Shown here: positions 1-64,000 of the stretch, piece after piece | How the letters are laid out: every line of letters begins with the position of its first letter | Numbering within the stretch: the first letter of the stretch is position 1 | DNA from: Candidatus Bathyarchaeia archaeon | Lineage (GTDB): Archaea; Thermoproteota; Bathyarchaeia; Bathyarchaeales; Bathycorpusculaceae | Direction of reading: 5' to 3' | Assembly (NCBI GenBank): GCA_049515895.1 | Contig: JBEKTQ010000007.1 | Span: 1-64,000, forward strand | DNA length: 64,000 bases | Translations under genes and position numbers: made by a program | Notes under the pieces: generated by a model | Database searches by the model: none | What the model was told of the DNA's origin: nothing | The model's input: only the letters and a program-made list of their open reading frames with translations

Positions 1-92
1 AATTCATTCCGAACATTGCTTTAGGAGTAATAATACCTATTATTGCTAAAGTAATGACGTGGTATGGGCTTCAGCCAGTAAGGCATCAATAA
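1..92 (+). CDS. 3' end of a probable membrane protein (truncated by window edge)
   Basis: Open frame from nt 3, FIPNIALGVIIPIIAKVMTWYGLQPVRHQ*, hydrophobic, followed by a T-rich tract. Confidence 0.4.
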   Translation, partial: FIPNIALGVIIPIIAKVMTWYGLQPVRHQ

Positions 93-289
93 AATCCCTA
101 TTTCCCTTTCTTTTTTAATTTCTGAGGTTTTTAGAAACCGCCATGTTCCGAAGCCCTTTTGTGTTGCTTTCTGATCAAATGTATATCCCTATCGGGAGGG
201 TAAGGGCTTGTTTAGGGTTGTTTTTTGGGTTTGGGTTTTGAATCCAGTTTGCCAGCAACCGCTGGGCGGCGTGGTAAATCGGGGAAAAA

Positions 290-1591
290 TTAGGTTTGGT
301 TGGGGGCGAATTCCCAGGCGATGTTGCCTTTCCAGATTTCGCCTTGTTTTGTTATCCTGACTTCTTTGTCGTCGATTTCGATTAATCCTTTTTCTTTGAG
401 TTTTTGAAGCTGTTTCGGGAAGACTTTTTCAGGTGTAGTTCCGAATTTCTGCATGAACTCTGCTTTGCTGACTGGCAGCCGTAAGTACAGCCTTGTCATC
501 GTTCGCCTCATCATGTCTTCAGTTGTGGATTCTGAAAGTCTGCTTATAGGAAGTTTTCCCGCTTTTACTGTTGCCATATAGTCGTTTATGTTTTCAATGT
601 TAGAATAAGAAAACCGTTGGAGGTATCCCATGAAGCAACCCGCGCCAGTTGTCAATATGCCTCCCCATGGCCAACCGTTTAAGCAGTTTTCTCGCATGTG
701 CCATTCTACTCTACTGAATCTGTCGTGCCCTACTGCTTTGTAGCCAGCAGCGGTTAGCATGTTGTAGGCAGTCAGGTACATTTGCTTCTCGTACTCTGCA
801 TCTCCCGTAGGTGGCGAAATGCCTGTTTTAATCATTTTTTCAAGCACAGTACCAGGGTCTACATGCAATGAATAGGTATCAATTTCCACGTCGAGTTCAA
901 CCGTCTTCTTCAGCGTATCTATCCAGCTTTCCATGGTTTGACCTGGAAGATTGTACATTAAATCTACACACACGCACAAGCCCAGTTTACGCGCGTGTCG
1001 AATTGCTTTTTCAACATCCGCTGCAGTATCAGGCAAGCAAAGCATCATACGTAATTTGTTATCGAATGTCTGCGCCCCCATATCCATTTGGTACACGCCG
1101 TATTTGGCGAGTTTATCAATTTTCGGAAGCGCAAGGGTCTTCGAGGACCCTGTTACCTTGATGAAGTATTCCTTGTTGATGTTGAAGTTTGCCTTGCAAA
1201 AATCGATGAGGTCAATCATCTGTTCAGCTGCTAAAACGCTGGGTGTTCCGCCGCCCAGAACTATTTCGTCAAAAACGCTGGTTTTCACGTACTCGGTTTT
1301 GGCGTACATTTCGAGTTCTTTCTTGAGCAGTTCAAGGTATGGCTCTATCTTCACTTTGCTTGTTGCGGTGGTGGGGAAATAGCAGAATGCGCATCTTGAG
1401 TCGCAAACAGAGATCCACGGCTGCAATTCCATCAACCTGCCAGATTTATTTTCGGTGTCCAGAAACTCCATGAACGCGTGATACGTTTCGGGTCTAATGT
1501 CTGGGTAATCCCTGTAGGTGTAGGGAGGCCAGTTTTCCCTTGAATCGTAAACTTCCGACTTGCTTGTTTTGAGAGCGGAGGCTTTGGTCAT
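290..1591 (-). CDS. HemN/HemW-like (class C type) radical SAM protein
   Basis: CDSRCAFC motif, GGGTPS, DLMYNLPGQT, HemN-like C-terminal domain. Confidence 0.85.
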   Translation of the reverse strand: MTKASALKTSKSEVYDSRENWPPYTYRDYPDIRPETYHAFMEFLDTENKSGRLMELQPWISVCDSRCAFCYFPTTATSKVKIEPYLELLKKELEMYAKTEYVKTSVFDEIVLGGGTPSVLAAEQMIDLIDFCKANFNINKEYFIKVTGSSKTLALPKIDKLAKYGVYQMDMGAQTFDNKLRMMLCLPDTAADVEKAIRHARKLGLCVCVDLMYNLPGQTMESWIDTLKKTVELDVEIDTYSLHVDPGTVLEKMIKTGISPPTGDAEYEKQMYLTAYNMLTAAGYKAVGHDRFSRVEWHMRENCLNGWPWGGILTTGAGCFMGYLQRFSYSNIENINDYMATVKAGKLPISRLSESTTEDMMRRTMTRLYLRLPVSKAEFMQKFGTTPEKVFPKQLQKLKEKGLIEIDDKEVRITKQGEIWKGNIAWEFAPNQT

Positions 1592-1720
1592 CCAAATAAT
1601 CCTCGATTGTAACTTTAAGACGGCTCGATAACATAATAAAGATTACGTTAGAAGCGCCTATACGCCTTCGTGATCCATAAAAGCACCTTCAAATTGGCTA
1701 AAGCTGTTGGTAGCTTGAAT

Positions 1721-3118
1721 TTAGCTTTTGGCTCTCATGAGTATGTAGTTCGCCGCGGTACGAGCCATTATCTTGCTGTAGACGCTGCCTCGCAGGTATC
1801 CTTTCACTGCTTGACGCATAAAGTACTTTACTGAATAGAATTGGTTGTAAAAGTCTTGTCTTGCCTTGGTTACTTCTTCCGCTGGAAGATTGGGGTCTTC
1901 AAAAATGGGGTTCATTGTGTTGTATCGATTCCAGTCGTCCGTCATCTTCCAGCCTTGTTTCTGCACCAAAGCACGCAGTTCCGTTCCCGGATAGGGTGTC
2001 GGGATGTTTAGCCATACGCTGTCGGGCTCCACTTTTCGGACAAAATCCAAGCTTTCCTGCAGCGTCTCCTTTGTTTCGCCGGGATAACCCAAGATTATGG
2101 ATACGGTAACGAATATGCCTGCTTCCTTCGCCCATTTGATGGCGTTTTCGCACTGCTCGGTTGTAACCTTCTTCTTCAAGGAGTCTCGGATTCTTTGGCA
2201 TCCAGACTCAACGCCGAAGCAAATTTCCTCGCAGCCAGCCTTATGCATCTTAGCTAAAAGCTCCTTGGTCGTCACATCCGCTCTGGTTCCACAGCCCCAC
2301 TTAATATTAATTTTTCTAGCAATCATTCCATCGCAGATGTCAATGGCTCTTTTCTTGTCGAAAGTTAACGTGTCATCTTGGAACTGTATTCCTTCCGCTC
2401 CGTACTCGTTTTTGAGCCATTCAATCTCGTCAAGCACATTGTTTGGGCTTCTTGCTCGGAATGTTCGACCGAACATTTCAGAGGCAACGCAGAAGGAACA
2501 TTGGAACGGGCATCCCCTGCTTGAAATTACTGGTAGGATCCTTTTTCCGTTGATCCTGTATTTTTCAATTGGAATCTGCTTGTATGCTGGGCGGGGCAGA
2601 GCATCTAGGTTTTGGATGAAGGGTCGGGTTGGTGTCTGGACAATATGGTTGTCTTTTCGGAAAGTTATGCCTTTAATCTCGCTGATGTTTTGTAGCTCAG
2701 GTTGCTTTGCGAGTTCCAAAAGTGTTTCTTCTCCTTCGCCCCTTACAATAATGTCGACTGCTTTTTCTTGGGAGAGGATTTCCGTGTCTTGAAAAGTCGC
2801 GTGTGGTCCGCCCATGACGATTTTGGCGTCGGGACAGGCTTCCTTCGCGGCGTAGGCAGTCTTAAGGGCTGACTCAAACGTCTGCGTCATGGTGCCCACT
2901 CCCACTATGGTCGGCTGGAAAACGCTTAAGTCTGCCTTTAGCTTCTCGTGGTCTATCCCATAAATGGGGCAATCGAAAACTTTGATTTCAAAACTGTTTT
3001 GTTCGAGCACAGCCGCCATGTAGGCTAAGCCAAGCGGTGGGAAAAGCGGGTGGTCGCCGGCTCCTTCAAGGAGCGGTGTGTTAACGAGGGCTATTTTTGT
3101 TTTAGTTGTCTTCATCAC
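1721..3118 (-). CDS. B12-binding radical SAM protein (class B methyltransferase-like), copy 1
   Basis: PPLGLAY, GGPHAT, VRGEGE, SRGCPFQCSFC, FGVESG, TPYPGT. Confidence 0.9.
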   Translation of the reverse strand: MMKTTKTKIALVNTPLLEGAGDHPLFPPLGLAYMAAVLEQNSFEIKVFDCPIYGIDHEKLKADLSVFQPTIVGVGTMTQTFESALKTAYAAKEACPDAKIVMGGPHATFQDTEILSQEKAVDIIVRGEGEETLLELAKQPELQNISEIKGITFRKDNHIVQTPTRPFIQNLDALPRPAYKQIPIEKYRINGKRILPVISSRGCPFQCSFCVASEMFGRTFRARSPNNVLDEIEWLKNEYGAEGIQFQDDTLTFDKKRAIDICDGMIARKINIKWGCGTRADVTTKELLAKMHKAGCEEICFGVESGCQRIRDSLKKKVTTEQCENAIKWAKEAGIFVTVSIILGYPGETKETLQESLDFVRKVEPDSVWLNIPTPYPGTELRALVQKQGWKMTDDWNRYNTMNPIFEDPNLPAEEVTKARQDFYNQFYSVKYFMRQAVKGYLRGSVYSKIMARTAANYILMRAKS

Positions 3119-3270
3119 AATACACGTTTGGCGTAAATAGAATGATTTTCATTCTTACTTGGATATGGTTCTTAAGCATAATATTTTCAAGATTTTAACC
3201 TTTTGCTAAAGGGTCGCGTTGTATTCAAGCGGTAGGATGAGCACTCTTTACCGTTACGTTTTTATACGGT

Positions 3271-4041
3271 GTGGGCGACGCTTCTTCGGGGAAGATTTTG
3301 AGAGTTGCCTCAATGTGGACTGGAGGTAAAGACAGTTACCTTGCATGTCAAGGGGCTATCTCAGAAGGAAATGATGTTACTTCACTCATAAACTTCGTTT
3401 TCAAGGAACCTCAAAAGCCCAAACCAAAAAGGATCAAAAGTCTCGCTAGTTCTGTCCTTATGAAACTGTCACGAATGAAGCCCTACAAGGATGTCCCACA
3501 TGAGGTCAATCCTGAAATCATCGCGATGCAAGCAAAGGCAATGGATTTGCCAATTGTCCAGCCCGGAATCTCCATGACAGATTTCGTCGACAAGTTCAAA
3601 GCCACCATCAGCAACCTGAATCCTCCCGTCGAAGGAATTGCCTGGGGCGCTGAAGAAGATCAGGCAGCCGTCCATATGTCAATGCTTACCCCGATCTGCG
3701 AAGAGCTTAAGGTCAAAATGATTTTCCCGCTAAAGGGAAAAGGCGAAGACCAAAACCTCGCAGACTTCACACAAAAAGGCTACGAAGCAACCATCATCGT
3801 TGTCGACACCGACTTCTTAGGCGAAGAATGGCTGGGTCGCAAAGTCGACGCAGACTTCTTGCAGGCTATCCGCAGCAAAAGCAAAGAAACAGGCACCGCC
3901 ATAAGCAACATCGAGTTCCACACGCTTGTGAATAATGCACCGCTGTTTAAGAAACGGCTGAAAATCGTTCAAAGCAGCAAAGTGAAAAGAAAAGGATTCG
4001 CGGTTCTCAACATAAAAAAGGCGGAACTAGTCGAAAAATAG
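3271..4041 (+). CDS. DUF71/diphthine-ammonia-ligase-like PP-loop ATPase, divergent paralog
   Basis: WTGGKDS PP-loop, EWLGR, EFHTLV..APLFKK; start may be TTG at 3298. Confidence 0.8.
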   Translation: MGDASSGKILRVASMWTGGKDSYLACQGAISEGNDVTSLINFVFKEPQKPKPKRIKSLASSVLMKLSRMKPYKDVPHEVNPEIIAMQAKAMDLPIVQPGISMTDFVDKFKATISNLNPPVEGIAWGAEEDQAAVHMSMLTPICEELKVKMIFPLKGKGEDQNLADFTQKGYEATIIVVDTDFLGEEWLGRKVDADFLQAIRSKSKETGTAISNIEFHTLVNNAPLFKKRLKIVQSSKVKRKGFAVLNIKKAELVEK

Positions 4042-4101
4042 TTTTAAAAGTGATTCAGGGCATTCATCAGCTAAAACACGACTATCGATGAGACCAAAAA
4101 C

Positions 4102-6336
4102 TCATTTCTTTTTTCGAAATCTGATTATAACCATCGCTGCCACACCCAAAATTGCAGCCAAAATCAGCGCAATGATAACTACGGGCGGCGGTTCTGACGT
4201 GGCATGCGCCGCGGTTGATGATGAGCCGAATGCGTAAAGCAAGTTGTTGTATGAGCCCACGTAAACAGCGTTGTCGGCTATGGCTGGTGAAGAAACAACT
4301 TTTTCTCCTGTGGCATAACTCCAAATTCTTGCGCCTGTTCCCGCGTCAAGCGCATAAAGGTTGCCGTCACATGAGCCCACGTAAACAATCCCGTTTGACA
4401 CGGCAGGTGAAGACGCAACTTCGCCGCCAGTCGCGTAACTCCAAACGATTTTGCCGCTGGATGCATCCAGAGCATAAACCCGGCCATCCCCTGAGCCTTC
4501 GTAAACCTTGCCGTTTGCAAATGCAGGCGACGACGTTAACCCAGCGCCTGTGGCAAATTTCCAAGTAAGCTTTCCAGTCAAAGCATTTAAGGCGTAGATG
4601 TTGTGGTCGTATGAACCTACGTAAACCATTCCGTTAGATACTGTTGGAGAGGAAACCACGTATCCGCCCGTTGTGTAATTCCAGAGTGGTGTTCCGTCGG
4701 ATGCGTTTAGACAGTAAATACTGTTGTCGTTTGAGCCGACATAGACTCTGCCCTTGTAGATTGCGGGAGACGACAAGGTTATCTGACCGCCGGTAGCGAA
4801 TTGCCATTTGAAGGAGCCGTCGGCGGCGTTTAAAGCGTAGATTTTGTTGTCTTCCGAACCCACGTACACCACACCGTTAGCCACTGAGGGGGAAGAAACC
4901 ACGGGTGCGCTAGTTTTGTAGCTCCACCCCAAGGCGCCAGTCGCCGCGTTCAAGGCGTAAACGTAGTCATCGTAGGAGCCAACGTAAACCACACTGTCCG
5001 CCACTGCAGGCGAAGAAAACATGATCATGTCACCCGTCTTATAGCTCCAGACGACGTTGTTATGCATCTCCACGTTATAGCCAATCATCCCCGTTGAAGC
5101 ATTCAGCGCGTATACAGTTCCATCATGGGAACCCATATAGACCAAGCCACCCGCCACGGCTGGGGACGAGTCTATTTCGCCGCCAGTTGCAAAACTCCAA
5201 ATACGGCTGCCGCCAGAAGTGCTTAAAGCGTAGAGTTTGCCATCCCATGAACCAACGTAAACCATGCCTTGCGTAGCGGCTGGTCGAGAAATTACCATGT
5301 CTCCAGTCGTGTAGTTCCACCTCAATGCTCCTGTTGAAGCGCTCAACGCGTAGACCTTACTGTCTTCGGAACCGACGTAAACTGTGCCACCAGCCACTAA
5401 GGGGGAAGAAGCCACGGCAGCGCTCGTTGCGAATTCCCAAACAACTTTCCCGCTTGCAGCGTTTAGGGCGTAAACTTTGCCGTCTGTTGACCCAACGTAG
5501 GCTAGACCGTCGCTGACATATGGCGAAGAATAGATGGATCCTCCTGTCGAGTAGTTCCAAACTGATTTGCCACTGTTGGCGTCCAGCGCGTAGAGGTCGC
5601 CGTCGTCTGAACCCGCATACACGATGCCATCGTTTAGGGCTGGCGAAGAAACCACTTGATTACCTGTCTTGAAACTCCATATGAAGGCGCCGCTGGTGGC
5701 GTTAATCGCGTAGATTTTGTCGTCTTCTGAACCGATGTAGACTTTTCCGTTGCCTACCGTTGGCGAGGACATCATGATCTTGTAACCAGTTGAAAAGTTC
5801 CAAATGTAAGCGCCCGTCGCCGCATTCAAAGCGTAGACGTTGTGATCTTCCGAGCCAAAATACACGACGCCGTTGACGACGGCGGGGTCACAGTCAACAT
5901 AGTACCCTGTTGAATAATTCCACAGTTTTTCGCCGTTTGCTGCGTTGAAAGCGTAAAGGTTGTGATCTTCTGAACCCACGTAGACGACGCCGTTCACCAC
6001 TGCTGGACGGGAAATCACGATCCCGCCAGTAAGCGAACTCCACAAGATTGCGCCGTCTGAAGCATTGAAAGCGTAGATTTCATGATCAAACGAGCCGGCG
6101 TAAACGACGCCGCCGACAACGGTGGGTGAATCAACTTGACCGCCCGTGTTAAACTTCCACAAGGTCGCATTCGTCATCGGCGCCACCGAGCTGGAGTAGC
6201 CTGAATGAGTGATGTCGCCGTGAAACATAGGCCACGCACTAAGGCTCACCTGTCCCGCGGGGCAAAAGCTTACTAAAATGACTGAAGCCAAAAACAGCAC
6301 TGTCAGAACAATTGAAATTGCGGCGGCTGCTTTCAT
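4102..6336 (-). CDS. Secreted, C-terminally anchored PQQ-like (BamB-type) beta-propeller repeat protein
   Basis: Signal peptide, WPMFHGD, about 16 repeats of ~40 aa SSPAV.GVVYVGS.D..YALNA.TG..W, C-terminal TM plus RKKK. Confidence 0.9.
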   Translation of the reverse strand: MKAAAAISIVLTVLFLASVILVSFCPAGQVSLSAWPMFHGDITHSGYSSSVAPMTNATLWKFNTGGQVDSPTVVGGVVYAGSFDHEIYAFNASDGAILWSSLTGGIVISRPAVVNGVVYVGSEDHNLYAFNAANGEKLWNYSTGYYVDCDPAVVNGVVYFGSEDHNVYALNAATGAYIWNFSTGYKIMMSSPTVGNGKVYIGSEDDKIYAINATSGAFIWSFKTGNQVVSSPALNDGIVYAGSDDGDLYALDANSGKSVWNYSTGGSIYSSPYVSDGLAYVGSTDGKVYALNAASGKVVWEFATSAAVASSPLVAGGTVYVGSEDSKVYALSASTGALRWNYTTGDMVISRPAATQGMVYVGSWDGKLYALSTSGGSRIWSFATGGEIDSSPAVAGGLVYMGSHDGTVYALNASTGMIGYNVEMHNNVVWSYKTGDMIMFSSPAVADSVVYVGSYDDYVYALNAATGALGWSYKTSAPVVSSPSVANGVVYVGSEDNKIYALNAADGSFKWQFATGGQITLSSPAIYKGRVYVGSNDNSIYCLNASDGTPLWNYTTGGYVVSSPTVSNGMVYVGSYDHNIYALNALTGKLTWKFATGAGLTSSPAFANGKVYEGSGDGRVYALDASSGKIVWSYATGGEVASSPAVSNGIVYVGSCDGNLYALDAGTGARIWSYATGEKVVSSPAIADNAVYVGSYNNLLYAFGSSSTAAHATSEPPPVVIIALILAAILGVAAMVIIRFRKKK

Positions 6337-6407
6337 TTTTACTCTTATTAATCTTCGGTTCTTAACGACTTAAAGGCATTTTCTTTTGAATTCCAAAAAA
6401 ACTGAGT

Positions 6408-7505
6408 CTATTTTTTGCGCAGGCTTTCAGGTATGTATACGCACGCTGGGTCCGCTTCGTAGATGTCGCCTGTGTAGGCGTATGCCCGGTTTCGGCAGCC
6501 TCCGCAGATTTCTCGGTACTCGCAGATTCCGCATTTGCCCTTAATCAGGTTTCTGTTTTGGAAGCTTTGGTAATACTTTGACTCTTGGACTTCCTTCCAC
6601 GCTGTGGTAAGGCTTTTCTGCCTAACGTTACCCAGCATCATAGGTTCTGAAGGCTGAAGGTCCGTGTAGAAGCACGGGATTAAGTCGCCGTTTTCTGTCA
6701 CGCTTAAGTAGCCGCCGAAAGCGAAGTAGGTGCATTTTCCATGGAATTTGCGTTCGTACCACTCGTCGAAGTTCGGGATGTTCCGCTGTTTGACTACCCG
6801 TGCAAAATGGGGGCAGTGAACATGGATTTCGAATTTGCCCTCGTACTTTTCCGTTAAATCCCAAATGTGATTAAGAGTCCACTCATATTCCTCGGGTGTG
6901 GGAGTTAACTCCATTGTTGATTTCGCTCTTCCACTTGGAACCAGATGGTTATACCAGACAAAGTTGGCGTGGTATTTGTCAGCTAACTCTGCGACGTGGT
7001 CTAGGTGTTTAAAGTTGATTGTGGTGATTGCGCAGGCTAACCCGTTGAGGATTTTGCCGGCTGACAGCTTCTCAATGGCTGCCAATGCCTTTTTGTATGA
7101 GCCTTTGCCGCGAAGTTGATCGTTGATTTCTTCAGGTCCATCTATGCTTACGGATGTCCAAACTTGGTTTTTGACTAGGTTGTCGTAGATTTTTCCGTCC
7201 ACGAAACATCCGTTGGTTAGCAGGCAAACGTTGAGTCCGAGGCTTTTTGCGTAGGTGACAATTTCAAAGATGTCTTCTCGCATAAGGGGTTCGCCGCCTT
7301 TCAAGCCGAACCATCGCACACCGAACTTGTGTACTTCGTCAACCAGATGTAGCGCCTCTTTCGTAGTCATTTCTCTTGGTGCACGTTTGCCACTAGCGTC
7401 AACGTTGCAGTATCTGCAGCGGGCATTGCAGGCGCCTGTTGCCCTCCAAGAAGTCATAAGTAAAGGACCCTTACTCGTCAACCCAAAACCCACTCTCTTC
7501 GCCAA
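6408..7505 (-). CDS. Radical SAM/SPASM domain protein (NirJ/AhbC/PqqE-like)
   Basis: CNARCRYC, GGEPL, SPASM cysteines KC...PC...KCGICEYREICGGCR...DPAC. Confidence 0.88.
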   Translation of the reverse strand: MAKRVGFGLTSKGPLLMTSWRATGACNARCRYCNVDASGKRAPREMTTKEALHLVDEVHKFGVRWFGLKGGEPLMREDIFEIVTYAKSLGLNVCLLTNGCFVDGKIYDNLVKNQVWTSVSIDGPEEINDQLRGKGSYKKALAAIEKLSAGKILNGLACAITTINFKHLDHVAELADKYHANFVWYNHLVPSGRAKSTMELTPTPEEYEWTLNHIWDLTEKYEGKFEIHVHCPHFARVVKQRNIPNFDEWYERKFHGKCTYFAFGGYLSVTENGDLIPCFYTDLQPSEPMMLGNVRQKSLTTAWKEVQESKYYQSFQNRNLIKGKCGICEYREICGGCRNRAYAYTGDIYEADPACVYIPESLRKK

Positions 7506-7704
7506 TTCATTATTTAGGTAAACGTTTCTTTTCAGCCTAAAAAAGATTGTGCGGTGACTCTCTTGTTTTCATTTTTCGCCGAAGTAGCATTTTCCTCCTT
7601 TTCTTACCTGGCAAATTGAATTTAGAATGTTTCCGTAAGGTTTATAGTGAAACCAACAATCAATAAATGACCGGTGGCAAGGCGTTAACCTCTTAACCAG
7701 AGAT

Positions 7705-10374
7705 GTGCGAATGATTACAAGCAGAGGGGACTATCAATTCTCAAAAAGAATCTTAGTAATTGCTATTCTCGCCGTGCTTCTCGTTTCTTCAGTTTTCGCT
7801 TCAATTTTAACCTTTCAAATGGATGCAAGGGCTCAGGCGAGCAATAGCACAACTTCAAACCTGAATCAATACGATTGGCCTCAATTCCAAGGAGATGAAT
7901 CGTTTACCCGATTCTCACCGGGACCAGCTCCCAGCACATCAAACATACTTTGGAAAGCCAACATACCTGGAATACAACCCGATCTTACAGCTTTCGACGG
8001 GTTAATCTTCGTTGGGACAAACAATTCCCTCGTTGCAGTAAACCAAGCTGGGCAGATTGTTTGGAGCACCATAATTCCGTTAAATAAGACTTGGCCAATT
8101 GCCTACGAAATCGATTCTTCCCATTTGGTCGTAGAAGGCAGCTGTCTTGACCCATTGACAGGTAAAATCCTGTGGACTAGCACGTCGTTTTGCGCCGATA
8201 CAGGAATCTTCACCTCTAACGTATACAGCCCGGAACAAAAAATGTTCTATATAAAGGACAACTCCTACATCATCGCTTGGAACTTTGCTGACCCCTCGAA
8301 ACCGCCGACCGCAGCTTGGACAACTTACATTCCAGGCGCAGGCCAAGCTGGCATCGGAACAACGTATGGGGACGGCATTGTCTTCGCAGGCTCTTTTGAA
8401 AACCAGCAACTGGCGCTTAACGCAACCACTGGAGCTATAATATGGGATACGCTTACAAAGGGACCTATGATCTTTGACGGCGCTTACTCTGACGGTCTCT
8501 TTTTTAGAGGCGGAACAGATGACAACACGATGTACTGTTTCAACTCTGCTGATGGGAAAATAGTGTGGGCGTACACGCCGCCCTCAGACCCAAACGGCTA
8601 CTTCACAACAGGACCCGCAGTAGCTTACGGAACTGTTTACGAAATGAACAAGGATGGATACCTCTACGCCTTGAACGAAAAAACTGGTGCTTTGCTGTGG
8701 AAGTACGAAAGTCCAGATAACGATTTTATGTGGCCAGGAATGCCTACGGTGGCCGATGGCAAAATCTACGTAACGACAGGCCAATATGCAGCCTATAACG
8801 GTCCAGCACAGATCTCACAATTTGCATGTTTAAATGCTTACAACGGGGACACTATTTGGACGCTTCCAATTGAAGCCTTGGCTCCAAGAGAATCCGCTAT
8901 CGTTGCGTACGGAAACTTGTATATAATTCCCGGCAACGTGACGTCTGCAGTTGACACAACATCAGGAACGGAATACTCTACTAATAACCAACTTTGGGCG
9001 ATAGGGTCCAACTCTGCACCCACCCTAACGCCCTCAAGCACTCCAACTCCTACCCCAGCTGCAACGGCCATACCGACACCTGCGCTTACGCCAATTGAAT
9101 CTTCAATTGTCAGCAATTGGACCATGTTTCGTTCTGATCCAACCCATTCGTCAACAGCTGCAGAAGGTCCCTCAAACCTCACCGAGGCTTGGAAATTCAC
9201 AACCGACGGCTCAGTTATTTCCTCGCCTACGGTCGTCAGCGGGCTCGTTTATGTCGGTTCCCAGGACAAAAACGTTTATGCCCTCGATGCATTGAGCGGA
9301 AAGCTAGTCTGGAAGTTTGCTACTGGCGGCGCGATTGAAGATTCAGCTGCTGTTGCAAACAGCAGGCTCTACATTGAAAGTGACGACGGCTACGTGTATT
9401 GCCTCAACGCTCAAACTGGCGCTTTCAACTGGCAGACCTTTGTCGGCAGCAACCTGCATTACACATACGCGAACTTGATGCTTACGTCTTCACCCGTGGT
9501 TTCAGGCGGCATGGTTTACATCGGCTCTTTGGACGACTACCTGTATGCCCTGAACGCAAGCACTGGTGCTGTGGTTTGGGAGACTCCGGCGGGTGGGCCA
9601 ATCGAGTGTTCTCCAGCGTACTCTGACAGCGCCATCTACTTTACTTCCCAGCAGCCATCGACTGGTATGCTCTTTAAGCTAAACGCAGACACCGGGCAGG
9701 TGATGTGGAACTTCACGATTCCCTACAATCATTCATTTCTAGGCGGCACAGAGATGCTTGGTTCCCCGTCGGTGGCGGCCGGCATAGTGTTTGCATCCTC
9801 CGACTGGGGCGCTTATTACGCCGTAAACACTGCGACAGGCCAACTTGTATGGGATTTTATTAATCCAGCGGCTACCGAATTCATAGTTTCCTCGCCGATT
9901 TACGTAGAAGGCAATCTCTATATCATCAACATATTCAACATAGTTTGCCTCAATGCAGCTAACGGCCATGAGCTCTGGAGCGCCTTCACCGGAGATGAGT
10001 TGTATGTTTCGCCTTCTTACGCTGACGGCAAAATCTATGTTGCAACTAGTGAACGCCACATCTTCGTCCTTGACACGGCAGCTAGCGGGACGAAAATCGC
10101 TACAGGTACCACTCCCTCCAGCAGTTGGTCTTCTCCAACCATAGCTAACGGCATGCTATACATTGGATGTAACGACTGGAACGTTTACTGCTTCTCCGAA
10201 GGGGTCAGTACCCAAGCTTCACCTCGTGCTACATCAGACAACGTTGCCATGGGACATTACTTGATCATAGTAGTTGCTGTGGTTGCTACCGTTGCCGTTG
10301 TTGCACTCTTTGCTGCCAGCTTTGCTAGCAAAAAGAAAACCGAAAAACCGATAACTGCCGCTGCAGCGCCTTAG
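7705..10374 (+). CDS. Secreted two-domain PQQ-like beta-propeller protein with Pro/Thr linker and C-terminal TM anchor
   Basis: Signal peptide, DWPQFQGD and WTMFRSD domain starts, propeller repeats, PTPTP linker, TM plus KKK. Confidence 0.85.
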   Translation: MRMITSRGDYQFSKRILVIAILAVLLVSSVFASILTFQMDARAQASNSTTSNLNQYDWPQFQGDESFTRFSPGPAPSTSNILWKANIPGIQPDLTAFDGLIFVGTNNSLVAVNQAGQIVWSTIIPLNKTWPIAYEIDSSHLVVEGSCLDPLTGKILWTSTSFCADTGIFTSNVYSPEQKMFYIKDNSYIIAWNFADPSKPPTAAWTTYIPGAGQAGIGTTYGDGIVFAGSFENQQLALNATTGAIIWDTLTKGPMIFDGAYSDGLFFRGGTDDNTMYCFNSADGKIVWAYTPPSDPNGYFTTGPAVAYGTVYEMNKDGYLYALNEKTGALLWKYESPDNDFMWPGMPTVADGKIYVTTGQYAAYNGPAQISQFACLNAYNGDTIWTLPIEALAPRESAIVAYGNLYIIPGNVTSAVDTTSGTEYSTNNQLWAIGSNSAPTLTPSSTPTPTPAATAIPTPALTPIESSIVSNWTMFRSDPTHSSTAAEGPSNLTEAWKFTTDGSVISSPTVVSGLVYVGSQDKNVYALDALSGKLVWKFATGGAIEDSAAVANSRLYIESDDGYVYCLNAQTGAFNWQTFVGSNLHYTYANLMLTSSPVVSGGMVYIGSLDDYLYALNASTGAVVWETPAGGPIECSPAYSDSAIYFTSQQPSTGMLFKLNADTGQVMWNFTIPYNHSFLGGTEMLGSPSVAAGIVFASSDWGAYYAVNTATGQLVWDFINPAATEFIVSSPIYVEGNLYIINIFNIVCLNAANGHELWSAFTGDELYVSPSYADGKIYVATSERHIFVLDTAASGTKIATGTTPSSSWSSPTIANGMLYIGCNDWNVYCFSEGVSTQASPRATSDNVAMGHYLIIVVAVVATVAVVALFAASFASKKKTEKPITAAAAP

Positions 10375-10456
10375 ATAGTGTCAATATTTGGTTTTTCGAT
10401 AAACCTTGGGATCCCGAGTCTAACCCACTGTCTTTGTTCCTCTCACAGGTCGTTTG

Positions 10457-11926
10457 CTAGTCTTGCTGGTCTTTGCTTGGCGTACTATGCCCGCCTGGAC
10501 TCTTCTTAACGTGTCTGACCTTGCCCAGTTGTCTAAACGCCCATCTTGTTGCCCCGTATTTCCAAACGAGATGATTCAGCGCCATGCGAGCCATGATTTG
10601 ACTGTGAAAATCTCCCCTTTGCTTCATCCGCAGGTAATAAGTCGGCGTGAAGATTCTGTCGTAAACTGATTTTTTGGTTCGCTCAAGTTTTTCAAGCGGC
10701 AACAGCGTGTTTTTGAAAACTTGCATTTGCTCATGGTACAGGTTCCAGTTTTCCGAAAGTTCCAAGCCTAACTCTTTCACGTAATCGTACAGTAGCGTCC
10801 CAGGGTAAGGAACCGCTTCACACATGTAAACGTAGTCAGGCTTCGTTTTACGGATAAAGTCTGCCGTTTGCTGAAGCATTTCAGGCGTTTCCCCCGGGTA
10901 ACCGATGACGAGGGAGATAGCGACGAGGATGTCGGATTCTTTTGCCAGTTTTATGGCGTTTGCGTTCTGCTCAACAGTGGTGCCTTTCCGCATAGTATTG
11001 AGCATTTGTTGGCTGCCTGATTCAACGCCGAAATGTATGAGTTGGCAGTTTGTGCTACTTAGCTTTGTTAAGAGCTCCTTGGAAACTTTGTCCACTCGTG
11101 TTCGGCAGTCCCATGGAAGATCAAAATTTCTTGCCTTCATTTCGTCGCAGATTGCAATTGCCCGTGGCACGTCAGAGGTGAACGTGTCGTCGTAGAAAGC
11201 GAAGGCTCCTGCTCCAAATGTGTCTCTTAACCATTCAAGTTCGTCGACGACTTTCTTTGGGTTTCTTGCCCTGAATCCTTTTCCGCACATTTTGGACGCC
11301 AAGCAAAAGGCGCAGTTGAATGGGCACCCCCGACTAGTTATGATAGGCATGTAAAGCTTTCCGTTGATTCTGTACCTGCTTACGTCAAAGTGCTTATGGG
11401 CCGGGTAAGGCAGTGCATCAATATCTTCCAGAAAGGGTCTGTCAGGTGTGCGGAAAACTTTGGTTTTCTTTTTGAAAGTGATGCCTAAAACTTCGCTGAG
11501 GCCCTTCAGGTTGCCGTCGGATACTAAGCGTGCAAGCTCCAGCATAGTTTGCTCTCCTTCGCCCCTTACTACGATATCCACGTTTGAGCTGTCGGCGAAA
11601 GTGCGTTCGTCCAAAACCGTAACATGGGGGCCACCGATCATGGTTACGCAATTGGGTACGGCTGCTTTGGCTGCTTTCAAGACTTCTAACGCTGGAAAGT
11701 AAGTTACAGTTGCAGCTGTTGTGCCGACTATGTCGGGTTTAAGGCTTCTGAATTTGTCTTCCAGGTCTTTCTGGCTTAGCTTAGCGACTTGGCAGTCAAC
11801 GACGTCCACTTCATACCCGTTTTGCTCAAGCACAGCCACCAAGTAGCTGATGCCCAGCGGGATGAAGACGGCTTGCGGCACATCCTCTGGGTAAGGTGGA
11901 TTTGCAAGTACTACGTGAGCCTTCAC
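10457..11926 (-). CDS. B12-binding radical SAM protein, copy 2
   Basis: NPPYP..FIPLGISY, GGPHVT, SRGCPFNCAFC, FGVESG. Confidence 0.9.
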   Translation of the reverse strand: MKAHVVLANPPYPEDVPQAVFIPLGISYLVAVLEQNGYEVDVVDCQVAKLSQKDLEDKFRSLKPDIVGTTAATVTYFPALEVLKAAKAAVPNCVTMIGGPHVTVLDERTFADSSNVDIVVRGEGEQTMLELARLVSDGNLKGLSEVLGITFKKKTKVFRTPDRPFLEDIDALPYPAHKHFDVSRYRINGKLYMPIITSRGCPFNCAFCLASKMCGKGFRARNPKKVVDELEWLRDTFGAGAFAFYDDTFTSDVPRAIAICDEMKARNFDLPWDCRTRVDKVSKELLTKLSSTNCQLIHFGVESGSQQMLNTMRKGTTVEQNANAIKLAKESDILVAISLVIGYPGETPEMLQQTADFIRKTKPDYVYMCEAVPYPGTLLYDYVKELGLELSENWNLYHEQMQVFKNTLLPLEKLERTKKSVYDRIFTPTYYLRMKQRGDFHSQIMARMALNHLVWKYGATRWAFRQLGKVRHVKKSPGGHSTPSKDQQD

Positions 11927-12100
11927 GTTGTTTCCCCGACGACTAATGATTCAAATCGGGTTAGCCAATTATTATGTGTTATGCAAAACGAGCACAACAA
12001 GCAATAATGCCTGTAGACTGATGTCTTTGCTTATTTGGTCGGCAATTTGTTCTTTGCGTTTCATGTTGCTTTCCATTTTTAGGGCTTGAAGTGTTTGCAG

Positions 12101-12190
12101 GTTGCGACTCTATTCGACTCCTAACGACTCTGTGCGTCCCTATTCGGCTCCCTGCGACCTTTCCCGACCCTTCCCGTTCTTTTTCGACCG
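12101..12190. repeat. Nine degenerate tandem 10-bp units (consensus NNNNCGACYC) in a divergent intergenic region
   Basis: gttgcgactc tattcgactc ctaacgactc tgtgcgtccc tattcggctc cctgcgacct ttcccgaccc ttcccgttct ttttcgaccg; invariant CG at positions 5-6 of each unit. Confidence 0.8.
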
Positions 12191-12316
12191 TTATTCTGAT
12201 TGAGTTCTTGTCTAGTTGCCTCCATGAATGGATTTATCCTTGGTTTGTCGCTAAATTGAAAGCCTGTAACTAAGGAAAGGGTTTTTATGGCATGTTTTCA
12301 ATAGGCGAAGTACCCT

Positions 12317-13897
12317 ATGCTTGGAGAAAACAGCAGGTTGTCAGCCGATTTAGCTTTGATCAATGCAAACGTCCGAACAATGAATCCTTACCAACCTGTT
12401 GCTCAAGCAGTCGCCGTAAAGAAAAACAAAATCATCTTAGTAGGCACAAATCAAGAAATAAAGTCAGTAATCGGCAAAAAGACCAAAGTAATCAGCCTAA
12501 AAGGTAAAACCGTTACCCCAGGCTTAATTGATACTCATATTCACGTGGCAGACTTTGGAAGATGCCTGTTATGGCTTGACTTAACGCCGGCGGATTCGAT
12601 CAAGGAGCTGAAGCGCCTACTGCAAGAGAAGGCAAAGCAAACGCATGGGGGCAAATGGATTATCGCTCGCGGCTGGGACGAAAACCGCTTCAGCGAGAAA
12701 CGCCTCCCCGAAGTTTCAGATTTAAACGAGGCGGCCCCTGACAACCCTCTCATTCTGTTCCGTGAGGCAGCAATGATATGCGCTGTAAACAGTAAAGCCC
12801 TAACTTTGGCAGGTGTCACGGAGCAAACCGCTGTGCCCCCAGGCGGAGCCATTGACAAAAACCCTCGGACAGGCGAGCTGACTGGTATTTTTCGCGATAC
12901 CGCAACTAGCCTAATCTGGCAAGCGGTTCCTGAACCAACAGTCGACGAGCTTGTGGACGCATCGGCATTAGCTATTCAAAAGATCGCAGAAGCTGGGATA
13001 ACTAGCATTCATTGGATACTAATCTCACGTAACGAGCTTGAGATAATTCAAAGGCTCAGAACAGAAGGAAAACTTCCAATCAGGGTTAACGTTATTGTCC
13101 CCTGCGAGTTTTTGAATGAAACAGCAGGTTTCAAGACAAAGGACCGCTCAATGCTTCGAGTCGGCGCAGTTTTCGTCACAACAGACGGATACTTGGATTC
13201 TAAAACAGCGGCTTTAATGCAGCCATACAGCGACGAGCCAGACAACAGAGGAAAAATGCTCCTAACTGAGCAAGAACTGGCGTCTGCGGTTAATGAGGTT
13301 TTGGGTTTGGGTCTTCAACCTGTGTTACATGCCATGGGGGACAAGGCCATTGACACTGCGCTAAAGGTAATCGAGCAAAATAAACCTGCCAAAGACGTTC
13401 GTTTTCGGCTGGAACAAGCTGCAGTTCTAAATGAGGAATTAATCAAGCGCCTGCAAGCCTCAAACGCCGTTGTTACGGTTCAGCCAACAGTTATTGAAAC
13501 CGAATTCGCGGTTTGGTCAGCCGAAACGCGGCTTGGCCTGAAAAGGGCCGAGTGGCTTCATCCGCTCAAAACCCTGATCAAACTTGGTGTTAAGGTTGCT
13601 GGCGGTTCCGATTGCCCAATGGAGCCTCTAAGCCCTCTGCTCGGTATGGGACAAGCAGTATCAAGAGCCAGCTTCCCTGAGCAACGCTTAACCATTGAGG
13701 AAGCAACTCGTGCGTACACTATTGATGCAGCTTACTGTTCAAGCGAAGAAAACCTGAAAGGTTCTATTGAAGAAGGCAAGGTTGCGGATTTAACAGTGCT
13801 ATCGGAAGATCCATTTACTGTTGCGCCAGAAGAAATTAGTACCATCAGCGTTGAAATGACCATTGTCAACGGAAAAACTGTTTTCAACCGTCATTAA
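12317..13897 (+). CDS. Amidohydrolase family 3 (YtcJ-like) metal-dependent hydrolase
   Basis: TPGLIDTHIH, HAMGD, GGSDCP, GSIEEGKVADLTVLS. Confidence 0.88.
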   Translation: MLGENSRLSADLALINANVRTMNPYQPVAQAVAVKKNKIILVGTNQEIKSVIGKKTKVISLKGKTVTPGLIDTHIHVADFGRCLLWLDLTPADSIKELKRLLQEKAKQTHGGKWIIARGWDENRFSEKRLPEVSDLNEAAPDNPLILFREAAMICAVNSKALTLAGVTEQTAVPPGGAIDKNPRTGELTGIFRDTATSLIWQAVPEPTVDELVDASALAIQKIAEAGITSIHWILISRNELEIIQRLRTEGKLPIRVNVIVPCEFLNETAGFKTKDRSMLRVGAVFVTTDGYLDSKTAALMQPYSDEPDNRGKMLLTEQELASAVNEVLGLGLQPVLHAMGDKAIDTALKVIEQNKPAKDVRFRLEQAAVLNEELIKRLQASNAVVTVQPTVIETEFAVWSAETRLGLKRAEWLHPLKTLIKLGVKVAGGSDCPMEPLSPLLGMGQAVSRASFPEQRLTIEEATRAYTIDAAYCSSEENLKGSIEEGKVADLTVLSEDPFTVAPEEISTISVEMTIVNGKTVFNRH

Positions 13898-13901
13898 ATC
13901 G

Positions 13902-14174
13902 TTAATCGATTTGCGCTTTGTTATGTTGAAGCTTTGTTTGTTCAGCGACGATTCTCCAGAGGAGGAATCCTATGGCACTGACGAAAAACATGATTATTGT
14001 AAATGTGTCCGTCCTTACATTTAGGAGATGGGAAACAGGCTGCGGCAACCACTCAGGGTGGGTTAGCTGAATGACTACGCCATCTAGCCAAGCGGCGAAA
14101 CCGAAGAAGAAGAGCATTTCCCCAAAAGCCTTGACGAGGGCCATTAAACGGCTGAGAGTAGCATTCATGTTCAA
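13902..14174 (-). CDS. Small two-TM membrane protein, hypothetical
   Basis: 90-aa ORF with two hydrophobic segments filling the intergenic gap. Confidence 0.6.
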   Translation of the reverse strand: MNMNATLSRLMALVKAFGEMLFFFGFAAWLDGVVIQLTHPEWLPQPVSHLLNVRTDTFTIIMFFVSAIGFLLWRIVAEQTKLQHNKAQID

Positions 14175-14381
14175 GAGTGTACCAAAACGGCATTATAAAA
14201 CTTGCGAGAACCTTTGACTCGGTAATTTCCCCTATCCTGATTGGCTCTTCCATAGGTTCCTATTTGGAACATCTAGTTAACCCGGGGGTAGGCTGTGACG
14301 AAGAAAAAACCGCCCCAATTGAGTTTAACACTATTTGTGACCAAAATCCATAACAAAAAATAAAACGTCGAGGTCTTGCCG

Positions 14382-15845
14382 CTATTTCATTTTGAGAAGT
14401 ATCTTGACGGTTTTCTTAGGATGGCGAATAGCCCTCCCAATTTTGGCTCTGGTAAAGGTCGGGTTCGCCATGTTTGCTTTCATACATAGTTGCTGCAGGT
14501 CTTCGGCGGAGAACTCCGGCGTCTCAATCAAAGGCTCCGTAGCTGCCAGCGCATAGTCGCAGAAGCCTTCTTTCAGGTAGCCACCCCGTTTCGCTTGCTC
14601 ATAAAGCGCTGTCCCATAGATCGGCATAGCTATGCTGAAAATGAGGCTGTCAGCGCCTAAACTCCTGAGCTTGTAAGCGAACCTTATCGTTTCTTCGATG
14701 TCAGCCTTGGTTTCCCCAATCAACCCTAAAACGAAGAAACAACCCACTTTTATGCCGACTTTTTTGCATAAGATAACCGCTTGCTCAACGGCTTTCAAAT
14801 CTAACCTTTTCCCGATAACGTCGTCGACGATCCGTTGAACGCCTGATTCTGGGGCAACACGGATTTTCTTGCAGCCTGCCCGCTTCATCTTTCGAAGCAA
14901 GGTTTCATCCAGAGTGTCTGCTCTGAGCCCATTAGGGGTAAACCACTCAAGATGCAATCCCCGCTCAACGATCAGGTCGCAGATGTCTGCCATTCGCTTT
15001 TTATCAAGCGTCATGTTCTCGTCGTAGAAGTCAACTTGCTTTATCCCGTAAGTCTTCACCAAGTACTCAAGCTCATCTACGACGTTTTTGGGGCTTCTGC
15101 CACGCCAGGTTTTACCCCACACTATAAAATTCGTGCAGAAAACGCAGCTGTAAGGGCATCCTCTGCTGGTCGTCACAATAGTCCAAGGCTTGCTAATTTC
15201 TCCCCTCAATGGGTTCTCCTTAACCGCCTCATTGTAAACCTTCATTGGAAGCAGATGTCTGGCAGGAAACGGCAGAGAATCCAAATCCGCAATTATGGCA
15301 CGAGGTACCGTGAGCGTCGCCTTTCTCTTATTCCTGAAAGCTAAACCGTTGATGCCGCTGAAATCCCGTTTACCTACCTCCAACGCTTCTACCAGCTCAA
15401 AAACAGTGTTTTCGGGTTCACCAATGACGACAAAGTCAACATCTGCTTCTGAAAGGCAAGCCTCTGGGCGGGCGGAGGGATGCTGACCCATCAAAACGAT
15501 GACGATTTTTTCATTGACTGCTTTTACCCGATGCACGACGTCAAATGCGGTTTTCGACCACCCTGAAAAGGGAATCTCCATAATGACAACATCAGGATTC
15601 CACTGTTTGGTACGTAAGGCTATGGTTTGGTCGCTTAGCCCGACGCGGTACTTGGTTTCATCCAACTCTGTAACGTCCTTCCAGCCCTCTGTTGGGGCGT
15701 CAATGATGGAGACGGCATGCTTCTTCTCTAAGACGGCAGCCACCGAAGCCAAGACTATAGGTGGAAAAACGTTTGGCTTTCCCCACGCTTTAGGCTGGAT
15801 TCGGGGTGGATTAATCAAGCAAACTCGCATGCCATGCACTCTCAA
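14382..15845 (-). CDS. B12-binding radical SAM protein, copy 3 (more divergent subtype)
   Basis: LINPP, GQHPS, IGEPE, SRGCPYSCVFC, APESG. Confidence 0.9.
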   Translation of the reverse strand: MRVHGMRVCLINPPRIQPKAWGKPNVFPPIVLASVAAVLEKKHAVSIIDAPTEGWKDVTELDETKYRVGLSDQTIALRTKQWNPDVVIMEIPFSGWSKTAFDVVHRVKAVNEKIVIVLMGQHPSARPEACLSEADVDFVVIGEPENTVFELVEALEVGKRDFSGINGLAFRNKRKATLTVPRAIIADLDSLPFPARHLLPMKVYNEAVKENPLRGEISKPWTIVTTSRGCPYSCVFCTNFIVWGKTWRGRSPKNVVDELEYLVKTYGIKQVDFYDENMTLDKKRMADICDLIVERGLHLEWFTPNGLRADTLDETLLRKMKRAGCKKIRVAPESGVQRIVDDVIGKRLDLKAVEQAVILCKKVGIKVGCFFVLGLIGETKADIEETIRFAYKLRSLGADSLIFSIAMPIYGTALYEQAKRGGYLKEGFCDYALAATEPLIETPEFSAEDLQQLCMKANMANPTFTRAKIGRAIRHPKKTVKILLKMK

Positions 15846-15882
15846 GCCATAAATACCATGTGGCCTTGATTAAAACTTTGCA

Positions 15883-16878
15883 CTAAATCGGCAAAAAGTA
15901 CAGTCGCACGCCCACGATGATGCCGACGCATATGAGCGCCCACAAAATAATCGTTACATCCCTTATTCGAAGGGCGCCCAAAATCTTCTCACCATTAAGC
16001 GGCTCCTGGCTGTCCCCGAGAGTGTATTGCCCGGGCTTCTCCAACTGAATGCGCAATGCGCCAGCCATCGCCGCCATAGGCCAACCGTGATTTCTGCTTG
16101 GCGTTTTCTTGTGGTCTCTGCGAGCGATTTTCCATGCGTTCTTTGTGTCTTTTCGAAGAATGGCCGCCGCCACTATCATAAGCAGGGCGGTGAGCCTTGT
16201 GGGTATGTAGTTAACCACAGTGTCGAGGTTTGCGCTGAACCAACCCGAGTTGATGTGCTCTTTGTCTTTGAAGCCTACCATTCCATCAAGCGTGTTGATT
16301 GCTCTGAAAGCGATTGCGCCGGTGACACCGAACAGGGCGAAGGACATCATGGGTGAGAGTTTGAAGTCGATTAGGTTTTCAGCCATGGATTCGATGACTG
16401 CACTGCCCATCTGAGGACCGTTGAGGTTTGTTGAGTCTCTTCTTGAGAAATGGCTGTACTTCTTCGTCTCCGCAATCTCATCCCCCTGAATCGCTTTTGC
16501 AACTGCCTTTGCCCAGTCAGTTTCGAGCTTGATGCAGATAGTCATCTTCATGAGTATGATGCCCATAAAAGCGTAGACGAAAATGCTGATGTAAGTGTAG
16601 ATTGCCCACAAGCTAAAATAGACTGGGATGGCAAACGTGCAAATCACTGTCATTGCCAAGAGGACGCCGAGCAGCTTCTCGATTTTTGGATCTGGGTTTT
16701 TGAAGTGCTGCTCGATCTTCTTGGTGTACTTTCCCATTACCACGGTTGGGTGAAGCTTGAAAACCCACTTGTCCGGGTAATTGGGCGATGGGTCACCAAT
16801 AGCCAAATCTAAGACGATAGCAAGAGCCATGATGGCTATGGCAACTAATATGTTCAGGATTAGGACGTTTGGCACCAA
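15883..16878 (-). CDS. cbiB: Adenosylcobinamide-phosphate synthase CbiB
   Basis: GDP...HPTV, IESMAEN, RAINTLDGMVG, PSRNHGWPMAAMAGAL..LEKPG.Y.LG. Confidence 0.9.
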   Translation of the reverse strand: MVPNVLILNILVAIAIMALAIVLDLAIGDPSPNYPDKWVFKLHPTVVMGKYTKKIEQHFKNPDPKIEKLLGVLLAMTVICTFAIPVYFSLWAIYTYISIFVYAFMGIILMKMTICIKLETDWAKAVAKAIQGDEIAETKKYSHFSRRDSTNLNGPQMGSAVIESMAENLIDFKLSPMMSFALFGVTGAIAFRAINTLDGMVGFKDKEHINSGWFSANLDTVVNYIPTRLTALLMIVAAAILRKDTKNAWKIARRDHKKTPSRNHGWPMAAMAGALRIQLEKPGQYTLGDSQEPLNGEKILGALRIRDVTIILWALICVGIIVGVRLYFLPI

Positions 16879-17059
16879 CCAAGATTACGCTAAACATTGC
16901 CGCCAAAAACTAATATCAATTACGGTAGAGAGGCGTTTGCACAATTAATTACAACGGGTGTTGCTTCCATATTCGCATGTTTGGCAGTCGTCTCGATAGT
17001 GTACTCAAGAAAGAAATGGTCTAGAACTGCGGCTGTTGAACAGCTCAGTGGCAGTCTTC

Positions 17060-18475
17060 CTATTTTCTCAACTTTAGTTTAATGTATGCAATCAAGTTAA
17101 AAGCAACGACCAACCCTGTTTGCAGTTTGAATCGTCTTCTTTTGTCGAAGTAGTATCCTCTTCTCAGGTAGAAGTGCATGTAGGCGGCTTCCCGCAGTTT
17201 TCCAAGTTCTTTCATGCTCATTGTCGGCGTTTCAAAGATGGGGTGGCAAGTGTCGTACATGTCAAAGTCCGTGACCTTAAGCCAGCCTTTTTCCTTGACC
17301 ATGTCATACATTGGTGTCCCCGGAAACGGCGTTGCAACGTTGTAGAAGCCCGTATCATGCGGGGATATTTTTTCGACGAACCTGATGGTTTTCCAAGCGC
17401 TTTCCTTTGTTTCTCCTGGGAAGCCCAAAATGACGTTTGGGATAGGCGTCATTCCCATTTCTTGCAGCCAACCGAGAACTTTCATGGTTAATTCGGGGGT
17501 GATGCCTTTCTTCATAGCGTCTAAAACCTGCTGGGACCCTGATTCTACGCCGAACCATACAGTGATGCACCCCGCCTGCTTCATCTTCACAAGCAAATCT
17601 TTTGTAAGCATGTCCACTCTTGTTCCGCAGTTCCACTCGATCTTCAAGCCCCGCTTCGTGATTTCGCGGCATAACTCTTCGGTTCTCGACTGGTCCACGG
17701 TAAATGCGTCGTCGCAAAACGTGAACTTGCTGATGCCGTACGTTTTGTGCAGGAATTCGAGTTCGTCAACGACGTTTTTTGGGCTTCGCATGCGGTATTT
17801 GCGGCCGTGCATTCGTACAGTTGAGCAGAATTCGCACCAGTACACGCAGCCTCGGCTCGTTGCAAGGTAAAGTATGTCTTCTAATTCGCGGAAGCGTTCC
17901 ATAGGCCAAAGATGACGTGCTGGAAACGGCAACGAATCCAAATCTTCAATGTAGGGGCGGTCGGGATTTCTAACGATTTTTCCGTCCTTCCTGCAAGTTG
18001 TTCCAATGACATCGTCGTAGCTTCTGCCTTCCTCAACTCTCTGAGCCAACTCCAGAAGAGTGTATTCGCCCTCTCTTCGAACGACCACGTCTAGTTGTGG
18101 GCATTCCTCAAGCGACTTGTCATCCCAGAATGTAACGTGTGCTCCGCCCGCAACTGTTATGCAGTTGGGGCAGGCCTCTTTTGCGATCTTTGCCAACTTC
18201 ATCGCGGTATTATATGTCAATGTTGAAGAGGTAAACCCAACAATGTCAGGCTGGCGCTTAGCAATCTCATTCCTGAAATCCTCAAAAGATAACTTCAGCA
18301 CCTGGCAGTCAACTACGTCGACCTGGAACTCATTTTTCTCCAATACTGCGCCTAAATATCCGAGGCCCAAAAGCGCAAATGGTAGGTGCATCACAGCCAT
18401 GGCTGGAGCAGCTGGGTTGACTAAGGTTATATGAGGCTTCATTTCATGCTTCACAGCTTCACTATTATCCCTCAA
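17060..18475 (-). CDS. B12-binding radical SAM protein, copy 4
   Basis: LVNP, LGLGYL, GGAHVT, SRGCVYWCEFC, FGVESG, TPFPGT. Confidence 0.9.
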   Translation of the reverse strand: MRDNSEAVKHEMKPHITLVNPAAPAMAVMHLPFALLGLGYLGAVLEKNEFQVDVVDCQVLKLSFEDFRNEIAKRQPDIVGFTSSTLTYNTAMKLAKIAKEACPNCITVAGGAHVTFWDDKSLEECPQLDVVVRREGEYTLLELAQRVEEGRSYDDVIGTTCRKDGKIVRNPDRPYIEDLDSLPFPARHLWPMERFRELEDILYLATSRGCVYWCEFCSTVRMHGRKYRMRSPKNVVDELEFLHKTYGISKFTFCDDAFTVDQSRTEELCREITKRGLKIEWNCGTRVDMLTKDLLVKMKQAGCITVWFGVESGSQQVLDAMKKGITPELTMKVLGWLQEMGMTPIPNVILGFPGETKESAWKTIRFVEKISPHDTGFYNVATPFPGTPMYDMVKEKGWLKVTDFDMYDTCHPIFETPTMSMKELGKLREAAYMHFYLRRGYYFDKRRRFKLQTGLVVAFNLIAYIKLKLRK

Positions 18476-18550
18476 AAATAGCCGTTTGATGCTTAAACAT
18501 TTCGCAATTTAGGCACAGAACGAAACAAAAGAAACTTTTGACGGAATTTC

Positions 18551-19588
18551 TTATTTGTCGGGCCAATATTTCGGTTTCATGTATTCGCTTTCAATTAATG
18601 AAGGGAACAAGTTCAAGGGCCATGCGGGCGGCATCCCTGTCAGGTAAACTTCAGCAGTTTCGACCCCGCCTATTCTCATGATTTTTCCGTTAACTTCAAA
18701 CAGTTTATCGAAATCTTCAAGTGGAATTGCACAATATAGATCATAAGTACCCATCTCTCTTATGATGACTATTACGTTGGGGATTTGAAGTAGCTGCAAG
18801 TATATGTCGGGCATTTTGCTGCGATTCGAAACTTTAATGAACACGTTGGCGAGCGCTTTGTACCCAAGCTTATTTAAGTTGATGGTTATAGTGGAACGCG
18901 GCAACAAGTTTCCTCTGAGCTTCTTGTATCGTTGAATCACCGTCTTGCTTGAAATCTTTAATTGTGCTGCAATACTCTTAAATGGGGTGCGAGACTGCTG
19001 CGTGAGAATTAACGCAATTTTCTTATCAACATCATCGAGGTCGCATGGCGCCTGATTGTTGTTAATTAACGCAGGCTGTTCAACAATTTGAGTATTTTCT
19101 CGGCCCAGCGGTTTTATGAGTAAATTTTGGGGGTACTCTATGTTTACGGCTTCTGCCCAAATAAACGCGTTAACATGTCTGATGTTGGCATTCGACTCCA
19201 AATCTTCAATAACATCGTGCAATTTGTTCAGATCTCGTAAGGCGATTTTTCCCCAAAAACTATAGTGCCCCATCGGGCCTACGAGCTCGCCTATGTACGG
19301 TTTACTTTCAAGAAACTTTTTGACTTCTTCTTCATTTTCAACTGCAGTTATCATTCCTAAATCTGCGATATGCTGATATCCCAAGCAGTGTGGATTAACA
19401 AGCATTTTTTCACCGTTGATTACGCCGTCTCTCCATAAACGTTTATAACGCATCCTAACGGCGGTGACTGTGATTTTGCATTCAGAAGCAATTGCTGTGA
19501 AACTAGTTCGTGACTCTAAAAGCAGACTCTTAAGGATCTTCGCATCAATTTCATCTATTTTTGCTGCCAAATTCGCTGAGCACTTCAC
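18551..19588 (-). CDS. Tandem (two-repeat) Lrp/AsnC family transcriptional regulator
   Basis: Two wHTH starts (IDEIDAKIL..L..ESRTSF..IA; LDDVDKKIA..L.QQSRTPFKSIA), each followed by a RAM-like domain. Confidence 0.85.
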   Translation of the reverse strand: MKCSANLAAKIDEIDAKILKSLLLESRTSFTAIASECKITVTAVRMRYKRLWRDGVINGEKMLVNPHCLGYQHIADLGMITAVENEEEVKKFLESKPYIGELVGPMGHYSFWGKIALRDLNKLHDVIEDLESNANIRHVNAFIWAEAVNIEYPQNLLIKPLGRENTQIVEQPALINNNQAPCDLDDVDKKIALILTQQSRTPFKSIAAQLKISSKTVIQRYKKLRGNLLPRSTITINLNKLGYKALANVFIKVSNRSKMPDIYLQLLQIPNVIVIIREMGTYDLYCAIPLEDFDKLFEVNGKIMRIGGVETAEVYLTGMPPAWPLNLFPSLIESEYMKPKYWPDK

Positions 19589-20020
19589 ACGTTGAAATCT
19601 TATAAGCCAAAACCATACTTGGCGTTTTATATAAAAATTCTCATCTTAACGTTTAAAGATTGTTGCTTTTTGGAGCCGCAAACTCATTTTTTTATGCGAG
19701 CAACAAGAAGCGAGTTTCAAAAGTGCCTGAGAAGAAAAAAACTCTTAAACCGTTTGACTTCGCAACTCTACAGCACACAAGGCATGCTTGGTTTTCGAAG
19801 ACTACAGCACTGATCCACTCTTTGCATCGAAGTCAAAGCAACCAATCAATAGCTAAAACGCAGTAAATTGTACCTCGAGAAAATCAAATGCTGCATAAAC
19901 CAAGTGAGCTCCCTCATAACTTCTAACTTTTTCAGTCAACTTTTTGGTGTAAACCATGAATGTAAAAGATTCAAAAAGAAACTTTCTTATTGCAAAAAAA
20001 GCGCCTATTTGAATGCCCAA

Positions 20021-20035
20021 CAATAGACTTATAAG
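20021..20035 (+). promoter_or_regulatory. Putative archaeal BRE/TATA promoter of the 20083 gene
   Basis: caatagacTTATAAg about 50 nt upstream of ATG; AAGGAG SD at 20067-20072. Confidence 0.4.
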
Positions 20036-20082
20036 CATTTTTGTCCGTAATAATAATCACAAATCTAAGGAGAAAAGAAAAA

Positions 20083-22797
20083 ATGCAAATTGGAAAAAAC
20101 AAAACAATTTCTATTGCGATTTCGATACTATTCATATTTTCAATGACAGCTTCAATGATGCTAATACACACCGCCAATGCACACACGCCGCCTCTGCAAA
20201 TTCCAACATACGCTTACGTTAACGTAGCTCCTAATCCAATTGGTGTTGGTCAGCAATGTTACGTTATCATGTGGCTGGACAAACTTTATGAAAACGCATA
20301 CTTGTACACTCCCTATCGATTCCATAACTATCAGCTAGTCATCACAGCACCCGATGGCACAAACACTACACAAACCTTCCCAGTTATCTACGACACAACC
20401 TCCGCGCAAGACTACGCGTTCACTCCAGATACAGTTGGCACCTACAAGGTCACATTCATCTTCCCTGGACAGACAGTAACCGCTTCCAACGCCGCCCCAG
20501 GTGACGCATTTATCGGCGACACCTACCTGTCAAACACCGCAACAACAACTCTCACCGTTCAGTCTTCACCCATTCAAGCAGCAACAACAAGCGGGCCACT
20601 ACCAACGGCATACTGGACTCGACCAATATACGCCGAAAACACCAATTGGTACACCCTCTCGTCAAATTGGCTGGGCACAACATGGCCAGGCTACGCAGCT
20701 TGGGGTACCTTTACTGCAAATTCGCAGTCATTCCCAGGCGACGCAGTCGGATCACAAACCAGCCACATCATGTGGACCAAACCCATACAAGCAGGCGGAG
20801 TAGTCGGAGGAAACAACTATCCAGCACTACCAGCAAACACATGGTTCGAAGGATCAGCTTACAGCCAAAGATACGGTAACCCGATAATAGTCGATGGAAT
20901 GCTAATCTACAGCCCACCGCTCGGATGGTCTGGTGTCGCTGGAGGATTGGCAGCTAACCCTATCAACGCAGCAACAACATGCGTTGATTTGCAGACGGGC
21001 CAACAGCTTTGGACCAACCCCAACATGGGAGCCATAAGCTTTGCTTACGTTTATGATGCTGAAGACCCCAACCAACACGGCGTATGGCCACCAGTGCTAA
21101 TTCATTCAACCGTCAGTAGCGGTCTATTCGGAGCCTTTCCAGGCAATTGGTACGCCTACGATGCCTTCACTGGGATATCGATATTTAACGTAACCAATGT
21201 TCCCGCTGGCGCAGTCATGCTCGGCCCATCAGGTGAATATCTGTCACTATCCTTCGTAAACTACGGCCCAACCACTATGACTCCATTCGGTCCAGTTCCT
21301 TCAGGCCCTGTAAAAGTGTACTTGCAAGAATGGAACTCATCCAGACTTTGGGACAACACATACTCAGGTCCTTCAACAGTGCCAACCCTGCAGCCGCCAA
21401 TATCCGACGGATCCAATCCAAGCCTGTTAGACTTCAACATTTCGTTGCCGACCCTTACCAGCGTACCTACGATAGATGATGCTTTCTACAGCAAGGAACT
21501 GATCGTAAACACCGGCTCGTTCCCAGGACCAGGCGATTTCGCTGGATCTCCACCCTGGTCAGAGGCACCATACACCTACTATGGCATCAACATGGCAGCA
21601 GGCAACATAGGCACTATTCTCTGGTCCAACACAGTTCAAGCACCAGCAGGCAACATCTCAGTATCAGCAGGCCCTGCTGATCCAACGGCTAACGGCGGTC
21701 ACGGTGTCTTCACAGAAGCCTACAAAGAAACCATGCAATGGGTAGGCTACAGCATGTCGACAGGCCAGAAACTTTGGGGTCCAACCGCGTCTATGGCGTC
21801 TCTTGACTACTACGGCAACCCAGCGGTTCCGATCATCGGCGGTGTCGCTGCTAACGGAAAACTCTACAGCACAGGCTACGCAGGAATACTCTACTGTTGG
21901 GACTTGACTACTGGAAACCTACTGTGGACTTGGGGCAATGGCGAAATCGGCTCGAGCAACAGCTCATTCGCTGGCTTCAACGCGCCCTTCGGTGATTACC
22001 CGATGCAGATCAACGCAATCGGCAACGGCGTAGTATACATGGTAACCACAGAGCACACCATCGAAACACCGCTCTTCAAAGGTGCATTTCAATCCGCTAT
22101 TAACGCGACAACTGGTCAACTCATATGGAAGCTTTCAGGCTACACTGGTGAATTCTTCACAATTTCATATGCTATGGCAGATGGTTATAACACCTGGTTC
22201 AACGGCTACGACAATTCGATCTACGTCGTAGGCAGAGGACCCAGCCAAACAACCGTCGACGCACCTAACGTTGCTACAACAGTCGGAACACCAGTAGTAA
22301 TTCGTGGATCAGTCACCGATGTTTCCGCTGGCACACAGGGAACACAGCAGAAGGGCGATTTCCCCAACGGTGTCCCATGCGCATCTGACGCAAGCATGGC
22401 AGCATGGATGGGCTACGTCTACCAGCAACAAGGTATGCCAACCGACTTCACTGGTGTCCCAGTGCAAATCGCAGTCTTAGACTCCAACGGAAACCACTAC
22501 CCGGTCGGAACAGTAACGACTGACGCAAGCGGCATGTACACCCTCGCATACACACCTACTATCCCAGGCAACTTCACAGTATTCGCGACTTTTGCAGGCA
22601 CCAACGGTTACTGGCCATCATCCGCAGAATCAAGCTTCTACGCCACCGGAGCGCACCCGACTGAAGCACCAACCGCAACACCACTTACCGGCTTAGCGAC
22701 ACAATCGACAGTCGAATACATAGGCATAGCAATAATCATTGTGATAATCATAATCGGCGCAGTACTAGCACTTCTGATGATGAGAAAACACCCATAA
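20083..22797 (+). CDS. Large secreted surface protein with Ig-like ends, degenerate PQQ-like propeller and C-terminal TM anchor
   Basis: ATG at 20083 after AAGGAG; signal peptide; TGQQLW/TGNLLW/TGQLIW blade motifs; TM plus RKHP. Confidence 0.85.
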   Translation: MQIGKNKTISIAISILFIFSMTASMMLIHTANAHTPPLQIPTYAYVNVAPNPIGVGQQCYVIMWLDKLYENAYLYTPYRFHNYQLVITAPDGTNTTQTFPVIYDTTSAQDYAFTPDTVGTYKVTFIFPGQTVTASNAAPGDAFIGDTYLSNTATTTLTVQSSPIQAATTSGPLPTAYWTRPIYAENTNWYTLSSNWLGTTWPGYAAWGTFTANSQSFPGDAVGSQTSHIMWTKPIQAGGVVGGNNYPALPANTWFEGSAYSQRYGNPIIVDGMLIYSPPLGWSGVAGGLAANPINAATTCVDLQTGQQLWTNPNMGAISFAYVYDAEDPNQHGVWPPVLIHSTVSSGLFGAFPGNWYAYDAFTGISIFNVTNVPAGAVMLGPSGEYLSLSFVNYGPTTMTPFGPVPSGPVKVYLQEWNSSRLWDNTYSGPSTVPTLQPPISDGSNPSLLDFNISLPTLTSVPTIDDAFYSKELIVNTGSFPGPGDFAGSPPWSEAPYTYYGINMAAGNIGTILWSNTVQAPAGNISVSAGPADPTANGGHGVFTEAYKETMQWVGYSMSTGQKLWGPTASMASLDYYGNPAVPIIGGVAANGKLYSTGYAGILYCWDLTTGNLLWTWGNGEIGSSNSSFAGFNAPFGDYPMQINAIGNGVVYMVTTEHTIETPLFKGAFQSAINATTGQLIWKLSGYTGEFFTISYAMADGYNTWFNGYDNSIYVVGRGPSQTTVDAPNVATTVGTPVVIRGSVTDVSAGTQGTQQKGDFPNGVPCASDASMAAWMGYVYQQQGMPTDFTGVPVQIAVLDSNGNHYPVGTVTTDASGMYTLAYTPTIPGNFTVFATFAGTNGYWPSSAESSFYATGAHPTEAPTATPLTGLATQSTVEYIGIAIIIVIIIIGAVLALLMMRKHP

Positions 22798-22804
22798 ACC
22801 CAAC

Positions 22805-22840
22805 AAAGGGAAAAATCAATTCCCCCCTTATTTTTTATTT
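22805..22840 (+). terminator. Putative terminator (short hairpin plus T tract)
   Basis: aaagggaa..ttccccctt followed by attttttttattt directly after the stop. Confidence 0.5.
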
Positions 22841-22891
22841 AACTTTTGAACTTGCATTTTTTCAAATTATTTAAATGTTGAAAAGCGTTTA

Positions 22892-23743
22892 TTGGCAAGG
22901 CTAACTCGCAAAAGTGGGGAGTGCACGTTGCTTCAAGATCCGAAGCTTAAAGAAAAAATTCATCAAGCAAACATATCTGTTCACCAGCTTGAAGCGCAAT
23001 ACTATGAACTGCTCCATCCAGAAGTGTACTCCAAAGAAGAGCAAAAAAGAACAAATGCTAAACTGCAAATGATCGATAAGCTTGTGACCGATAACGGTAA
23101 GATTGCTTTGGATGTTGGAGCCGGCACCGGCAATCTAACAGGTAAGCTTTTGCGCATGGGCTACACCATTACTGCTGTGGATATCTCGCCGGAAATGTGC
23201 GAGATTCTTCGAAGAAAATACCTCGCCTACCTGCAAAAGAGCAAGTTAACAGTGATCTGCGCGACCATTGAAGAGTTGTCTTTTGAAGAGGGACAATTTG
23301 ACTTAGTAACATGCTACTCCGTGCTTCATCACCTGCCGGACTACGTCGATGCCCTCCGCTGCCTCTCAGTTTTTCTGAAGAGAGGCGGCGTCATCTACAT
23401 TGACCATGAGGCATCCCCTTTCTACTGGAAAAATGAACCAAGCAGCCTTTCCAACCTCGTGAAAGGATTATACTTGCATTCAAACCCATTGCTGAACAGT
23501 TTATACTTTCAAATGACAGGGTTAAGCACTCCTTCAATCGATTACGAGCTTTCGGATTACTGGCATAAAAAAGAACACGCTCTTAACCATGGCCGCATAA
23601 GACGTTTGTTCGATAGCGAAAACTACGCTTCTACCAGGCGCTACGACTACTACGAAACCAGCACTTGGATTCCTAACCCACTAGCAATCATTTATCGTCT
23701 TCTGTGCAGCCCCGAAATGAGTTGTTGGATAGCTAAAAAATGA
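22892..23743 (+). CDS. Class I SAM-dependent methyltransferase
   Basis: ALDVGAGTG, AVDIS..M, FDLVTC.SVLHH, LKRGG. Confidence 0.88.
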   Translation: MARLTRKSGECTLLQDPKLKEKIHQANISVHQLEAQYYELLHPEVYSKEEQKRTNAKLQMIDKLVTDNGKIALDVGAGTGNLTGKLLRMGYTITAVDISPEMCEILRRKYLAYLQKSKLTVICATIEELSFEEGQFDLVTCYSVLHHLPDYVDALRCLSVFLKRGGVIYIDHEASPFYWKNEPSSLSNLVKGLYLHSNPLLNSLYFQMTGLSTPSIDYELSDYWHKKEHALNHGRIRRLFDSENYASTRRYDYYETSTWIPNPLAIIYRLLCSPEMSCWIAKK

Positions 23744-25141
23744 CTACGCAATTCCCACGTTTTGGTGTGCGCTGGGGTTTAGTCTTCGCTTCGCGAAGTT
23801 TACCGCGCCTTCACGCCTTATTCGTTTCATGATTTGTTTGGGAGACCGGTGAAAATCCCTGAAGAACCTTCCCTGAACCGCCAGCAACGAATCGTAGTCC
23901 CACTCCTTGGTTTTCACGGCCAGCAAAAAGTCGTCGAGTTGAGTGTAACTTTTCGAGTCTAGGACTTCTTGGTAGAGGCGGCTATCTGGATTAGCGATGA
24001 AAATGTTAAATATGCACCAGTCAGGATCAAGTTTCTTGGCAAACTTGAGTGACGCTTCCATTTCTTTGATAGTTTCATCTGGCACTCCAAGCATGAAAGA
24101 ACAAGCCGTTTTAATGCCGTTTTTGCGGCAAAGCTTGAACGCGGTTTCAATCTGCTCTAGGGTTGTGTTTCTACCGATGCGCTGAAGAATCCTTTGTGAA
24201 CCTGACTCGACGCCGAACCAAATGGTTTTGCAACCTGCTTTGCTCATGGCTTCTAAAAGTTCTTGGTTGACTAAATCGACCCTTGTGTCGCACACCCATT
24301 CTAGATCAAGTTTTTCTTTTACGATTAGGTTGCAGAGTTCAAGAGTTTCTTTTTTTCTGAGCGTGAAATTGTCGTTGATGAAGTAGATTCCTTTTGTGCC
24401 GTACCGACTTTGCAAGTCTTTGATTTCGCCGATAACCCTTTGCGGAGTGAATGCTCGGCAAATGTTACCCCACAGCTTGCGCGTTTCACAGAAGCCGCAG
24501 TTGTAAACGCATCCTCGTGCTATGCTCATGACGTCGGCTGGTTTTACGCTTAGGTACTCTATTGTTCGGTCGTAGAGTTCAAGCGGTAAAAGGTGTCTGG
24601 CGGGGTACGGAATTTCGTCCATGTTCTCGATGAATTTTGGGGGGTTCTTGATGTTTTTGCCTTGGCGCCTGCATGCAACGCCGGCAAGCGTCATTGCTTG
24701 CGGTTCATTGCCATTTACAATGCAGGTGGCTAGCTCGGTTACCGCGCGTTCGCCTTCACCCATAACTACATAGTCGATTTCTGGGTTCTCAAGTAGGCTG
24801 TCAGGCACGTAGGAAGCGTGCCATCCTCCGACAACTATTTTGCAGCTGGGTAGGATCTCTTTGATTGCTTTCGCGGTTTCTATGCAGCGCCTGTAGGTTG
24901 CTGAACCACATGTGATGCCTACGATTTTCGGGTTAAGACTTGTAACTAGCTGTTTGAATTCACTTATTGGCTTTTTCATGAGGTAGTTGTCGAGCATTTG
25001 CACTTCAAAGCCTGCCCTTTCAAGTGCTGCTGCAACATACATTAAACCGATTGGGGGCAACCGCTTGCCTAAGTACCACGCGCTGTTTTCTGGGGGCGCT
25101 GTAGTCATTAAGAGAATCAAATGTTTTTCCTGGTTTGGCAC
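23744..25141 (-). CDS. B12-binding radical SAM protein, copy 5 (LMTTAPPE subtype)
   Basis: LMTTAPPE..RLPPIGL, GGWHAS, ARGCVYNCGFC, FGVESG. Confidence 0.9.
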   Translation of the reverse strand: MPNQEKHLILLMTTAPPENSAWYLGKRLPPIGLMYVAAALERAGFEVQMLDNYLMKKPISEFKQLVTSLNPKIVGITCGSATYRRCIETAKAIKEILPSCKIVVGGWHASYVPDSLLENPEIDYVVMGEGERAVTELATCIVNGNEPQAMTLAGVACRRQGKNIKNPPKFIENMDEIPYPARHLLPLELYDRTIEYLSVKPADVMSIARGCVYNCGFCETRKLWGNICRAFTPQRVIGEIKDLQSRYGTKGIYFINDNFTLRKKETLELCNLIVKEKLDLEWVCDTRVDLVNQELLEAMSKAGCKTIWFGVESGSQRILQRIGRNTTLEQIETAFKLCRKNGIKTACSFMLGVPDETIKEMEASLKFAKKLDPDWCIFNIFIANPDSRLYQEVLDSKSYTQLDDFLLAVKTKEWDYDSLLAVQGRFFRDFHRSPKQIMKRIRREGAVNFAKRRLNPSAHQNVGIA

Positions 25142-25326
25142 GTTGCGTCTCCCGTGAACTTTTGCTATCTTTGACTATTTGCGAGTTAATAGCTTTAACT
25201 GAACCGATGCTTTGCCGTGTTGATTGTTCGTCTTTGCTGTTTTGCACGCGAAATTTGCATGTAAAGGTGTTTATGGAAAAGGTTTATAGCCCTTTCGAGT
25301 GCCTTTTCCTGCTGAAGAGGGTAAGT

Positions 25327-26043
25327 GTGAAGGTTGTTGTTCACTGGAGCGGTGGCAAAGAATGTTGCTTAGCTTATCACAAAGTCATCAAACAGGGTCA
25401 TCAGGTTTCGTATCTTCTCACTTTTGAATATATGAAACCCTACGTTTTCCACAGTTTCCCGATAATGGAGCTTCAGTCAAAAACTTTAGGCACCCCTCTG
25501 AAACGGGTTAGTATCAAAAAGCCATACGAGGACATTTTGGAGGCACTTACGAAGCTTCAGAAAGAAGAGGGTATAGAGGGCATCGTTACCGGCGACATAG
25601 TTGGAGCAGGATGCGCCATCGTACACTCAAGCTACTACGAGAGCATGGCTAAGCAATTGGGGTTGGCTTTCATGATGCCCCTCGAAAACCCTTCAGGAGA
25701 CACCTACGATGTTTTGAAAGAAGTCGTTGGGACCGGCTTAAGACCCATGCTCAACTGCATCAACACAAACTTCTTCGAAGAAGACTGGCTGGGACGCATA
25801 CTTGACCCCGAGTCAGTTAAAGAGCTAAAGAAGCTTGCTGACGAAAAAGGGATAGATGTCTCCAGCGAAGACGGGCAAGGCTACCATAGCACCGTGGTGG
25901 ATGCGCCTCTTTTCAAAGAATCCATAGGCATTGGCAAGTTCAAAACGAAGAAGAAAAAAGAGAAATCGAAGAACTGGAAACGAAATTGGCTTTACATGGA
26001 CATCAAAGAGTGCTGCTTGAAGCCTAAGGCAAATCCCAAATGA
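25327..26043 (+). CDS. DUF71/Dph6-like PP-loop ATPase paralog
   Basis: Likely GTG start at 25327 after GAGGG; HWSGGKEC, VTGDI, WLGR, YHSTVVDAPLFK. Confidence 0.82.
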   Translation: MKVVVHWSGGKECCLAYHKVIKQGHQVSYLLTFEYMKPYVFHSFPIMELQSKTLGTPLKRVSIKKPYEDILEALTKLQKEEGIEGIVTGDIVGAGCAIVHSSYYESMAKQLGLAFMMPLENPSGDTYDVLKEVVGTGLRPMLNCINTNFFEEDWLGRILDPESVKELKKLADEKGIDVSSEDGQGYHSTVVDAPLFKESIGIGKFKTKKKKEKSKNWKRNWLYMDIKECCLKPKANPK

Positions 26044-26174
26044 GATTCCAGTTCGTTTTTTTGAGTCAAACTTTCGGCCTCTACTGGTAATTCGCGTGTC
26101 TGGCAGGAAATTGTGTGTTATTGCATAAAGTAAATGAAGCACAAGACATAAACTCTATTGCTTCAGGGAAGAAC

Positions 26175-27587
26175 ATGAAAACTCGCATAACTCTTGTAAA
26201 TCCGCCGTACCCTGTCGGTTCCCATCAACACCCGCCTTTCATGCCGCTAGGCCTCGGTTACTTAGGTGCTGTTTTATACAAGAGTCATTTTGATGTTAAC
26301 GTGATTGATTGCCAAGCTCAAAAATTCAGTTACCAACATTTCAAGGAAGAAATCGGCAAAGTTAAGCCTGACATAGTTGGAGTAACCTGCACCACACTTA
26401 CCTACAAGTCAGCGCTCAAAATTGTCCGGATAGCTAAGGAAGTTTGGCCGAACTGCATAACTGCCATGGGTGGTCCCCATGTGACATTTTGGGATGACAA
26501 GGCACTGCAGGAAGAACCGTCCTTGGACGTTGTGGTCAGAGGCGAAGGAGAAAACACGTTGCTGGAGCTTGCGCAAAGAATCGAAGACTCCAAGCCTTAC
26601 ATTGACTTGATAGGAACTACTTGCAGAAACGGTTCGGGCATGGTGAAAAACGCCGATAGGCCTTTCCTTGAAAACCTTGACAGTCTGCCTTTTCCCGCTC
26701 TTCACCTTTGGCAACACACGGAAAACCTGCGAAAGTACGGAACCATTCCCTACCCCGTGATGACCAGCCGAGGCTGCGTGTACTGGTGCAACTTCTGCAC
26801 GGCCGTGCGAATGTTCGGCAGAAGATACCGCATGCGAAGCCCAAAAAATGTTGTAAACGAACTCGAATTCCTGCACAAAAACTACTACGCTAACCAATTC
26901 ACATTTTACGACGACGCATTCACAGTGGACTTGGCGCGGACCGCTGAAATCTGCGATGAAATTCAGCAGCGAGGACTCAAAATTAAGTGGGACTGCGAAA
27001 CCCGCGTTGACATGGTAACCAAAGAGCTTCTTGTCAAGATGCGTGAGGCGGGATGCATAGCTGTCTGGTTCGGTGTTGAATCAGGATCAAAAAAGCTTTT
27101 GACAAGCATGGGCAAAGGCTTCTCACTCACTCAGACAAGACGCGCTTTTAAGTGGGCGAAAGAAGCTGGGTTGATGACTGTTGCAGGCGTCATCTTGGGT
27201 TTTCCAGGTGAAACCAAGGAAAGTGCATGGGAAACAATCCGCTTCGTCAAAGAGCTTAACCCCAACGATGTTGGTTTCTACATCGCGACGCCTTATCCGG
27301 GAACACCAATGTACGAGGAAGTCAAAGCCAACGGTTCGCTTAAGATAACAGACTTTGACAGATACGACACCGCGACTCCGACCTTTGAAATCCCGAACAT
27401 GAGCATGCAGGAGCTAACCGAAATCCGCGAGCAAGCATTCCAAAGCTTCTACCTTAGCCCAGCATACTTCGTCAGCGCACTTGGCATGTTCAGGAAAGGA
27501 AAAATGTGGGGTCTAGGCGCAACCCGACTGATCCTGGCCCATGCAAGACGAGCAGTCAGGGCAAAAGCAAACAGCCTCCTAAAATAG
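26175..27587 (+). CDS. B12-binding radical SAM protein, copy 6
   Basis: Likely ATG at 26175; NPPYP..HPPFMPLGLGY, SRGCVYWCNFC, FGVESG. Confidence 0.9.
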   Translation: MKTRITLVNPPYPVGSHQHPPFMPLGLGYLGAVLYKSHFDVNVIDCQAQKFSYQHFKEEIGKVKPDIVGVTCTTLTYKSALKIVRIAKEVWPNCITAMGGPHVTFWDDKALQEEPSLDVVVRGEGENTLLELAQRIEDSKPYIDLIGTTCRNGSGMVKNADRPFLENLDSLPFPALHLWQHTENLRKYGTIPYPVMTSRGCVYWCNFCTAVRMFGRRYRMRSPKNVVNELEFLHKNYYANQFTFYDDAFTVDLARTAEICDEIQQRGLKIKWDCETRVDMVTKELLVKMREAGCIAVWFGVESGSKKLLTSMGKGFSLTQTRRAFKWAKEAGLMTVAGVILGFPGETKESAWETIRFVKELNPNDVGFYIATPYPGTPMYEEVKANGSLKITDFDRYDTATPTFEIPNMSMQELTEIREQAFQSFYLSPAYFVSALGMFRKGKMWGLGATRLILAHARRAVRAKANSLLK

Positions 27588-27614
27588 GAACCTAAGCCAC
27601 CGGAGAAACCAAAA

Positions 27615-28982
27615 ATGATTCTGCTAATGACCACGGCGCCGCCCGAGAAATCGCCTTGGGGCGTGGCTGGAAGACTTCCCCCGTTGGGCTTAGCATATGT
27701 CGCCGCGTCTTTGGAAAAGAGCGGCTTCCAAGTTGAAATCTACGATAATTACCTGCTTGAAAGACCCATCGAAGAAGTTAAATCCGAAATAAGAAAACGA
27801 TCGCCAGAAATCGTAGGCATAACCTGCAATTCCTTGTCTTACGGGCGTTGTATCGAGATGGCAAAAGCAGTCAAAGAGGCATCTCCTTCCTGCCGCGTCG
27901 TTGTTGGCGGTCCGCATGCCTCCTATATGCCTCAAACCCTTCTAGAGCATCAAGAGGTAGATTACTTAGTTATCGGCGAAGGAGAACAAGCGGTGGTTCT
28001 GCTTGCCTCCAGCATTATAAAAGGCGAAAAAGCCCAAGAGGCAGCGCATATTCCTGGGGTTGCAACCAAAATAGGCAGCGAAATAGCCAAAACTGCACCT
28101 CAATTCATCAGCAACTTAGATGAAGTTCCCTTCCCAGCTCGACATTTGTTGCCTATGCGCATGTACACCCGTGAATTGAGCTATTTGACGGTTAAACCCG
28201 TTGACACAATGAGCATACACCGCGGCTGCCCGTACAGATGCGCTTACTGCGAAACCAGAGAGCTATGGGGTTCAGCTTGCCGATCTTTCTCGCCGCAACG
28301 GGTCATAAACGAAATCCAACATATGATTGAAACCTACGGCACGAAGGGAATCTATTTTGTCGGCGACAACTTTACCATAAACAAAAAACGTACATCCGAG
28401 CTATGCCGCCTAATCAAAAGCGACAAAATTGACTTGAAATGGACCTGCGAAACCCGAGCCGACCTCATCAACAAGGAATTACTATCCGAAATGAAATCCG
28501 CAGGCTGCCAAACGATGTTCTTCGGCGTCGAGTCAGGTTCACCCAGAATCCAGCAGAAGCTCAACAAAGGCATTGATTTGCAGGATGTTGTGAAAGCCTT
28601 TGAGCTATGCAGGCAGACGGGTATACAGACCATGACTTCTTTCATGCTAGGGATTCCAGGCGAAACATTCGACGACATGAAGGAAACCTTCAACTTTTCT
28701 AAAAAACTGAAGGCGGACTGGTGCCAATTCAACATTTACATCGCTTGCCCAGGCAGCCAACTGTACGATGAGGTGATAAGCAAAGGACTCTACGACCAGC
28801 TATACGACTATTTAGCAAGGGTCAAAACCAACGAGTTCGACCACGACATGCTGGAGAAGATTCAGAGGGATTTTCAGCGCAAATGCCAGAAATCAGCCGC
28901 GTCCAAGTTTATGCGAGTGGTGAAGCAGGAGGGCTTAGGCAGCGCAGTAAAAAGGGGAGCGTCGATGGTTTTCCGCCGCTAA
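27615..28982 (+). CDS. B12-binding radical SAM protein, copy 7 (LMTTAPPE subtype)
   Basis: LMTTAPPE..RLPPLGL, GGPHAS, HRGCPYRCAYC, FGVESG. Confidence 0.9.
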   Translation: MILLMTTAPPEKSPWGVAGRLPPLGLAYVAASLEKSGFQVEIYDNYLLERPIEEVKSEIRKRSPEIVGITCNSLSYGRCIEMAKAVKEASPSCRVVVGGPHASYMPQTLLEHQEVDYLVIGEGEQAVVLLASSIIKGEKAQEAAHIPGVATKIGSEIAKTAPQFISNLDEVPFPARHLLPMRMYTRELSYLTVKPVDTMSIHRGCPYRCAYCETRELWGSACRSFSPQRVINEIQHMIETYGTKGIYFVGDNFTINKKRTSELCRLIKSDKIDLKWTCETRADLINKELLSEMKSAGCQTMFFGVESGSPRIQQKLNKGIDLQDVVKAFELCRQTGIQTMTSFMLGIPGETFDDMKETFNFSKKLKADWCQFNIYIACPGSQLYDEVISKGLYDQLYDYLARVKTNEFDHDMLEKIQRDFQRKCQKSAASKFMRVVKQEGLGSAVKRGASMVFRR

Positions 28983-29176
28983 TGATTTCTCCCTATTTTC
29001 TTGTCTTGATTTTTGGTTCGGGGCTGGGTTCTGTTTCAGAAAAGCTTGCCCAACCTGAGCTTTTTTTCCTGTTTTAGCATTTACGGGTAAATATGGGAAC
29101 TTTACGGGAAAACTAGACAACTATATTAACGCCGAGACTTAACTTAACTAAAATATTACAAATTTAGGGGAGAAAA

Positions 29177-30613
29177 ATGAAAACTCACATTACCCTTGTG
29201 AACCCGCCGTACCCCGGTCAATCTTTCCCGCATCCTCCCTTCCCTCCGCTGGGTTTAGGCTACGTCGCAGCAGTTTTAGAGCAGAACAAATTCAACATCG
29301 ACGTAGTCGACTGCTTAACCTATAACTTAAGCTACGACGGCTTCAGAGAAGAAATCAGCAAACGCAAACCCGACATCGTGGGTGTCACATGCAACACACT
29401 GACATACAAGTCTGCGCTTCAAATCCTTAAAGTCGCCAAAGAAGCCCTTCCGAACTGCATAACCGTCATCGGAGGACACCATGTCACCTTCGAGGATGAA
29501 CAAGCCTTCAAAGACCTTCCAACGTTGGACGCCGTGATCAGGAACGAAGGCGAATACACGATGCTTGAGCTTGCCCAGCGAGTTGAGGCAGGCAAAGACT
29601 GGCATGATGTTATCGGAACAACCGTTAGAAAAGCCGAGGGTTCAGTCGTGAGAAACCCAAAGCGCGCCCACATCGAAAACCTCGATGAACTTCCATTCCC
29701 AGCTCGCCACTTGTGGCCATTAGAAGCCACTTCAAAGTATGGCAGGATAATGTTTGACATCATTGCAAGCCGCGGCTGCTCGTATTGGTGTGACTTTTGC
29801 ATCGAAGTCCGAATGCACGGGCAAAAATTCCGCAAACGAAGCGTCCAAAACGTCTGCGACGAACTTGAAGAATGCAAGAAAACTTACGGCGCAACATGGT
29901 TCTCCTTTGTTGACGCAGCCTTTACAGTAGACCAACAATTCACCGCTGACCTATGCGACGAAATCATCAGGCGAAACATTAACATTAACTGGGTTGCTGG
30001 AACCCGCGTTGACATGGTCACCAAAGAACTGCTGCAAAAAATGGCTCAAGCAGGCTGCAAATCCATGTGGTACGGCGTCGAATCCGGCGCACAGAACGTT
30101 CTCAACGAGATGCGAAAAGGCATCACCTTGGAGCAAACCATCAAAGCCTTCCAGTGGACTGTAGAGGCAGGGATGAAACCCGACCCCAACGTTGTCCTCG
30201 GCTTTCCAGGCGAAACCAAAGAATCTGCATGGGCAACCATAAAGCTCTGTCAGAAGATTGCTCCCACCTACATGGCTTCCTACACAATAGCGACTCCATA
30301 CCCAGGTACACCACTCTACTACTTGGTCAAAGAGAAGGGTTGGCTAAAAGACACTAACTTTGACCACTACGACACCGCTACGCCAACATTCGAAACCCCA
30401 ACGATGACCATCCAAGAACTTAGGAAGCTTCGTGCAAAAGCGTGGTCAAGCTTCTACGAACGACCAAGCTACATAAGGGCTATGTTCAAAAAAAGCTTTA
30501 TCTACGGGTTAGCAGCGATGAAGGCAGCCGTCACATTTAGGTTCATTGACCTACGAATGGCATTGCAACCTAACAAGATACCGCCGAAGCCACCGTCAAA
30601 AAGCCACTTCTAA
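29177..30613 (+). CDS. B12-binding radical SAM protein, copy 8
   Basis: NPPYP..HPPFPPLGLGY, SRGCSYWCDFC, YGVESG, TPYPGT. Confidence 0.9.
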   Translation: MKTHITLVNPPYPGQSFPHPPFPPLGLGYVAAVLEQNKFNIDVVDCLTYNLSYDGFREEISKRKPDIVGVTCNTLTYKSALQILKVAKEALPNCITVIGGHHVTFEDEQAFKDLPTLDAVIRNEGEYTMLELAQRVEAGKDWHDVIGTTVRKAEGSVVRNPKRAHIENLDELPFPARHLWPLEATSKYGRIMFDIIASRGCSYWCDFCIEVRMHGQKFRKRSVQNVCDELEECKKTYGATWFSFVDAAFTVDQQFTADLCDEIIRRNININWVAGTRVDMVTKELLQKMAQAGCKSMWYGVESGAQNVLNEMRKGITLEQTIKAFQWTVEAGMKPDPNVVLGFPGETKESAWATIKLCQKIAPTYMASYTIATPYPGTPLYYLVKEKGWLKDTNFDHYDTATPTFETPTMTIQELRKLRAKAWSSFYERPSYIRAMFKKSFIYGLAAMKAAVTFRFIDLRMALQPNKIPPKPPSKSHF

Positions 30614-30676
30614 AAGCCAACTTTTTCTTTTCTTTGTTTTATTCTTGAAAATCCCTTTTGCAGTGGCAGTTTTCTT

Positions 30677-30979
30677 CTAAATGGTCAGGTTGATTGCCTT
30701 CAAGATGTCGCGGTAGGCCCTAAGCGGGGTTTCTTTGTCATGCACATTTTTAATCAGCATGCGTCCCCCGTCGAAAAGGCTAACGTCCAGCTTCATGTAG
30801 TCAAACATCAGAACCATCGGAGACTTCACGCGGATTTTGCAGCTCTTCTTGATTTTGTCGCAAGCGGTGTTCATGTTGAATTTTAGGGGTTGCACTGGAG
30901 TAATATCCGCAGTTGTCCCTCCGCAGAGCCAAACAACATGGAGGTTGCCGACAACTTCCTTTTCAACCATCCCTCTCAA
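30677..30979 (-). CDS. Small protein resembling the C-terminal extension domain of some ThiF/MoeB-family proteins
   Basis: WLCGG.TADI.P ... VSLFDGGRMLIKNV pattern recalls LCGR..VQI.P ... F.DGR.L. Confidence 0.55.
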   Translation of the reverse strand: MRGMVEKEVVGNLHVVWLCGGTTADITPVQPLKFNMNTACDKIKKSCKIRVKSPMVLMFDYMKLDVSLFDGGRMLIKNVHDKETPLRAYRDILKAINLTI

Positions 30980-31067
30980 ACTCCAGCCTTGCTATTTTAG
31001 GAGCAGGTTTACTTAATCAATATTGCCATAAGACGACTGAAAACCGTAGGTTCTTAAAAAGGGCTGC

Positions 31068-31808
31068 CTAGGTTTTGGGTTTGACGGTGGCTTCTTCAAC
31101 GTCCATATAAAGGAAGTTTCCCTCACGGAACGGGGACCCGCCGAAGTCGACGATTTTGCTTTTCTTCGTAAACTTGGTTATTTCAACGCGTTGCTTGAAC
31201 AGCGGCGCATCAAGCGCCGTAGAATGGTATTCTCCGGGTTCGCCTGAAACATCAATTCCTTTTCCTGCTGGACCCACCAGGGACTGCATGTCTTCAATGC
31301 ATTTCCTGTCAATTTGCCTTCCAAGCCATTGCTCTGTGAAATATCTCTGGTCAAGGCAGCTTAGGATAGCTTTTACCCCGGTTGATTGCTCCATTTCCAT
31401 AATGCGTTTCCGGTGACGATTGCCCGGGATAAGGTTCAGCGGGCGATCCCAAAGAGGCATAATCATTTCGTAACCCAGTTTTCTGCATGCGTCCTTCCAG
31501 ACGCGGCGGTGGTGAACGTTGTCGATGTCACCCGTGACGATGGCTTTGGCGCCTTCCTCTTTATGCAAGCGCTCCAGAGTTCCCATAATGTCGTCATAGC
31601 GGTTATCCGTGATTTTGACAAATTGGTGGGGCATGCCCAATGCTTTAGCTTGTTGTTCGATGACTTTGAAACTGTGGAAAACGTAAGGTTCCATGTAAAT
31701 GTAGGTGACTAGGCAAGCTACCTCGTGACCCTGCTCGACCACTTTGTGCAGCGCTGTGCAGCAGTCTTTTCCGCCGCTCCAGTGAATAACAACCTTCATT
31801 TCAAACAC
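31068..31808 (-). CDS. DUF71/Dph6-like PP-loop ATPase paralog
   Basis: HWSGGKDC, VTGDID..HH, MPLW, WLGR, GEPGEYHST.LDAPLFK. Confidence 0.85.
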   Translation of the reverse strand: MFEMKVVIHWSGGKDCCTALHKVVEQGHEVACLVTYIYMEPYVFHSFKVIEQQAKALGMPHQFVKITDNRYDDIMGTLERLHKEEGAKAIVTGDIDNVHHRRVWKDACRKLGYEMIMPLWDRPLNLIPGNRHRKRIMEMEQSTGVKAILSCLDQRYFTEQWLGRQIDRKCIEDMQSLVGPAGKGIDVSGEPGEYHSTALDAPLFKQRVEITKFTKKSKIVDFGGSPFREGNFLYMDVEEATVKPKT

Positions 31809-32018
31809 CTAAGGTAAATTTTGAATCTGTTGGATTATGGATAAACATCCCGTGAACTAATAAGCGTTTACGGAAATGATTCATACGAACTTAATTGTAC
31901 AGCTTTGGTGGGTAATAATTGGTTGACATTTTTTTGGTGGCAGGGGAGTGTTCATAACTCTTAAAATGCATCATGGACTGTAATTTCATAGCTTTGAAGG
32001 CAAAGCAGGAAACATTTT

Positions 32019-32477
32019 TTGAAAGAAACCTTAACCACAAATCAAGGAGCCAGGGTCTCGGACGATCAAAACTCCCTGAACATTAGCAACAATGGACCAG
32101 TAATGCTTCAGGATGTCCACTTGATCGAAAAACTGGCACGCTTCAACTGAGAGCGCATCCCTGGACGAATCGTACACTCCAAAGGAGCAGGCGCAGGAGG
32201 CTATTTCGAAGTAACCAGAGACGTAACCAGGTACACCAAAGCAAAGTTCCTGTCCGAAGTCGGCAAACGAACAGAAGTTTTCGCGAGATTTTCCAGTGTG
32301 GGCGGAGAAAAAGGATCTGCCGATGCAGAGCTGGATCCCAGAGGATTTGCAATCAAATTCTACACAGAAGACGGCAACTGTGACCTCGTCGGAAACAACA
32401 CGCCAGTGTTCTTTATCCGCACCCCCTTGAAGTTTCCAGACTTCAGCCACACGCAGAAACGCAGTCTCGTTTCGTAG
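32019..32477 (+). pseudogene. katA: Monofunctional heme catalase 5' remnant
   Basis: TTG start; [41 protein letters not shown]...[41 protein letters not shown]; TGA at 32148 and truncation after about 152 codons. Confidence 0.9.
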
Positions 32478-32492
32478 CATTTGCCTCAAAAA

Positions 32493-33614
32493 TTAGTTCC
32501 TGCAAATTTCTAGTATCTGCTTTATTGTCTGCACGAGCTTTTGGTTATCTTGCTTTGAACGCACTGTGATTCTGAAGTAGCTATCGTCCATGCCGACGAA
32601 GGTACAGCAGTCTCGAATAAGCATGCGCTCCTTGGCCAACTCCTCTTTGAGTTTGGTTGAAGTGATTTTGCGGTTTTGTATCCTTACGAGCAAAAAGTTT
32701 GTCACAGATGGGTAAACGTGTAAGCCTTCGATTCCGCTAAGGCTTTTGGCGAGCATCTCTCTTTCTTTAGCAATCGTTATCTTAGTATTCTCGATGAATT
32801 CCTTGTCCGCAAATGCCGCAAGGGTGGCGCAGCTTGCAAGGCTATTAATGCTCCATGGCACCCTAACATTCTCAAGCTTTTCAACCACGTTTGGCGCTGC
32901 TACGCCATAGCCTAGTCGTATGCCTGCCATGCCGTAAAATTTCGTGACCGATCTAATCACAAAAAGGTTCTCGTATTCTTTAACCATACCCGCCAGGGTG
33001 GTTTCTTGCCCTGTTTCGGCGAACTCGATATAGTTCTCGTCGATGCTGAAGATTACGTCTTTCTTGCGACAGAAGTCCACCAGATCCAACACGGATTCTT
33101 TGCTGTACAGAGTTCCCGATGGGCTATGTGGGTTGCAGATGCAGAGTATTTTAGTTTCGGGTGTGATTGCTTTTTTGATTTTTTCGTTTTCTAATGCAAA
33201 GTTCTCTGGTAATTGGAGAAACATTGCTTCGCCTCCTACGCGCAGCGCAGCCTTTTCATATTCACTAAATGAAGGCACCGGTATGAGCGCTTTAAACCCG
33301 CGCGGCAGAATCTCGGTGATGGCGTAGATAAGTTCGATTGAGCCGTTGCCTAAAATGATATTTTCTTCCTCAACTCCGTGCCCAATGTATTTGGCTATTT
33401 CTTTCTTGAACTCCAGTGGGTTAGGGTCAGGATAAAACTTGATTAACTTGGCGTATTGTTTGACAGCTTCGACGGCTTTTGGTGAGGGTCCGAGGAAGTT
33501 GATGGGTCCGCTGAACTCAAGGACTTCTTCAAGCGGCACATTGTATTTTCGGCTGAAACCCCAGATGTCTCCACCGTGACTGACGAACCTGCGTTCCCTA
33601 CATTGCCCCGACAG
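32493..33614 (-). CDS. cobD: L-threonine-O-3-phosphate decarboxylase CobD (PLP, HisC-like)
   Basis: N-terminal HGGD, FSGPINFLG, YPDP, CNPHSPSG, RSVTKFYGMAGIRLGY, IRDC.TF.GM; frame extends upstream to CTG at 33614. Confidence 0.8.
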   Translation of the reverse strand: MSGQCRERRFVSHGGDIWGFSRKYNVPLEEVLEFSGPINFLGPSPKAVEAVKQYAKLIKFYPDPNPLEFKKEIAKYIGHGVEEENIILGNGSIELIYAITEILPRGFKALIPVPSFSEYEKAALRVGGEAMFLQLPENFALENEKIKKAITPETKILCICNPHSPSGTLYSKESVLDLVDFCRKKDVIFSIDENYIEFAETGQETTLAGMVKEYENLFVIRSVTKFYGMAGIRLGYGVAAPNVVEKLENVRVPWSINSLASCATLAAFADKEFIENTKITIAKEREMLAKSLSGIEGLHVYPSVTNFLLVRIQNRKITSTKLKEELAKERMLIRDCCTFVGMDDSYFRITVRSKQDNQKLVQTIKQILEICRN

Positions 33615-34194
33615 TGTTTTCTTCCTCCATCAACCTGACTATTTCTTTTTCAACTTGAATTTGAGCATTAAAGTGAGCGTTATACAAGTTGACAACCTTG
33701 TAAAGCCAGTAAATTCCGCCGACACCCAAAGTGACAATTGTAATCAAAACATAAGTTTTTATCGGTATCGTTTGCGGCATAAACATTCGTTCGGGAAAAG
33801 CAGCAGCAAGAAATGCGTCTTGATTCCGCTCGTGCACCAGCAAATCCTTGGACAACAAGTAAGTGATGACAAACGCCGGAACAACCAGAATGATGCTGGC
33901 CGCCCACGCCTTGGAGCTTCTCTGTGCTAAACCCTCGCTTAACGCTGGAGCTTGCTTGCCTTTGCTCTTCAGGAAATCGGCAACCTGCTTTTGGAGGTCT
34001 GCTTCACGGTTAAAATGCCTGTTCCTTCCCTCAACCAGGCGGTGAAACATTGGGAAAAACGCCACGCCGAAAGTTACGATTGCCGACAGGAACCACATGG
34101 AAAACCACATTTTCCTGTTTGCGTAGACTTTGCTTTGCAGTGCGGTTTCCATATTGGGTAACTTTCCATTTGGCTGCTTACAAGCTTGGAGCAC
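33598..34194 (-). CDS. Membrane protein (DUF4234-like, ITIVTLG..GIYWLYK..N.H)
   Basis: Three hydrophobic segments with a repeated IVT.G motif. Confidence 0.7.
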   Translation of the reverse strand: MLQACKQPNGKLPNMETALQSKVYANRKMWFSMWFLSAIVTFGVAFFPMFHRLVEGRNRHFNREADLQKQVADFLKSKGKQAPALSEGLAQRSSKAWAASIILVVPAFVITYLLSKDLLVHERNQDAFLAAAFPERMFMPQTIPIKTYVLITIVTLGVGGIYWLYKVVNLYNAHFNAQIQVEKEIVRLMEEENTVGAM

Positions 34195-34248
34195 CCAAAC
34201 TTTATAAGTTCTTCCATTGGCATCTAAGAATAAATTGAGCGAGGGGAA

Positions 34249-34932
34249 ATGCTGCTTTCCATAATAATTCCCGTTTACAACGAGGAATTAACGATAGGCG
34301 ACATAATTGACCGCGTAAAAGCAGTTGCCCAACAAGTAGGATTAGAAACTGAACTGATTGTTGTGGATGACCATTCTTATGACCATTCACTTGAAGTCGC
34401 TAGCAAACGCGGGGTCAAGCTGTATTCTTTAAAACAGCATTCAGGGAAAGGTTTCGCTTTGCGTGCAGGTTTCGCTAAGACGAACGGCGACGTAATAGTC
34501 ACTATTGACTCTGACGGTTCGCATCGGCCCGAAGAGTTGCCCGAAGTTTTAGCGCCAATCCTGAAGGGTCACGCTGATTTGGTGATCGGTTCCAGGTACC
34601 TGAACCATAAGCATGTTGCTGCAAGGCGATTGAACGCTTTCGGCGTGCGACTATTCAACTACTCCATTCAGCTCCTAACAGGCGTTGCCATAACTGATTC
34701 TCAATCAGGCTACCGCGCGATGAAACAGGAAGTTTTGAAAAGCCAAAAGCTAAAGTCAGGCGAATATGAAATAGAATCGGAAATGCTTGTGAAAACAGCC
34801 AAGAAAGAATTCAGAATCGCCGAGGTGCCGATCAGTTTTGAGCAACGAACCTACGGCAGGTCAGGCGTGGACCCATTGTTTGACGGCTTCAAGATCTTTC
34901 TTTCGATATTCTCAGCTTATGTGAAGGGTTAA
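34249..34932 (+). CDS. GT2 glycosyltransferase, dolichol-phosphate mannose synthase-like
   Basis: SIIIPVYNEE, VDD.S.D, GKG.ALRAG, DSDGSH, DSQSGYRA. Confidence 0.9.
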   Translation: MLLSIIIPVYNEELTIGDIIDRVKAVAQQVGLETELIVVDDHSYDHSLEVASKRGVKLYSLKQHSGKGFALRAGFAKTNGDVIVTIDSDGSHRPEELPEVLAPILKGHADLVIGSRYLNHKHVAARRLNAFGVRLFNYSIQLLTGVAITDSQSGYRAMKQEVLKSQKLKSGEYEIESEMLVKTAKKEFRIAEVPISFEQRTYGRSGVDPLFDGFKIFLSIFSAYVKG

Positions 34933-34937
34933 GCAGG

Positions 34938-35942
34938 TTGGCTGACAACGAGTTTCCCAAAGTTTCAATCATTGTCGCAGCCTACAACAACGAGCAAACA
35001 ATTGAGGAATGCCTCAAATCTATTTTGGCGCTTGATTACCCCTCAGGCTCAGTTGAAATCATAGTGATGGATGGCGCGTCAAAAGACGCTACAGTGAGAA
35101 AAGTGCAGCAGTATCCTGTTAAAGTGGTTTCAATCCGTTTAAACGCGCCTGCCGCCTACAATTACGCCATGAAAAACGTCGCAACAAACCAGATTTTAGG
35201 TTTCATTGACTCTGACGCGAAGGTTGACCGGCTGTGGCTTCGAAAAATGGTTCCCCGCCTATTGGAGCCGAAGGTTGCTGGGGTCAGCGGCAGCATCGAA
35301 ACCTGGAACGCCGAAAACCCGTGGGCAAAGTGCATCGGGTACGAACTCAAAAACCGCTACAACCGAATAGGCAAATACACAAGCCGCATCGCCACCATGA
35401 ACCTGCTTCTGAAAAAAGCAGTTATCGAGGAGGCCGGTGGATGGGATGAGGGCTTGCCCAGCCAGTACGACACAGACTTGGGCTTTCGATTAAGTGCTAA
35501 AGGCTACAGGATCGCTTACGAGCCCAGTGCAGTTTGCTTCCACTACCACAGGCCGACGCTGAAGGCTTACTACAGACAACAGTTGCAGTACGGAAAGAAC
35601 ACTTTAAAACTGTATTTTAAGCATGGCGACTTGGCGAAGGGTGATGAAATCACAGATTTCGGAATGAACGTCCAACCAGTGCTTCTTTTGACGGTCATCG
35701 TCTTTTTCTTCATCGGAATCATCCCCGCAGTCAGGCTTCTCTGGCTTGGCTCAGGCTTGATATTAGCCTCCATGCTGATCTACTTTGTTTACAGCGCCGC
35801 CAAGATTGCCGCTAAATTCCACAATCGGGCTGCTTTGCGGCTGGTTGTACTTTATTTTGTGAGGGCTCTGGCTTGGTTTGTTGGCGCATTGGTAACCACC
35901 CTTAACTTTCTGCGCGGCAAGGGGAGAAAAGCCCATGCGTAG
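34938..35942 (+). CDS. GT2 glycosyltransferase with C-terminal TM helices
   Basis: VSIIVAAYNNE, DGASKD, FIDSD, GGWDE, hydrophobic C-terminus. Confidence 0.88.
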   Translation: MADNEFPKVSIIVAAYNNEQTIEECLKSILALDYPSGSVEIIVMDGASKDATVRKVQQYPVKVVSIRLNAPAAYNYAMKNVATNQILGFIDSDAKVDRLWLRKMVPRLLEPKVAGVSGSIETWNAENPWAKCIGYELKNRYNRIGKYTSRIATMNLLLKKAVIEEAGGWDEGLPSQYDTDLGFRLSAKGYRIAYEPSAVCFHYHRPTLKAYYRQQLQYGKNTLKLYFKHGDLAKGDEITDFGMNVQPVLLLTVIVFFFIGIIPAVRLLWLGSGLILASMLIYFVYSAAKIAAKFHNRAALRLVVLYFVRALAWFVGALVTTLNFLRGKGRKAHA

Positions 35943-37128
35943 CGTGTGCTTTATCTCGCCTGAGTATTGGCCTCTGTCGGGTGGAACTGGCGCCTACGTT
36001 TACTACTTATCCAACGAGCTCATGAAGAACGGCTACAGAATCTTCGTCGTTACGGGTTCCGACCAGCAGCTGGATATACAGGTAAACGAGCAGTTGAAAG
36101 TGTTTTTCCTAAAAATCCCCAAAACACCCATTGTCAAATCGTTCATACTTGCTGCCGACAGTTACCGTAAATTAAACAGCCAACGCGACCATATCAGGGT
36201 AGACGTTACCCATGCGAACTTGCCTCTGACGCCTAACTTTGCTGTGCCCCCCAACTTTGGAAAACGCCTGGTGTGCACGGTGCACTCTACGTGGAAAGGC
36301 GAAGCCCAAGCCATCCGTGGCGAACCCTACAGCCGACTCAACGCCAACGAGAAGTTCATGGTGAGTTTCAACTGGTTTCTGCGGATTTTTGAGGAGAAAA
36401 TGCTGGAACAGGCCGACAAAATCATCGCTGTAAGTCACTTCACAAAACGGGAACTGCTTGAATACTACAAAGTGCCGGCAAGCAAGATTAGAGTTATACA
36501 TAACGGCGTTGACACGCGCAAGTTCCAGCCCGCCATGGACAAAATCAAGATCAAGCAAGAGCTCGGGTTTAACTCAGATGACTTAGCCATACTATCCGTT
36601 GGCAGGCTCTACGCACGCAAAGGGTTATTCACGCTCATCGAAAGCATGCCAGCCGTTGTTAAGCAGTTCAAAAACGCGAAGTTCATAGTCTCAGGGAAGG
36701 GGCAAAGCGACGAGATGAATAAACTCATCGCCTACGCAGAGAAAGTCGGCGTAAAAGACAACTTGGTCTTTACGGGCTACTACCCCGACAAGAAACTGCC
36801 TAAACTCTACCAAGCCGCAGATGTGTTCGCCTTCTCAACTTTCTACGAGCACCATCCCTTCGCCGTTTTAGAAGCGCTTTCAACAGGTCTGCCAGTAGTG
36901 ACAACGCGGGTAGGCGGAATTCCTGAAACCATCGAAAATGGCAAAAACGGCTTCCTAGTCCAGCCGTTTAACCCAGCACAGTTCGCCGACAAGATACTTT
37001 ACCTGCTTGATCATCCAGCAAAGGCTCAGGAAATGGGGGTACTTGCCCGAAAAACAATCCTTGAACGTTTCGACTGGCGCATAGTCGTCAAAGACGCCAT
37101 TAAAGTCTACGACGAAACGCTAAGCTAA
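35935..37128 (+). CDS. GT4 glycosyltransferase
   Basis: SPEY.P.SGG, IHNGVD, VGRL..RKG, EALSTGLPVV..VGGIPE. Confidence 0.9.
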   Translation: MRSVCFISPEYWPLSGGTGAYVYYLSNELMKNGYRIFVVTGSDQQLDIQVNEQLKVFFLKIPKTPIVKSFILAADSYRKLNSQRDHIRVDVTHANLPLTPNFAVPPNFGKRLVCTVHSTWKGEAQAIRGEPYSRLNANEKFMVSFNWFLRIFEEKMLEQADKIIAVSHFTKRELLEYYKVPASKIRVIHNGVDTRKFQPAMDKIKIKQELGFNSDDLAILSVGRLYARKGLFTLIESMPAVVKQFKNAKFIVSGKGQSDEMNKLIAYAEKVGVKDNLVFTGYYPDKKLPKLYQAADVFAFSTFYEHHPFAVLEALSTGLPVVTTRVGGIPETIENGKNGFLVQPFNPAQFADKILYLLDHPAKAQEMGVLARKTILERFDWRIVVKDAIKVYDETLS

Positions 37129-38099
37129 GCGACTTGCATGGACTCACGCCTGTAAGCCATCGTAACCTTTTGGAACAGCTTAACCACATCCAGCGAGCAG
37201 AACAGCAGCTTAGTTAAGTATTCATGTTGATAAATCTCCATTTGAGCTTTCACAGGCAAATCAATTCTCGGCGGCTCAAACCTGCGCGTTACCTCGTTTA
37301 CCTGCACCCCCTGCACAATGATTGCGTTTTCTTTAAAGCCTACTTTTTTGGCAATGTAACCCAGGTACGTTTCTTCCCATTTTAGCTGCATGATTTTGGC
37401 GGCGGTTACATCGATGGATAGTGCGTCGTTGCTGCTAAGGATCAGGTTCATCTTGACCGGTTTGCCTTTTGTGGGTCCGTTGCCTTCAATTGCAATCCTC
37501 GCATCCATCACGGTCAGCTGAGGCTTCAAAACAGTGTACAGTCGGTAGAAGACTTCTGGCAGGTATGGGTGCAGGTAAATGCGCCTGTTGCTGGGGACGC
37601 AGCCGAACAGGTTTTTTATGGCGCCGCTGTACATGGCAAACTCATGCGTTTTCATTAGCGGCAAATCCACCACTGCGTCAGCCTCCAGAACTGTTTTTGG
37701 CAGAAACAACCACTTGAGCGAATTGCTGCTATCAGAAAATTTTACTTTGATGACTTTGTCTTCTGACAGGTTAATTACGCTGCCGCCCGCCTGCTTGACA
37801 GCTGCTTCTATCCCAGTTTTTTCGAACGCGGAGTTGCAAGGATAATTATACCCGTTGGATTCGCCGACAACAACTTCGCTGTTGCCGTCACGTAGCAATC
37901 CGACCAATTCGCCCAGCAACTGCGGGCATGTCACTACACCTGGCACGTACTGGGGATGGCTCATGTTGGGTTTCACATAAATCTTCTTTTTTCCACGTAG
38001 TCCCGAGTCTGCGATAGCTCGCCTCAAAATGTCGCTAATGTTGCCATCAGTTCGGAAGATATTAACTGTTTTTTGCGGTGGCTCAGGCGTCTTTGACAC
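37125..38099 (-). CDS. DUF362 domain protein
   Basis: YVKPN, VGES, LPLMKTH, GAIKNLFG, EGNGP. Confidence 0.82.
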   Translation of the reverse strand: MSKTPEPPQKTVNIFRTDGNISDILRRAIADSGLRGKKKIYVKPNMSHPQYVPGVVTCPQLLGELVGLLRDGNSEVVVGESNGYNYPCNSAFEKTGIEAAVKQAGGSVINLSEDKVIKVKFSDSSNSLKWLFLPKTVLEADAVVDLPLMKTHEFAMYSGAIKNLFGCVPSNRRIYLHPYLPEVFYRLYTVLKPQLTVMDARIAIEGNGPTKGKPVKMNLILSSNDALSIDVTAAKIMQLKWEETYLGYIAKKVGFKENAIIVQGVQVNEVTRRFEPPRIDLPVKAQMEIYQHEYLTKLLFCSLDVVKLFQKVTMAYRRESMQVA

Positions 38100-39567
38100 C
38101 TTCCGCTTGTTTTCCCATTATGCAGCCTGGGTCTGAATTCAACATGTCGCCGTTATGGTACGCTGCTGAACGTGCCCTACATCCTCCGCAAACGTATTTG
38201 TAGCTGCATTTTCCGCAAGCGCCTTTAAGGTTGCCCCTGTTCCTTAGGGCTTTGAAGAGGGGTGCGTTTAACCAGATGTCTTGGAACTTTTCAGTTTTCA
38301 GGTTGCCGACGTTCACAGGCAAAAAAACGCATGGATGAACATCTCCTTGAGGCGAAAGTGAACAGTACAATCTGCCCGCTCCGCAACCGCCGATGAAATC
38401 CGCCAGCGGCACTGCCTTCTTAGTCACTTTGACAGTTTGCATGTGCGCCATAGACATGGTTACTTCACCCGTGCCTTCTGGTCCCTGGCACTGAAGACCG
38501 ACGCGGGCTAGCTGCGGTGCGGTGGTGAGAATGGTTGTTTTGCATCCCTTGGACATTCTTGCCATTAGATACCGCATCAGTTTTTCGCGTTCTTCAGCCG
38601 TTAAGTCATCTTCATAATGGGCTTTGCCTCTGCCCGTTGGGATGAAGTTGAAGTAAGTGAACCGTTCAGCTCCAACTTCTTCGGCTAAATCGATTATTTT
38701 AGGAAATTCTTCGAAGTTGTTTTTGGTCGCCGTCGAAGCTATGCACACGCACAAGTCCGCTTCGACGCAATTTTTCAGCCCAGTCACCGCTCTGTCAAAC
38801 GCGCCAGCTACACCGCGGAAGGTATCATGCGTCTTCGCTGATGCCCCGTCAATACTGATGTCGAGGTAGTTGACTTTGGCTTGCTTTAGTTTCTGCACGT
38901 TTTCCTTGGTTAGCAGGGTGCCGTTCGTAGCTACCGACACATAGAGTCCACGGTCAGCCGCGTGCCGTGCAACTTCAAAAAAATCTTTCCGTGTCAGGGG
39001 TTCGCCTCCCGAAAAAGCCAGTGCTGTTACCCCAGCGTCTGCAAGCTGGTCAACCACCGCCTCGGCTTGCTCAGTTGTCAGTTCTTTATCGTTGACGGCG
39101 CCGCTGTTTGAATAGCAGTGCTTGCAGTTGAGGTTACATTTGTGGGTGAAGTCCCAAACAATCAAGAAAGGTGCGCAAAGGGAAATCGGCTTTTTGATCC
39201 CCATTTCGCCGAAGCTTCTAGTCAAATTCAAAACCGCGCGCCTTGCATACGGATCAGCAAGAAGCTTCTCAACTTTTTCACGCTTAATGTTGAGGCTTCG
39301 TCGCAGGAACTCAACCCAAAAACCGATAATCTGCGAGTAGAGGGCGCTGCATTTTGGGCAGTCACATTCACTTTTTCCCGCGTACGAATCCAAAGCTGCT
39401 TCAAGAACAGTTCTGCCGCAAGCGGAACATTTCCTAAGCGACAGCTTAAGCATACGCTTGGTCATCGGCAGTGTTATCACTGCATTCCAGAAGCTATCGT
39501 GGCTAAGTAGGCTCATCCGAGGCAGGTCTCCTAAAACAGGCATCAAATCAAGGGGAACCCGCATCAC
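38083..39567 (-). CDS. Radical SAM/SPASM protein with Cys-rich N-terminal extension; candidate GMGT-synthase (Gms)-like family
   Basis: CSACG..LEAALD.YAG..C..C; DPYARR; APFLIVWDFTHKCNLNCKHCY; GGCGAGRLYC..PCVFLP..CGKC..VCGGCRAR..DPGC. Confidence 0.8.
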   Translation of the reverse strand: MMRVPLDLMPVLGDLPRMSLLSHDSFWNAVITLPMTKRMLKLSLRKCSACGRTVLEAALDSYAGKSECDCPKCSALYSQIIGFWVEFLRRSLNIKREKVEKLLADPYARRAVLNLTRSFGEMGIKKPISLCAPFLIVWDFTHKCNLNCKHCYSNSGAVNDKELTTEQAEAVVDQLADAGVTALAFSGGEPLTRKDFFEVARHAADRGLYVSVATNGTLLTKENVQKLKQAKVNYLDISIDGASAKTHDTFRGVAGAFDRAVTGLKNCVEADLCVCIASTATKNNFEEFPKIIDLAEEVGAERFTYFNFIPTGRGKAHYEDDLTAEEREKLMRYLMARMSKGCKTTILTTAPQLARVGLQCQGPEGTGEVTMSMAHMQTVKVTKKAVPLADFIGGCGAGRLYCSLSPQGDVHPCVFLPVNVGNLKTEKFQDIWLNAPLFKALRNRGNLKGACGKCSYKYVCGGCRARSAAYHNGDMLNSDPGCIMGKQAEGVKDA

Positions 39568-39886
39568 TTTTAAAGGTTACCGACAACCCCGTAGAGTTCT
39601 ACGACTACGCAATGAAGTGCAACGGATTAGCAGGGGAGACAAGAAACACAAGAATATACGCGTTAAAACCAATGTCAAGACTATGCAACCTACTTAACCC
39701 AATGGAAGTTAAAGAAGCACTTTATAACCGCAAATGACAAAAAAGCACTAAAAAGAATTGATACATATTGAGCGATGATGGATGCGGTGACTATAAAGGA
39801 TTCAAGAAATTAAAGTAGAACTTAGTTCTATCCCTTAGTTCTATCCATCTTTTTAGGCAACTAATGAAATAAACCCATTGAAGAAT

Positions 39887-39953
39887 GCGGTCATGTGATG
39901 AACCTTCGGGTGACATATCCACCTGAATGGGGGTTCAAATCCCAGCTTCCGCA
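39887..39953 (+). ncRNA. Candidate small structured RNA (C/D-box motifs plus tRNA-like T-loop hairpin)
   Basis: GCGG/CCGC ends, cat-GTGATGA...CTGA-atg, ACC-TTCG-GGT hairpin, GGG-TTCAAAT-CCC. Confidence 0.35.
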
Positions 39954-39991
39954 AAAGGTTGACGACATCGGCGCGCGCTAGGATAAAAAAC

Positions 39992-41802
39992 ATGAAAAGA
40001 CTACAAGTCATAATACTCGCATTTCTAATCTCATTATTAATCTGTGCATTCGTGAGTATGCAAACAAAAGCTGCTACACCTACGCCTACCCCAAGACCTA
40101 CGGCAACCCCCAGACCTACGGCAACCCCAACGCCTAAACCAACGCCAACACCAACGCCAACTCCTAAACCAACGCCAACACCAACGCCAACTCCTAAACC
40201 AACGCCAACACCAACGCCAACTCCTAAACCAACGCCAACACCAACGCCAACTCCACTCCTAAACCAACGCCAACACCAACGCCAACTCCTACTCCTACTC
40301 CAACGCCAACTCCAACTCCAACGCCAACACCAACGCCAACTCCTACTCCTACTCCTACTCCAACGCCAACTCCTACTCCAACGCCAACGCCAACTCCAAC
40401 GCCAGCTCCTACTCCAACTCCAACGCCTACTCCAACTCCAACGCCAACTCCAACGCCAACTCCAACGCCAGCTCCTACTCCTACTCCAACGCCAACTCCA
40501 ACGCCAACTCCTACTCCTACTCCTACTCCAACGCCAACTCCTACTCCAACGCCAACGCCAACTCCAACGCCAGCTCCTACTCCTACTCCAACGCCTACTC
40601 CAACTCCTACTCCAACTCCAACGCCAACTCCAACGCCAGCTCCTACTCCAACTCCAACGCCTACTCCAACTCCAACGCCAACTCCTACTCCTACTCCAAC
40701 GCCAACTCCAACGCCAACTCCAACGCCAACTCCTACTCCTACTCCAACGCCAACTCCTACTCCAACGCCAACGCCAACTCCAACGCCAGCTCCTACTCCT
40801 ACTCCAACGCCTACTCCAACTCCTACTCCAACTCCAACACCAACTCCAACGCCAACTCCTACTCCTACTCCAACGCCAACTCCAACTCCTACTCCTACTC
40901 CAACGCCAACTCCAACGCCAACTCCTACTCCTACTCCAACGCCAACGCCTAAACCGACTTCAACTTCAACTCCAACTCCAACGCCTAAACCAACTCCAAC
41001 GCCAACTCCAACTCCTACTCCTACTCCAACGCCAACGCCTAAACCGACTTCAACTTCAACTCCAACTCCAACGCCTAAACCGACTTCAACTTCAACTCCA
41101 ACTCCAACGCCTAAACCGACTTCAACTTCAACTCCAACTCCAACGCCTAAACCAACTCCAACGCCAACTCCAACTCCTACTCCAACTCCTACTCCAACTC
41201 CAACGCCAACACCAACACCAACCCCAACTCAAACACCAACGCCGACGCCTGCACCGACGCCAACACCAACATTGATGCCCACTCCAACACCAACGCCAAC
41301 GCCAACACCAGCAAAAGCGTTACCGACTGCAACGCCTTCAGCACCACTTGTCAAGGCAACGACAGATGATGGGGTAATAGTTGACCTTGCAATCAGCGGA
41401 AACATAACCAGTTCACAGATGTCTGACGTTACCATCGCGACAAACCCTTCCGTCAAGACAACAACAATATCTTTCACCGTAACAGGCGAAAGCGGAACCA
41501 CTGGCTTCAGCAACCTAACCATCCCAATAAGTGCAGTATCTGATGGAACCACGCCAACAATCTACATTGACGGTCTGCACGCTTCAAACCAAGGCTTCAC
41601 ACAGGACGCCAACAACTACTGTATATGGTACACAACCAGTTTCAGCACACATCAAGTAACAATACAATTCGCAATACCACCGACGTCGAAAGCCGCATCA
41701 TTAGAACCTTCGCTCGCTGTGGGCATAACCGTCCCCGAAATCAGTTTAATCTTCACGGTAATAGCCGTCAGACGTTTGACACGAAAACCAGAAGACGCGT
41801 AA
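39992..41802 (+). CDS. Frameshifted mucin-like Pro/Thr-repeat cell-surface protein (signal peptide, ~410 aa PT stalk, globular domain, C-terminal TM)
   Basis: ATG at 39992; a 1-nt deletion near 40255 moves the PT reading into the frame that continues to the 41272-41802 ORF. Confidence 0.8.
40076..41310 (+). repeat. Hexanucleotide-based tandem repeat (ACNCCN)n encoding (Thr-Pro)n, with higher-order 30-bp units
   Basis: acgcca/actcca/actcct arrays; cctaaaccaacgccaacaccaacgccaact tandem units. Confidence 0.95.
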
Positions 41803-41956
41803 GCGAGCGAAAACAACACACATATCAAGTCTAACACAAAGCCCTGTTTAACAACCAAATTTTGCGGTTCGCTCTGCTCGCTTCGCTCGCCACCGCTCAC
41901 ACCAACAAACCCAATTAGGAAAATAAAGAGAGAACATCAGAAAAATGCAGATAGCC

Positions 41957-42574
41957 CTAAAGCTTGCTTTTCATGATTTTTTCCGCTATTTCCAAGTCTT
42001 TGAACGTGTTTATGTTGAGTAATACCTCGAGTTCTTGCGTGATTAAGGCGTTTGTTTCTATCTTTGCTTCAGTTTGGCTTTTGGCGCCGTTAATGATGTT
42101 TACCCCTGACACGGCGTACCACTCGCCCTTGTACTCGTCGGTAGAGTCAACCGAGAGCCCTAAAGCTTCACGGGCTGAAATCGGCACGAAAACCGCGTAG
42201 AAGTCTTTCCCGCAAGCCTCAAACTGGCTGACTATTTTGTCGAGAAACTTGCCAGTGACAGCTGGAGAATCCGCTGGAACCGTTAAAATGGGACCCTGCA
42301 AATTGGCTTGGCGGACTGCCTGCTTCAAATCGTTGTGGTAACCCTTAGCGTCCGTCCGCACAACCTTCCAACCCATGCTTTGGCAGTGCTTCTCCGTTTC
42401 ACGCGTGTTGGGACTCGTTACCACGTAAAACTCCGAAATCTTCTCCGCACTCTCAACTGCCCCTGCAACCCAATCAAGTAGCGGCTTACCCATAAAATGC
42501 AGAAGCGGCTTTTCTACCGGCAATCCGATGCGCTTGCCTTTGCCCCCAGCCATAATCAACGCAGGAACTTTCAT
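41957..42574 (-). CDS. cobY: CobY-like NTP transferase (adenosylcobinamide-phosphate guanylyltransferase family), copy A
   Basis: ALIMAGGKGKR..EKPL, GY.NDL, GVNII, NINTFKDL. Confidence 0.75.
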   Translation of the reverse strand: MKVPALIMAGGKGKRIGLPVEKPLLHFMGKPLLDWVAGAVESAEKISEFYVVTSPNTRETEKHCQSMGWKVVRTDAKGYHNDLKQAVRQANLQGPILTVPADSPAVTGKFLDKIVSQFEACGKDFYAVFVPISAREALGLSVDSTDEYKGEWYAVSGVNIINGAKSQTEAKIETNALITQELEVLLNINTFKDLEIAEKIMKSKL

Positions 42575-43401
42575 AGCAGAATCAACACGCCTGCAAACAA
42601 AATAAGCATAACTGCCCGCGAAACCTCGTTTGTCGCGCCAATCACGTCGCCGGAAACCCCACCAAAGATGTTTTCTGCAACCTTCTCCATCACCATGGCC
42701 ACTGGGATGCTGACCAGAACTAGCCCGACGGCGATTAAACCCAAGTAGGGTCTGCCTGTCAAAGCGAAGAAGGGGTAAACAATCAGAATGGAAATTGCGT
42801 ACGCGATTATGTTGAGTTTGGTTTTCGCTTTTTGTAGGAAAATCGAGCCTAACCCTTTATGTGTGGGTTTGCCAACCCAGACGATGGTGACCATAGATAG
42901 CTTTGCTGAGATTTCGGCGGCGAGGATGGCTCCGAAAGCGTAAAGCGGGTTAATCAAGAACAAGCCTACAAACGCGACGAACTCGACAATCAGCGCTAAC
43001 AAGGCCCCCCAGTAGGTCACGGTCCACGCGTGCGCGACCATTTTACGGTCTTGCAAGTTTCTTAAGCCAAAGGCGTTTCCTAAATCGATTAAGCCGTCGA
43101 AATGTTGTAGCCCTGTAATGACGAGTAAAAAAGCTATGGTCATCGCGGCAACCGCAAGCTTTGAAAGCAGGTCAACTGGCAAGGCAACAAACGGGTTAAC
43201 TAAACCAAGCAGGAAATGGATGATGATGTTTGCTCCGAGAAAGTAGGCTCCCGCAAGAACGCCGATTAAGCCGCCGATTATGGGAAAGAGGTAAACGTGC
43301 TCTGCCGTCGTAAAAATGAAATCTTCTTTTCCGCCCACTGGGATAATCGTTAGGAAAGACAGCAAATCCCTAAAAGTTTTTATAGCTTTCTCAGGCGACA
43401 T
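42571..43401 (-). CDS. cobS: CobS-like membrane protein, copy A (degenerate motifs)
   Basis: SFLTIIP, FPIIG, TGLQHFDGLID, FGGVSGDVIGATNE. Confidence 0.75.
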   Translation of the reverse strand: MSPEKAIKTFRDLLSFLTIIPVGGKEDFIFTTAEHVYLFPIIGGLIGVLAGAYFLGANIIIHFLLGLVNPFVALPVDLLSKLAVAAMTIAFLLVITGLQHFDGLIDLGNAFGLRNLQDRKMVAHAWTVTYWGALLALIVEFVAFVGLFLINPLYAFGAILAAEISAKLSMVTIVWVGKPTHKGLGSIFLQKAKTKLNIIAYAISILIVYPFFALTGRPYLGLIAVGLVLVSIPVAMVMEKVAENIFGGVSGDVIGATNEVSRAVMLILFAGVLILL

Positions 43402-43448
43402 ATACCCTACACTAATTGAATCGGGATATAGACTTTGTCGTGGTAGTT

Positions 43449-44378
43449 ATGGGGGAACTCAAAGGGAAGAAGATACTTGTAACGGGCGGAGCAGGCTTCA
43501 TCGGATTCCACTTGTGCAGGCGTCTTACAGATTTAACTTCTAACTTGACGATTTACGATGACTTGTCAAGCGGCAAAATGGATAACGTTAAAGACGTTGG
43601 AAAAGTAAAGTTGGTTAAAGGAAACATCCTTGACCAAAAAAAGCTGCTTTCAACGGAAAAGGCTGATTTAATTTATCACTTAGCCGCCCAGGTTGTTGTC
43701 CCCTACAGCATGGAGAACCCGCTGATAGATTTCGAGACCAACGCAAAAGGAACCCTGCAAGTACTCGAAAAAGCCCGCAAAGACGACGCCAAACTTGTTT
43801 TCGCCTCCAGCGCCGCAGTCTACGGCAACCCGACTCAGCTGCCAACAAAGGAAGATTACGGTTTCCACCCGGTCTCCTGTTACGGCTTATCCAAGGTGGT
43901 CGGCGAAGAATATTGTGGAATGTACAGGGACCAATACGGGTTAGACGTGACCGTCGTAAGGTTCGCTAACGTTTACGGGTTAAGATGCCACGGGGTCATC
44001 CACGACTTCTTAGACAAAATAGCCAAGAACCCAAACAAACTTGAAATAATCGGCACTGGGTTGCAGTCACGCGATTTGGTGCATATTTCAGATGTAGTTG
44101 ACGCGCTCTTGACGGTGGGCTCGGAAGAATTCACAAATGGCGAAACCTACAATATCGGTTTTGGAACAACGACAAAAATAATTGACCTTGCCAACCTTAT
44201 CCTTCAAATTCTTAACTTGCAAAACAAAACTGTCATTACAACTACTGGAGTCTCTTGGCAAGGCGACATCAACACGATTTGGTTCGACATTTCCAAAACT
44301 AGAAAAGAGCTCCATTGGAACCCTAAAGTAAGCCTTGAAGACAGCATTAAAGAAGTCATCGCTGACAGGAAACTTTAA
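43449..44378 (+). CDS. NAD-dependent sugar epimerase/dehydratase (GalE-like)
   Basis: VTGGAGFIG, HLAAQ, ASSAAVYG, YGLSK, RFANVYG; likely ATG at 43449. Confidence 0.9.
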   Translation: MGELKGKKILVTGGAGFIGFHLCRRLTDLTSNLTIYDDLSSGKMDNVKDVGKVKLVKGNILDQKKLLSTEKADLIYHLAAQVVVPYSMENPLIDFETNAKGTLQVLEKARKDDAKLVFASSAAVYGNPTQLPTKEDYGFHPVSCYGLSKVVGEEYCGMYRDQYGLDVTVVRFANVYGLRCHGVIHDFLDKIAKNPNKLEIIGTGLQSRDLVHISDVVDALLTVGSEEFTNGETYNIGFGTTTKIIDLANLILQILNLQNKTVITTTGVSWQGDINTIWFDISKTRKELHWNPKVSLEDSIKEVIADRKL

Positions 44379-45265
44379 TGGCTGCTCCAGCCCCAGCCAG
44401 AGGACTAATCGCTCTTCTGCGACTTCCATACTGGCTGATGACTGGCGGCTTATCAGTACTAACAGCATTCGCCATCACAAAAAGCCCCCTAAGCCTGAGC
44501 GCGCAGACAGTTCTGCTGATTTTCTTTTCAATGGCTTTCATAACATCCGCCGGCTTCGCAGTAAACGACTACTTTGATAGAGAAAGCGACGCCGTGATCA
44601 AGCCAAAACGCCCCATACCTTCCGGCGCCCTGACTCTCAGACAGGTCGTGGTGGTTTCAAGCGTGCTTTTTGCAGCGGGTTTAGTCATGGCTTTCTTCAT
44701 CAACTGGTTAAGCTTCGCGATCATCGCTGTTGACTCCGCTTTGTTGCTGGTTTATTCGACGGTTGTGAAGCGTAAGTCAGGGTTTGCAGCAAACGTTCTA
44801 GTTGGAATTTTAACAGGCACCGCTTTTATGTATGGGGAAGCAACAATTTCTATTCCTCCAGCTGTAAGCATCGTTTCACTCAGCCTCTACCCGATAGCTT
44901 TGGGCACAGTAGGCGGCAACGTGCTTCGCGATGTCCTAAGCCTTGACGGGGATTCAAAAACGGGGTACCCGACGCTTCCTCAGAAAATCGGCATAAGCGA
45001 TTCAGCCAAGGTGGCCGCTGGGTTTTTCCTTTTGACTGGCTTGTTTGCGCCTCTTCCCTTTTTAGTGGGCAACTTCAACTTGTACTATCTTTTACCTATT
45101 CTTGTTTGGAGTTGTCTTCTGATTTACTCTTCAGTTCGCCTCGTAATGGCGTCTTCAAATGTTTTAAATGTGCGGAAGTATGAACGGGTTGTCACTATGT
45201 CAATGATTCTGCTTCCGTTAGCGTTGATTCTTCAAGCGCTATCCCACATAATCGGAGGGCTATAG
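44378..45265 (+). CDS. UbiA-family prenyltransferase, DGGGP synthase-like
   Basis: AVNDYFDRESDAVIKPKRPIPSG, LRDVLSLDGD..GYPTLP, multiple TM helices. Confidence 0.85.
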   Translation: MAAPAPARGLIALLRLPYWLMTGGLSVLTAFAITKSPLSLSAQTVLLIFFSMAFITSAGFAVNDYFDRESDAVIKPKRPIPSGALTLRQVVVVSSVLFAAGLVMAFFINWLSFAIIAVDSALLLVYSTVVKRKSGFAANVLVGILTGTAFMYGEATISIPPAVSIVSLSLYPIALGTVGGNVLRDVLSLDGDSKTGYPTLPQKIGISDSAKVAAGFFLLTGLFAPLPFLVGNFNLYYLLPILVWSCLLIYSSVRLVMASSNVLNVRKYERVVTMSMILLPLALILQALSHIIGGL

Positions 45266-46738
45266 GCGAGCGAAACAAAAAGTATTTGCCCAGAATGCCA
45301 GAAGAAAATAGACGCTAAATTAACCCAAGCTAACAGCAAAATAAAAATTACCAAACAATGCCCAGAACACGGCGATTTCGAAGCCACTCATTGGCAAAGC
45401 TTACCTGTTTTCAGCCACATGCAAACTTACGACCAATTCCAGTACCTCGGCGACTTAAACGCTCCCAAAAACCCTGAAGGCTGCCCATACGCCTGCGAAA
45501 CCTGCACTAAACACGCCTCAGGCACAGTCATCGGGGTAATCGACGTTACGAAACGCTGCAACCTCAAATGCGCCGTATGCTTCTCAACGTTTCCAGAGCA
45601 GGAAACCGACTACGAACCAACCAAAGAACACCTCATAAAAATGCTGGAATTCGTAAGCAAAGCTAACCCCAAGCCGCCAGCCATCTTGTTCTCAGGCGGA
45701 GAACCCCTTGAACGAGAAGACATGCCTGAAATCATCGGCGTCGCCCACAAACTAAAGTTCATGACAATTCTTGCAACCAATGGGACACATTTGGTTGATA
45801 CTCCGGGGTTGGCAAAGAAGCTGAAAGACAAAGGCTTAAACATCGTTTATTTATCGTTTGATAGCTTCCATGACGATTTTAACAAGAAGATTAGAGGAAA
45901 AGCACTATTAGAAGAAAAACTCAAGGCTATCGACGTTTGCCGCAAATACGACATGGAAATCATATTAGTTAACACTTTGATGAAGAGTTTGAACGATAAG
46001 GAAGTCGGCGACATGATACGATTCGCCGCCAAAAATACCGACATAGTTCGAGGCTTGATCTTCCAACCAATCGCTTTCACTGGCAGAGCCACCGAGAACC
46101 CCTTCCGTGAAAACTTCCGCGAGTGGTCCTTTGCAGAAGACGTTGAGAAACAAACATACGGTGAAATAAAAACCACTGATTTATTCCCTATGTCCGTTAT
46201 GACTTCGCCAATCAAGATAATGCGCAAATTTATGCAGAAACCATGGCCCCTTTTCTCTTGCAGCCCCCAATGCGGTATCGTGAATTGGATTTACGTTTCT
46301 AAAGAGGGCAAAATGTTCCCAATCAACCGTTTTGTCAACTTTGAACGCTTCTTTTCTACAATTCGAAAAACCGCTGAGTCCGCTGAGTCTAAAGGCAAGT
46401 TCTCGCTTCTTTCTTCACTATTTATGGCGTCCATGCTTTCCATGAACATGTTGTTGGTAACCCAAGAAGTAGGAATGCTGACTCTGATGAGCTCGATTAT
46501 GCGCATGCATCTTTCGCCCTCTTACCAGTCGCTAGGCAAAATCCGCAGAAGAATCTTTCTGCTAGGGTGCATGGCGTTTATGGATTCATACAACTTCGAC
46601 GTCAACCGCGTAAGACGATGTGTAGTCCACTATATCACGCCTGACTTGAAAATCATACCTTTTTGCGCTTACAACAACATCCATCGAGTGGCTATCGAAA
46701 AAGAGTACGCCGCAAAACACAAGAAATCTCAAACTTAG
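45266..46738 (+). CDS. tes: Tetraether lipid synthase (Tes/GDGT-MAS)-like radical SAM protein; true start unresolved
   Basis: SICPEC...CPEHG rubredoxin-like N-terminus (upstream of the ATG at 45419), CPYACETCTKH, IDVTKRCNLKCAVCF, FQPIAFTGR, QCG, GCMAFMDSYNFDVNRVRRCVVHYITPD..IIPFCAYN. Confidence 0.8.
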   Translation, partial: ASETKSICPECQKKIDAKLTQANSKIKITKQCPEHGDFEATHWQSLPVFSHMQTYDQFQYLGDLNAPKNPEGCPYACETCTKHASGTVIGVIDVTKRCNLKCAVCFSTFPEQETDYEPTKEHLIKMLEFVSKANPKPPAILFSGGEPLEREDMPEIIGVAHKLKFMTILATNGTHLVDTPGLAKKLKDKGLNIVYLSFDSFHDDFNKKIRGKALLEEKLKAIDVCRKYDMEIILVNTLMKSLNDKEVGDMIRFAAKNTDIVRGLIFQPIAFTGRATENPFRENFREWSFAEDVEKQTYGEIKTTDLFPMSVMTSPIKIMRKFMQKPWPLFSCSPQCGIVNWIYVSKEGKMFPINRFVNFERFFSTIRKTAESAESKGKFSLLSSLFMASMLSMNMLLVTQEVGMLTLMSSIMRMHLSPSYQSLGKIRRRIFLLGCMAFMDSYNFDVNRVRRCVVHYITPDLKIIPFCAYNNIHRVAIEKEYAAKHKKSQT

Positions 46739-47256
46739 TTTATAACTTGAATCGGCAAGACGCAATAGTCATAAGTAAACTGGTACGCGCCGCCATCAGG
46801 ATTGAACTTGTACAGTTCAAAAACAACCCAGTAGCTGCCGACCTGATTTTCCGTGACGGTGATTGACTTCTCCCAACTTTGGCCATTTTTTAGGGTCATA
46901 TCGTAGGTTCCAGTTGGCTGAACGTTAACCGGAGAAGAATTAAGATTGTTGGTTATTTTCACCAAAACTTGGTATTGCACGGTCCATCCCACGTTATTGA
47001 CAACAGTGAGCGGCGCACTAAATGTGCTATTCTGGTTAGCAATCAAAATCTGCGGGTAATCAACCGCTTTGTTTTGCGAATCAAGCAGGTAAATCGTGCT
47101 GTAACCTTCGGGCGCGGGTTTATAGAGCAAATAATACCCTGCCAGCAACGATGCAATAATAATTAAGGCAAGGGCGATTGCAACTATGTAGCCTTTGTCA
47201 TCGTTTATGCCTATTTTCTCTCCAATGTTTTTGGCACGTTCTAACTGTATCCGCAT
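46735..47256 (-). CDS. DUF1616-like membrane-anchored protein
   Basis: TM followed by EGYSTIYLLD...A.DYP..L..N, VNN.G..V.Y, VVFELY. Confidence 0.7.
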   Translation of the reverse strand: MRIQLERAKNIGEKIGINDDKGYIVAIALALIIIASLLAGYYLLYKPAPEGYSTIYLLDSQNKAVDYPQILIANQNSTFSAPLTVVNNVGWTVQYQVLVKITNNLNSSPVNVQPTGTYDMTLKNGQSWEKSITVTENQVGSYWVVFELYKFNPDGGAYQFTYDYCVLPIQVIN

Positions 47257-47935
47257 CTAGAAATCCCTTGAATATTGTGCTAAATATTTCAATACCCGAC
47301 TTAAATGGTTTAAGCTTAGTCTTCCCGTATTTGCGGGGTTTGTATGTAGTGGGGATTTCAACCATGTTATATCCAACCTTGGCGAATTGCACCAGCATTT
47401 CAGTGGCAAAAGCCATGTCACCTTCTACTAGAGGAACGTTGTCGATGGCTTCGTGTGATATTGCTCGGAATCCTGATTGCGTGTCGCTGAGCAGTTGACT
47501 GTAAAAGAAGTCGTAGACCATGGTTATTATTTTGTTTCCGATGAAATTTTTAAATCCCATGGCTTTTTTCGGGTCGAACATCCGCGTGGCTAAAACCATG
47601 TCTGCGTCCTTCTCAACCATTCTCTCAAGCAAGCGGTTGATGTGTTTTACCTCGTAGGTTCCGTCACCGTCAACCATGACGATAATGTTTCCCTTTGCAT
47701 TTTTCATGCCCGTTCTGAGAGCGATTCCGTAGCCGCGTCTCGGCTCAATAATGAGCTTGCAAAAACTCGTGTCCTTAACGATTTCTATTGTCCCATCTGT
47801 GGAGTTGCCGTCAACGACAATTATCTCCTTCGGGTACGCCAGTTCCTTCTCGATGGTTGTCACTGCCTCAAGAATGTTTCCCGCTTCGTTAAGCGTTGGA
47901 ATAACGACCGAAACCATTTCAACTTTTGATGTCAT
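47198..47935 (-). CDS. GT2 glycosyltransferase (DPM-synthase-like)
   Basis: SVVIPTLNEA, VDGNSTDGT, GYG.AL..G, VDGDGTY, DTQSGFRA. Confidence 0.9.
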   Translation of the reverse strand: MTSKVEMVSVVIPTLNEAGNILEAVTTIEKELAYPKEIIVVDGNSTDGTIEIVKDTSFCKLIIEPRRGYGIALRTGMKNAKGNIIVMVDGDGTYEVKHINRLLERMVEKDADMVLATRMFDPKKAMGFKNFIGNKIITMVYDFFYSQLLSDTQSGFRAISHEAIDNVPLVEGDMAFATEMLVQFAKVGYNMVEIPTTYKPRKYGKTKLKPFKSGIEIFSTIFKGFLDADTVRTCQKHWRENRHKR

Positions 47936-47978
47936 GGCAAACTCCCATCGTGAAGGCTATAGTGTCTTCGCATCAAGG

Positions 47979-49136
47979 TTAAATAAGCTCTTCGTATATT
48001 TCCACGAGAGTTTCAACGTTTCTGTCCCAGCTATACTTTTCTTCAACCGCAGCCCGAAGCTCCCCTATGCCACAGGATAAATCAGCATCCGAATATTCTA
48101 AGATTGCTTTAGCCATGAGCTCCGGTTGATTGGGCGGCACCAACTTACCGAAATCTTCCATTAGAATCTCCTTTATTCCCCCGACGTTTGTAGCTATAAT
48201 CGGCAAGCCACAAGCCATCGCTTCAAGCGCAACCAAAGGCAAACCTTCACCAGATTTTGATGGCAACAAAAAGAAGTCAGCCGCATTATAACAGGAAGGC
48301 AAATCCCCATCGCTGACGAAGCCGGCAAGCCGAAAGTTTTTTTCTATCCCTAACTGACAAATTCTGGTTTGAACGTCGTTTTGATCGGGTCCTTTCCCCA
48401 CAACAAGGAAAACAAGGTTTGGATTCTTCTTGACCGCGATGTTTGCGCTTTCAATCAACGTGTCGATCCCGTTCTTGTAAACAAGCCTCCTCACAGTCAA
48501 GGCCACGACCGCGTTATTTGGAATCCCAAATTTGAATCGCATTTCCTCCCGTTTTCCCGGAAGATGCCTAAAATGAACCAGGTCAACGCCGTTATGCAGA
48601 ACTCTGATTTTGTCTGGTTTTGCACCCAAACTGAGGACATACTCTCTGGTTGCGTTACTCACCGTGATTATTCTGTCTGCTTCTTTAAGCGTCTCCGTTC
48701 CAACTGTCAGGTCGTTTAGGCGCTCGACTTTGTCAAACATGCTGTCGTACTGAATGAACGTGTTGTGCTGAGTTAAAAAAAAGGGCTTTCCATACCTTTT
48801 GGCAAGTTTGGCAGCAATAAGCGACGTAAGGTAGGGGTGACCATGCGCGTGAACTATATCGCTTGCCTTCACGGCTCTAAGGAAAGTTTCAAGGCTTGTG
48901 GGCGTTGGGATCGAGTAGGGTATACCCAGGCGAAAGCCTGTGTTTAAAGATTCATAGCATTCAACGTTTATGCCTTCGACTGAATAGGTTTTAGGGGTGT
49001 CGATGCGGTTGGTGACAACTGTGGGCTTGAAATTCTTCATCATTAGCCGCTTGCTCTGTTCATAAACAACCTTTTCTATCCCGCCGACATGGGGTAGAAA
49101 AGTATGCGTAACGATGCACAGCCTTGTTTGAACCAT
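47979..49136 (-). CDS. GT4 glycosyltransferase
   Basis: Likely ATG at 49136; FLPHVGGIE, HNGVD, EGLPLVALEAMACGLP. Confidence 0.9.
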   Translation of the reverse strand: MVQTRLCIVTHTFLPHVGGIEKVVYEQSKRLMMKNFKPTVVTNRIDTPKTYSVEGINVECYESLNTGFRLGIPYSIPTPTSLETFLRAVKASDIVHAHGHPYLTSLIAAKLAKRYGKPFFLTQHNTFIQYDSMFDKVERLNDLTVGTETLKEADRIITVSNATREYVLSLGAKPDKIRVLHNGVDLVHFRHLPGKREEMRFKFGIPNNAVVALTVRRLVYKNGIDTLIESANIAVKKNPNLVFLVVGKGPDQNDVQTRICQLGIEKNFRLAGFVSDGDLPSCYNAADFFLLPSKSGEGLPLVALEAMACGLPIIATNVGGIKEILMEDFGKLVPPNQPELMAKAILEYSDADLSCGIGELRAAVEEKYSWDRNVETLVEIYEELI

Positions 49137-49561
49137 GGAAACCCAACAGCGTAAACTCCTCAATCGACAAGCAATTATAAGCCTTCTGGTAAATTTACAC
49201 ACAGGCGCTCACAGGTGGAACAGTTCAAATGCACTCTCTAAGTGGAAATCGCGGCTATTGAGCGTAAAATTTTTTTGAGCGCCTCGTATTCATCGAAACC
49301 AAAATACTTATATGAAGAGGTTGGATAAACCAACCAAACACGGGCGGATAATTTGCTGAAAATCGAGAAAAGACCGCTTATTCCACTCAATCTTCTACCA
49401 ATCGGCATATTATCTGGATATTTAACGACCAAAACCACGTTTTCCTGTTCACACGTTTCTGAGCTTATTTTGCCTAAATCGTTTGCAAGTCACGTTCACT
49501 TTGAACCAGTTGAGAAATCAACGGTTAAGGGTGAAGGACAATTACGGAGGATATAACCAGA

Positions 49562-50248
49562 ATGAAAGTTGTTGCTTCATGGAGCGGAGGCAAAGACAGC
49601 TGCTACGCATACTACTTGGCAACCCAGCAAGGCTACGAAGTAGTCAACATCTTAACCATGATGATGAGCAAGGAGAAATCAAACTTCCATATGATACCCG
49701 TCGGCATCTTGGATGCCCAATCAGATGCCATAGACATTCCGATAATCAAACAGCAAGCTACCCCAAAAACGTACGAAGACGACTTCAAAGTTGCATTGCA
49801 ACGGTTCAAAGCTGAAGGCGTTGAAGGCTTAGTAACAGGAGACATTTACGAGGTAGCGGGGCATGAGCAGGGTTGGCTGGGCAGAGTGCTCAAAGAAGTC
49901 GGCTTAAAACCGATAAAACCGCTCTGGATGCTTGATACAAAACAGATTTACCTTGACTACCTAAAAACGGGCTTCAAAGCAACCGTAGTCCGCACCAACC
50001 TGCAGAAGCTGGGCGTGGAGTGGCTTGGAAGAGTTTTAGACAGAAAATTCTACGACGACATCCTCAAGCTCGGGAACGTTGATCCATGCGGAGAAGGCGG
50101 CGAATACCACACTGTCATCACGGATGGACCCACTTTTAAGAAAAAGATTGAAATCCTAGAAACGCAAAAACACAAGCTAGACGGTGGCTTCGGATGTCTC
50201 GAAATCAAAAGGTTCGAAGTCAAGCCGAAAGGCAAGGGTAAAACGTAG
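49562..50248 (+). CDS. DUF71/COG2102 ATPase with canonical motifs, in cobalamin-salvage context
   Basis: SWSGGKDS, VTGDI, KPLW, WLGR, DPCGEGGEYHTVITDGPTF; first gene of the cobT-cobS-cobY run. Confidence 0.88.
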   Translation: MKVVASWSGGKDSCYAYYLATQQGYEVVNILTMMMSKEKSNFHMIPVGILDAQSDAIDIPIIKQQATPKTYEDDFKVALQRFKAEGVEGLVTGDIYEVAGHEQGWLGRVLKEVGLKPIKPLWMLDTKQIYLDYLKTGFKATVVRTNLQKLGVEWLGRVLDRKFYDDILKLGNVDPCGEGGEYHTVITDGPTFKKKIEILETQKHKLDGGFGCLEIKRFEVKPKGKGKT

Positions 50249-50249
50249 A

Positions 50250-51350
50250 ATGGATCAAGCACTTGACGTAATAATCGCTAATAATGAATTGAAAGCGCGA
50301 GCTTTTTTGGAAGAAGTTGCGGGGAAAAACCCTCTTTTCATTTGTGCAATAGCAACAACTGAAACCGGCAAAATCGCAGGTATATCTGCGGCTGGCGCCA
50401 ATCCCGAATTCACAGATTACACTCCGCCTGCAGATGCTGAACTACTTCTGTTAGGTAAGTGCAAATCTATTAATGGTGTTCCTATTACTCCTGATGGAAT
50501 TCCTACGCCTGGTCTAATCACAAGGTCAGCTTTGCAGTTGGCTGACATTTCCGTGTTGATTGCAAGCGGCGGGTTAAAGGTGAAGCCGCAGATTCCTTTT
50601 TTAGATTTAGGTGGAAGCCCAGGTAGGGACATTCGTAGCGGCAATGCAGTTGACAATGTTGCAGAAGTTATTGAACGTGCAAAGATTGCTGGGCAAAACT
50701 TGGCTAAAGCCACAGATTACCTTGTGATTGGCGAGAGCATTCCGGGAGGGACAACAACAGCCCTTGGCGTGCTGTCAGCACTTGGCGTGAAAGCGGAGGG
50801 AAAAGTAAGCAGCACGTTGCCGCAGAATCCTCACATTCTAAAAGCTGAAACGGTCAGGGCGGGCTTGGCGGCTGCAGGTGAAAGTTTCGGCAGCTTAGCA
50901 AAAGACCCAATTAAGGCTATTTCGTGCCTTGGCGACCCGATGATGGCTGCCTTCACAGGCTTAGTCGTTGGTGCGGCGGGGCAGGTTCCAGTATTGATGG
51001 CCGGCGGAACGCAGATGAGCGCTATCTTGGCCCTGATTAACGCTTTGAAGCCCGATGTTCTATGCAATGTGGCTGTGGGGACGACTCGGTGGGTTGCGAA
51101 AGACAAGTCATCCGATCTCAAAGGTATAGTGAAGCAGTTCTGCGATGTGCCGATTTTGGCAGCGAACCTGAACTTTGGATGTTCCCGTTTCCCGGGTTTA
51201 CAGATCTACGAGACTGGTCTTGTGAAGGAGGGGGTCGGCGCGGGAGGAGCTTCGATCGCAGCGATGGCGAAGACCGGCGGCGCAGTGACGGCTGACCTAT
51301 TGCTTAAAGAGATAGAGCGCAATTATGCTTTGCTGATGGGTTTGAAGTGA
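50250..51350 (+). CDS. cobT: Archaeal nicotinate-mononucleotide-dependent phosphoribosyltransferase CobT
   Basis: TET..IAGISAAGA.P...YTP.ADAE, GIPTP, GESIPGGTTTA, GDP, AGGTQM, YE.G.VKEGVGAGG. Confidence 0.88.
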   Translation: MDQALDVIIANNELKARAFLEEVAGKNPLFICAIATTETGKIAGISAAGANPEFTDYTPPADAELLLLGKCKSINGVPITPDGIPTPGLITRSALQLADISVLIASGGLKVKPQIPFLDLGGSPGRDIRSGNAVDNVAEVIERAKIAGQNLAKATDYLVIGESIPGGTTTALGVLSALGVKAEGKVSSTLPQNPHILKAETVRAGLAAAGESFGSLAKDPIKAISCLGDPMMAAFTGLVVGAAGQVPVLMAGGTQMSAILALINALKPDVLCNVAVGTTRWVAKDKSSDLKGIVKQFCDVPILAANLNFGCSRFPGLQIYETGLVKEGVGAGGASIAAMAKTGGAVTADLLLKEIERNYALLMGLK

Positions 51351-51351
51351 G

Positions 51352-52125
51352 ATGGTTATTAAAGAGCTCAAAAATCTGCTGTCTTTCCTCACAATCTTTC
51401 CCGTAGCAATGGACAAGGATATGCTTACTGACTGCGCCAAAGGCATGTGGGCTTTCCCTTTGATTGGCGCCTTCATTGGTTTGCTTGCTGGAGTGTTCGG
51501 TTGGGTAGCTTACCAATTTGTGCCCGGAATTGTTGTTGGTGGTTTAGTCTTAGCGGTGCTTCTGCTGATAACTGGGCTCCACCATACTGATGGTCTACTT
51601 GATTTCGGCGACGGAGTTATGGCTCACGGCACACCTGAGCATAAAATTGATGTTATGCACGATCAACTAACAGGCGCTGGAGGCTTGTCCATGGGCATCA
51701 TGACCATGCTGATTAGTGCCTTAGCCATCGGGCAGGTCACTGGTAATGGTCAGTTCGAAATTCCTTTGATAATCGGAGGCATAACAGCTGTGGAGGCTTC
51801 AGCTAAACTTTCCATGGTTGTTATGGGTTGGGCAGGAAAATCCGTTCGCCAAGGCATGAACTCGCCTTTTCTGGAAGCCATGAGAGGAAGTAAAGGCGAC
51901 TTACGTTTGATTGTCGCGTTCGTGCTTTGTTTCGCGGTTACTTTGCCTCTGCTGCGTTGGGCAGGCGCTTTCGTTGTCTTGGCCGGCGTAATTACCAGCT
52001 TGGTGATGGTTGTCGTAGCTCACAGGCATTTTAAGGGAGTTACAGGCGACGTATTCGGAGCCACCAACGAGATAACTCGAATGATCTGTTTAATTGTTTT
52101 ACTGGCGGTGGTCACTTGGGCATAA
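51352..52125 (+). CDS. cobS: Adenosylcobinamide-GDP ribazoletransferase CobS, copy B (canonical)
   Basis: SFLTIFP, TGLHHTDGLLDFGDG, VMHDQLTGAGG, GVTGDVFGATNE. Confidence 0.9.
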   Translation: MVIKELKNLLSFLTIFPVAMDKDMLTDCAKGMWAFPLIGAFIGLLAGVFGWVAYQFVPGIVVGGLVLAVLLLITGLHHTDGLLDFGDGVMAHGTPEHKIDVMHDQLTGAGGLSMGIMTMLISALAIGQVTGNGQFEIPLIIGGITAVEASAKLSMVVMGWAGKSVRQGMNSPFLEAMRGSKGDLRLIVAFVLCFAVTLPLLRWAGAFVVLAGVITSLVMVVVAHRHFKGVTGDVFGATNEITRMICLIVLLAVVTWA

Positions 52126-52733
52126 CCGCGCTTGTAATGGCTGGCGGAAAAGGAACCCGAATGCTAATCCGCGAAGAAAAACCCTTAATAAAAGTCTGCG
52201 GAAAACCAGTTATCGACTACGTGATTGCAGCATTAAAAACCGCCAAAAAAATCGACGGCATTATCGTCGCCACAAGCGCTTGTACGCCTAAGACCGCCAA
52301 ATACTTGAACAGCTTCCTAGTCAGAGTGGTTGAAACACCCGGGACAGACTATGTTTCCGACATGGGCTACGCCAGTCAAAACCTCAAACTCGACGTTTTT
52401 TTGGCGATCGCAGCAGACCTACCTCTTGTCACTGGCGAAGTGCTAGATACCATAGTTGAACGTTATGAGAGCTGCGGTAAACCAGCCTTGACCGTGGCTG
52501 TTCCCCTTAAAACGAAACAACGGCTCGGAATGAGCGTGGAGTACTCGTTCAAAATGGACGGAAGAGACGTGGTCCCCGTCGGCATCAACGTCATTGACGG
52601 ACGGAGCCGTTACGGCGACGAATGGCTCGACCAAGACATCTACCTGCTAAACCTAGACGAGCTCGCAGTCAACATCAACACAGTGCATGAGCTGAAACTC
52701 GCCGAAAACTTATTAGCTAATCGGAAGCGATAA
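52116..52733 (+). CDS. cobY: Adenosylcobinamide-phosphate guanylyltransferase CobY, copy B
   Basis: ALVMAGGKGTRM..EKPL, TPG.DYVSD, AADLP, PVGINVI, NINT. Confidence 0.85.
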   Translation: MGITALVMAGGKGTRMLIREEKPLIKVCGKPVIDYVIAALKTAKKIDGIIVATSACTPKTAKYLNSFLVRVVETPGTDYVSDMGYASQNLKLDVFLAIAADLPLVTGEVLDTIVERYESCGKPALTVAVPLKTKQRLGMSVEYSFKMDGRDVVPVGINVIDGRSRYGDEWLDQDIYLLNLDELAVNINTVHELKLAENLLANRKR

Positions 52734-53633
52734 TTTTTTCTGCTTGGTATCTAGGACTTCTTTAAGTGTTTCTTTCATTTTTCTTGCGTCAACATCCAAA
52801 TTAGGTGACTCGCATATCATTGTCGGATGCATTTTGAAGTCGACGATGACCTCGGCTAGCAAGCGGAAGTCCGGACCAAACCTTTCTTCATCGAGTGTGT
52901 GGTGTTTTTTTTCGCCTTGGGCGGTAAACTCAATTTTTGAGAAGTGACAGTGCATGCTTCGCATAGCTTCAGAGTCAAGCTTTTCTTCGACTTTTTCGGC
53001 GATCTCCCTGAAGTCCCCGGATTTCTTTAGGCTCCCTTGGTGAAGAGCGTGTAGGTGAGCCCAATCAACCACGAGTTGAGTGCCTTCTATTTCTTGGCAC
53101 AGCGTCAGGATTTCATCCAAGCTGCCCACTTGGAACTTTCTTCCCATGGTTTCAGGGCCAAGCTTAACGTGAAGTCCAAGGCTTCGCATTTCGGTGCTGA
53201 CCTCTTTAAGAGCGTTCAGGCAGGTTTTGAAGGCGAAGTCTTTTTCGAAGCGACCGTAAAATCCAGTGTGGAATACCATAACGTAAGCTCCCATCCAGTC
53301 GGCTGCGGTTGCGGACGCGATAAGCCGTCGTTTGCTTGCTTCCACAATCTCCCGTTTGCCTGACAAGTTAATGTAGTATGAGCCGTGAAGGCTAAGTTGC
53401 ACATCGTTTTCTTTGGCGGCGACACCCAACTTTTCCGCATGCTCCTTTGTGATCTGCGGCTTTGGCCCCCAACGGACTGCCTCGTACTCCAAGGCATCTA
53501 ATCCTTCTTCACGTAGCAACCGCGGAACGTCAGGCAAATCAGCTCCCAAAAGCCTGAACATCGGCGGAACACCTGCGGGTCCAAAACGAGTACGCTCAGC
53601 CATCAAATCCCATCTTTCTATTTTGGTTGTCAA
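52713..53633 (-). CDS. Endonuclease IV-like TIM-barrel protein
   Basis: FGPAGVP, SLHGSYYINL, VFHTG, PETMG, DWAHLHA, HCHFS, ICESP. Confidence 0.85.
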   Translation of the reverse strand: MTTKIERWDLMAERTRFGPAGVPPMFRLLGADLPDVPRLLREEGLDALEYEAVRWGPKPQITKEHAEKLGVAAKENDVQLSLHGSYYINLSGKREIVEASKRRLIASATAADWMGAYVMVFHTGFYGRFEKDFAFKTCLNALKEVSTEMRSLGLHVKLGPETMGRKFQVGSLDEILTLCQEIEGTQLVVDWAHLHALHQGSLKKSGDFREIAEKVEEKLDSEAMRSMHCHFSKIEFTAQGEKKHHTLDEERFGPDFRLLAEVIVDFKMHPTMICESPNLDVDARKMKETLKEVLDTKQKKLSLPIS

Positions 53634-53684
53634 ACATTAAAGTTTCCACTCCTTAAAACTTCCGACGATTGTTTGAGCTAAGCG

Positions 53685-54467
53685 TTAGAGCAGATGGACT
53701 ATTGTCGGGATAATTACATACAGGCGAACGTATATGGCCGCGACTGTTATTCCAATGGTTATTGCCAGCAGGGCATAGTCTCCTTTGTGGAGTTTTAGAG
53801 AGTAGAGATTGGTGCGTTTCTTGGTGGCTCCCCACGCTCGGCTCTCCATCGCCTCAGCCAACTCGAGGCTCCTTCGAATTGCGCTGACAATGAGCGGGAT
53901 AAGGACGGGTACGTAATTTCTAATTCTCTTCAACAAGCCGCCTTTCTCCAGCTCTAGCCCCCTTGCTTTTTGAGCATCCATAATTGTTTGCGCTTCTTCT
54001 GCAAGCACAGGGACGAATCGCACTGCTGTGGTGAAGGCAAAGGCGAATTCGTAGGGTACGTGGGATTCTTCCAGCGCCAAGCCTAGGTGATCGGGTGAGG
54101 TGGTTAAGAAGAAAACTGAGAAGGATTCCACAAGGACCACGAAGCGCAGAGTTAATGCGACTGCGTTCTCAACAGCGGGGGGCGTTACCTTGTAGCCTGC
54201 GTAGAAAAATGATGTTCCAACGTTAACTGCGAAAATGATAGCTGCCAAAAAAGCGGCCCCTCGCAAGGAGCGGAGCCATTGCCGCTGCACGTGAGCCAGC
54301 AAGACGAAGGGAAGCTGCAATACGAATAGGAAAAGCAGAGGGATGACTTGGGAGAAGATGATTGCGACGGCGAAGATTGATATGACGTAGATGAATTTTA
54401 TCCTCGGGTCTAAATTGTGGATTGGAGAGTAAACTTTTCGGAACTTTAACCCGTCGAAGATGCTCAT
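53685..54467 (-). CDS. ecfT: ECF transporter transmembrane component T
   Basis: LDPRIK, RFVP, AQKARG, AMESRAW. Confidence 0.9.
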   Translation of the reverse strand: MSIFDGLKFRKVYSPIHNLDPRIKFIYVISIFAVAIIFSQVIPLLFLFVLQLPFVLLAHVQRQWLRSLRGAAFLAAIIFAVNVGTSFFYAGYKVTPPAVENAVALTLRFVVLVESFSVFFLTTSPDHLGLALEESHVPYEFAFAFTTAVRFVPVLAEEAQTIMDAQKARGLELEKGGLLKRIRNYVPVLIPLIVSAIRRSLELAEAMESRAWGATKKRTNLYSLKLHKGDYALLAITIGITVAAIYVRLYVIIPTIVHLL

Positions 54468-55288
54468 TGCCGTTTGCTCTCCGTGGCTTTTAGGATTATT
54501 TTTTCTGCTTCGTAAATGTCAATGACGTTTTTTGGGAAACCCAGTGGTGATAGCTTTGCGAAGACCTGCGCTATCTGAGGAAGAACAATCGAAGATTCCG
54601 CTAGAACCTGCGGGTTTGTTAGGATGTCTTTTCCCGTGCCTTCAGCAACGATTTTTCCCTCCTTCATCAAAACAACCCGAGGGTTACATTCAGCCACGAA
54701 CTCCACGTCATGCGTGACAATCACCACAGTTTTACCCTGCGCCTGCATTTGCATGATAAACTGGGTCAGTTTCTCTTTTTGCTCATGGTCCTGCCCGATG
54801 GTGGGTTCATCCAAGATAAGCATCTGTGGGTTCCATGCCAAAACCGACGCCAACGCGACCCGCTTCCGCTCGCCTCCGCTTAAGAGAAAAGGTGAGATCT
54901 TACGGTACTGGCTGAGCGATAGTAGCTCCAGAGCCCACGTTACTCGCTTCTCGACCACGTCTGGGTTGAACCCGAAGTTCTTGAGGGCAAAAGCGATTTC
55001 CTCTTCGACAGTTTCGCTGAAAAGTTGATGGTCAGGGTTCTGGAAAACAAAACCCACGTTTCGGGCGAGCGTTGCAACGCTTGTTTTGGTTGTTTCAACG
55101 CCGTCCACAAGAACCTTTCCCGATGAAGGTTTCAAAAGTCCGTTAAAATGCTTGACGAAGGTTGATTTTCCGGCTCCGTTTTGCCCCATTATCGCCAGGA
55201 ACTCGCCGTCTTTTACGGTTAACGAGACGCCTTTGAGCGCTTCGACCTTGTTAGCATAGGAGAAGCGGACATCTTGTGCCTCAATCAT
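54464..55288 (-). CDS. ecfA2: ECF transporter ATPase
   Basis: GQNGAGKST, FQNPDHQ, LSGGERKR, LDEPT. Confidence 0.9.
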   Translation of the reverse strand: MIEAQDVRFSYANKVEALKGVSLTVKDGEFLAIMGQNGAGKSTFVKHFNGLLKPSSGKVLVDGVETTKTSVATLARNVGFVFQNPDHQLFSETVEEEIAFALKNFGFNPDVVEKRVTWALELLSLSQYRKISPFLLSGGERKRVALASVLAWNPQMLILDEPTIGQDHEQKEKLTQFIMQMQAQGKTVVIVTHDVEFVAECNPRVVLMKEGKIVAEGTGKDILTNPQVLAESSIVLPQIAQVFAKLSPLGFPKNVIDIYEAEKIILKATESKRQ

Positions 55289-56136
55289 TTGGTTCCAAGC
55301 ATCTCCAATAGTTGGTCAGCTAACTCCACAGAAGACAAGGGCATATTTTTGCCAATGTTTAAGCCGTCTTTTTTGAGCAATTGATAAAGCAACGTTGCCT
55401 TGGGTATTCCGACGCCGATAAGGCGGGTTTCTTCCGTGCTGAGGATTTCTCTCGGGTTGCCTTCGAAACGCACTTTTCCCTCATCCATAACAATTAGGTG
55501 ATTCGTGTACTTCGCCGTCAAGTCCAGCCTGTGCTCTACGAGAATCACCGTTATTCCCTGTTTTCTGTTTAAATCGTAAATAACATCAAAAATTCTTTCG
55601 GCGCTTAAGGGGTCAAGGAAAGATGTGGGTTCATCCAGTACGATGATTTCGGGTTCCATAGCTAAAACGGCTGCAATCGCTACCCGCTGCTGCTGTCCCC
55701 CAGAAATTTCATGAGGAGACCGTTCACGCAAATCGTAGATGCCCGTTTGGTTTAGTGCCCAATCCACTTTTTTTCTAATTTCTTCTCTGGGAACCCCAAA
55801 GTTTTCCAACCCAAAAGCCACGTCCTTCTCGACTGACAGGGCGAAAAGCTGGTTTTCTGGGTTCTGAAAAACTAAGCCCACATGCTTAGCCATCTCATAT
55901 GTGTGGCGTTTTAGAACGTCTTCGCCTGCAACCGTGATTTCGCCCTGCAGGTCGCCTTGATAAAAATGCGGGACAAGCCCATTGAAGCATCGGCACAAAG
56001 TTGTTTTTCCGCAGCCGCTTGGACCCGTGATTAACACGAACTCACCTTTTTCCACTTTGATTGAGACGTCGGCGATTGACGGTTTTGCTGCGCCTGGATA
56101 TGTGTAAGTGAGATTTTTGGTTTCGATTATAGCCAT
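55285..56136 (-). CDS. ecfA1: ECF transporter ATPase
   Basis: GPSGCGKTT, FQNPENQ, ISGGQQQR, LDEPT. Confidence 0.9.
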   Translation of the reverse strand: MAIIETKNLTYTYPGAAKPSIADVSIKVEKGEFVLITGPSGCGKTTLCRCFNGLVPHFYQGDLQGEITVAGEDVLKRHTYEMAKHVGLVFQNPENQLFALSVEKDVAFGLENFGVPREEIRKKVDWALNQTGIYDLRERSPHEISGGQQQRVAIAAVLAMEPEIIVLDEPTSFLDPLSAERIFDVIYDLNRKQGITVILVEHRLDLTAKYTNHLIVMDEGKVRFEGNPREILSTEETRLIGVGIPKATLLYQLLKKDGLNIGKNMPLSSVELADQLLEMLGTK

Positions 56137-56185
56137 TTTTTGTGCCTGCTATCTTAAGCGTGAGACTTTGCTCATTTAAGCGTAG

Positions 56186-57184
56186 CTACCCAACTTTGGC
56201 TATTTTCTGTCTTAGAAGAATCAGACATTGTTTTAGTGTTGGCTCTATTTCTCCTGTGCCGCTCACTCCGGCTGCCATCGCGTGTCCTCCGCCGACTCCG
56301 TGCAGGAATTCGCCAAGAGGAGCTGCGATATCTTTTCCCAAGTTGATGCCTGTCTCCTCGGTGAACTGGCGTGTGCAGCGCAAGCTTATCTCGATTTTTC
56401 CGTTTTTCAACCCTGCCACAGCTGAAGCGTGGGCGCCTAAATCGACCAGCGATTTTGCTGCTGCTGCTTGGTAGGCGCTGACATGCGAGACGGCGATTAT
56501 CCAGCCGTTGATCCTTGCGATTTTGGCTCTTTTGCAAGCCTTAAGCTTAGCTAGCCTTTCTGAAGTGTCGATGGGCAGGGAAAACTCTTGCAGCGTCGCC
56601 TGCACATCTATACCCTCGCCCACCAGTTTAGCCACGATTCCAAAGGTTGATGCGCTTGCCAAAGAGAAATGCCGCGTGTCGAAGGCTATGCCCACAAACA
56701 ACGCTTTTGCTTCGTTGAAGTCAGGCTTGGTTTTCGCTTGTTTGAAAAGTCTGTAGACTATTTCGCAGTTGGCGGCTGCTTTCTGGTCAATGACGCAGAG
56801 TTTGCAGATTTCAGTGGTTGAAGGGCTTGGGTAGTGGTGGTCAACTATTATTTTCGGTGCAGGCGACCTTCTTATGGTTTCAGCCACTATGTCAAGCTGG
56901 TCAATCGTGTTTAAATCCAGAAAAACAATCACATCCGCCGATTCAATGTTCGGCTTCAAGTTGACTGTTATCGGCATACGTTCCAGAATCAGCTTAGACG
57001 GTTTGTTGACGCCTTGGGGGCAACCGATTTCAAACACGACGTCTGGCATGAACCGTTTGAGCAAGCCCTGCAAAGCGTAGGCTGAGCAGATTGCGTCAGC
57101 GTCAGCACTGCGGTGACACAGCAAAAGAACAAAAGATGCCTTATTTTCCTTGAGTACTTGCAGAAGATTTTGGAATTCGTTCAT
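56186..57184 (-). CDS. DHH/DHHA1 family phosphoesterase (nanoRNase-like)
   Basis: H..ADADA, VDHH, ISLR, GGGHAMAAG. Confidence 0.88.
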   Translation of the reverse strand: MNEFQNLLQVLKENKASFVLLLCHRSADADAICSAYALQGLLKRFMPDVVFEIGCPQGVNKPSKLILERMPITVNLKPNIESADVIVFLDLNTIDQLDIVAETIRRSPAPKIIVDHHYPSPSTTEICKLCVIDQKAAANCEIVYRLFKQAKTKPDFNEAKALFVGIAFDTRHFSLASASTFGIVAKLVGEGIDVQATLQEFSLPIDTSERLAKLKACKRAKIARINGWIIAVSHVSAYQAAAAKSLVDLGAHASAVAGLKNGKIEISLRCTRQFTEETGINLGKDIAAPLGEFLHGVGGGHAMAAGVSGTGEIEPTLKQCLILLRQKIAKVG

Positions 57185-57468
57185 TTTAGCTTTCTCAAAA
57201 AGTTTTCAACAGCCTTATGTGCGGTCTTTGTCGCTTCTTTGACCAGCACCTGGGCATCTACGTCTTTAGCTTCAGGCGAGAGAACGAGGTTGATTTCTAC
57301 AGAAACCTTCAGCGGTTTTGAAGCTTCCGCTTCCACGCTGATATCTAATATGTCAACCATCTTAGAAGAAACTTTGACTAGAACGCATTTTCTAGCGGCG
57401 TCCTCCGCCCTCGCGCACAAGTTTTCTATTTGCTCAGTGGATAGCTCTGGTATCCCCAGCTCATCCAA
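57181..57468 (-). CDS. DUF3194-like small archaeal protein
   Basis: GIPELS.EQIE.L...AE..AR; position between prefoldin beta and DHH genes. Confidence 0.7.
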   Translation of the reverse strand: MDELGIPELSTEQIENLCARAEDAARKCVLVKVSSKMVDILDISVEAEASKPLKVSVEINLVLSPEAKDVDAQVLVKEATKTAHKAVENFLRKLK

Positions 57469-57478
57469 AGGGGTTCAC

Positions 57479-57853
57479 CTAAGATGTAGGTGGCTGATTA
57501 ACTGGGTTCAGGTCTTCTTGAAGTTTTGTCTGCGACTCCTTTATTTGGCTGCGCATTCGCTCCTCTTGCCTTGCCAAAACCGTGCTTCTTGTTTCCAGAA
57601 GTTCTTTGCGTTCAACAAGGTCTTCTGTCACTTTTGGCTTCTCAGCTTTAACCAGCAAGGAACCCACTGCCTTGTAAATAACTGCTGTGTCAGCTGTTTT
57701 CTGCAGTTCCGTTATTGTCTGATCTACTTCTGATTTTTCCATTTCAACCTGCTGTTTCTGCGCTAAAATCGACTGTAGCGTTTGTTGTAGCTGCTGCAGT
57801 CTAAGAAGCCTTTCTTGAACGTTAGGCGGTAATCTTGAAAGTTCATCACTCAA
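57479..57853 (-). CDS. pfdB: Prefoldin subunit beta
   Basis: LPPNVQ..L..LQQLQQ, IYKAVGSLLVK, coiled coils. Confidence 0.92.
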   Translation of the reverse strand: MSDELSRLPPNVQERLLRLQQLQQTLQSILAQKQQVEMEKSEVDQTITELQKTADTAVIYKAVGSLLVKAEKPKVTEDLVERKELLETRSTVLARQEERMRSQIKESQTKLQEDLNPVNQPPTS

Positions 57854-57933
57854 ATTTCATCCTTCCGTACCCAGCAATAAGAGAAGCCCTTAATTAAGTA
57901 TTTCCAACAGGCATAGCCGTTCCGGAAGACATG

Positions 57934-59259
57934 CTAAATCCCTGTTTGGTTCCAGTAGTAAACATGCTGGTAACCCACGTTCGTAACTGGGTACTGCGGG
58001 TCAGCGTATACTATGTCCAAGCTCACTCTGTACTGTGACAAAAGAGCGCTTGTGCCTATTGCTATCTGCATGGTCTTGCCATCAGTCAGCCAGAAACCCC
58101 AAATCGTATCGTTCGGGTTACGCATTCCCCACCCGTAGTTTTCAGGCAAAACCAGCACGGCATCTGGACCGCTTAAATCAGGAAATTGCTTCTGGTGTAT
58201 GTCGTTCCAGAAGCTTTGCATAGCGATCAACTGGTCATTTGTCAATGCGCCATAGATACTTCCGTTATCATACGGGTAGTTAAAAACTGCAATGTATTTT
58301 GCCCCTGCCTCGTATGAGGTCAGCATTTGATCGTAAATTTGCGATCCGCTGTCCAGATAGTAAGGTTCATCGTCGTACTTCCAAGTGATCATTGCACCCC
58401 ACTCTTTGCCTTGCATTCTTGCGGCTCCCTTCACAAGAGCAATTTGCTCAGCTACGCTGCAGTTCCAACCTAACTCAGCGAACATAACATTGTATCCACC
58501 CAAGTAATCATACCAGTAAAGGGCATAGTCAGAAGTGAATGTTGTGACAGTAGCGTTTTTCAAAAGACTAAGTCCATTGTCTCCTTCAAGGATATCTTGT
58601 GTGAAAAAGTTGGCTTCTAAATCATAGTTTGGAGGGCTTGTTTTGTTATTCATGAAGCCAAGCATCTTATAATAAATCTGATTCAGGTCGTAGATTGGTT
58701 TTATATATCTTTGGTAAGCCTCAGTTTTAGTATAGTTGCCTGTTGTAAAATTGCTACTTAGAAACTGCGGCTGCCAATGACTAAACCAATATGACCAGTT
58801 GCCATCTAGTTGAATGCCCCCTGGCTCGTCGTTGTAATACATTCCCAAGAATTTGTTGCCCCACTTTGTCTTCCATTGCTGCGTAACGTTTAATGATTGA
58901 TTCCAAAACCAGTAGCGGCTGGTGTCAAAAGGTTGTTGGATGCCGACGTTTATAATTACGCTTAACCCGTTAGCGACTGCGTAATCGCAGATTTCATTGA
59001 CCGCTGTTTCGTTTTGGGTAATTGCGTTTCTTCCTGAGTCCAGTATGAAGAGGTTCGTGTAGCCTTTCACTTTGTCAATGAGGATTTTGGCTTCCAGTGT
59101 GGTGTTTCCCCCGAAGGCTACCCCAACATAAACGTTGTTCGGATTAGCCTTAGGTTGGCTTTCAATCGAGTAAGTTGTGTAGGCCCCTACTGAAACAGCC
59201 AATATCACGATTAGGAAAGCAGGAATCAAGTATTTGCTAACTCGCTTTAGGCTGCTCAT
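57934..59259 (-). CDS. Membrane-anchored extracellular hypothetical protein
   Basis: N-terminal TM; YYNDEPGG, TSDYALYWYDY, ELGWN motifs; Asn/Trp/Tyr-rich. Confidence 0.75.
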   Translation of the reverse strand: MSSLKRVSKYLIPAFLIVILAVSVGAYTTYSIESQPKANPNNVYVGVAFGGNTTLEAKILIDKVKGYTNLFILDSGRNAITQNETAVNEICDYAVANGLSVIINVGIQQPFDTSRYWFWNQSLNVTQQWKTKWGNKFLGMYYNDEPGGIQLDGNWSYWFSHWQPQFLSSNFTTGNYTKTEAYQRYIKPIYDLNQIYYKMLGFMNNKTSPPNYDLEANFFTQDILEGDNGLSLLKNATVTTFTSDYALYWYDYLGGYNVMFAELGWNCSVAEQIALVKGAARMQGKEWGAMITWKYDDEPYYLDSGSQIYDQMLTSYEAGAKYIAVFNYPYDNGSIYGALTNDQLIAMQSFWNDIHQKQFPDLSGPDAVLVLPENYGWGMRNPNDTIWGFWLTDGKTMQIAIGTSALLSQYRVSLDIVYADPQYPVTNVGYQHVYYWNQTGI

Positions 59260-59441
59260 TGTTAGACCTGCACGAGAATGTTAACTTGTTCCATCCTTAA
59301 TGTCTTACTGTAAAACCTCTCTTTCTGTTAACGGATAGGCAGGAAACAGTTTTTCATATCCGAGTAAACATTTAAGGTTTTCTTGTGAAGTATTTTAAGG
59401 AGTCCAATCATTAACCAACACAGGAAAGGAAGGGAAAGAAA

Positions 59442-59813
59442 TTGGAAAGGGCAAATGTTACAAAGGAAGAAATCCAGCAGCAAGACACTCGTTTCTTGGC
59501 AGTTTATGTTGAATCAAAGAATTCCTGTATGGTAATGTTGAGCGAAAGAGAAGACAAGCTTGGAACATTAGCGATAGCTGTTCCCAAACCCAAAGAAGGC
59601 GTTGGCGCTGTCACGTCCTCTGTGCTTCTCGGCGACAAAAACATTATTTCGGCGCGGATGTTTGCTGAGTATGTTGCTTCTAAGAAGGGAAAAATTGCCC
59701 TTGTTTCAGTTTACCTTGAGAAAGTGGGCGAAATTCAGGCCCAGGGATTCTTCAATAAGCTTATTGACAAGCTCATTAAAAGCGAAAACCAAAAGGAGCC
59801 TACTGCAACCTGA
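59442..59813 (+). CDS. Hypothetical protein
   Basis: 123-aa ORF with purine-rich upstream region; KLGTLAIAVP..SSVLLG. Confidence 0.65.
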   Translation: MERANVTKEEIQQQDTRFLAVYVESKNSCMVMLSEREDKLGTLAIAVPKPKEGVGAVTSSVLLGDKNIISARMFAEYVASKKGKIALVSVYLEKVGEIQAQGFFNKLIDKLIKSENQKEPTAT

Positions 59814-59839
59814 TAAAAACGCAGGCTGGAAAGCTTGCC

Positions 59840-60352
59840 GTGAAACAGGGAAATCCCATGATTTACCAATTGGCAACCGCCGATATTCCAGCAATCCTAA
59901 GCGTGGTAAACAGCGCCGCAATCGCCTATAAAGGGAAAATCCCAAGTGACGCATGGAAAGAGCCTTACATGCCAGAGCAAGAGCTTGAAGAAGAGATCCG
60001 CAGTGGCGTGAAATTTTACGGCTGCAAAGACAACGACGTTTTAATGGCAGTTATGGGAATCCAACGTGTGCGGGATGTAACTTTGATTAGGCATGCTTAT
60101 GTGCTGCCGGCCATGCAGCGTAGAGGCTTGGGGCAAAAATTGTTGGAGCATTTGATGGGTTTGGCTGCGACACGTCAGGTTTATGTTGGGACATGGGAGA
60201 CTGCAAGCTGGGCTGTGAAATTTTATGAGAAAAACAGGTTTCAACTCGTGCCATCTGCGGAAAAGAACAGGTTGCTAAGGACTTACTGGAGAATTTCGGA
60301 GCGGCAGGTTGAAACGTCAGTAGTGCTCAAACTTAAAAGGCAACTTAGATGA
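59840..60352 (+). CDS. GNAT family N-acetyltransferase
   Basis: IRHAYVLP..QRRGLG..LL, AVKFYEKN.F. Confidence 0.85.
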   Translation: MKQGNPMIYQLATADIPAILSVVNSAAIAYKGKIPSDAWKEPYMPEQELEEEIRSGVKFYGCKDNDVLMAVMGIQRVRDVTLIRHAYVLPAMQRRGLGQKLLEHLMGLAATRQVYVGTWETASWAVKFYEKNRFQLVPSAEKNRLLRTYWRISERQVETSVVLKLKRQLR

Positions 60353-61440
60353 AAGAAACCTTATTGCTCAAAGTTGACTCTCAAAATCCAGATGCTTCCA
60401 AAATACAGGTTGCTGCGAAATTCATCCGCAAAGGCGGGTTAGTAGCTTTTCCCACCGAGACTGTCTATGGTTTAGGCGCAGATGCTCTGAATGCTGATGC
60501 TGTTTTATCGCTTTTCGAAGCTAAAAAGCGGCCTTTAGATAATCCTCCAATCGTTCACATCGCAGACCCTAAGGAAATCTACAGGCTGGTTGAAGAAGTG
60601 CCGAAAAAAGCAGAGTTATTGATGAAACGATTTTGGCCAGGTCCGTTGACGCTGGTTTTTAAGCGTTCAAGCGTCGTCCCTAGCGTGACCGTTGCAGGTT
60701 TAGAAACAGTTGCAGTTCGAATGCCTAAGCATAAAGTGGCTTTAGCGTTGATAAGGCAAAGCGGTTGCCCAATTGCTGCTCCAAGCGCAAACCTTGCGGG
60801 GAAACCCAGCCCTACAACCGCTCAGCATGTTTTTGAGGATTTAAATGGCCGCATCGACGTTATCTTGGACGGTGGCGCCACAGACATCGGGGTTGAATCA
60901 ACTGTTGTGGACTTGAGCGTTGATCCGCCTATGGTTCTTCGGCCAGGCGGAACGTCTTTTGAAGCGTTAAGGCAGGTTTTGGGTGACCTGAGACTTCACC
61001 CTTTCGTTCTTGCTGAGGCTGAGTTGCCCCTGGAAAAGACGCGTTCTCCGGGAATGAGGCATAAGCACTATGCACCTAAAGCGGAAGTAATACTCGTGGA
61101 AGGAAACGTTCCGGAAGTGATTGCCAAGGTCAAGGAGCTGTCTGAATTTTACAGGCTTAAAGGGGTAAAGGTCGGCGTCTTAGCCACTGACGAAACGCAA
61201 ACCAACTACAGGGCCGACGTGATTAAATCGTTAGGAAGCCGCTTTAACTTGGCCGTTGTAGCCCAGAGCCTTTTCCGCTTATTGAGAGAAATTGATGCGG
61301 AAAATGTCGGCGTCATAATTGCTGAAAGTGTTTCTTCTGAAGGGCTCGGATTAGCCGTCATGAACAGGCTTCGCAAAGCGTCAGGCTACCACATCGTCAA
61401 AGCAAACTCAGCTCAAGATTCAAGCGGAACGCAAGCTTAG
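60349..61440 (+). CDS. sua5: Threonylcarbamoyl-AMP synthase Sua5 (TsaC2)
   Basis: VAFPTETVYGLGA, KKRP.DNPPIVH, FWPGPLT, AAPSAN..GKPSPT, GVESTV, SPGMRHKHYAP. Confidence 0.95.
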   Translation: MKETLLLKVDSQNPDASKIQVAAKFIRKGGLVAFPTETVYGLGADALNADAVLSLFEAKKRPLDNPPIVHIADPKEIYRLVEEVPKKAELLMKRFWPGPLTLVFKRSSVVPSVTVAGLETVAVRMPKHKVALALIRQSGCPIAAPSANLAGKPSPTTAQHVFEDLNGRIDVILDGGATDIGVESTVVDLSVDPPMVLRPGGTSFEALRQVLGDLRLHPFVLAEAELPLEKTRSPGMRHKHYAPKAEVILVEGNVPEVIAKVKELSEFYRLKGVKVGVLATDETQTNYRADVIKSLGSRFNLAVVAQSLFRLLREIDAENVGVIIAESVSSEGLGLAVMNRLRKASGYHIVKANSAQDSSGTQA

Positions 61441-61731
61441 CAGCGACGAATTTGGCTGTGATGCCAGCGGCTGGCGCAACTAAACCCGTATTCTATTTTT
61501 TGGACTTTCCACGTATCAGCAGTTGCAACCCTTGAAGTAAAAAAGTTAATCTGAAAATGCCCTCAGAGCCCTTATGGAAAAACGATTATATAACTTAATC
61601 ACGACGAGAAACAAGTATTATTTATCGCTCTTGGCTCTCTGCACGGGCTGCGCCCGGGATTCTCTCCGAGTGAAGCAGTACATCAACGACGAGGGAAGTA
61701 ACCCCCAAAGATTTTTCCAACAGCCACACAT

Positions 61732-62331
61732 TCAATTTGCCAGTTGATACACATTTGCATTTGTTAGTTCATAAGCAGCTGTTGTAGTTCCATTTGAAAA
61801 CAATGAGGCAAAAGCGTTGGAAGTATCTTTAACTGAGAATGTTATGGTGAAGTTTTGAGGATTTCCTATGGGCATAATGTCAACGTATTTGTCTTGCATC
61901 CCAGATTGACCTTTAGTTTCAGAAAGAAAAGTAGCTGTTGTTCCGTTATGGGTTTGACCATCTGATTCTGAAGCCCAGTTAGGGGCGGTTATATTGTTTG
62001 ACCCATAATTCGAAAACCATGTTATATTCGCATTCTCAGTTGTGAGGACAAGCTGAAGAGATGTATCCATCTTGCCTGTATTTTCCCAACTTAAATCGAT
62101 TATCAGGGGTGTATTCGAATTCACATGAGTATATGTGCTTGGCATTATTGTGGTATAAATCGGACCATAGGGATTAAAATCCCACACCATGGGAACATAC
62201 GCATACCCTGTCATACCGTAATCAATTATTGGTCTTGACTCCCAAACAAAAACTGTCATAGCGATTAAAACTACAGCAATTATTACTGCAAAGGTCAAAA
62301 CAACTGTTCTCTTAGGAAGTGCTTTCATCAT
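61732..62331 (-). CDS. Hypothetical membrane-anchored/secreted protein
   Basis: N-terminal TM, Asn/Thr-rich ectodomain. Confidence 0.65.
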   Translation of the reverse strand: MMKALPKRTVVLTFAVIIAVVLIAMTVFVWESRPIIDYGMTGYAYVPMVWDFNPYGPIYTTIMPSTYTHVNSNTPLIIDLSWENTGKMDTSLQLVLTTENANITWFSNYGSNNITAPNWASESDGQTHNGTTATFLSETKGQSGMQDKYVDIMPIGNPQNFTITFSVKDTSNAFASLFSNGTTTAAYELTNANVYQLAN

Positions 62332-62491
62332 TATCTCTACTACGTTGAGTAAGGTTGTTCTTAATTCTAACTAATAGAACACAGCTAAAACCTTCACAAT
62401 CTTTCCAACATTTGACATCTCAGCTTGTAAGTGAATGGCAAAACATAAATCACGCCTGCTTTGATACTCAATTTATGCGAAGGTAATTTGC

Positions 62492-62983
62492 ATGATAACC
62501 AGAGTAGCTGAGATGACTCTTGCCGGGCTTGCTCTGATTTCTTTGTTGTTTTTTGGCAGCTTTGCCTTGCTTTATCAAATTGCCACTCAATTATGTGAAT
62601 CCATCTTCATTGATTATAGTTGGCTTCTCAACAATATTCGGATTAGCGTTTGGGCTATTTTCTGGACGCTGGTTTACAAAGACCAGCTGAAAAGCTTAAC
62701 AACAAAAGGTGAATGGTTAGGGAAAGAATCAAAAAAATATTTATTTGCCACCATCGCTGGGCTTATGGTATTCCTGCTTGTTTCTTTCTCAGGGATCCTT
62801 CTCAATGCAGGCTCATCCCGCGGGTTTTTCGCAGTAGGCGAATTTTTCTTTGTTATTTCAGCAACCTTCACTTTGTACGTTGAAAGGATGATTCTTATTG
62901 GCAGATGGGAGAGGCAAACTAAAAGAACCATATGGGCGGATTGGAATCACTTTTTTGGAAGACTCTATGTCTCTTTTAGTTGA
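62492..62983 (+). CDS. Hypothetical four-TM membrane protein
   Basis: Four hydrophobic segments in a 163-aa ORF. Confidence 0.6.
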   Translation: MITRVAEMTLAGLALISLLFFGSFALLYQIATQLCESIFIDYSWLLNNIRISVWAIFWTLVYKDQLKSLTTKGEWLGKESKKYLFATIAGLMVFLLVSFSGILLNAGSSRGFFAVGEFFFVISATFTLYVERMILIGRWERQTKRTIWADWNHFFGRLYVSFS

Positions 62984-63016
62984 TCCAAAATAGTTAGTTT
63001 TCGTTTATCTCTAAAG

Positions 63017-64000
63017 TTAGTGCTGTTGACTTGTGGACTTAGTTTTCAATCTCCTTCTAAACATTAAGAAAACCGCTACGGCAACTACAGCGACGACAAT
63101 CAATCCGCCTACTATGATGAAAAGTGTGTTAGACGAAGTAGGCGAGCCAATTGCATAGAAATTGCCGTCCTGAGACCCAATATAGACTACGCCATTAAAG
63201 ATAGCTGGCGAAGAGTTTATCTGGTTTTGAGTAGGAAAAACCCACACTTGAGACCCCGTCGTGGCGTTAAGGGCATAAACATCCTCATAACCCCCCACAT
63301 AAACCACCCCTTCTGCAACAGCGGCAGAGGACAAAATGCGAGGAATATTGGCTTTCCATATTTGCGTGCCCGTTGAAGCGTTAAGAGCATACATGACGCC
63401 ATCCACCGAACCCACATAAACTACTCCATTAACTACTGCGGGAGAAGCTTGAACCCCATAATAGTAGCCTCCTGCATACAAGTTGGTTGGGTAGGTGTAG
63501 AAACTCCATACTTTGGCACCCGTTGATGCGTTAAGAGCGTAAATGTTGCCACCTACGGAGCCCACATAAACAATTCCTTCACTAACGGAAGGCGAAGACG
63601 TTACTCGGTTGCCCGTTGTGTAGAGGGGTTGGATGCTTGTTGTGTAGTTCCAAATTTTGGCGCCTGTTAAGGCATTAAGCGCATAAACGTTGCCATCGTC
63701 TGAGCCCACATAAACAACTCCGTTTACGACCGCAGGTGAAGACTCAATCTCGCCTCCAGAAGTGTAGTTCCACAATTTAGTGCCCGTTGAAGCGTTGAGA
63801 GCGTAAACATTGCTGTCGAGTGAGCCTATGTAAACTACACCGTTGACCATGTCTGGTGAAGAATCAATCCTGTCGCCAATTGGGTAGCTCCATATTTTGG
63901 CGCCTGTTGAAGCGTTAAAGGCACAAACGTTGTTGCCTGCACCGATATACAGCACGTTTCCAGACACAGCAGGAGACGAATACACTGCGCTGTTGATTGA
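63017..64000 (-). CDS. PQQ-like beta-propeller repeat protein with C-terminal TM (5' part outside window)
   Basis: SSPAV.NGVVYVGS.D..YALNA.TG..IW repeats; frame open to the window edge. Confidence 0.88.
   Translation of the reverse strand, partial: SINSAVYSSPAVSGNVLYIGAGNNVCAFNASTGAKIWSYPIGDRIDSSPDMVNGVVYIGSLDSNVYALNASTGTKLWNYTSGGEIESSPAVVNGVVYVGSDDGNVYALNALTGAKIWNYTTSIQPLYTTGNRVTSSPSVSEGIVYVGSVGGNIYALNASTGAKVWSFYTYPTNLYAGGYYYGVQASPAVVNGVVYVGSVDGVMYALNASTGTQIWKANIPRILSSAAVAEGVVYVGGYEDVYALNATTGSQVWVFPTQNQINSSPAIFNGVVYIGSQDGNFYAIGSPTSSNTLFIIVGGLIVVAVVAVAVFLMFRRRLKTKSTSQQH

What the first reader, a model, noticed from the sequence alone, without database searches (positions are those of the whole stretch)
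290..31808. Island of eight B12-dependent radical SAM paralogs interleaved with DUF71 ATPases: candidate undescribed multi-step tailoring system
Seen: eight intact cobalamin-binding radical SAM genes (1721, 10457, 14382, 17060, 23744, 26175, 27615, 29177), all with CxxxCxxC. Within 32 kb they sit with a HemN-like and a SPASM radical SAM, three DUF71 paralogs, a class I methyltransferase, an amidohydrolase and cbiB. A DUF71 gene is divergently paired with a B12-rSAM gene twice (3118/3271 and 25141/25327). Known: class B radical SAM enzymes methylate unactivated carbons or phosphorus. Members include the cobamide lower-ligand enzymes BzaD/BzaE, and B12-binding rSAMs also include the GDGT ring synthases GrsA/B. 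DUF71 proteins are ATP-dependent amidating enzymes. Inference: this is one pathway that repeatedly C-methylates and amidates a shared scaffold. Plausible substrates are cobamides, tetraether lipids (e.g. backbone-methylated butanetriol types) or surface glycans/proteins. I know of no described pathway with this composition.
Basis: partly seen in the sequence, partly recalled or inferred. Interest (0 to 1): 0.85.

Follow-up and report, generated by a model that had tools for sequence, protein, structure and literature searches.

The report
Radical SAM and cobamide gene super-locus
A peat archaeon that cannot make vitamin B12 keeps most of its B12-dependent radical enzymes in one conserved gene neighbourhood together with B12-salvage genes and membrane-lipid genes, which makes these enzymes good candidates for the unknown makers of modified archaeal lipids.

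Summary
Eight intact B12-binding radical SAM (rSAM) genes with CxxxCxxC lie at the stated coordinates, and they are 8 of the genome's 13 such genes. They are not recent tandem copies. They form eight old orthogroups, each with orthologues in other genera, and four also have orthologues in a second family. The neighbourhood is conserved, with shuffled order, across two Bathyarchaeia families.

The "one pathway that methylates and amidates" reading is only partly supported:
- The DUF71 genes carry the signature and context of the published "DUF71-B12" cobamide-salvage subgroup.
- DUF71 is accessory: it was not seen in the two family f7 super-loci examined, and orthologues occur in only 5 of 15 genus members.
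- The genome lacks tetrapyrrole and corrin synthesis, so it must salvage corrinoids.
- The locus always carries a second, divergent cbiB copy. It also holds second cobD, cobS and cobY copies, a Gms-like rSAM, glycosyltransferases and, in this window, a second Tes and a UbiA gene.

Best reading (0.4): a tetraether-lipid tailoring cluster of the published Gms/"Gmm2" kind, joined to cobamide supply genes. Main rival (0.2): assembly of a dedicated cobamide variant.

Paralogue expansion, Gmm2 multiplicity and DUF71-B12 are already in print. The DUF71–rSAM and cbiB2–rSAM operons were not found in the papers searched.

The parts
290..1591 (-). HemN-like (class C) radical SAM. Best model is ChuW/HutW, far below its cut-off.
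   Evidence: 179.6 bits vs cut-off 400. Orthologues of 82-92% identity in same-genus islands and 64% in family f7. A paralogue sits next to CbiZ1 on C21.
1721..3118 (-). B12a, a class B rSAM. In other families its relatives sit directly downstream of the Gms-like gene.
   Evidence: B12a-like gene next to the Gms-like gene in 5 of 20 loci.
3271..4041 (+). Divergent DUF71 paralogue (TGGKDS loop, NIEFH motif). Not conserved in the syntenic islands.
4102..10374 (.). Two PQQ-like beta-propeller surface proteins (4102-6336-, 7705-10374+) flanking a SPASM rSAM (6408-7505-, AhbD/NirJ-like, below cut-offs).
   Evidence: Signal peptide and C-terminal anchor seen. The module is kept in families f1 and f7.
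10457..11926 (-). B12b, a class B rSAM.
12317..13897 (+). Amidohydro_3 amidohydrolase. No signal peptide was evident at its N-terminus. Conserved between the B12b and B12c genes.
13902..16878 (-). Operon cbiB2 (15883-16878), B12c (14382-15845) and a 90-aa protein with two hydrophobic stretches (13902-14174).
   Evidence: Gaps of 37 nt between cbiB2 and B12c, and 207 nt before the 90-aa ORF. cbiB is adjacent to B12c in 20 of 30 loci, from 6 genera. The small ORF is conserved. cbiB2 is a distinct paralogue in 5 of 5 genomes tested.
17060..19588 (-). B12d (17060-18475) and a tandem Lrp/AsnC regulator (18551-19588).
20041..23743 (+). Large anchored surface protein (20041-22797) and a class I SAM methyltransferase (22892-23743).
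   Evidence: The methyltransferase is kept next to the rSAM array in f1 and f7.
23744..25141 (-). B12e, a class B rSAM, divergent from DUF71_25327.
   Evidence: The divergent arrangement occurs in 20 of 37 loci.
25327..30613 (+). Operon DUF71_25327, B12f (26115-27587), B12g (27615-28982) and B12h (29177-30613).
   Evidence: Gaps of 71 and 27 nt. DUF71 lies directly upstream of B12f on the same strand in 36 of 37 loci. By my reading of the rows, B12h is present in only 9 of 46 loci.
30677..31808 (-). Operon DUF71_31068 (31068-31808) and a 100-aa TBP-fold protein (30677-30979), convergent on the B12f operon.
   Evidence: The four-gene core occurs in 36 of 46 loci. Model pLDDT 92. TBP-like fold with weak E-values. 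47% identical to the C-terminal domain of a ThiF-family protein.
32493..39567 (.). Block cobD2 (32493-33539-), membrane protein, GT2, GT2, GT4, DUF362 (37125-38099-) and a Gms-like rSAM/SPASM (38083-39567-).
   Evidence: The block order is kept in families f1 and f7.
41957..43401 (-). cobY2 and cobS2, divergent second copies. In relatives they are co-directional with the Gms-like gene.
   Evidence: Upstream of the Gms-like gene in 17 of 30 loci.
43416..46738 (+). Epimerase, UbiA-family prenyltransferase (44378-45265) and a second Tes paralogue (45275-46738).
   Evidence: 456.6 bits vs cut-off 450. The canonical Tes is on C1.
49562..56136 (.). Fourth DUF71 (EGGEYH motif), cobT, cobS1 and cobY1 on the + strand. 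AP_endonuc_2 (CbiR-like candidate), cbiQ, cbiO and cbiO on the - strand.

Best explanation
The finding is the core of a conserved super-locus. In this genome it probably runs from the end of contig C17 to about 53 kb of the window. It combines three gene sets.

1. Eight (probably nine) anciently separated orthogroups of cobalamin-binding class B rSAM enzymes. With them are a HemN-like rSAM, two SPASM rSAMs, a class I methyltransferase and an amidohydrolase.
2. Cobamide salvage and loop-assembly genes. These include a second divergent cbiB, cobD, cobS and cobY and, in this family only, four DUF71 paralogues of the 'DUF71-B12' type.
3. Membrane-lipid and envelope genes: an rSAM with the published Gms architecture, a second Tes, a UbiA prenyltransferase, three glycosyltransferases and anchored surface proteins.

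Inferred mechanism:
- The class B rSAMs are tailoring enzymes, each with its own site, that use methylcobamide plus a 5'-deoxyadenosyl radical on unactivated carbons.
- Their most likely substrate is the tetraether membrane lipid (the published Gms/Gmm, 'Gmm2' kind).
- The organism cannot make any tetrapyrrole. The adjacent cobamide genes therefore salvage and rebuild the corrinoid cofactor these enzymes consume.
- The DUF71 PP-loop enzymes belong to this supply side. They do not amidate the rSAM substrate.

Shown: gene content, conservation, orthogroup structure and the loss of corrin synthesis. Inferred: lipid as the substrate, methylation as the chemistry, and the supply role of DUF71.
For: Gene content and domains.

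Old orthogroups:
- A tree of 101 B12-rSAMs puts the eight window genes in eight separate groups, each with other-genus orthologues.
- Groups a, c, d and e also include family f7 orthologues.
- Pairwise identity among the eight is 30-60%.

Conservation:
- The island is collinear in G003, G016, G014 and G001.
- 45 of 46 related loci hold a B12-rSAM within 10 kb, and 41 of 46 hold a cob gene.
- The f7 genomes G115 and G183 hold the same set, shuffled.

Salvager status: no CbiC, CbiD, CobQ-level match, ThiC or HemB at 100% completeness. Two CbiZ genes and a btuFCD set are present.

DUF71 on the supply side:
- The true Dph6 candidate (EGGEIE, 224 bits) is on C1. The other four copies all lie in the window and end their motif in F/Y-H (against the motif).
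- In distant families, DUF71 relatives sit beside cobS-cobY, cbiO/cbiQ or cobD-cbiB with no B12-rSAM nearby.

Lipid link:
- The 38083-39567 gene has an AhbD-like core plus a Cys-rich extension of about 135 aa. This is the architecture described for Gms.
- B12c and the Gms-like gene lie 5.5-40 kb apart in 14 of 15 same-contig genomes.
- A B12a-like rSAM lies directly downstream of the Gms-like gene in 5 of 20 loci from other families.
- Tes2 and UbiA lie in the window.
- PMC11214058 (section 7 and passages read) states that gms and gmm cluster and that most Bathyarchaeota with gmm2 have several copies.
Against: - No sequence of Gms, Gmm, GrsA or GrsB was available, so membership of these families is untested. 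The lipid reading rests on architecture, neighbourhood and a paper's description.
- All eight rSAMs fall far below every curated NCBIfam cut-off, including lipid-related HpnR and TIGR04072.
- The tightest, best-conserved links are to cobamide genes, not lipid genes: cbiB2-B12c and DUF71-B12f-B12g.
- A supply role does not explain why a second, divergent cbiB is kept in the cluster in 5 of 5 genomes that also have a canonical copy.
- 15 of 20 Gms-like loci in other families have no adjacent B12-rSAM.
- For 19 of 34 genomes, B12c and the Gms-like gene lie on different contigs, so linkage is unknown.
- The PQQ-propeller proteins, the HemN-like rSAM, the amidohydrolase and the TBP-fold protein have no role in this account.
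- No expression data were obtained.
Confidence: 0.4

Rival explanations
1. Dedicated cobamide line. The cluster's second CobD, CbiB, CobY and CobS set, together with DUF71 enzymes and some of the rSAMs, converts salvaged corrinoids into a structurally distinct cobamide. The change could be in the linker, the side chains or the lower ligand. That cobamide would then serve the remaining class B rSAMs.
For: - cbiB2 is co-transcribed with B12c: 37-nt gap, and adjacent in 20 of 30 loci from 6 genera.
- All 5 genomes tested keep a canonical cbiB elsewhere plus the cluster copy.
- The duplicated cobD, cobS and cobY copies are 34-36% identical to each other, and the two cbiB copies 43%.
- DUF71-B12f-B12g is an almost invariant operon, 36 of 37 loci.
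- rSAMs recur beside salvage genes at three loci in this genome: a HemN-like gene next to CbiZ1, a B12-rSAM near CbiZ2, and the window itself.
- BzaD and BzaE set a precedent for class B rSAMs acting in cobamide synthesis (passages).
Against: - Scores to the BzaD model are 101-147 bits against a cut-off of 450.
- No ThiC/BzaAB-family gene is present.
- cobT is single-copy.
- cobD2 lies in a strictly conserved block with three glycosyltransferases and the Gms-like gene, which have no place in cobamide synthesis.
- B12c orthologues are confined to two families: 34 of 60 f1 and f7 genomes and 0 of 240 others. Nothing shows that a special cobamide exists.
Confidence: 0.2
2. One reading: a single multi-step pathway in which the rSAMs C-methylate, and the DUF71 enzymes ATP-dependently amidate, one shared scaffold of unknown nature.
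For: - The DUF71-B12f-B12g and DUF71-TBP-like operons form a convergent five-gene core. The four-gene version is kept in 36 of 46 loci while the flanks rearrange.
- In three other genera of the family, DUF71_25327 orthologues remain next to B12-rSAMs.
- PP-loops are largely intact in the four window copies: SGGKDS, SGGKDC, SGGKEC and TGGKDS.
Against: - The rSAM array exists without DUF71 in the two f7 super-loci examined, and DUF71_25327 orthologues were not found in 10 of 15 genus genomes.
- The eight rSAMs lie in at least six transcription units on both strands, interleaved with surface proteins and a regulator.
- The ancestral context of these DUF71 genes is cobamide salvage.
Confidence: 0.1
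3. Protein or peptide maturation. The three classes of rSAM modify the co-located, anchored PQQ-like beta-propeller surface proteins or an unrecognised peptide.
For: - The module PQQ protein, SPASM rSAM, PQQ protein, B12a and HemN-like is kept in families f1 and f7.
- One of the two nearest solved structures is the protein glutamine C-methyltransferase QCMT/MgmA, 9ccb, E 3e-44.
- ApyD (a RiPP enzyme) is among the top models.
Against: - No conserved small ORF resembling a precursor was found. The only conserved intergenic ORF is a 90-aa protein with two hydrophobic stretches.
- Scores to RiPP models are far below cut-offs.
- The propeller proteins have signal peptides, whereas rSAMs are usually cytoplasmic (general knowledge, not tested here).
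Confidence: 0.1
4. Catabolic or extracellular-polymer role. The rSAMs and PQQ-domain proteins transform lignin- or humic-derived compounds, as proposed for Bathy-6 and Bathy-8 in PMC11697101.
For: - PMC11697101 (section 11 and passages read) reports 7-20 B12-rSAM genes and many secreted PQQ-domain proteins per MAG and suggests lignin metabolism.
- DNA holders of this stretch are peat and wetland metagenomes. 3 of 12 runs hold half or more of the sampled words, one of which may be the source sample.
- An MtrH-plus-corrinoid-protein pair lies near the ninth rSAM.
Against: - The proposal is only a suggestion in that paper.
- No catabolic enzymes, transporters for aromatics or CoA ligases are interleaved in the island.
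- Linkage to the Gms-like gene, glycosyltransferases and cob paralogues is unexplained.
Confidence: 0.1

Closest known systems
Gms/Gmm tetraether-lipid modification clusters (Garcia et al. 2024, PMC11214058; section 7 and passages read)
   Same: - An AhbD-like rSAM/SPASM with an N-terminal extension lies near B12-binding rSAM genes.
- Bathyarchaeota are reported to hold several 'Gmm2' copies, and peat Gms sequences cluster with Bathyarchaeota.
- Here the Gms-like gene lies 5.5-40 kb from B12c in 14 of 15 same-contig genomes. In 5 of 20 loci from other families it is directly followed by a B12a-like rSAM.
   Different: - Up to nine rSAM orthogroups instead of one methylase.
- Interleaved cbiB2, cobD2, cobS2, cobY2, DUF71, HemN-like and PQQ-protein genes are not mentioned in the text I read.
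- Membership in the Gmm or Gms families was not tested, because no reference sequence was available and the SI figures and datasets are closed.
DUF71-B12 subgroup of COG2102 (de Crecy-Lagard et al. 2012, PMC3541065; passages read)
   Same: - Extra DUF71 copies beside the true Dph6.
- They cluster with cbiB and other salvage genes.
- The final residue of the Dph6 motif is replaced by His.
- Several paralogues occur in a corrinoid auxotroph. The paper notes five in Dehalococcoides CBDB1.
   Different: - The motif is EGGEYH, EPGEYH, DGQGYH or NIEFH rather than ENGEF/YH.
- The genes are co-transcribed with class B rSAMs and a TBP-fold protein. 'Radical SAM' occurs 0 times in that paper.
- CbiZ is also present, in two copies.
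Bathy-6/Bathy-8 expansion of COG1032 B12-rSAMs and PQQ-domain proteins (PMC11697101; section 11 and passages read)
   Same: - 7-20 B12-rSAM genes per MAG and many secreted PQQ-domain proteins.
- Bathy-8 genomes are mostly salvage-only for B12.
   Different: - The text I read gives counts, not the clustered organisation, operons or cob paralogues.
- Its Fig. S7 and Table S4 could not be seen.
BzaD/BzaE (anaerobic 5,6-dimethylbenzimidazole synthesis)
   Same: Class B rSAMs encoded among cobamide genes, next to a class I methyltransferase.
   Different: - Scores of 101-147 bits against a cut-off of 450.
- No ThiC-family BzaA/B/F in the genome.
Solved class B relatives: AprD4 (6fd2) and QCMT/MgmA (9ccb)
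   Same: Best PDB sequence matches of the eight-protein profile, E 7e-45 and 3e-44.
   Different: Distant matches that cover only part of the profile. The substrates (an aminoglycoside and an MCR glutamine) have no counterpart in this context.

Membership tests
Class B (cobalamin-binding) radical SAM | N-terminal B12-binding domain plus a radical SAM core with CxxxCxxC | tested here: met
   8 of 8: PF02310 at 45-91 bits (cut-off 32.1), PF04055, and one CxxxCxxC each.
Class B (cobalamin-binding) radical SAM | Bound cobalamin and methyl transfer | not testable with these tools
   Needs biochemistry. The best PDB match, AprD4, is recalled (from no call here) as not using cobalamin.
Named class B families (BchE, HpnJ, HpnR, ApyD, PhpK/Sden_1168, MgmA, BzaD, TIGR04072) | Score at or above the curated NCBIfam cut-off | tested here: not met
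   Best scores are 196-267 bits against cut-offs of 481-750. This holds for all 8 proteins.
BzaD/BzaE pathway | A ThiC-family 5-hydroxybenzimidazole synthase in the same genome | tested here: not met
   PF01964 gave 0 matches in a 100% complete genome.
Gmm / Gmm2 (GMGT/GDGT methylase) | BLAST E <= 1e-65 to Tg-Gmm and placement in the Gmm clade, apart from MoeK5 | not testable with these tools
   No Gmm or MoeK5 sequence was obtainable. The criterion is taken from PMC11214058 section 7.
Gmm / Gmm2 (GMGT/GDGT methylase) | Clustering with gms | tested here: inconclusive
   A B12a-like gene is adjacent to the Gms-like gene in 5 of 20 loci from other families. B12c lies within 40 kb in 14 of 15 same-contig cases, and 19 of 34 genomes cannot be judged.
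Gms (GMGT synthase), for 38083-39567 | AhbD-like rSAM/SPASM core with an N-terminal extension of about 100 aa | tested here: met
   The AhbD model scores 307 bits over residues 135-484, below its cut-off of 500. The 135-aa extension is Cys-rich.
Gms (GMGT synthase), for 38083-39567 | Extension assigned to COG4001, and E <= 1e-80 to Tg-Gms | not testable with these tools
   No COG library and no Tg-Gms sequence were available.
DUF71-B12 subgroup | PF01902 member that is not the genome's Dph6 | tested here: met
   The four window copies score 92-140 bits on the Dph6 equivalog, cut-off 197.3. The C1 copy scores 224 bits on PF01902 and has EGGEIE.
DUF71-B12 subgroup | ENGEF/YH motif in place of EGGE/DxE | tested here: inconclusive
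   F/Y-H is present in 4 of 4, and the Asn in 0 of 4. The motifs are EGGEYH, EPGEYH, DGQGYH and NIEFH (motif).
DUF71-B12 subgroup | Physical clustering with B12 salvage genes | tested here: met
   Neighbours are cobT-cobS-cobY, cobD2 and cbiB2. Distant relatives sit beside cobS-cobY, cbiO/cbiQ or cobD-cbiB.
CbiB (adenosylcobinamide-phosphate synthase), for 15883-16878 | Score above the TIGR00380 / NF002281 cut-offs | tested here: met
   233.6 vs 165.9 and 275.1 vs 273. It is the more divergent of two copies.
Tes (tetraether synthase), for 45275-46738 | Score above the NF045702 cut-off | tested here: met
   456.6 vs 450 when read from 45275. The canonical copy on C1 scores 660.7.
CbiR, for 52713-53633 | AP endonuclease 2 superfamily member next to cobamide genes, inside the CbiR clade | tested here: inconclusive
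   PF01261 at 84 bits. It lies between cobY1 and cbiQ. The clade and metal residues were not tested.

The most novel reading that the evidence does not exclude
The cluster's private set of late cobamide-assembly paralogues (CobD2, CbiB2, CobY2, CobS2) works together with the DUF71 PP-loop enzymes and at least the cbiB2-linked and DUF71-linked rSAMs (B12c, B12f, B12g). Together they rebuild salvaged corrinoids into a chemically distinct cofactor, methylated or re-amidated, or carrying another linker. This cofactor is reserved for the class B rSAMs. If so, B12-dependent enzymes would tailor their own cofactor well beyond the BzaD/BzaE precedent, and DUF71-B12 would finally have a function.
Probability: 0.15. 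Interest if true: 0.85.

Novelty: new variant of a known kind. Interest (0 to 1): 0.6.

Why it matters
- **Lipid biomarkers.** Peat and sediment tetraethers that are methylated, bridged or built on butanetriol are widely used biomarkers, and most of the enzymes that make them are unknown (recalled background, not checked here). This locus offers a defined, conserved set of eight to nine orthogroups beside a Gms-like gene. They could be tested one by one in the published Thermococcus expression system.
- **Cobamide supply and use.** It is a clear case of a complete tetrapyrrole auxotroph that links cofactor salvage genes to cofactor-consuming enzymes.
- **DUF71-B12.** It gives two concrete operons, DUF71-B12f-B12g and cbiB2-B12c, in which the role of DUF71-B12 could be addressed. 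I found no later characterisation of that subgroup in the papers searched.

Tried and rejected
- **Rfam** at gathering thresholds gave 0 matches, so no cobalamin riboswitch.
- **ARAGORN** found 0 tRNAs.
- **RiPP precursor hunt.** I translated all intergenic stretches in six frames and compared them with six relatives. Only a 90-aa ORF with two hydrophobic stretches was conserved.
- **Heme or siroheme role** for the HemN-like, AhbD/NirJ-like and tandem-Lrp genes was rejected. There is no HemB, and scores are far below cut-offs.
- **BzaD/E role** was rejected.
- **ORF 32031-32489** has no counterpart in the relatives' islands and is probably not a gene.
- **The search for homologous proteins with B12e** returned 1654 proteins at E <= 1e-20 among 8000 candidates. 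The best 120 are all at least 77% identical, and their names are generic or automatic (radical SAM, YgiQ, BchE), so nothing was learned about function.
- **Protein atlas for B12c** listed only unnamed Bathyarchaeota-dominated clusters.
- **Foldseek on the 100-aa protein** gave no match at E <= 0.001. The TBP fold rests on probability 0.99-1.0 and query-normalised TM-scores of 0.53-0.58.
- **Sequencing runs.** No RNA holder was listed.
- **Literature.** 'Bathyarchaeia' + 'radical SAM' + 'B12-binding' returned 0 papers. 'DUF71' + 'radical SAM' returned 4, and by title and abstract start none concerns such an operon; only one was opened, for 'DUF71' and 'CbiZ' passages.
- **Not used.** No complex prediction was run, because no binding claim is made. 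The search of protein representatives was also not used.

Full report
**1. The observation**

ORF listing and Pfam scans confirm eight intact genes with a B12-binding domain (PF02310) followed by a radical SAM core (PF04055) at the coordinates given. Each has a single CxxxCxxC. The HemN-like rSAM, the SPASM rSAM, the class I methyltransferase, the Amidohydro_3 protein, cbiB and three DUF71 genes are also there. A fourth DUF71 gene lies at 49562-50248.

The genome holding the window has 3.18 Mb in 53 contigs and is 100% complete. It has 18 PF02310 matches. Thirteen of them are rSAM-sized, by a profile of the eight proteins and by blastp of all ORFs of 380 aa or more. Eight of those 13 lie within 32 kb, which chance cannot explain.

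Record titles of related loci name Candidatus Bathyarchaeota/Bathyarchaeia MAGs. DNA holders of the stretch are peat and wetland metagenomes.

**2. The paralogues are old**

- Pairwise identity among the eight is 30-60%.
- All eight fall far below the curated cut-offs of every named NCBIfam class B family. Best scores are 196-267 bits against cut-offs of 481-750.
- A FastTree of 101 B12-rSAMs from this genome and fetched relatives puts the eight in eight separate orthogroups, each with orthologues from other genera. Groups a, c, d and e also contain orthologues from a second family, f7. The superclades are {e,g}, {c}, {a,b} and {d,f,h}. This is a FastTree with local support only, and some long branches are flagged.
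- The array is therefore a maintained set of distinct enzymes, not a recent tandem amplification.

**3. Conservation of the neighbourhood**

- The eight-protein profile finds 6-19 copies in 18 of 18 same-genus genomes and 0-5 in 12 genomes of other families of the order.
- Four same-genus genomes (G003, G016, G014, G001) hold a collinear island with orthologues at 55-92% identity.
- Among the 46 loci found around orthologues of DUF71_31068, 45 hold a B12-rSAM within 10 kb and 41 hold a cob gene.
- 36 of the 46 hold the four-gene core DUF71_31068, B12g, B12f and DUF71_25327, and 35 have it contiguous. Six of the ten misses are loci cut short by contig ends. The flanks of this core differ between species.
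- DUF71_25327 lies directly upstream of B12f on the same strand in 36 of 37 cases.
- A second module is cbiB2-B12c, with a 37-nt gap. cbiB is adjacent to the B12c orthologue in 20 of 30 loci from six genera. A conserved 90-aa ORF with two hydrophobic stretches lies downstream.
- In family f7, the complete genome G115 and G183 hold the same gene set in shuffled order. It comprises a PQQ protein, a SPASM rSAM, a HemN-like rSAM, B12f/a/g/c/d, cbiB, the amidohydrolase, the methyltransferase, a large surface protein, the Gms-like rSAM, GT4-GT2-GT2, a membrane protein, cobD and, in G183, cobS-cobY. There is no DUF71.

**4. DUF71**

- The genome has five PF01902 genes. The C1 copy scores 224 bits and has SGGKDS and EGGEIE, the Dph6 signature (motif from PMC3541065).
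- The four other copies all lie in the window. They score below the Dph6 equivalog cut-off and end their motif in F/Y-H. This matches the published DUF71-B12 subgroup in part. That paper predicted a role in B12 salvage from clustering with btu genes and cbiB.
- Class-wide (301 genomes), orthologues of DUF71_25327 at 64% identity or more occur only in family f1. In the genus they occur in 5 of 15 genomes.
- In three other f1 genera they remain beside B12-rSAMs. In distant families, relatives of 34-42% identity sit beside cobS-cobY, cbiO/cbiQ or cobD-cbiB with no B12-rSAM.
- DUF71 is therefore an accessory, family-specific addition whose ancestry is cobamide salvage.
- Its operon partner at 30677-30979 is a 100-aa protein. 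The model has pLDDT 92 and a TBP-like fold, though Foldseek E-values are weak. It is 47% identical to the C-terminal domain of a ThiF-family protein elsewhere in the genome. Its role is unknown.

**5. Cobamide economy**

- No CbiC, CbiD, CobQ-level match, ThiC or HemB was found. Two CbiZ genes and a btuFCD set are present. The organism must therefore salvage corrinoids.
- It has two copies each of cbiB (43% identical), cobD (36%), cobS (34%) and cobY (35%), and one cobT.
- The more divergent cbiB, cobS and cobY copies, together with the window's cobD copy, lie inside the super-locus.
- All five genomes tested (two f1, three f7) keep a canonical cbiB elsewhere plus the cluster copy.
- The window also holds DUF71-cobT-cobS1-cobY1 and an AP_endonuc_2 gene that is a CbiR candidate.

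**6. Lipid link**

- The gene at 38083-39567 has an AhbD-like rSAM/SPASM core starting at about residue 135, behind a Cys-rich extension. PMC11214058 describes Gms as an AhbD homologue with an N-terminal extension of about 100 aa.
- The same paper states that gms clusters with gmm (a B12-binding rSAM), and that most Bathyarchaeota with gmm2 carry several copies.
- Homologues covering the extension occur in 147 of 301 class genomes.
- The pair with DUF362 is kept in 29 of 30 f1 loci. cobS2-cobY2 lie upstream in 17 of 30, and Tes2 is adjacent in one.
- B12c and the Gms-like gene share a contig in 15 of 34 genomes. In 14 of those they are 5.5-40 kb apart, and in one 83 kb apart.
- In 5 of 20 Gms-like loci from other families, a B12a-like rSAM follows on the same strand.
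- The window also holds a second Tes (456.6 bits against a cut-off of 450) next to a UbiA prenyltransferase.

**7. Interpretation**

It does not support DUF71-mediated amidation of the rSAM substrate.

I favour (0.4) a tetraether-lipid tailoring cluster of the Gms/Gmm2 kind, joined to cofactor-supply genes. The main rival (0.2) is that the private CobD2, CbiB2, CobY2 and CobS2 set, with DUF71 and some rSAMs, makes a dedicated cobamide. That rival better explains the tightest operons and the retained second cbiB. It does not explain the glycosyltransferase and Gms-like block.

Membership in Gmm, Gms or Grs could not be tested, because no reference sequences were obtainable. The supplements of both key papers were closed, and they may already list these proteins.

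**8. Novelty**

Already in print: the expansion of B12-rSAMs in Bathyarchaeia (PMC11697101), multiple Gmm2 copies and gms-gmm clustering (PMC11214058), and DUF71-B12 (PMC3541065).

Not found in the papers searched:
- the DUF71-B12f-B12g / DUF71-TBP-like core;
- the cbiB2-B12c operon;
- the conserved second set of loop-assembly paralogues inside the rSAM/Gms-like cluster;
- the cross-family super-locus as a unit.

Noticed in passing
window 1-289 and contig C17:45500-63630 of the same genome: C17:45.5-63.0 kb is collinear with the stretch of G003 that lies directly upstream of the G003 match to the window start. The island therefore most likely continues onto C17. That stretch holds CbiZ2, a ninth B12-rSAM, MtrH plus a small corrinoid protein, two proteins of about 770 aa with no family match, and a SPASM rSAM.
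   Followed up: partly
window 45275-46738 (+) and 44378-45265 (+): A second tetraether synthase (Tes) paralogue, just above the NCBIfam cut-off, sits next to a UbiA-family prenyltransferase. The canonical Tes (661 bits) is on C1. In G197 this Tes2 lies directly beside the Gms-like gene.
   Followed up: partly
window 52713-53633 (-): An AP_endonuc_2 / xylose-isomerase-like TIM barrel gene lies between cobT-cobS-cobY and cbiQ-cbiO-cbiO. It is a candidate for the cobamide-remodelling phosphodiesterase CbiR. Clade membership and metal ligands were not tested.
   Followed up: partly
window 30677-30979 (-) and genome C4:21273-22319: The 100-aa TBP-fold protein of the DUF71 operon is a free-standing copy (47% identity) of the C-terminal domain of a 348-aa ThiF-family E1-like protein.
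   Followed up: partly
window 39959-41802 (+): Two ORFs rich in Pro-Thr repeats lie in a stretch with extreme GC skew (-0.58 in the 40001-42000 bin). The first ends in a Gln/Leu/Arg low-complexity tail that looks like an out-of-frame reading of the repeat. This may be one surface-protein gene with a frameshift or an assembly slip. It separates cobY2-cobS2 from the Gms-like gene, which are contiguous in relatives.
   Followed up: no
genome C21:106911-109324 (loci L111): A paralogue of the HemN-like rSAM (42% identical) lies directly downstream of CbiZ1. btuFCD, DUF2284 and an unusual GATase_3-plus-CbiA protein lie nearby. The canonical cbiB1-cobD1 pair is 23 kb away.
   Followed up: no
loci L068:12561-13685 and L079:5276-6409 (family f35): CobY (MobA-like nucleotidyltransferase) is fused to an ECF-transporter S component. 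It sits beside cobS, a DUF71-B12-type gene, an Asn_synthase-like PP-loop protein, a DUF4443 regulator and a short SPASM rSAM.
   Followed up: no
loci L023 and L038: Two contigs with the Bathyarchaeia core module (89% and 88% identity to DUF71_31068) are filed under bacterial MAG names (Acidoferrum, Limnocylindrales). This is probably mis-binning.
   Followed up: no
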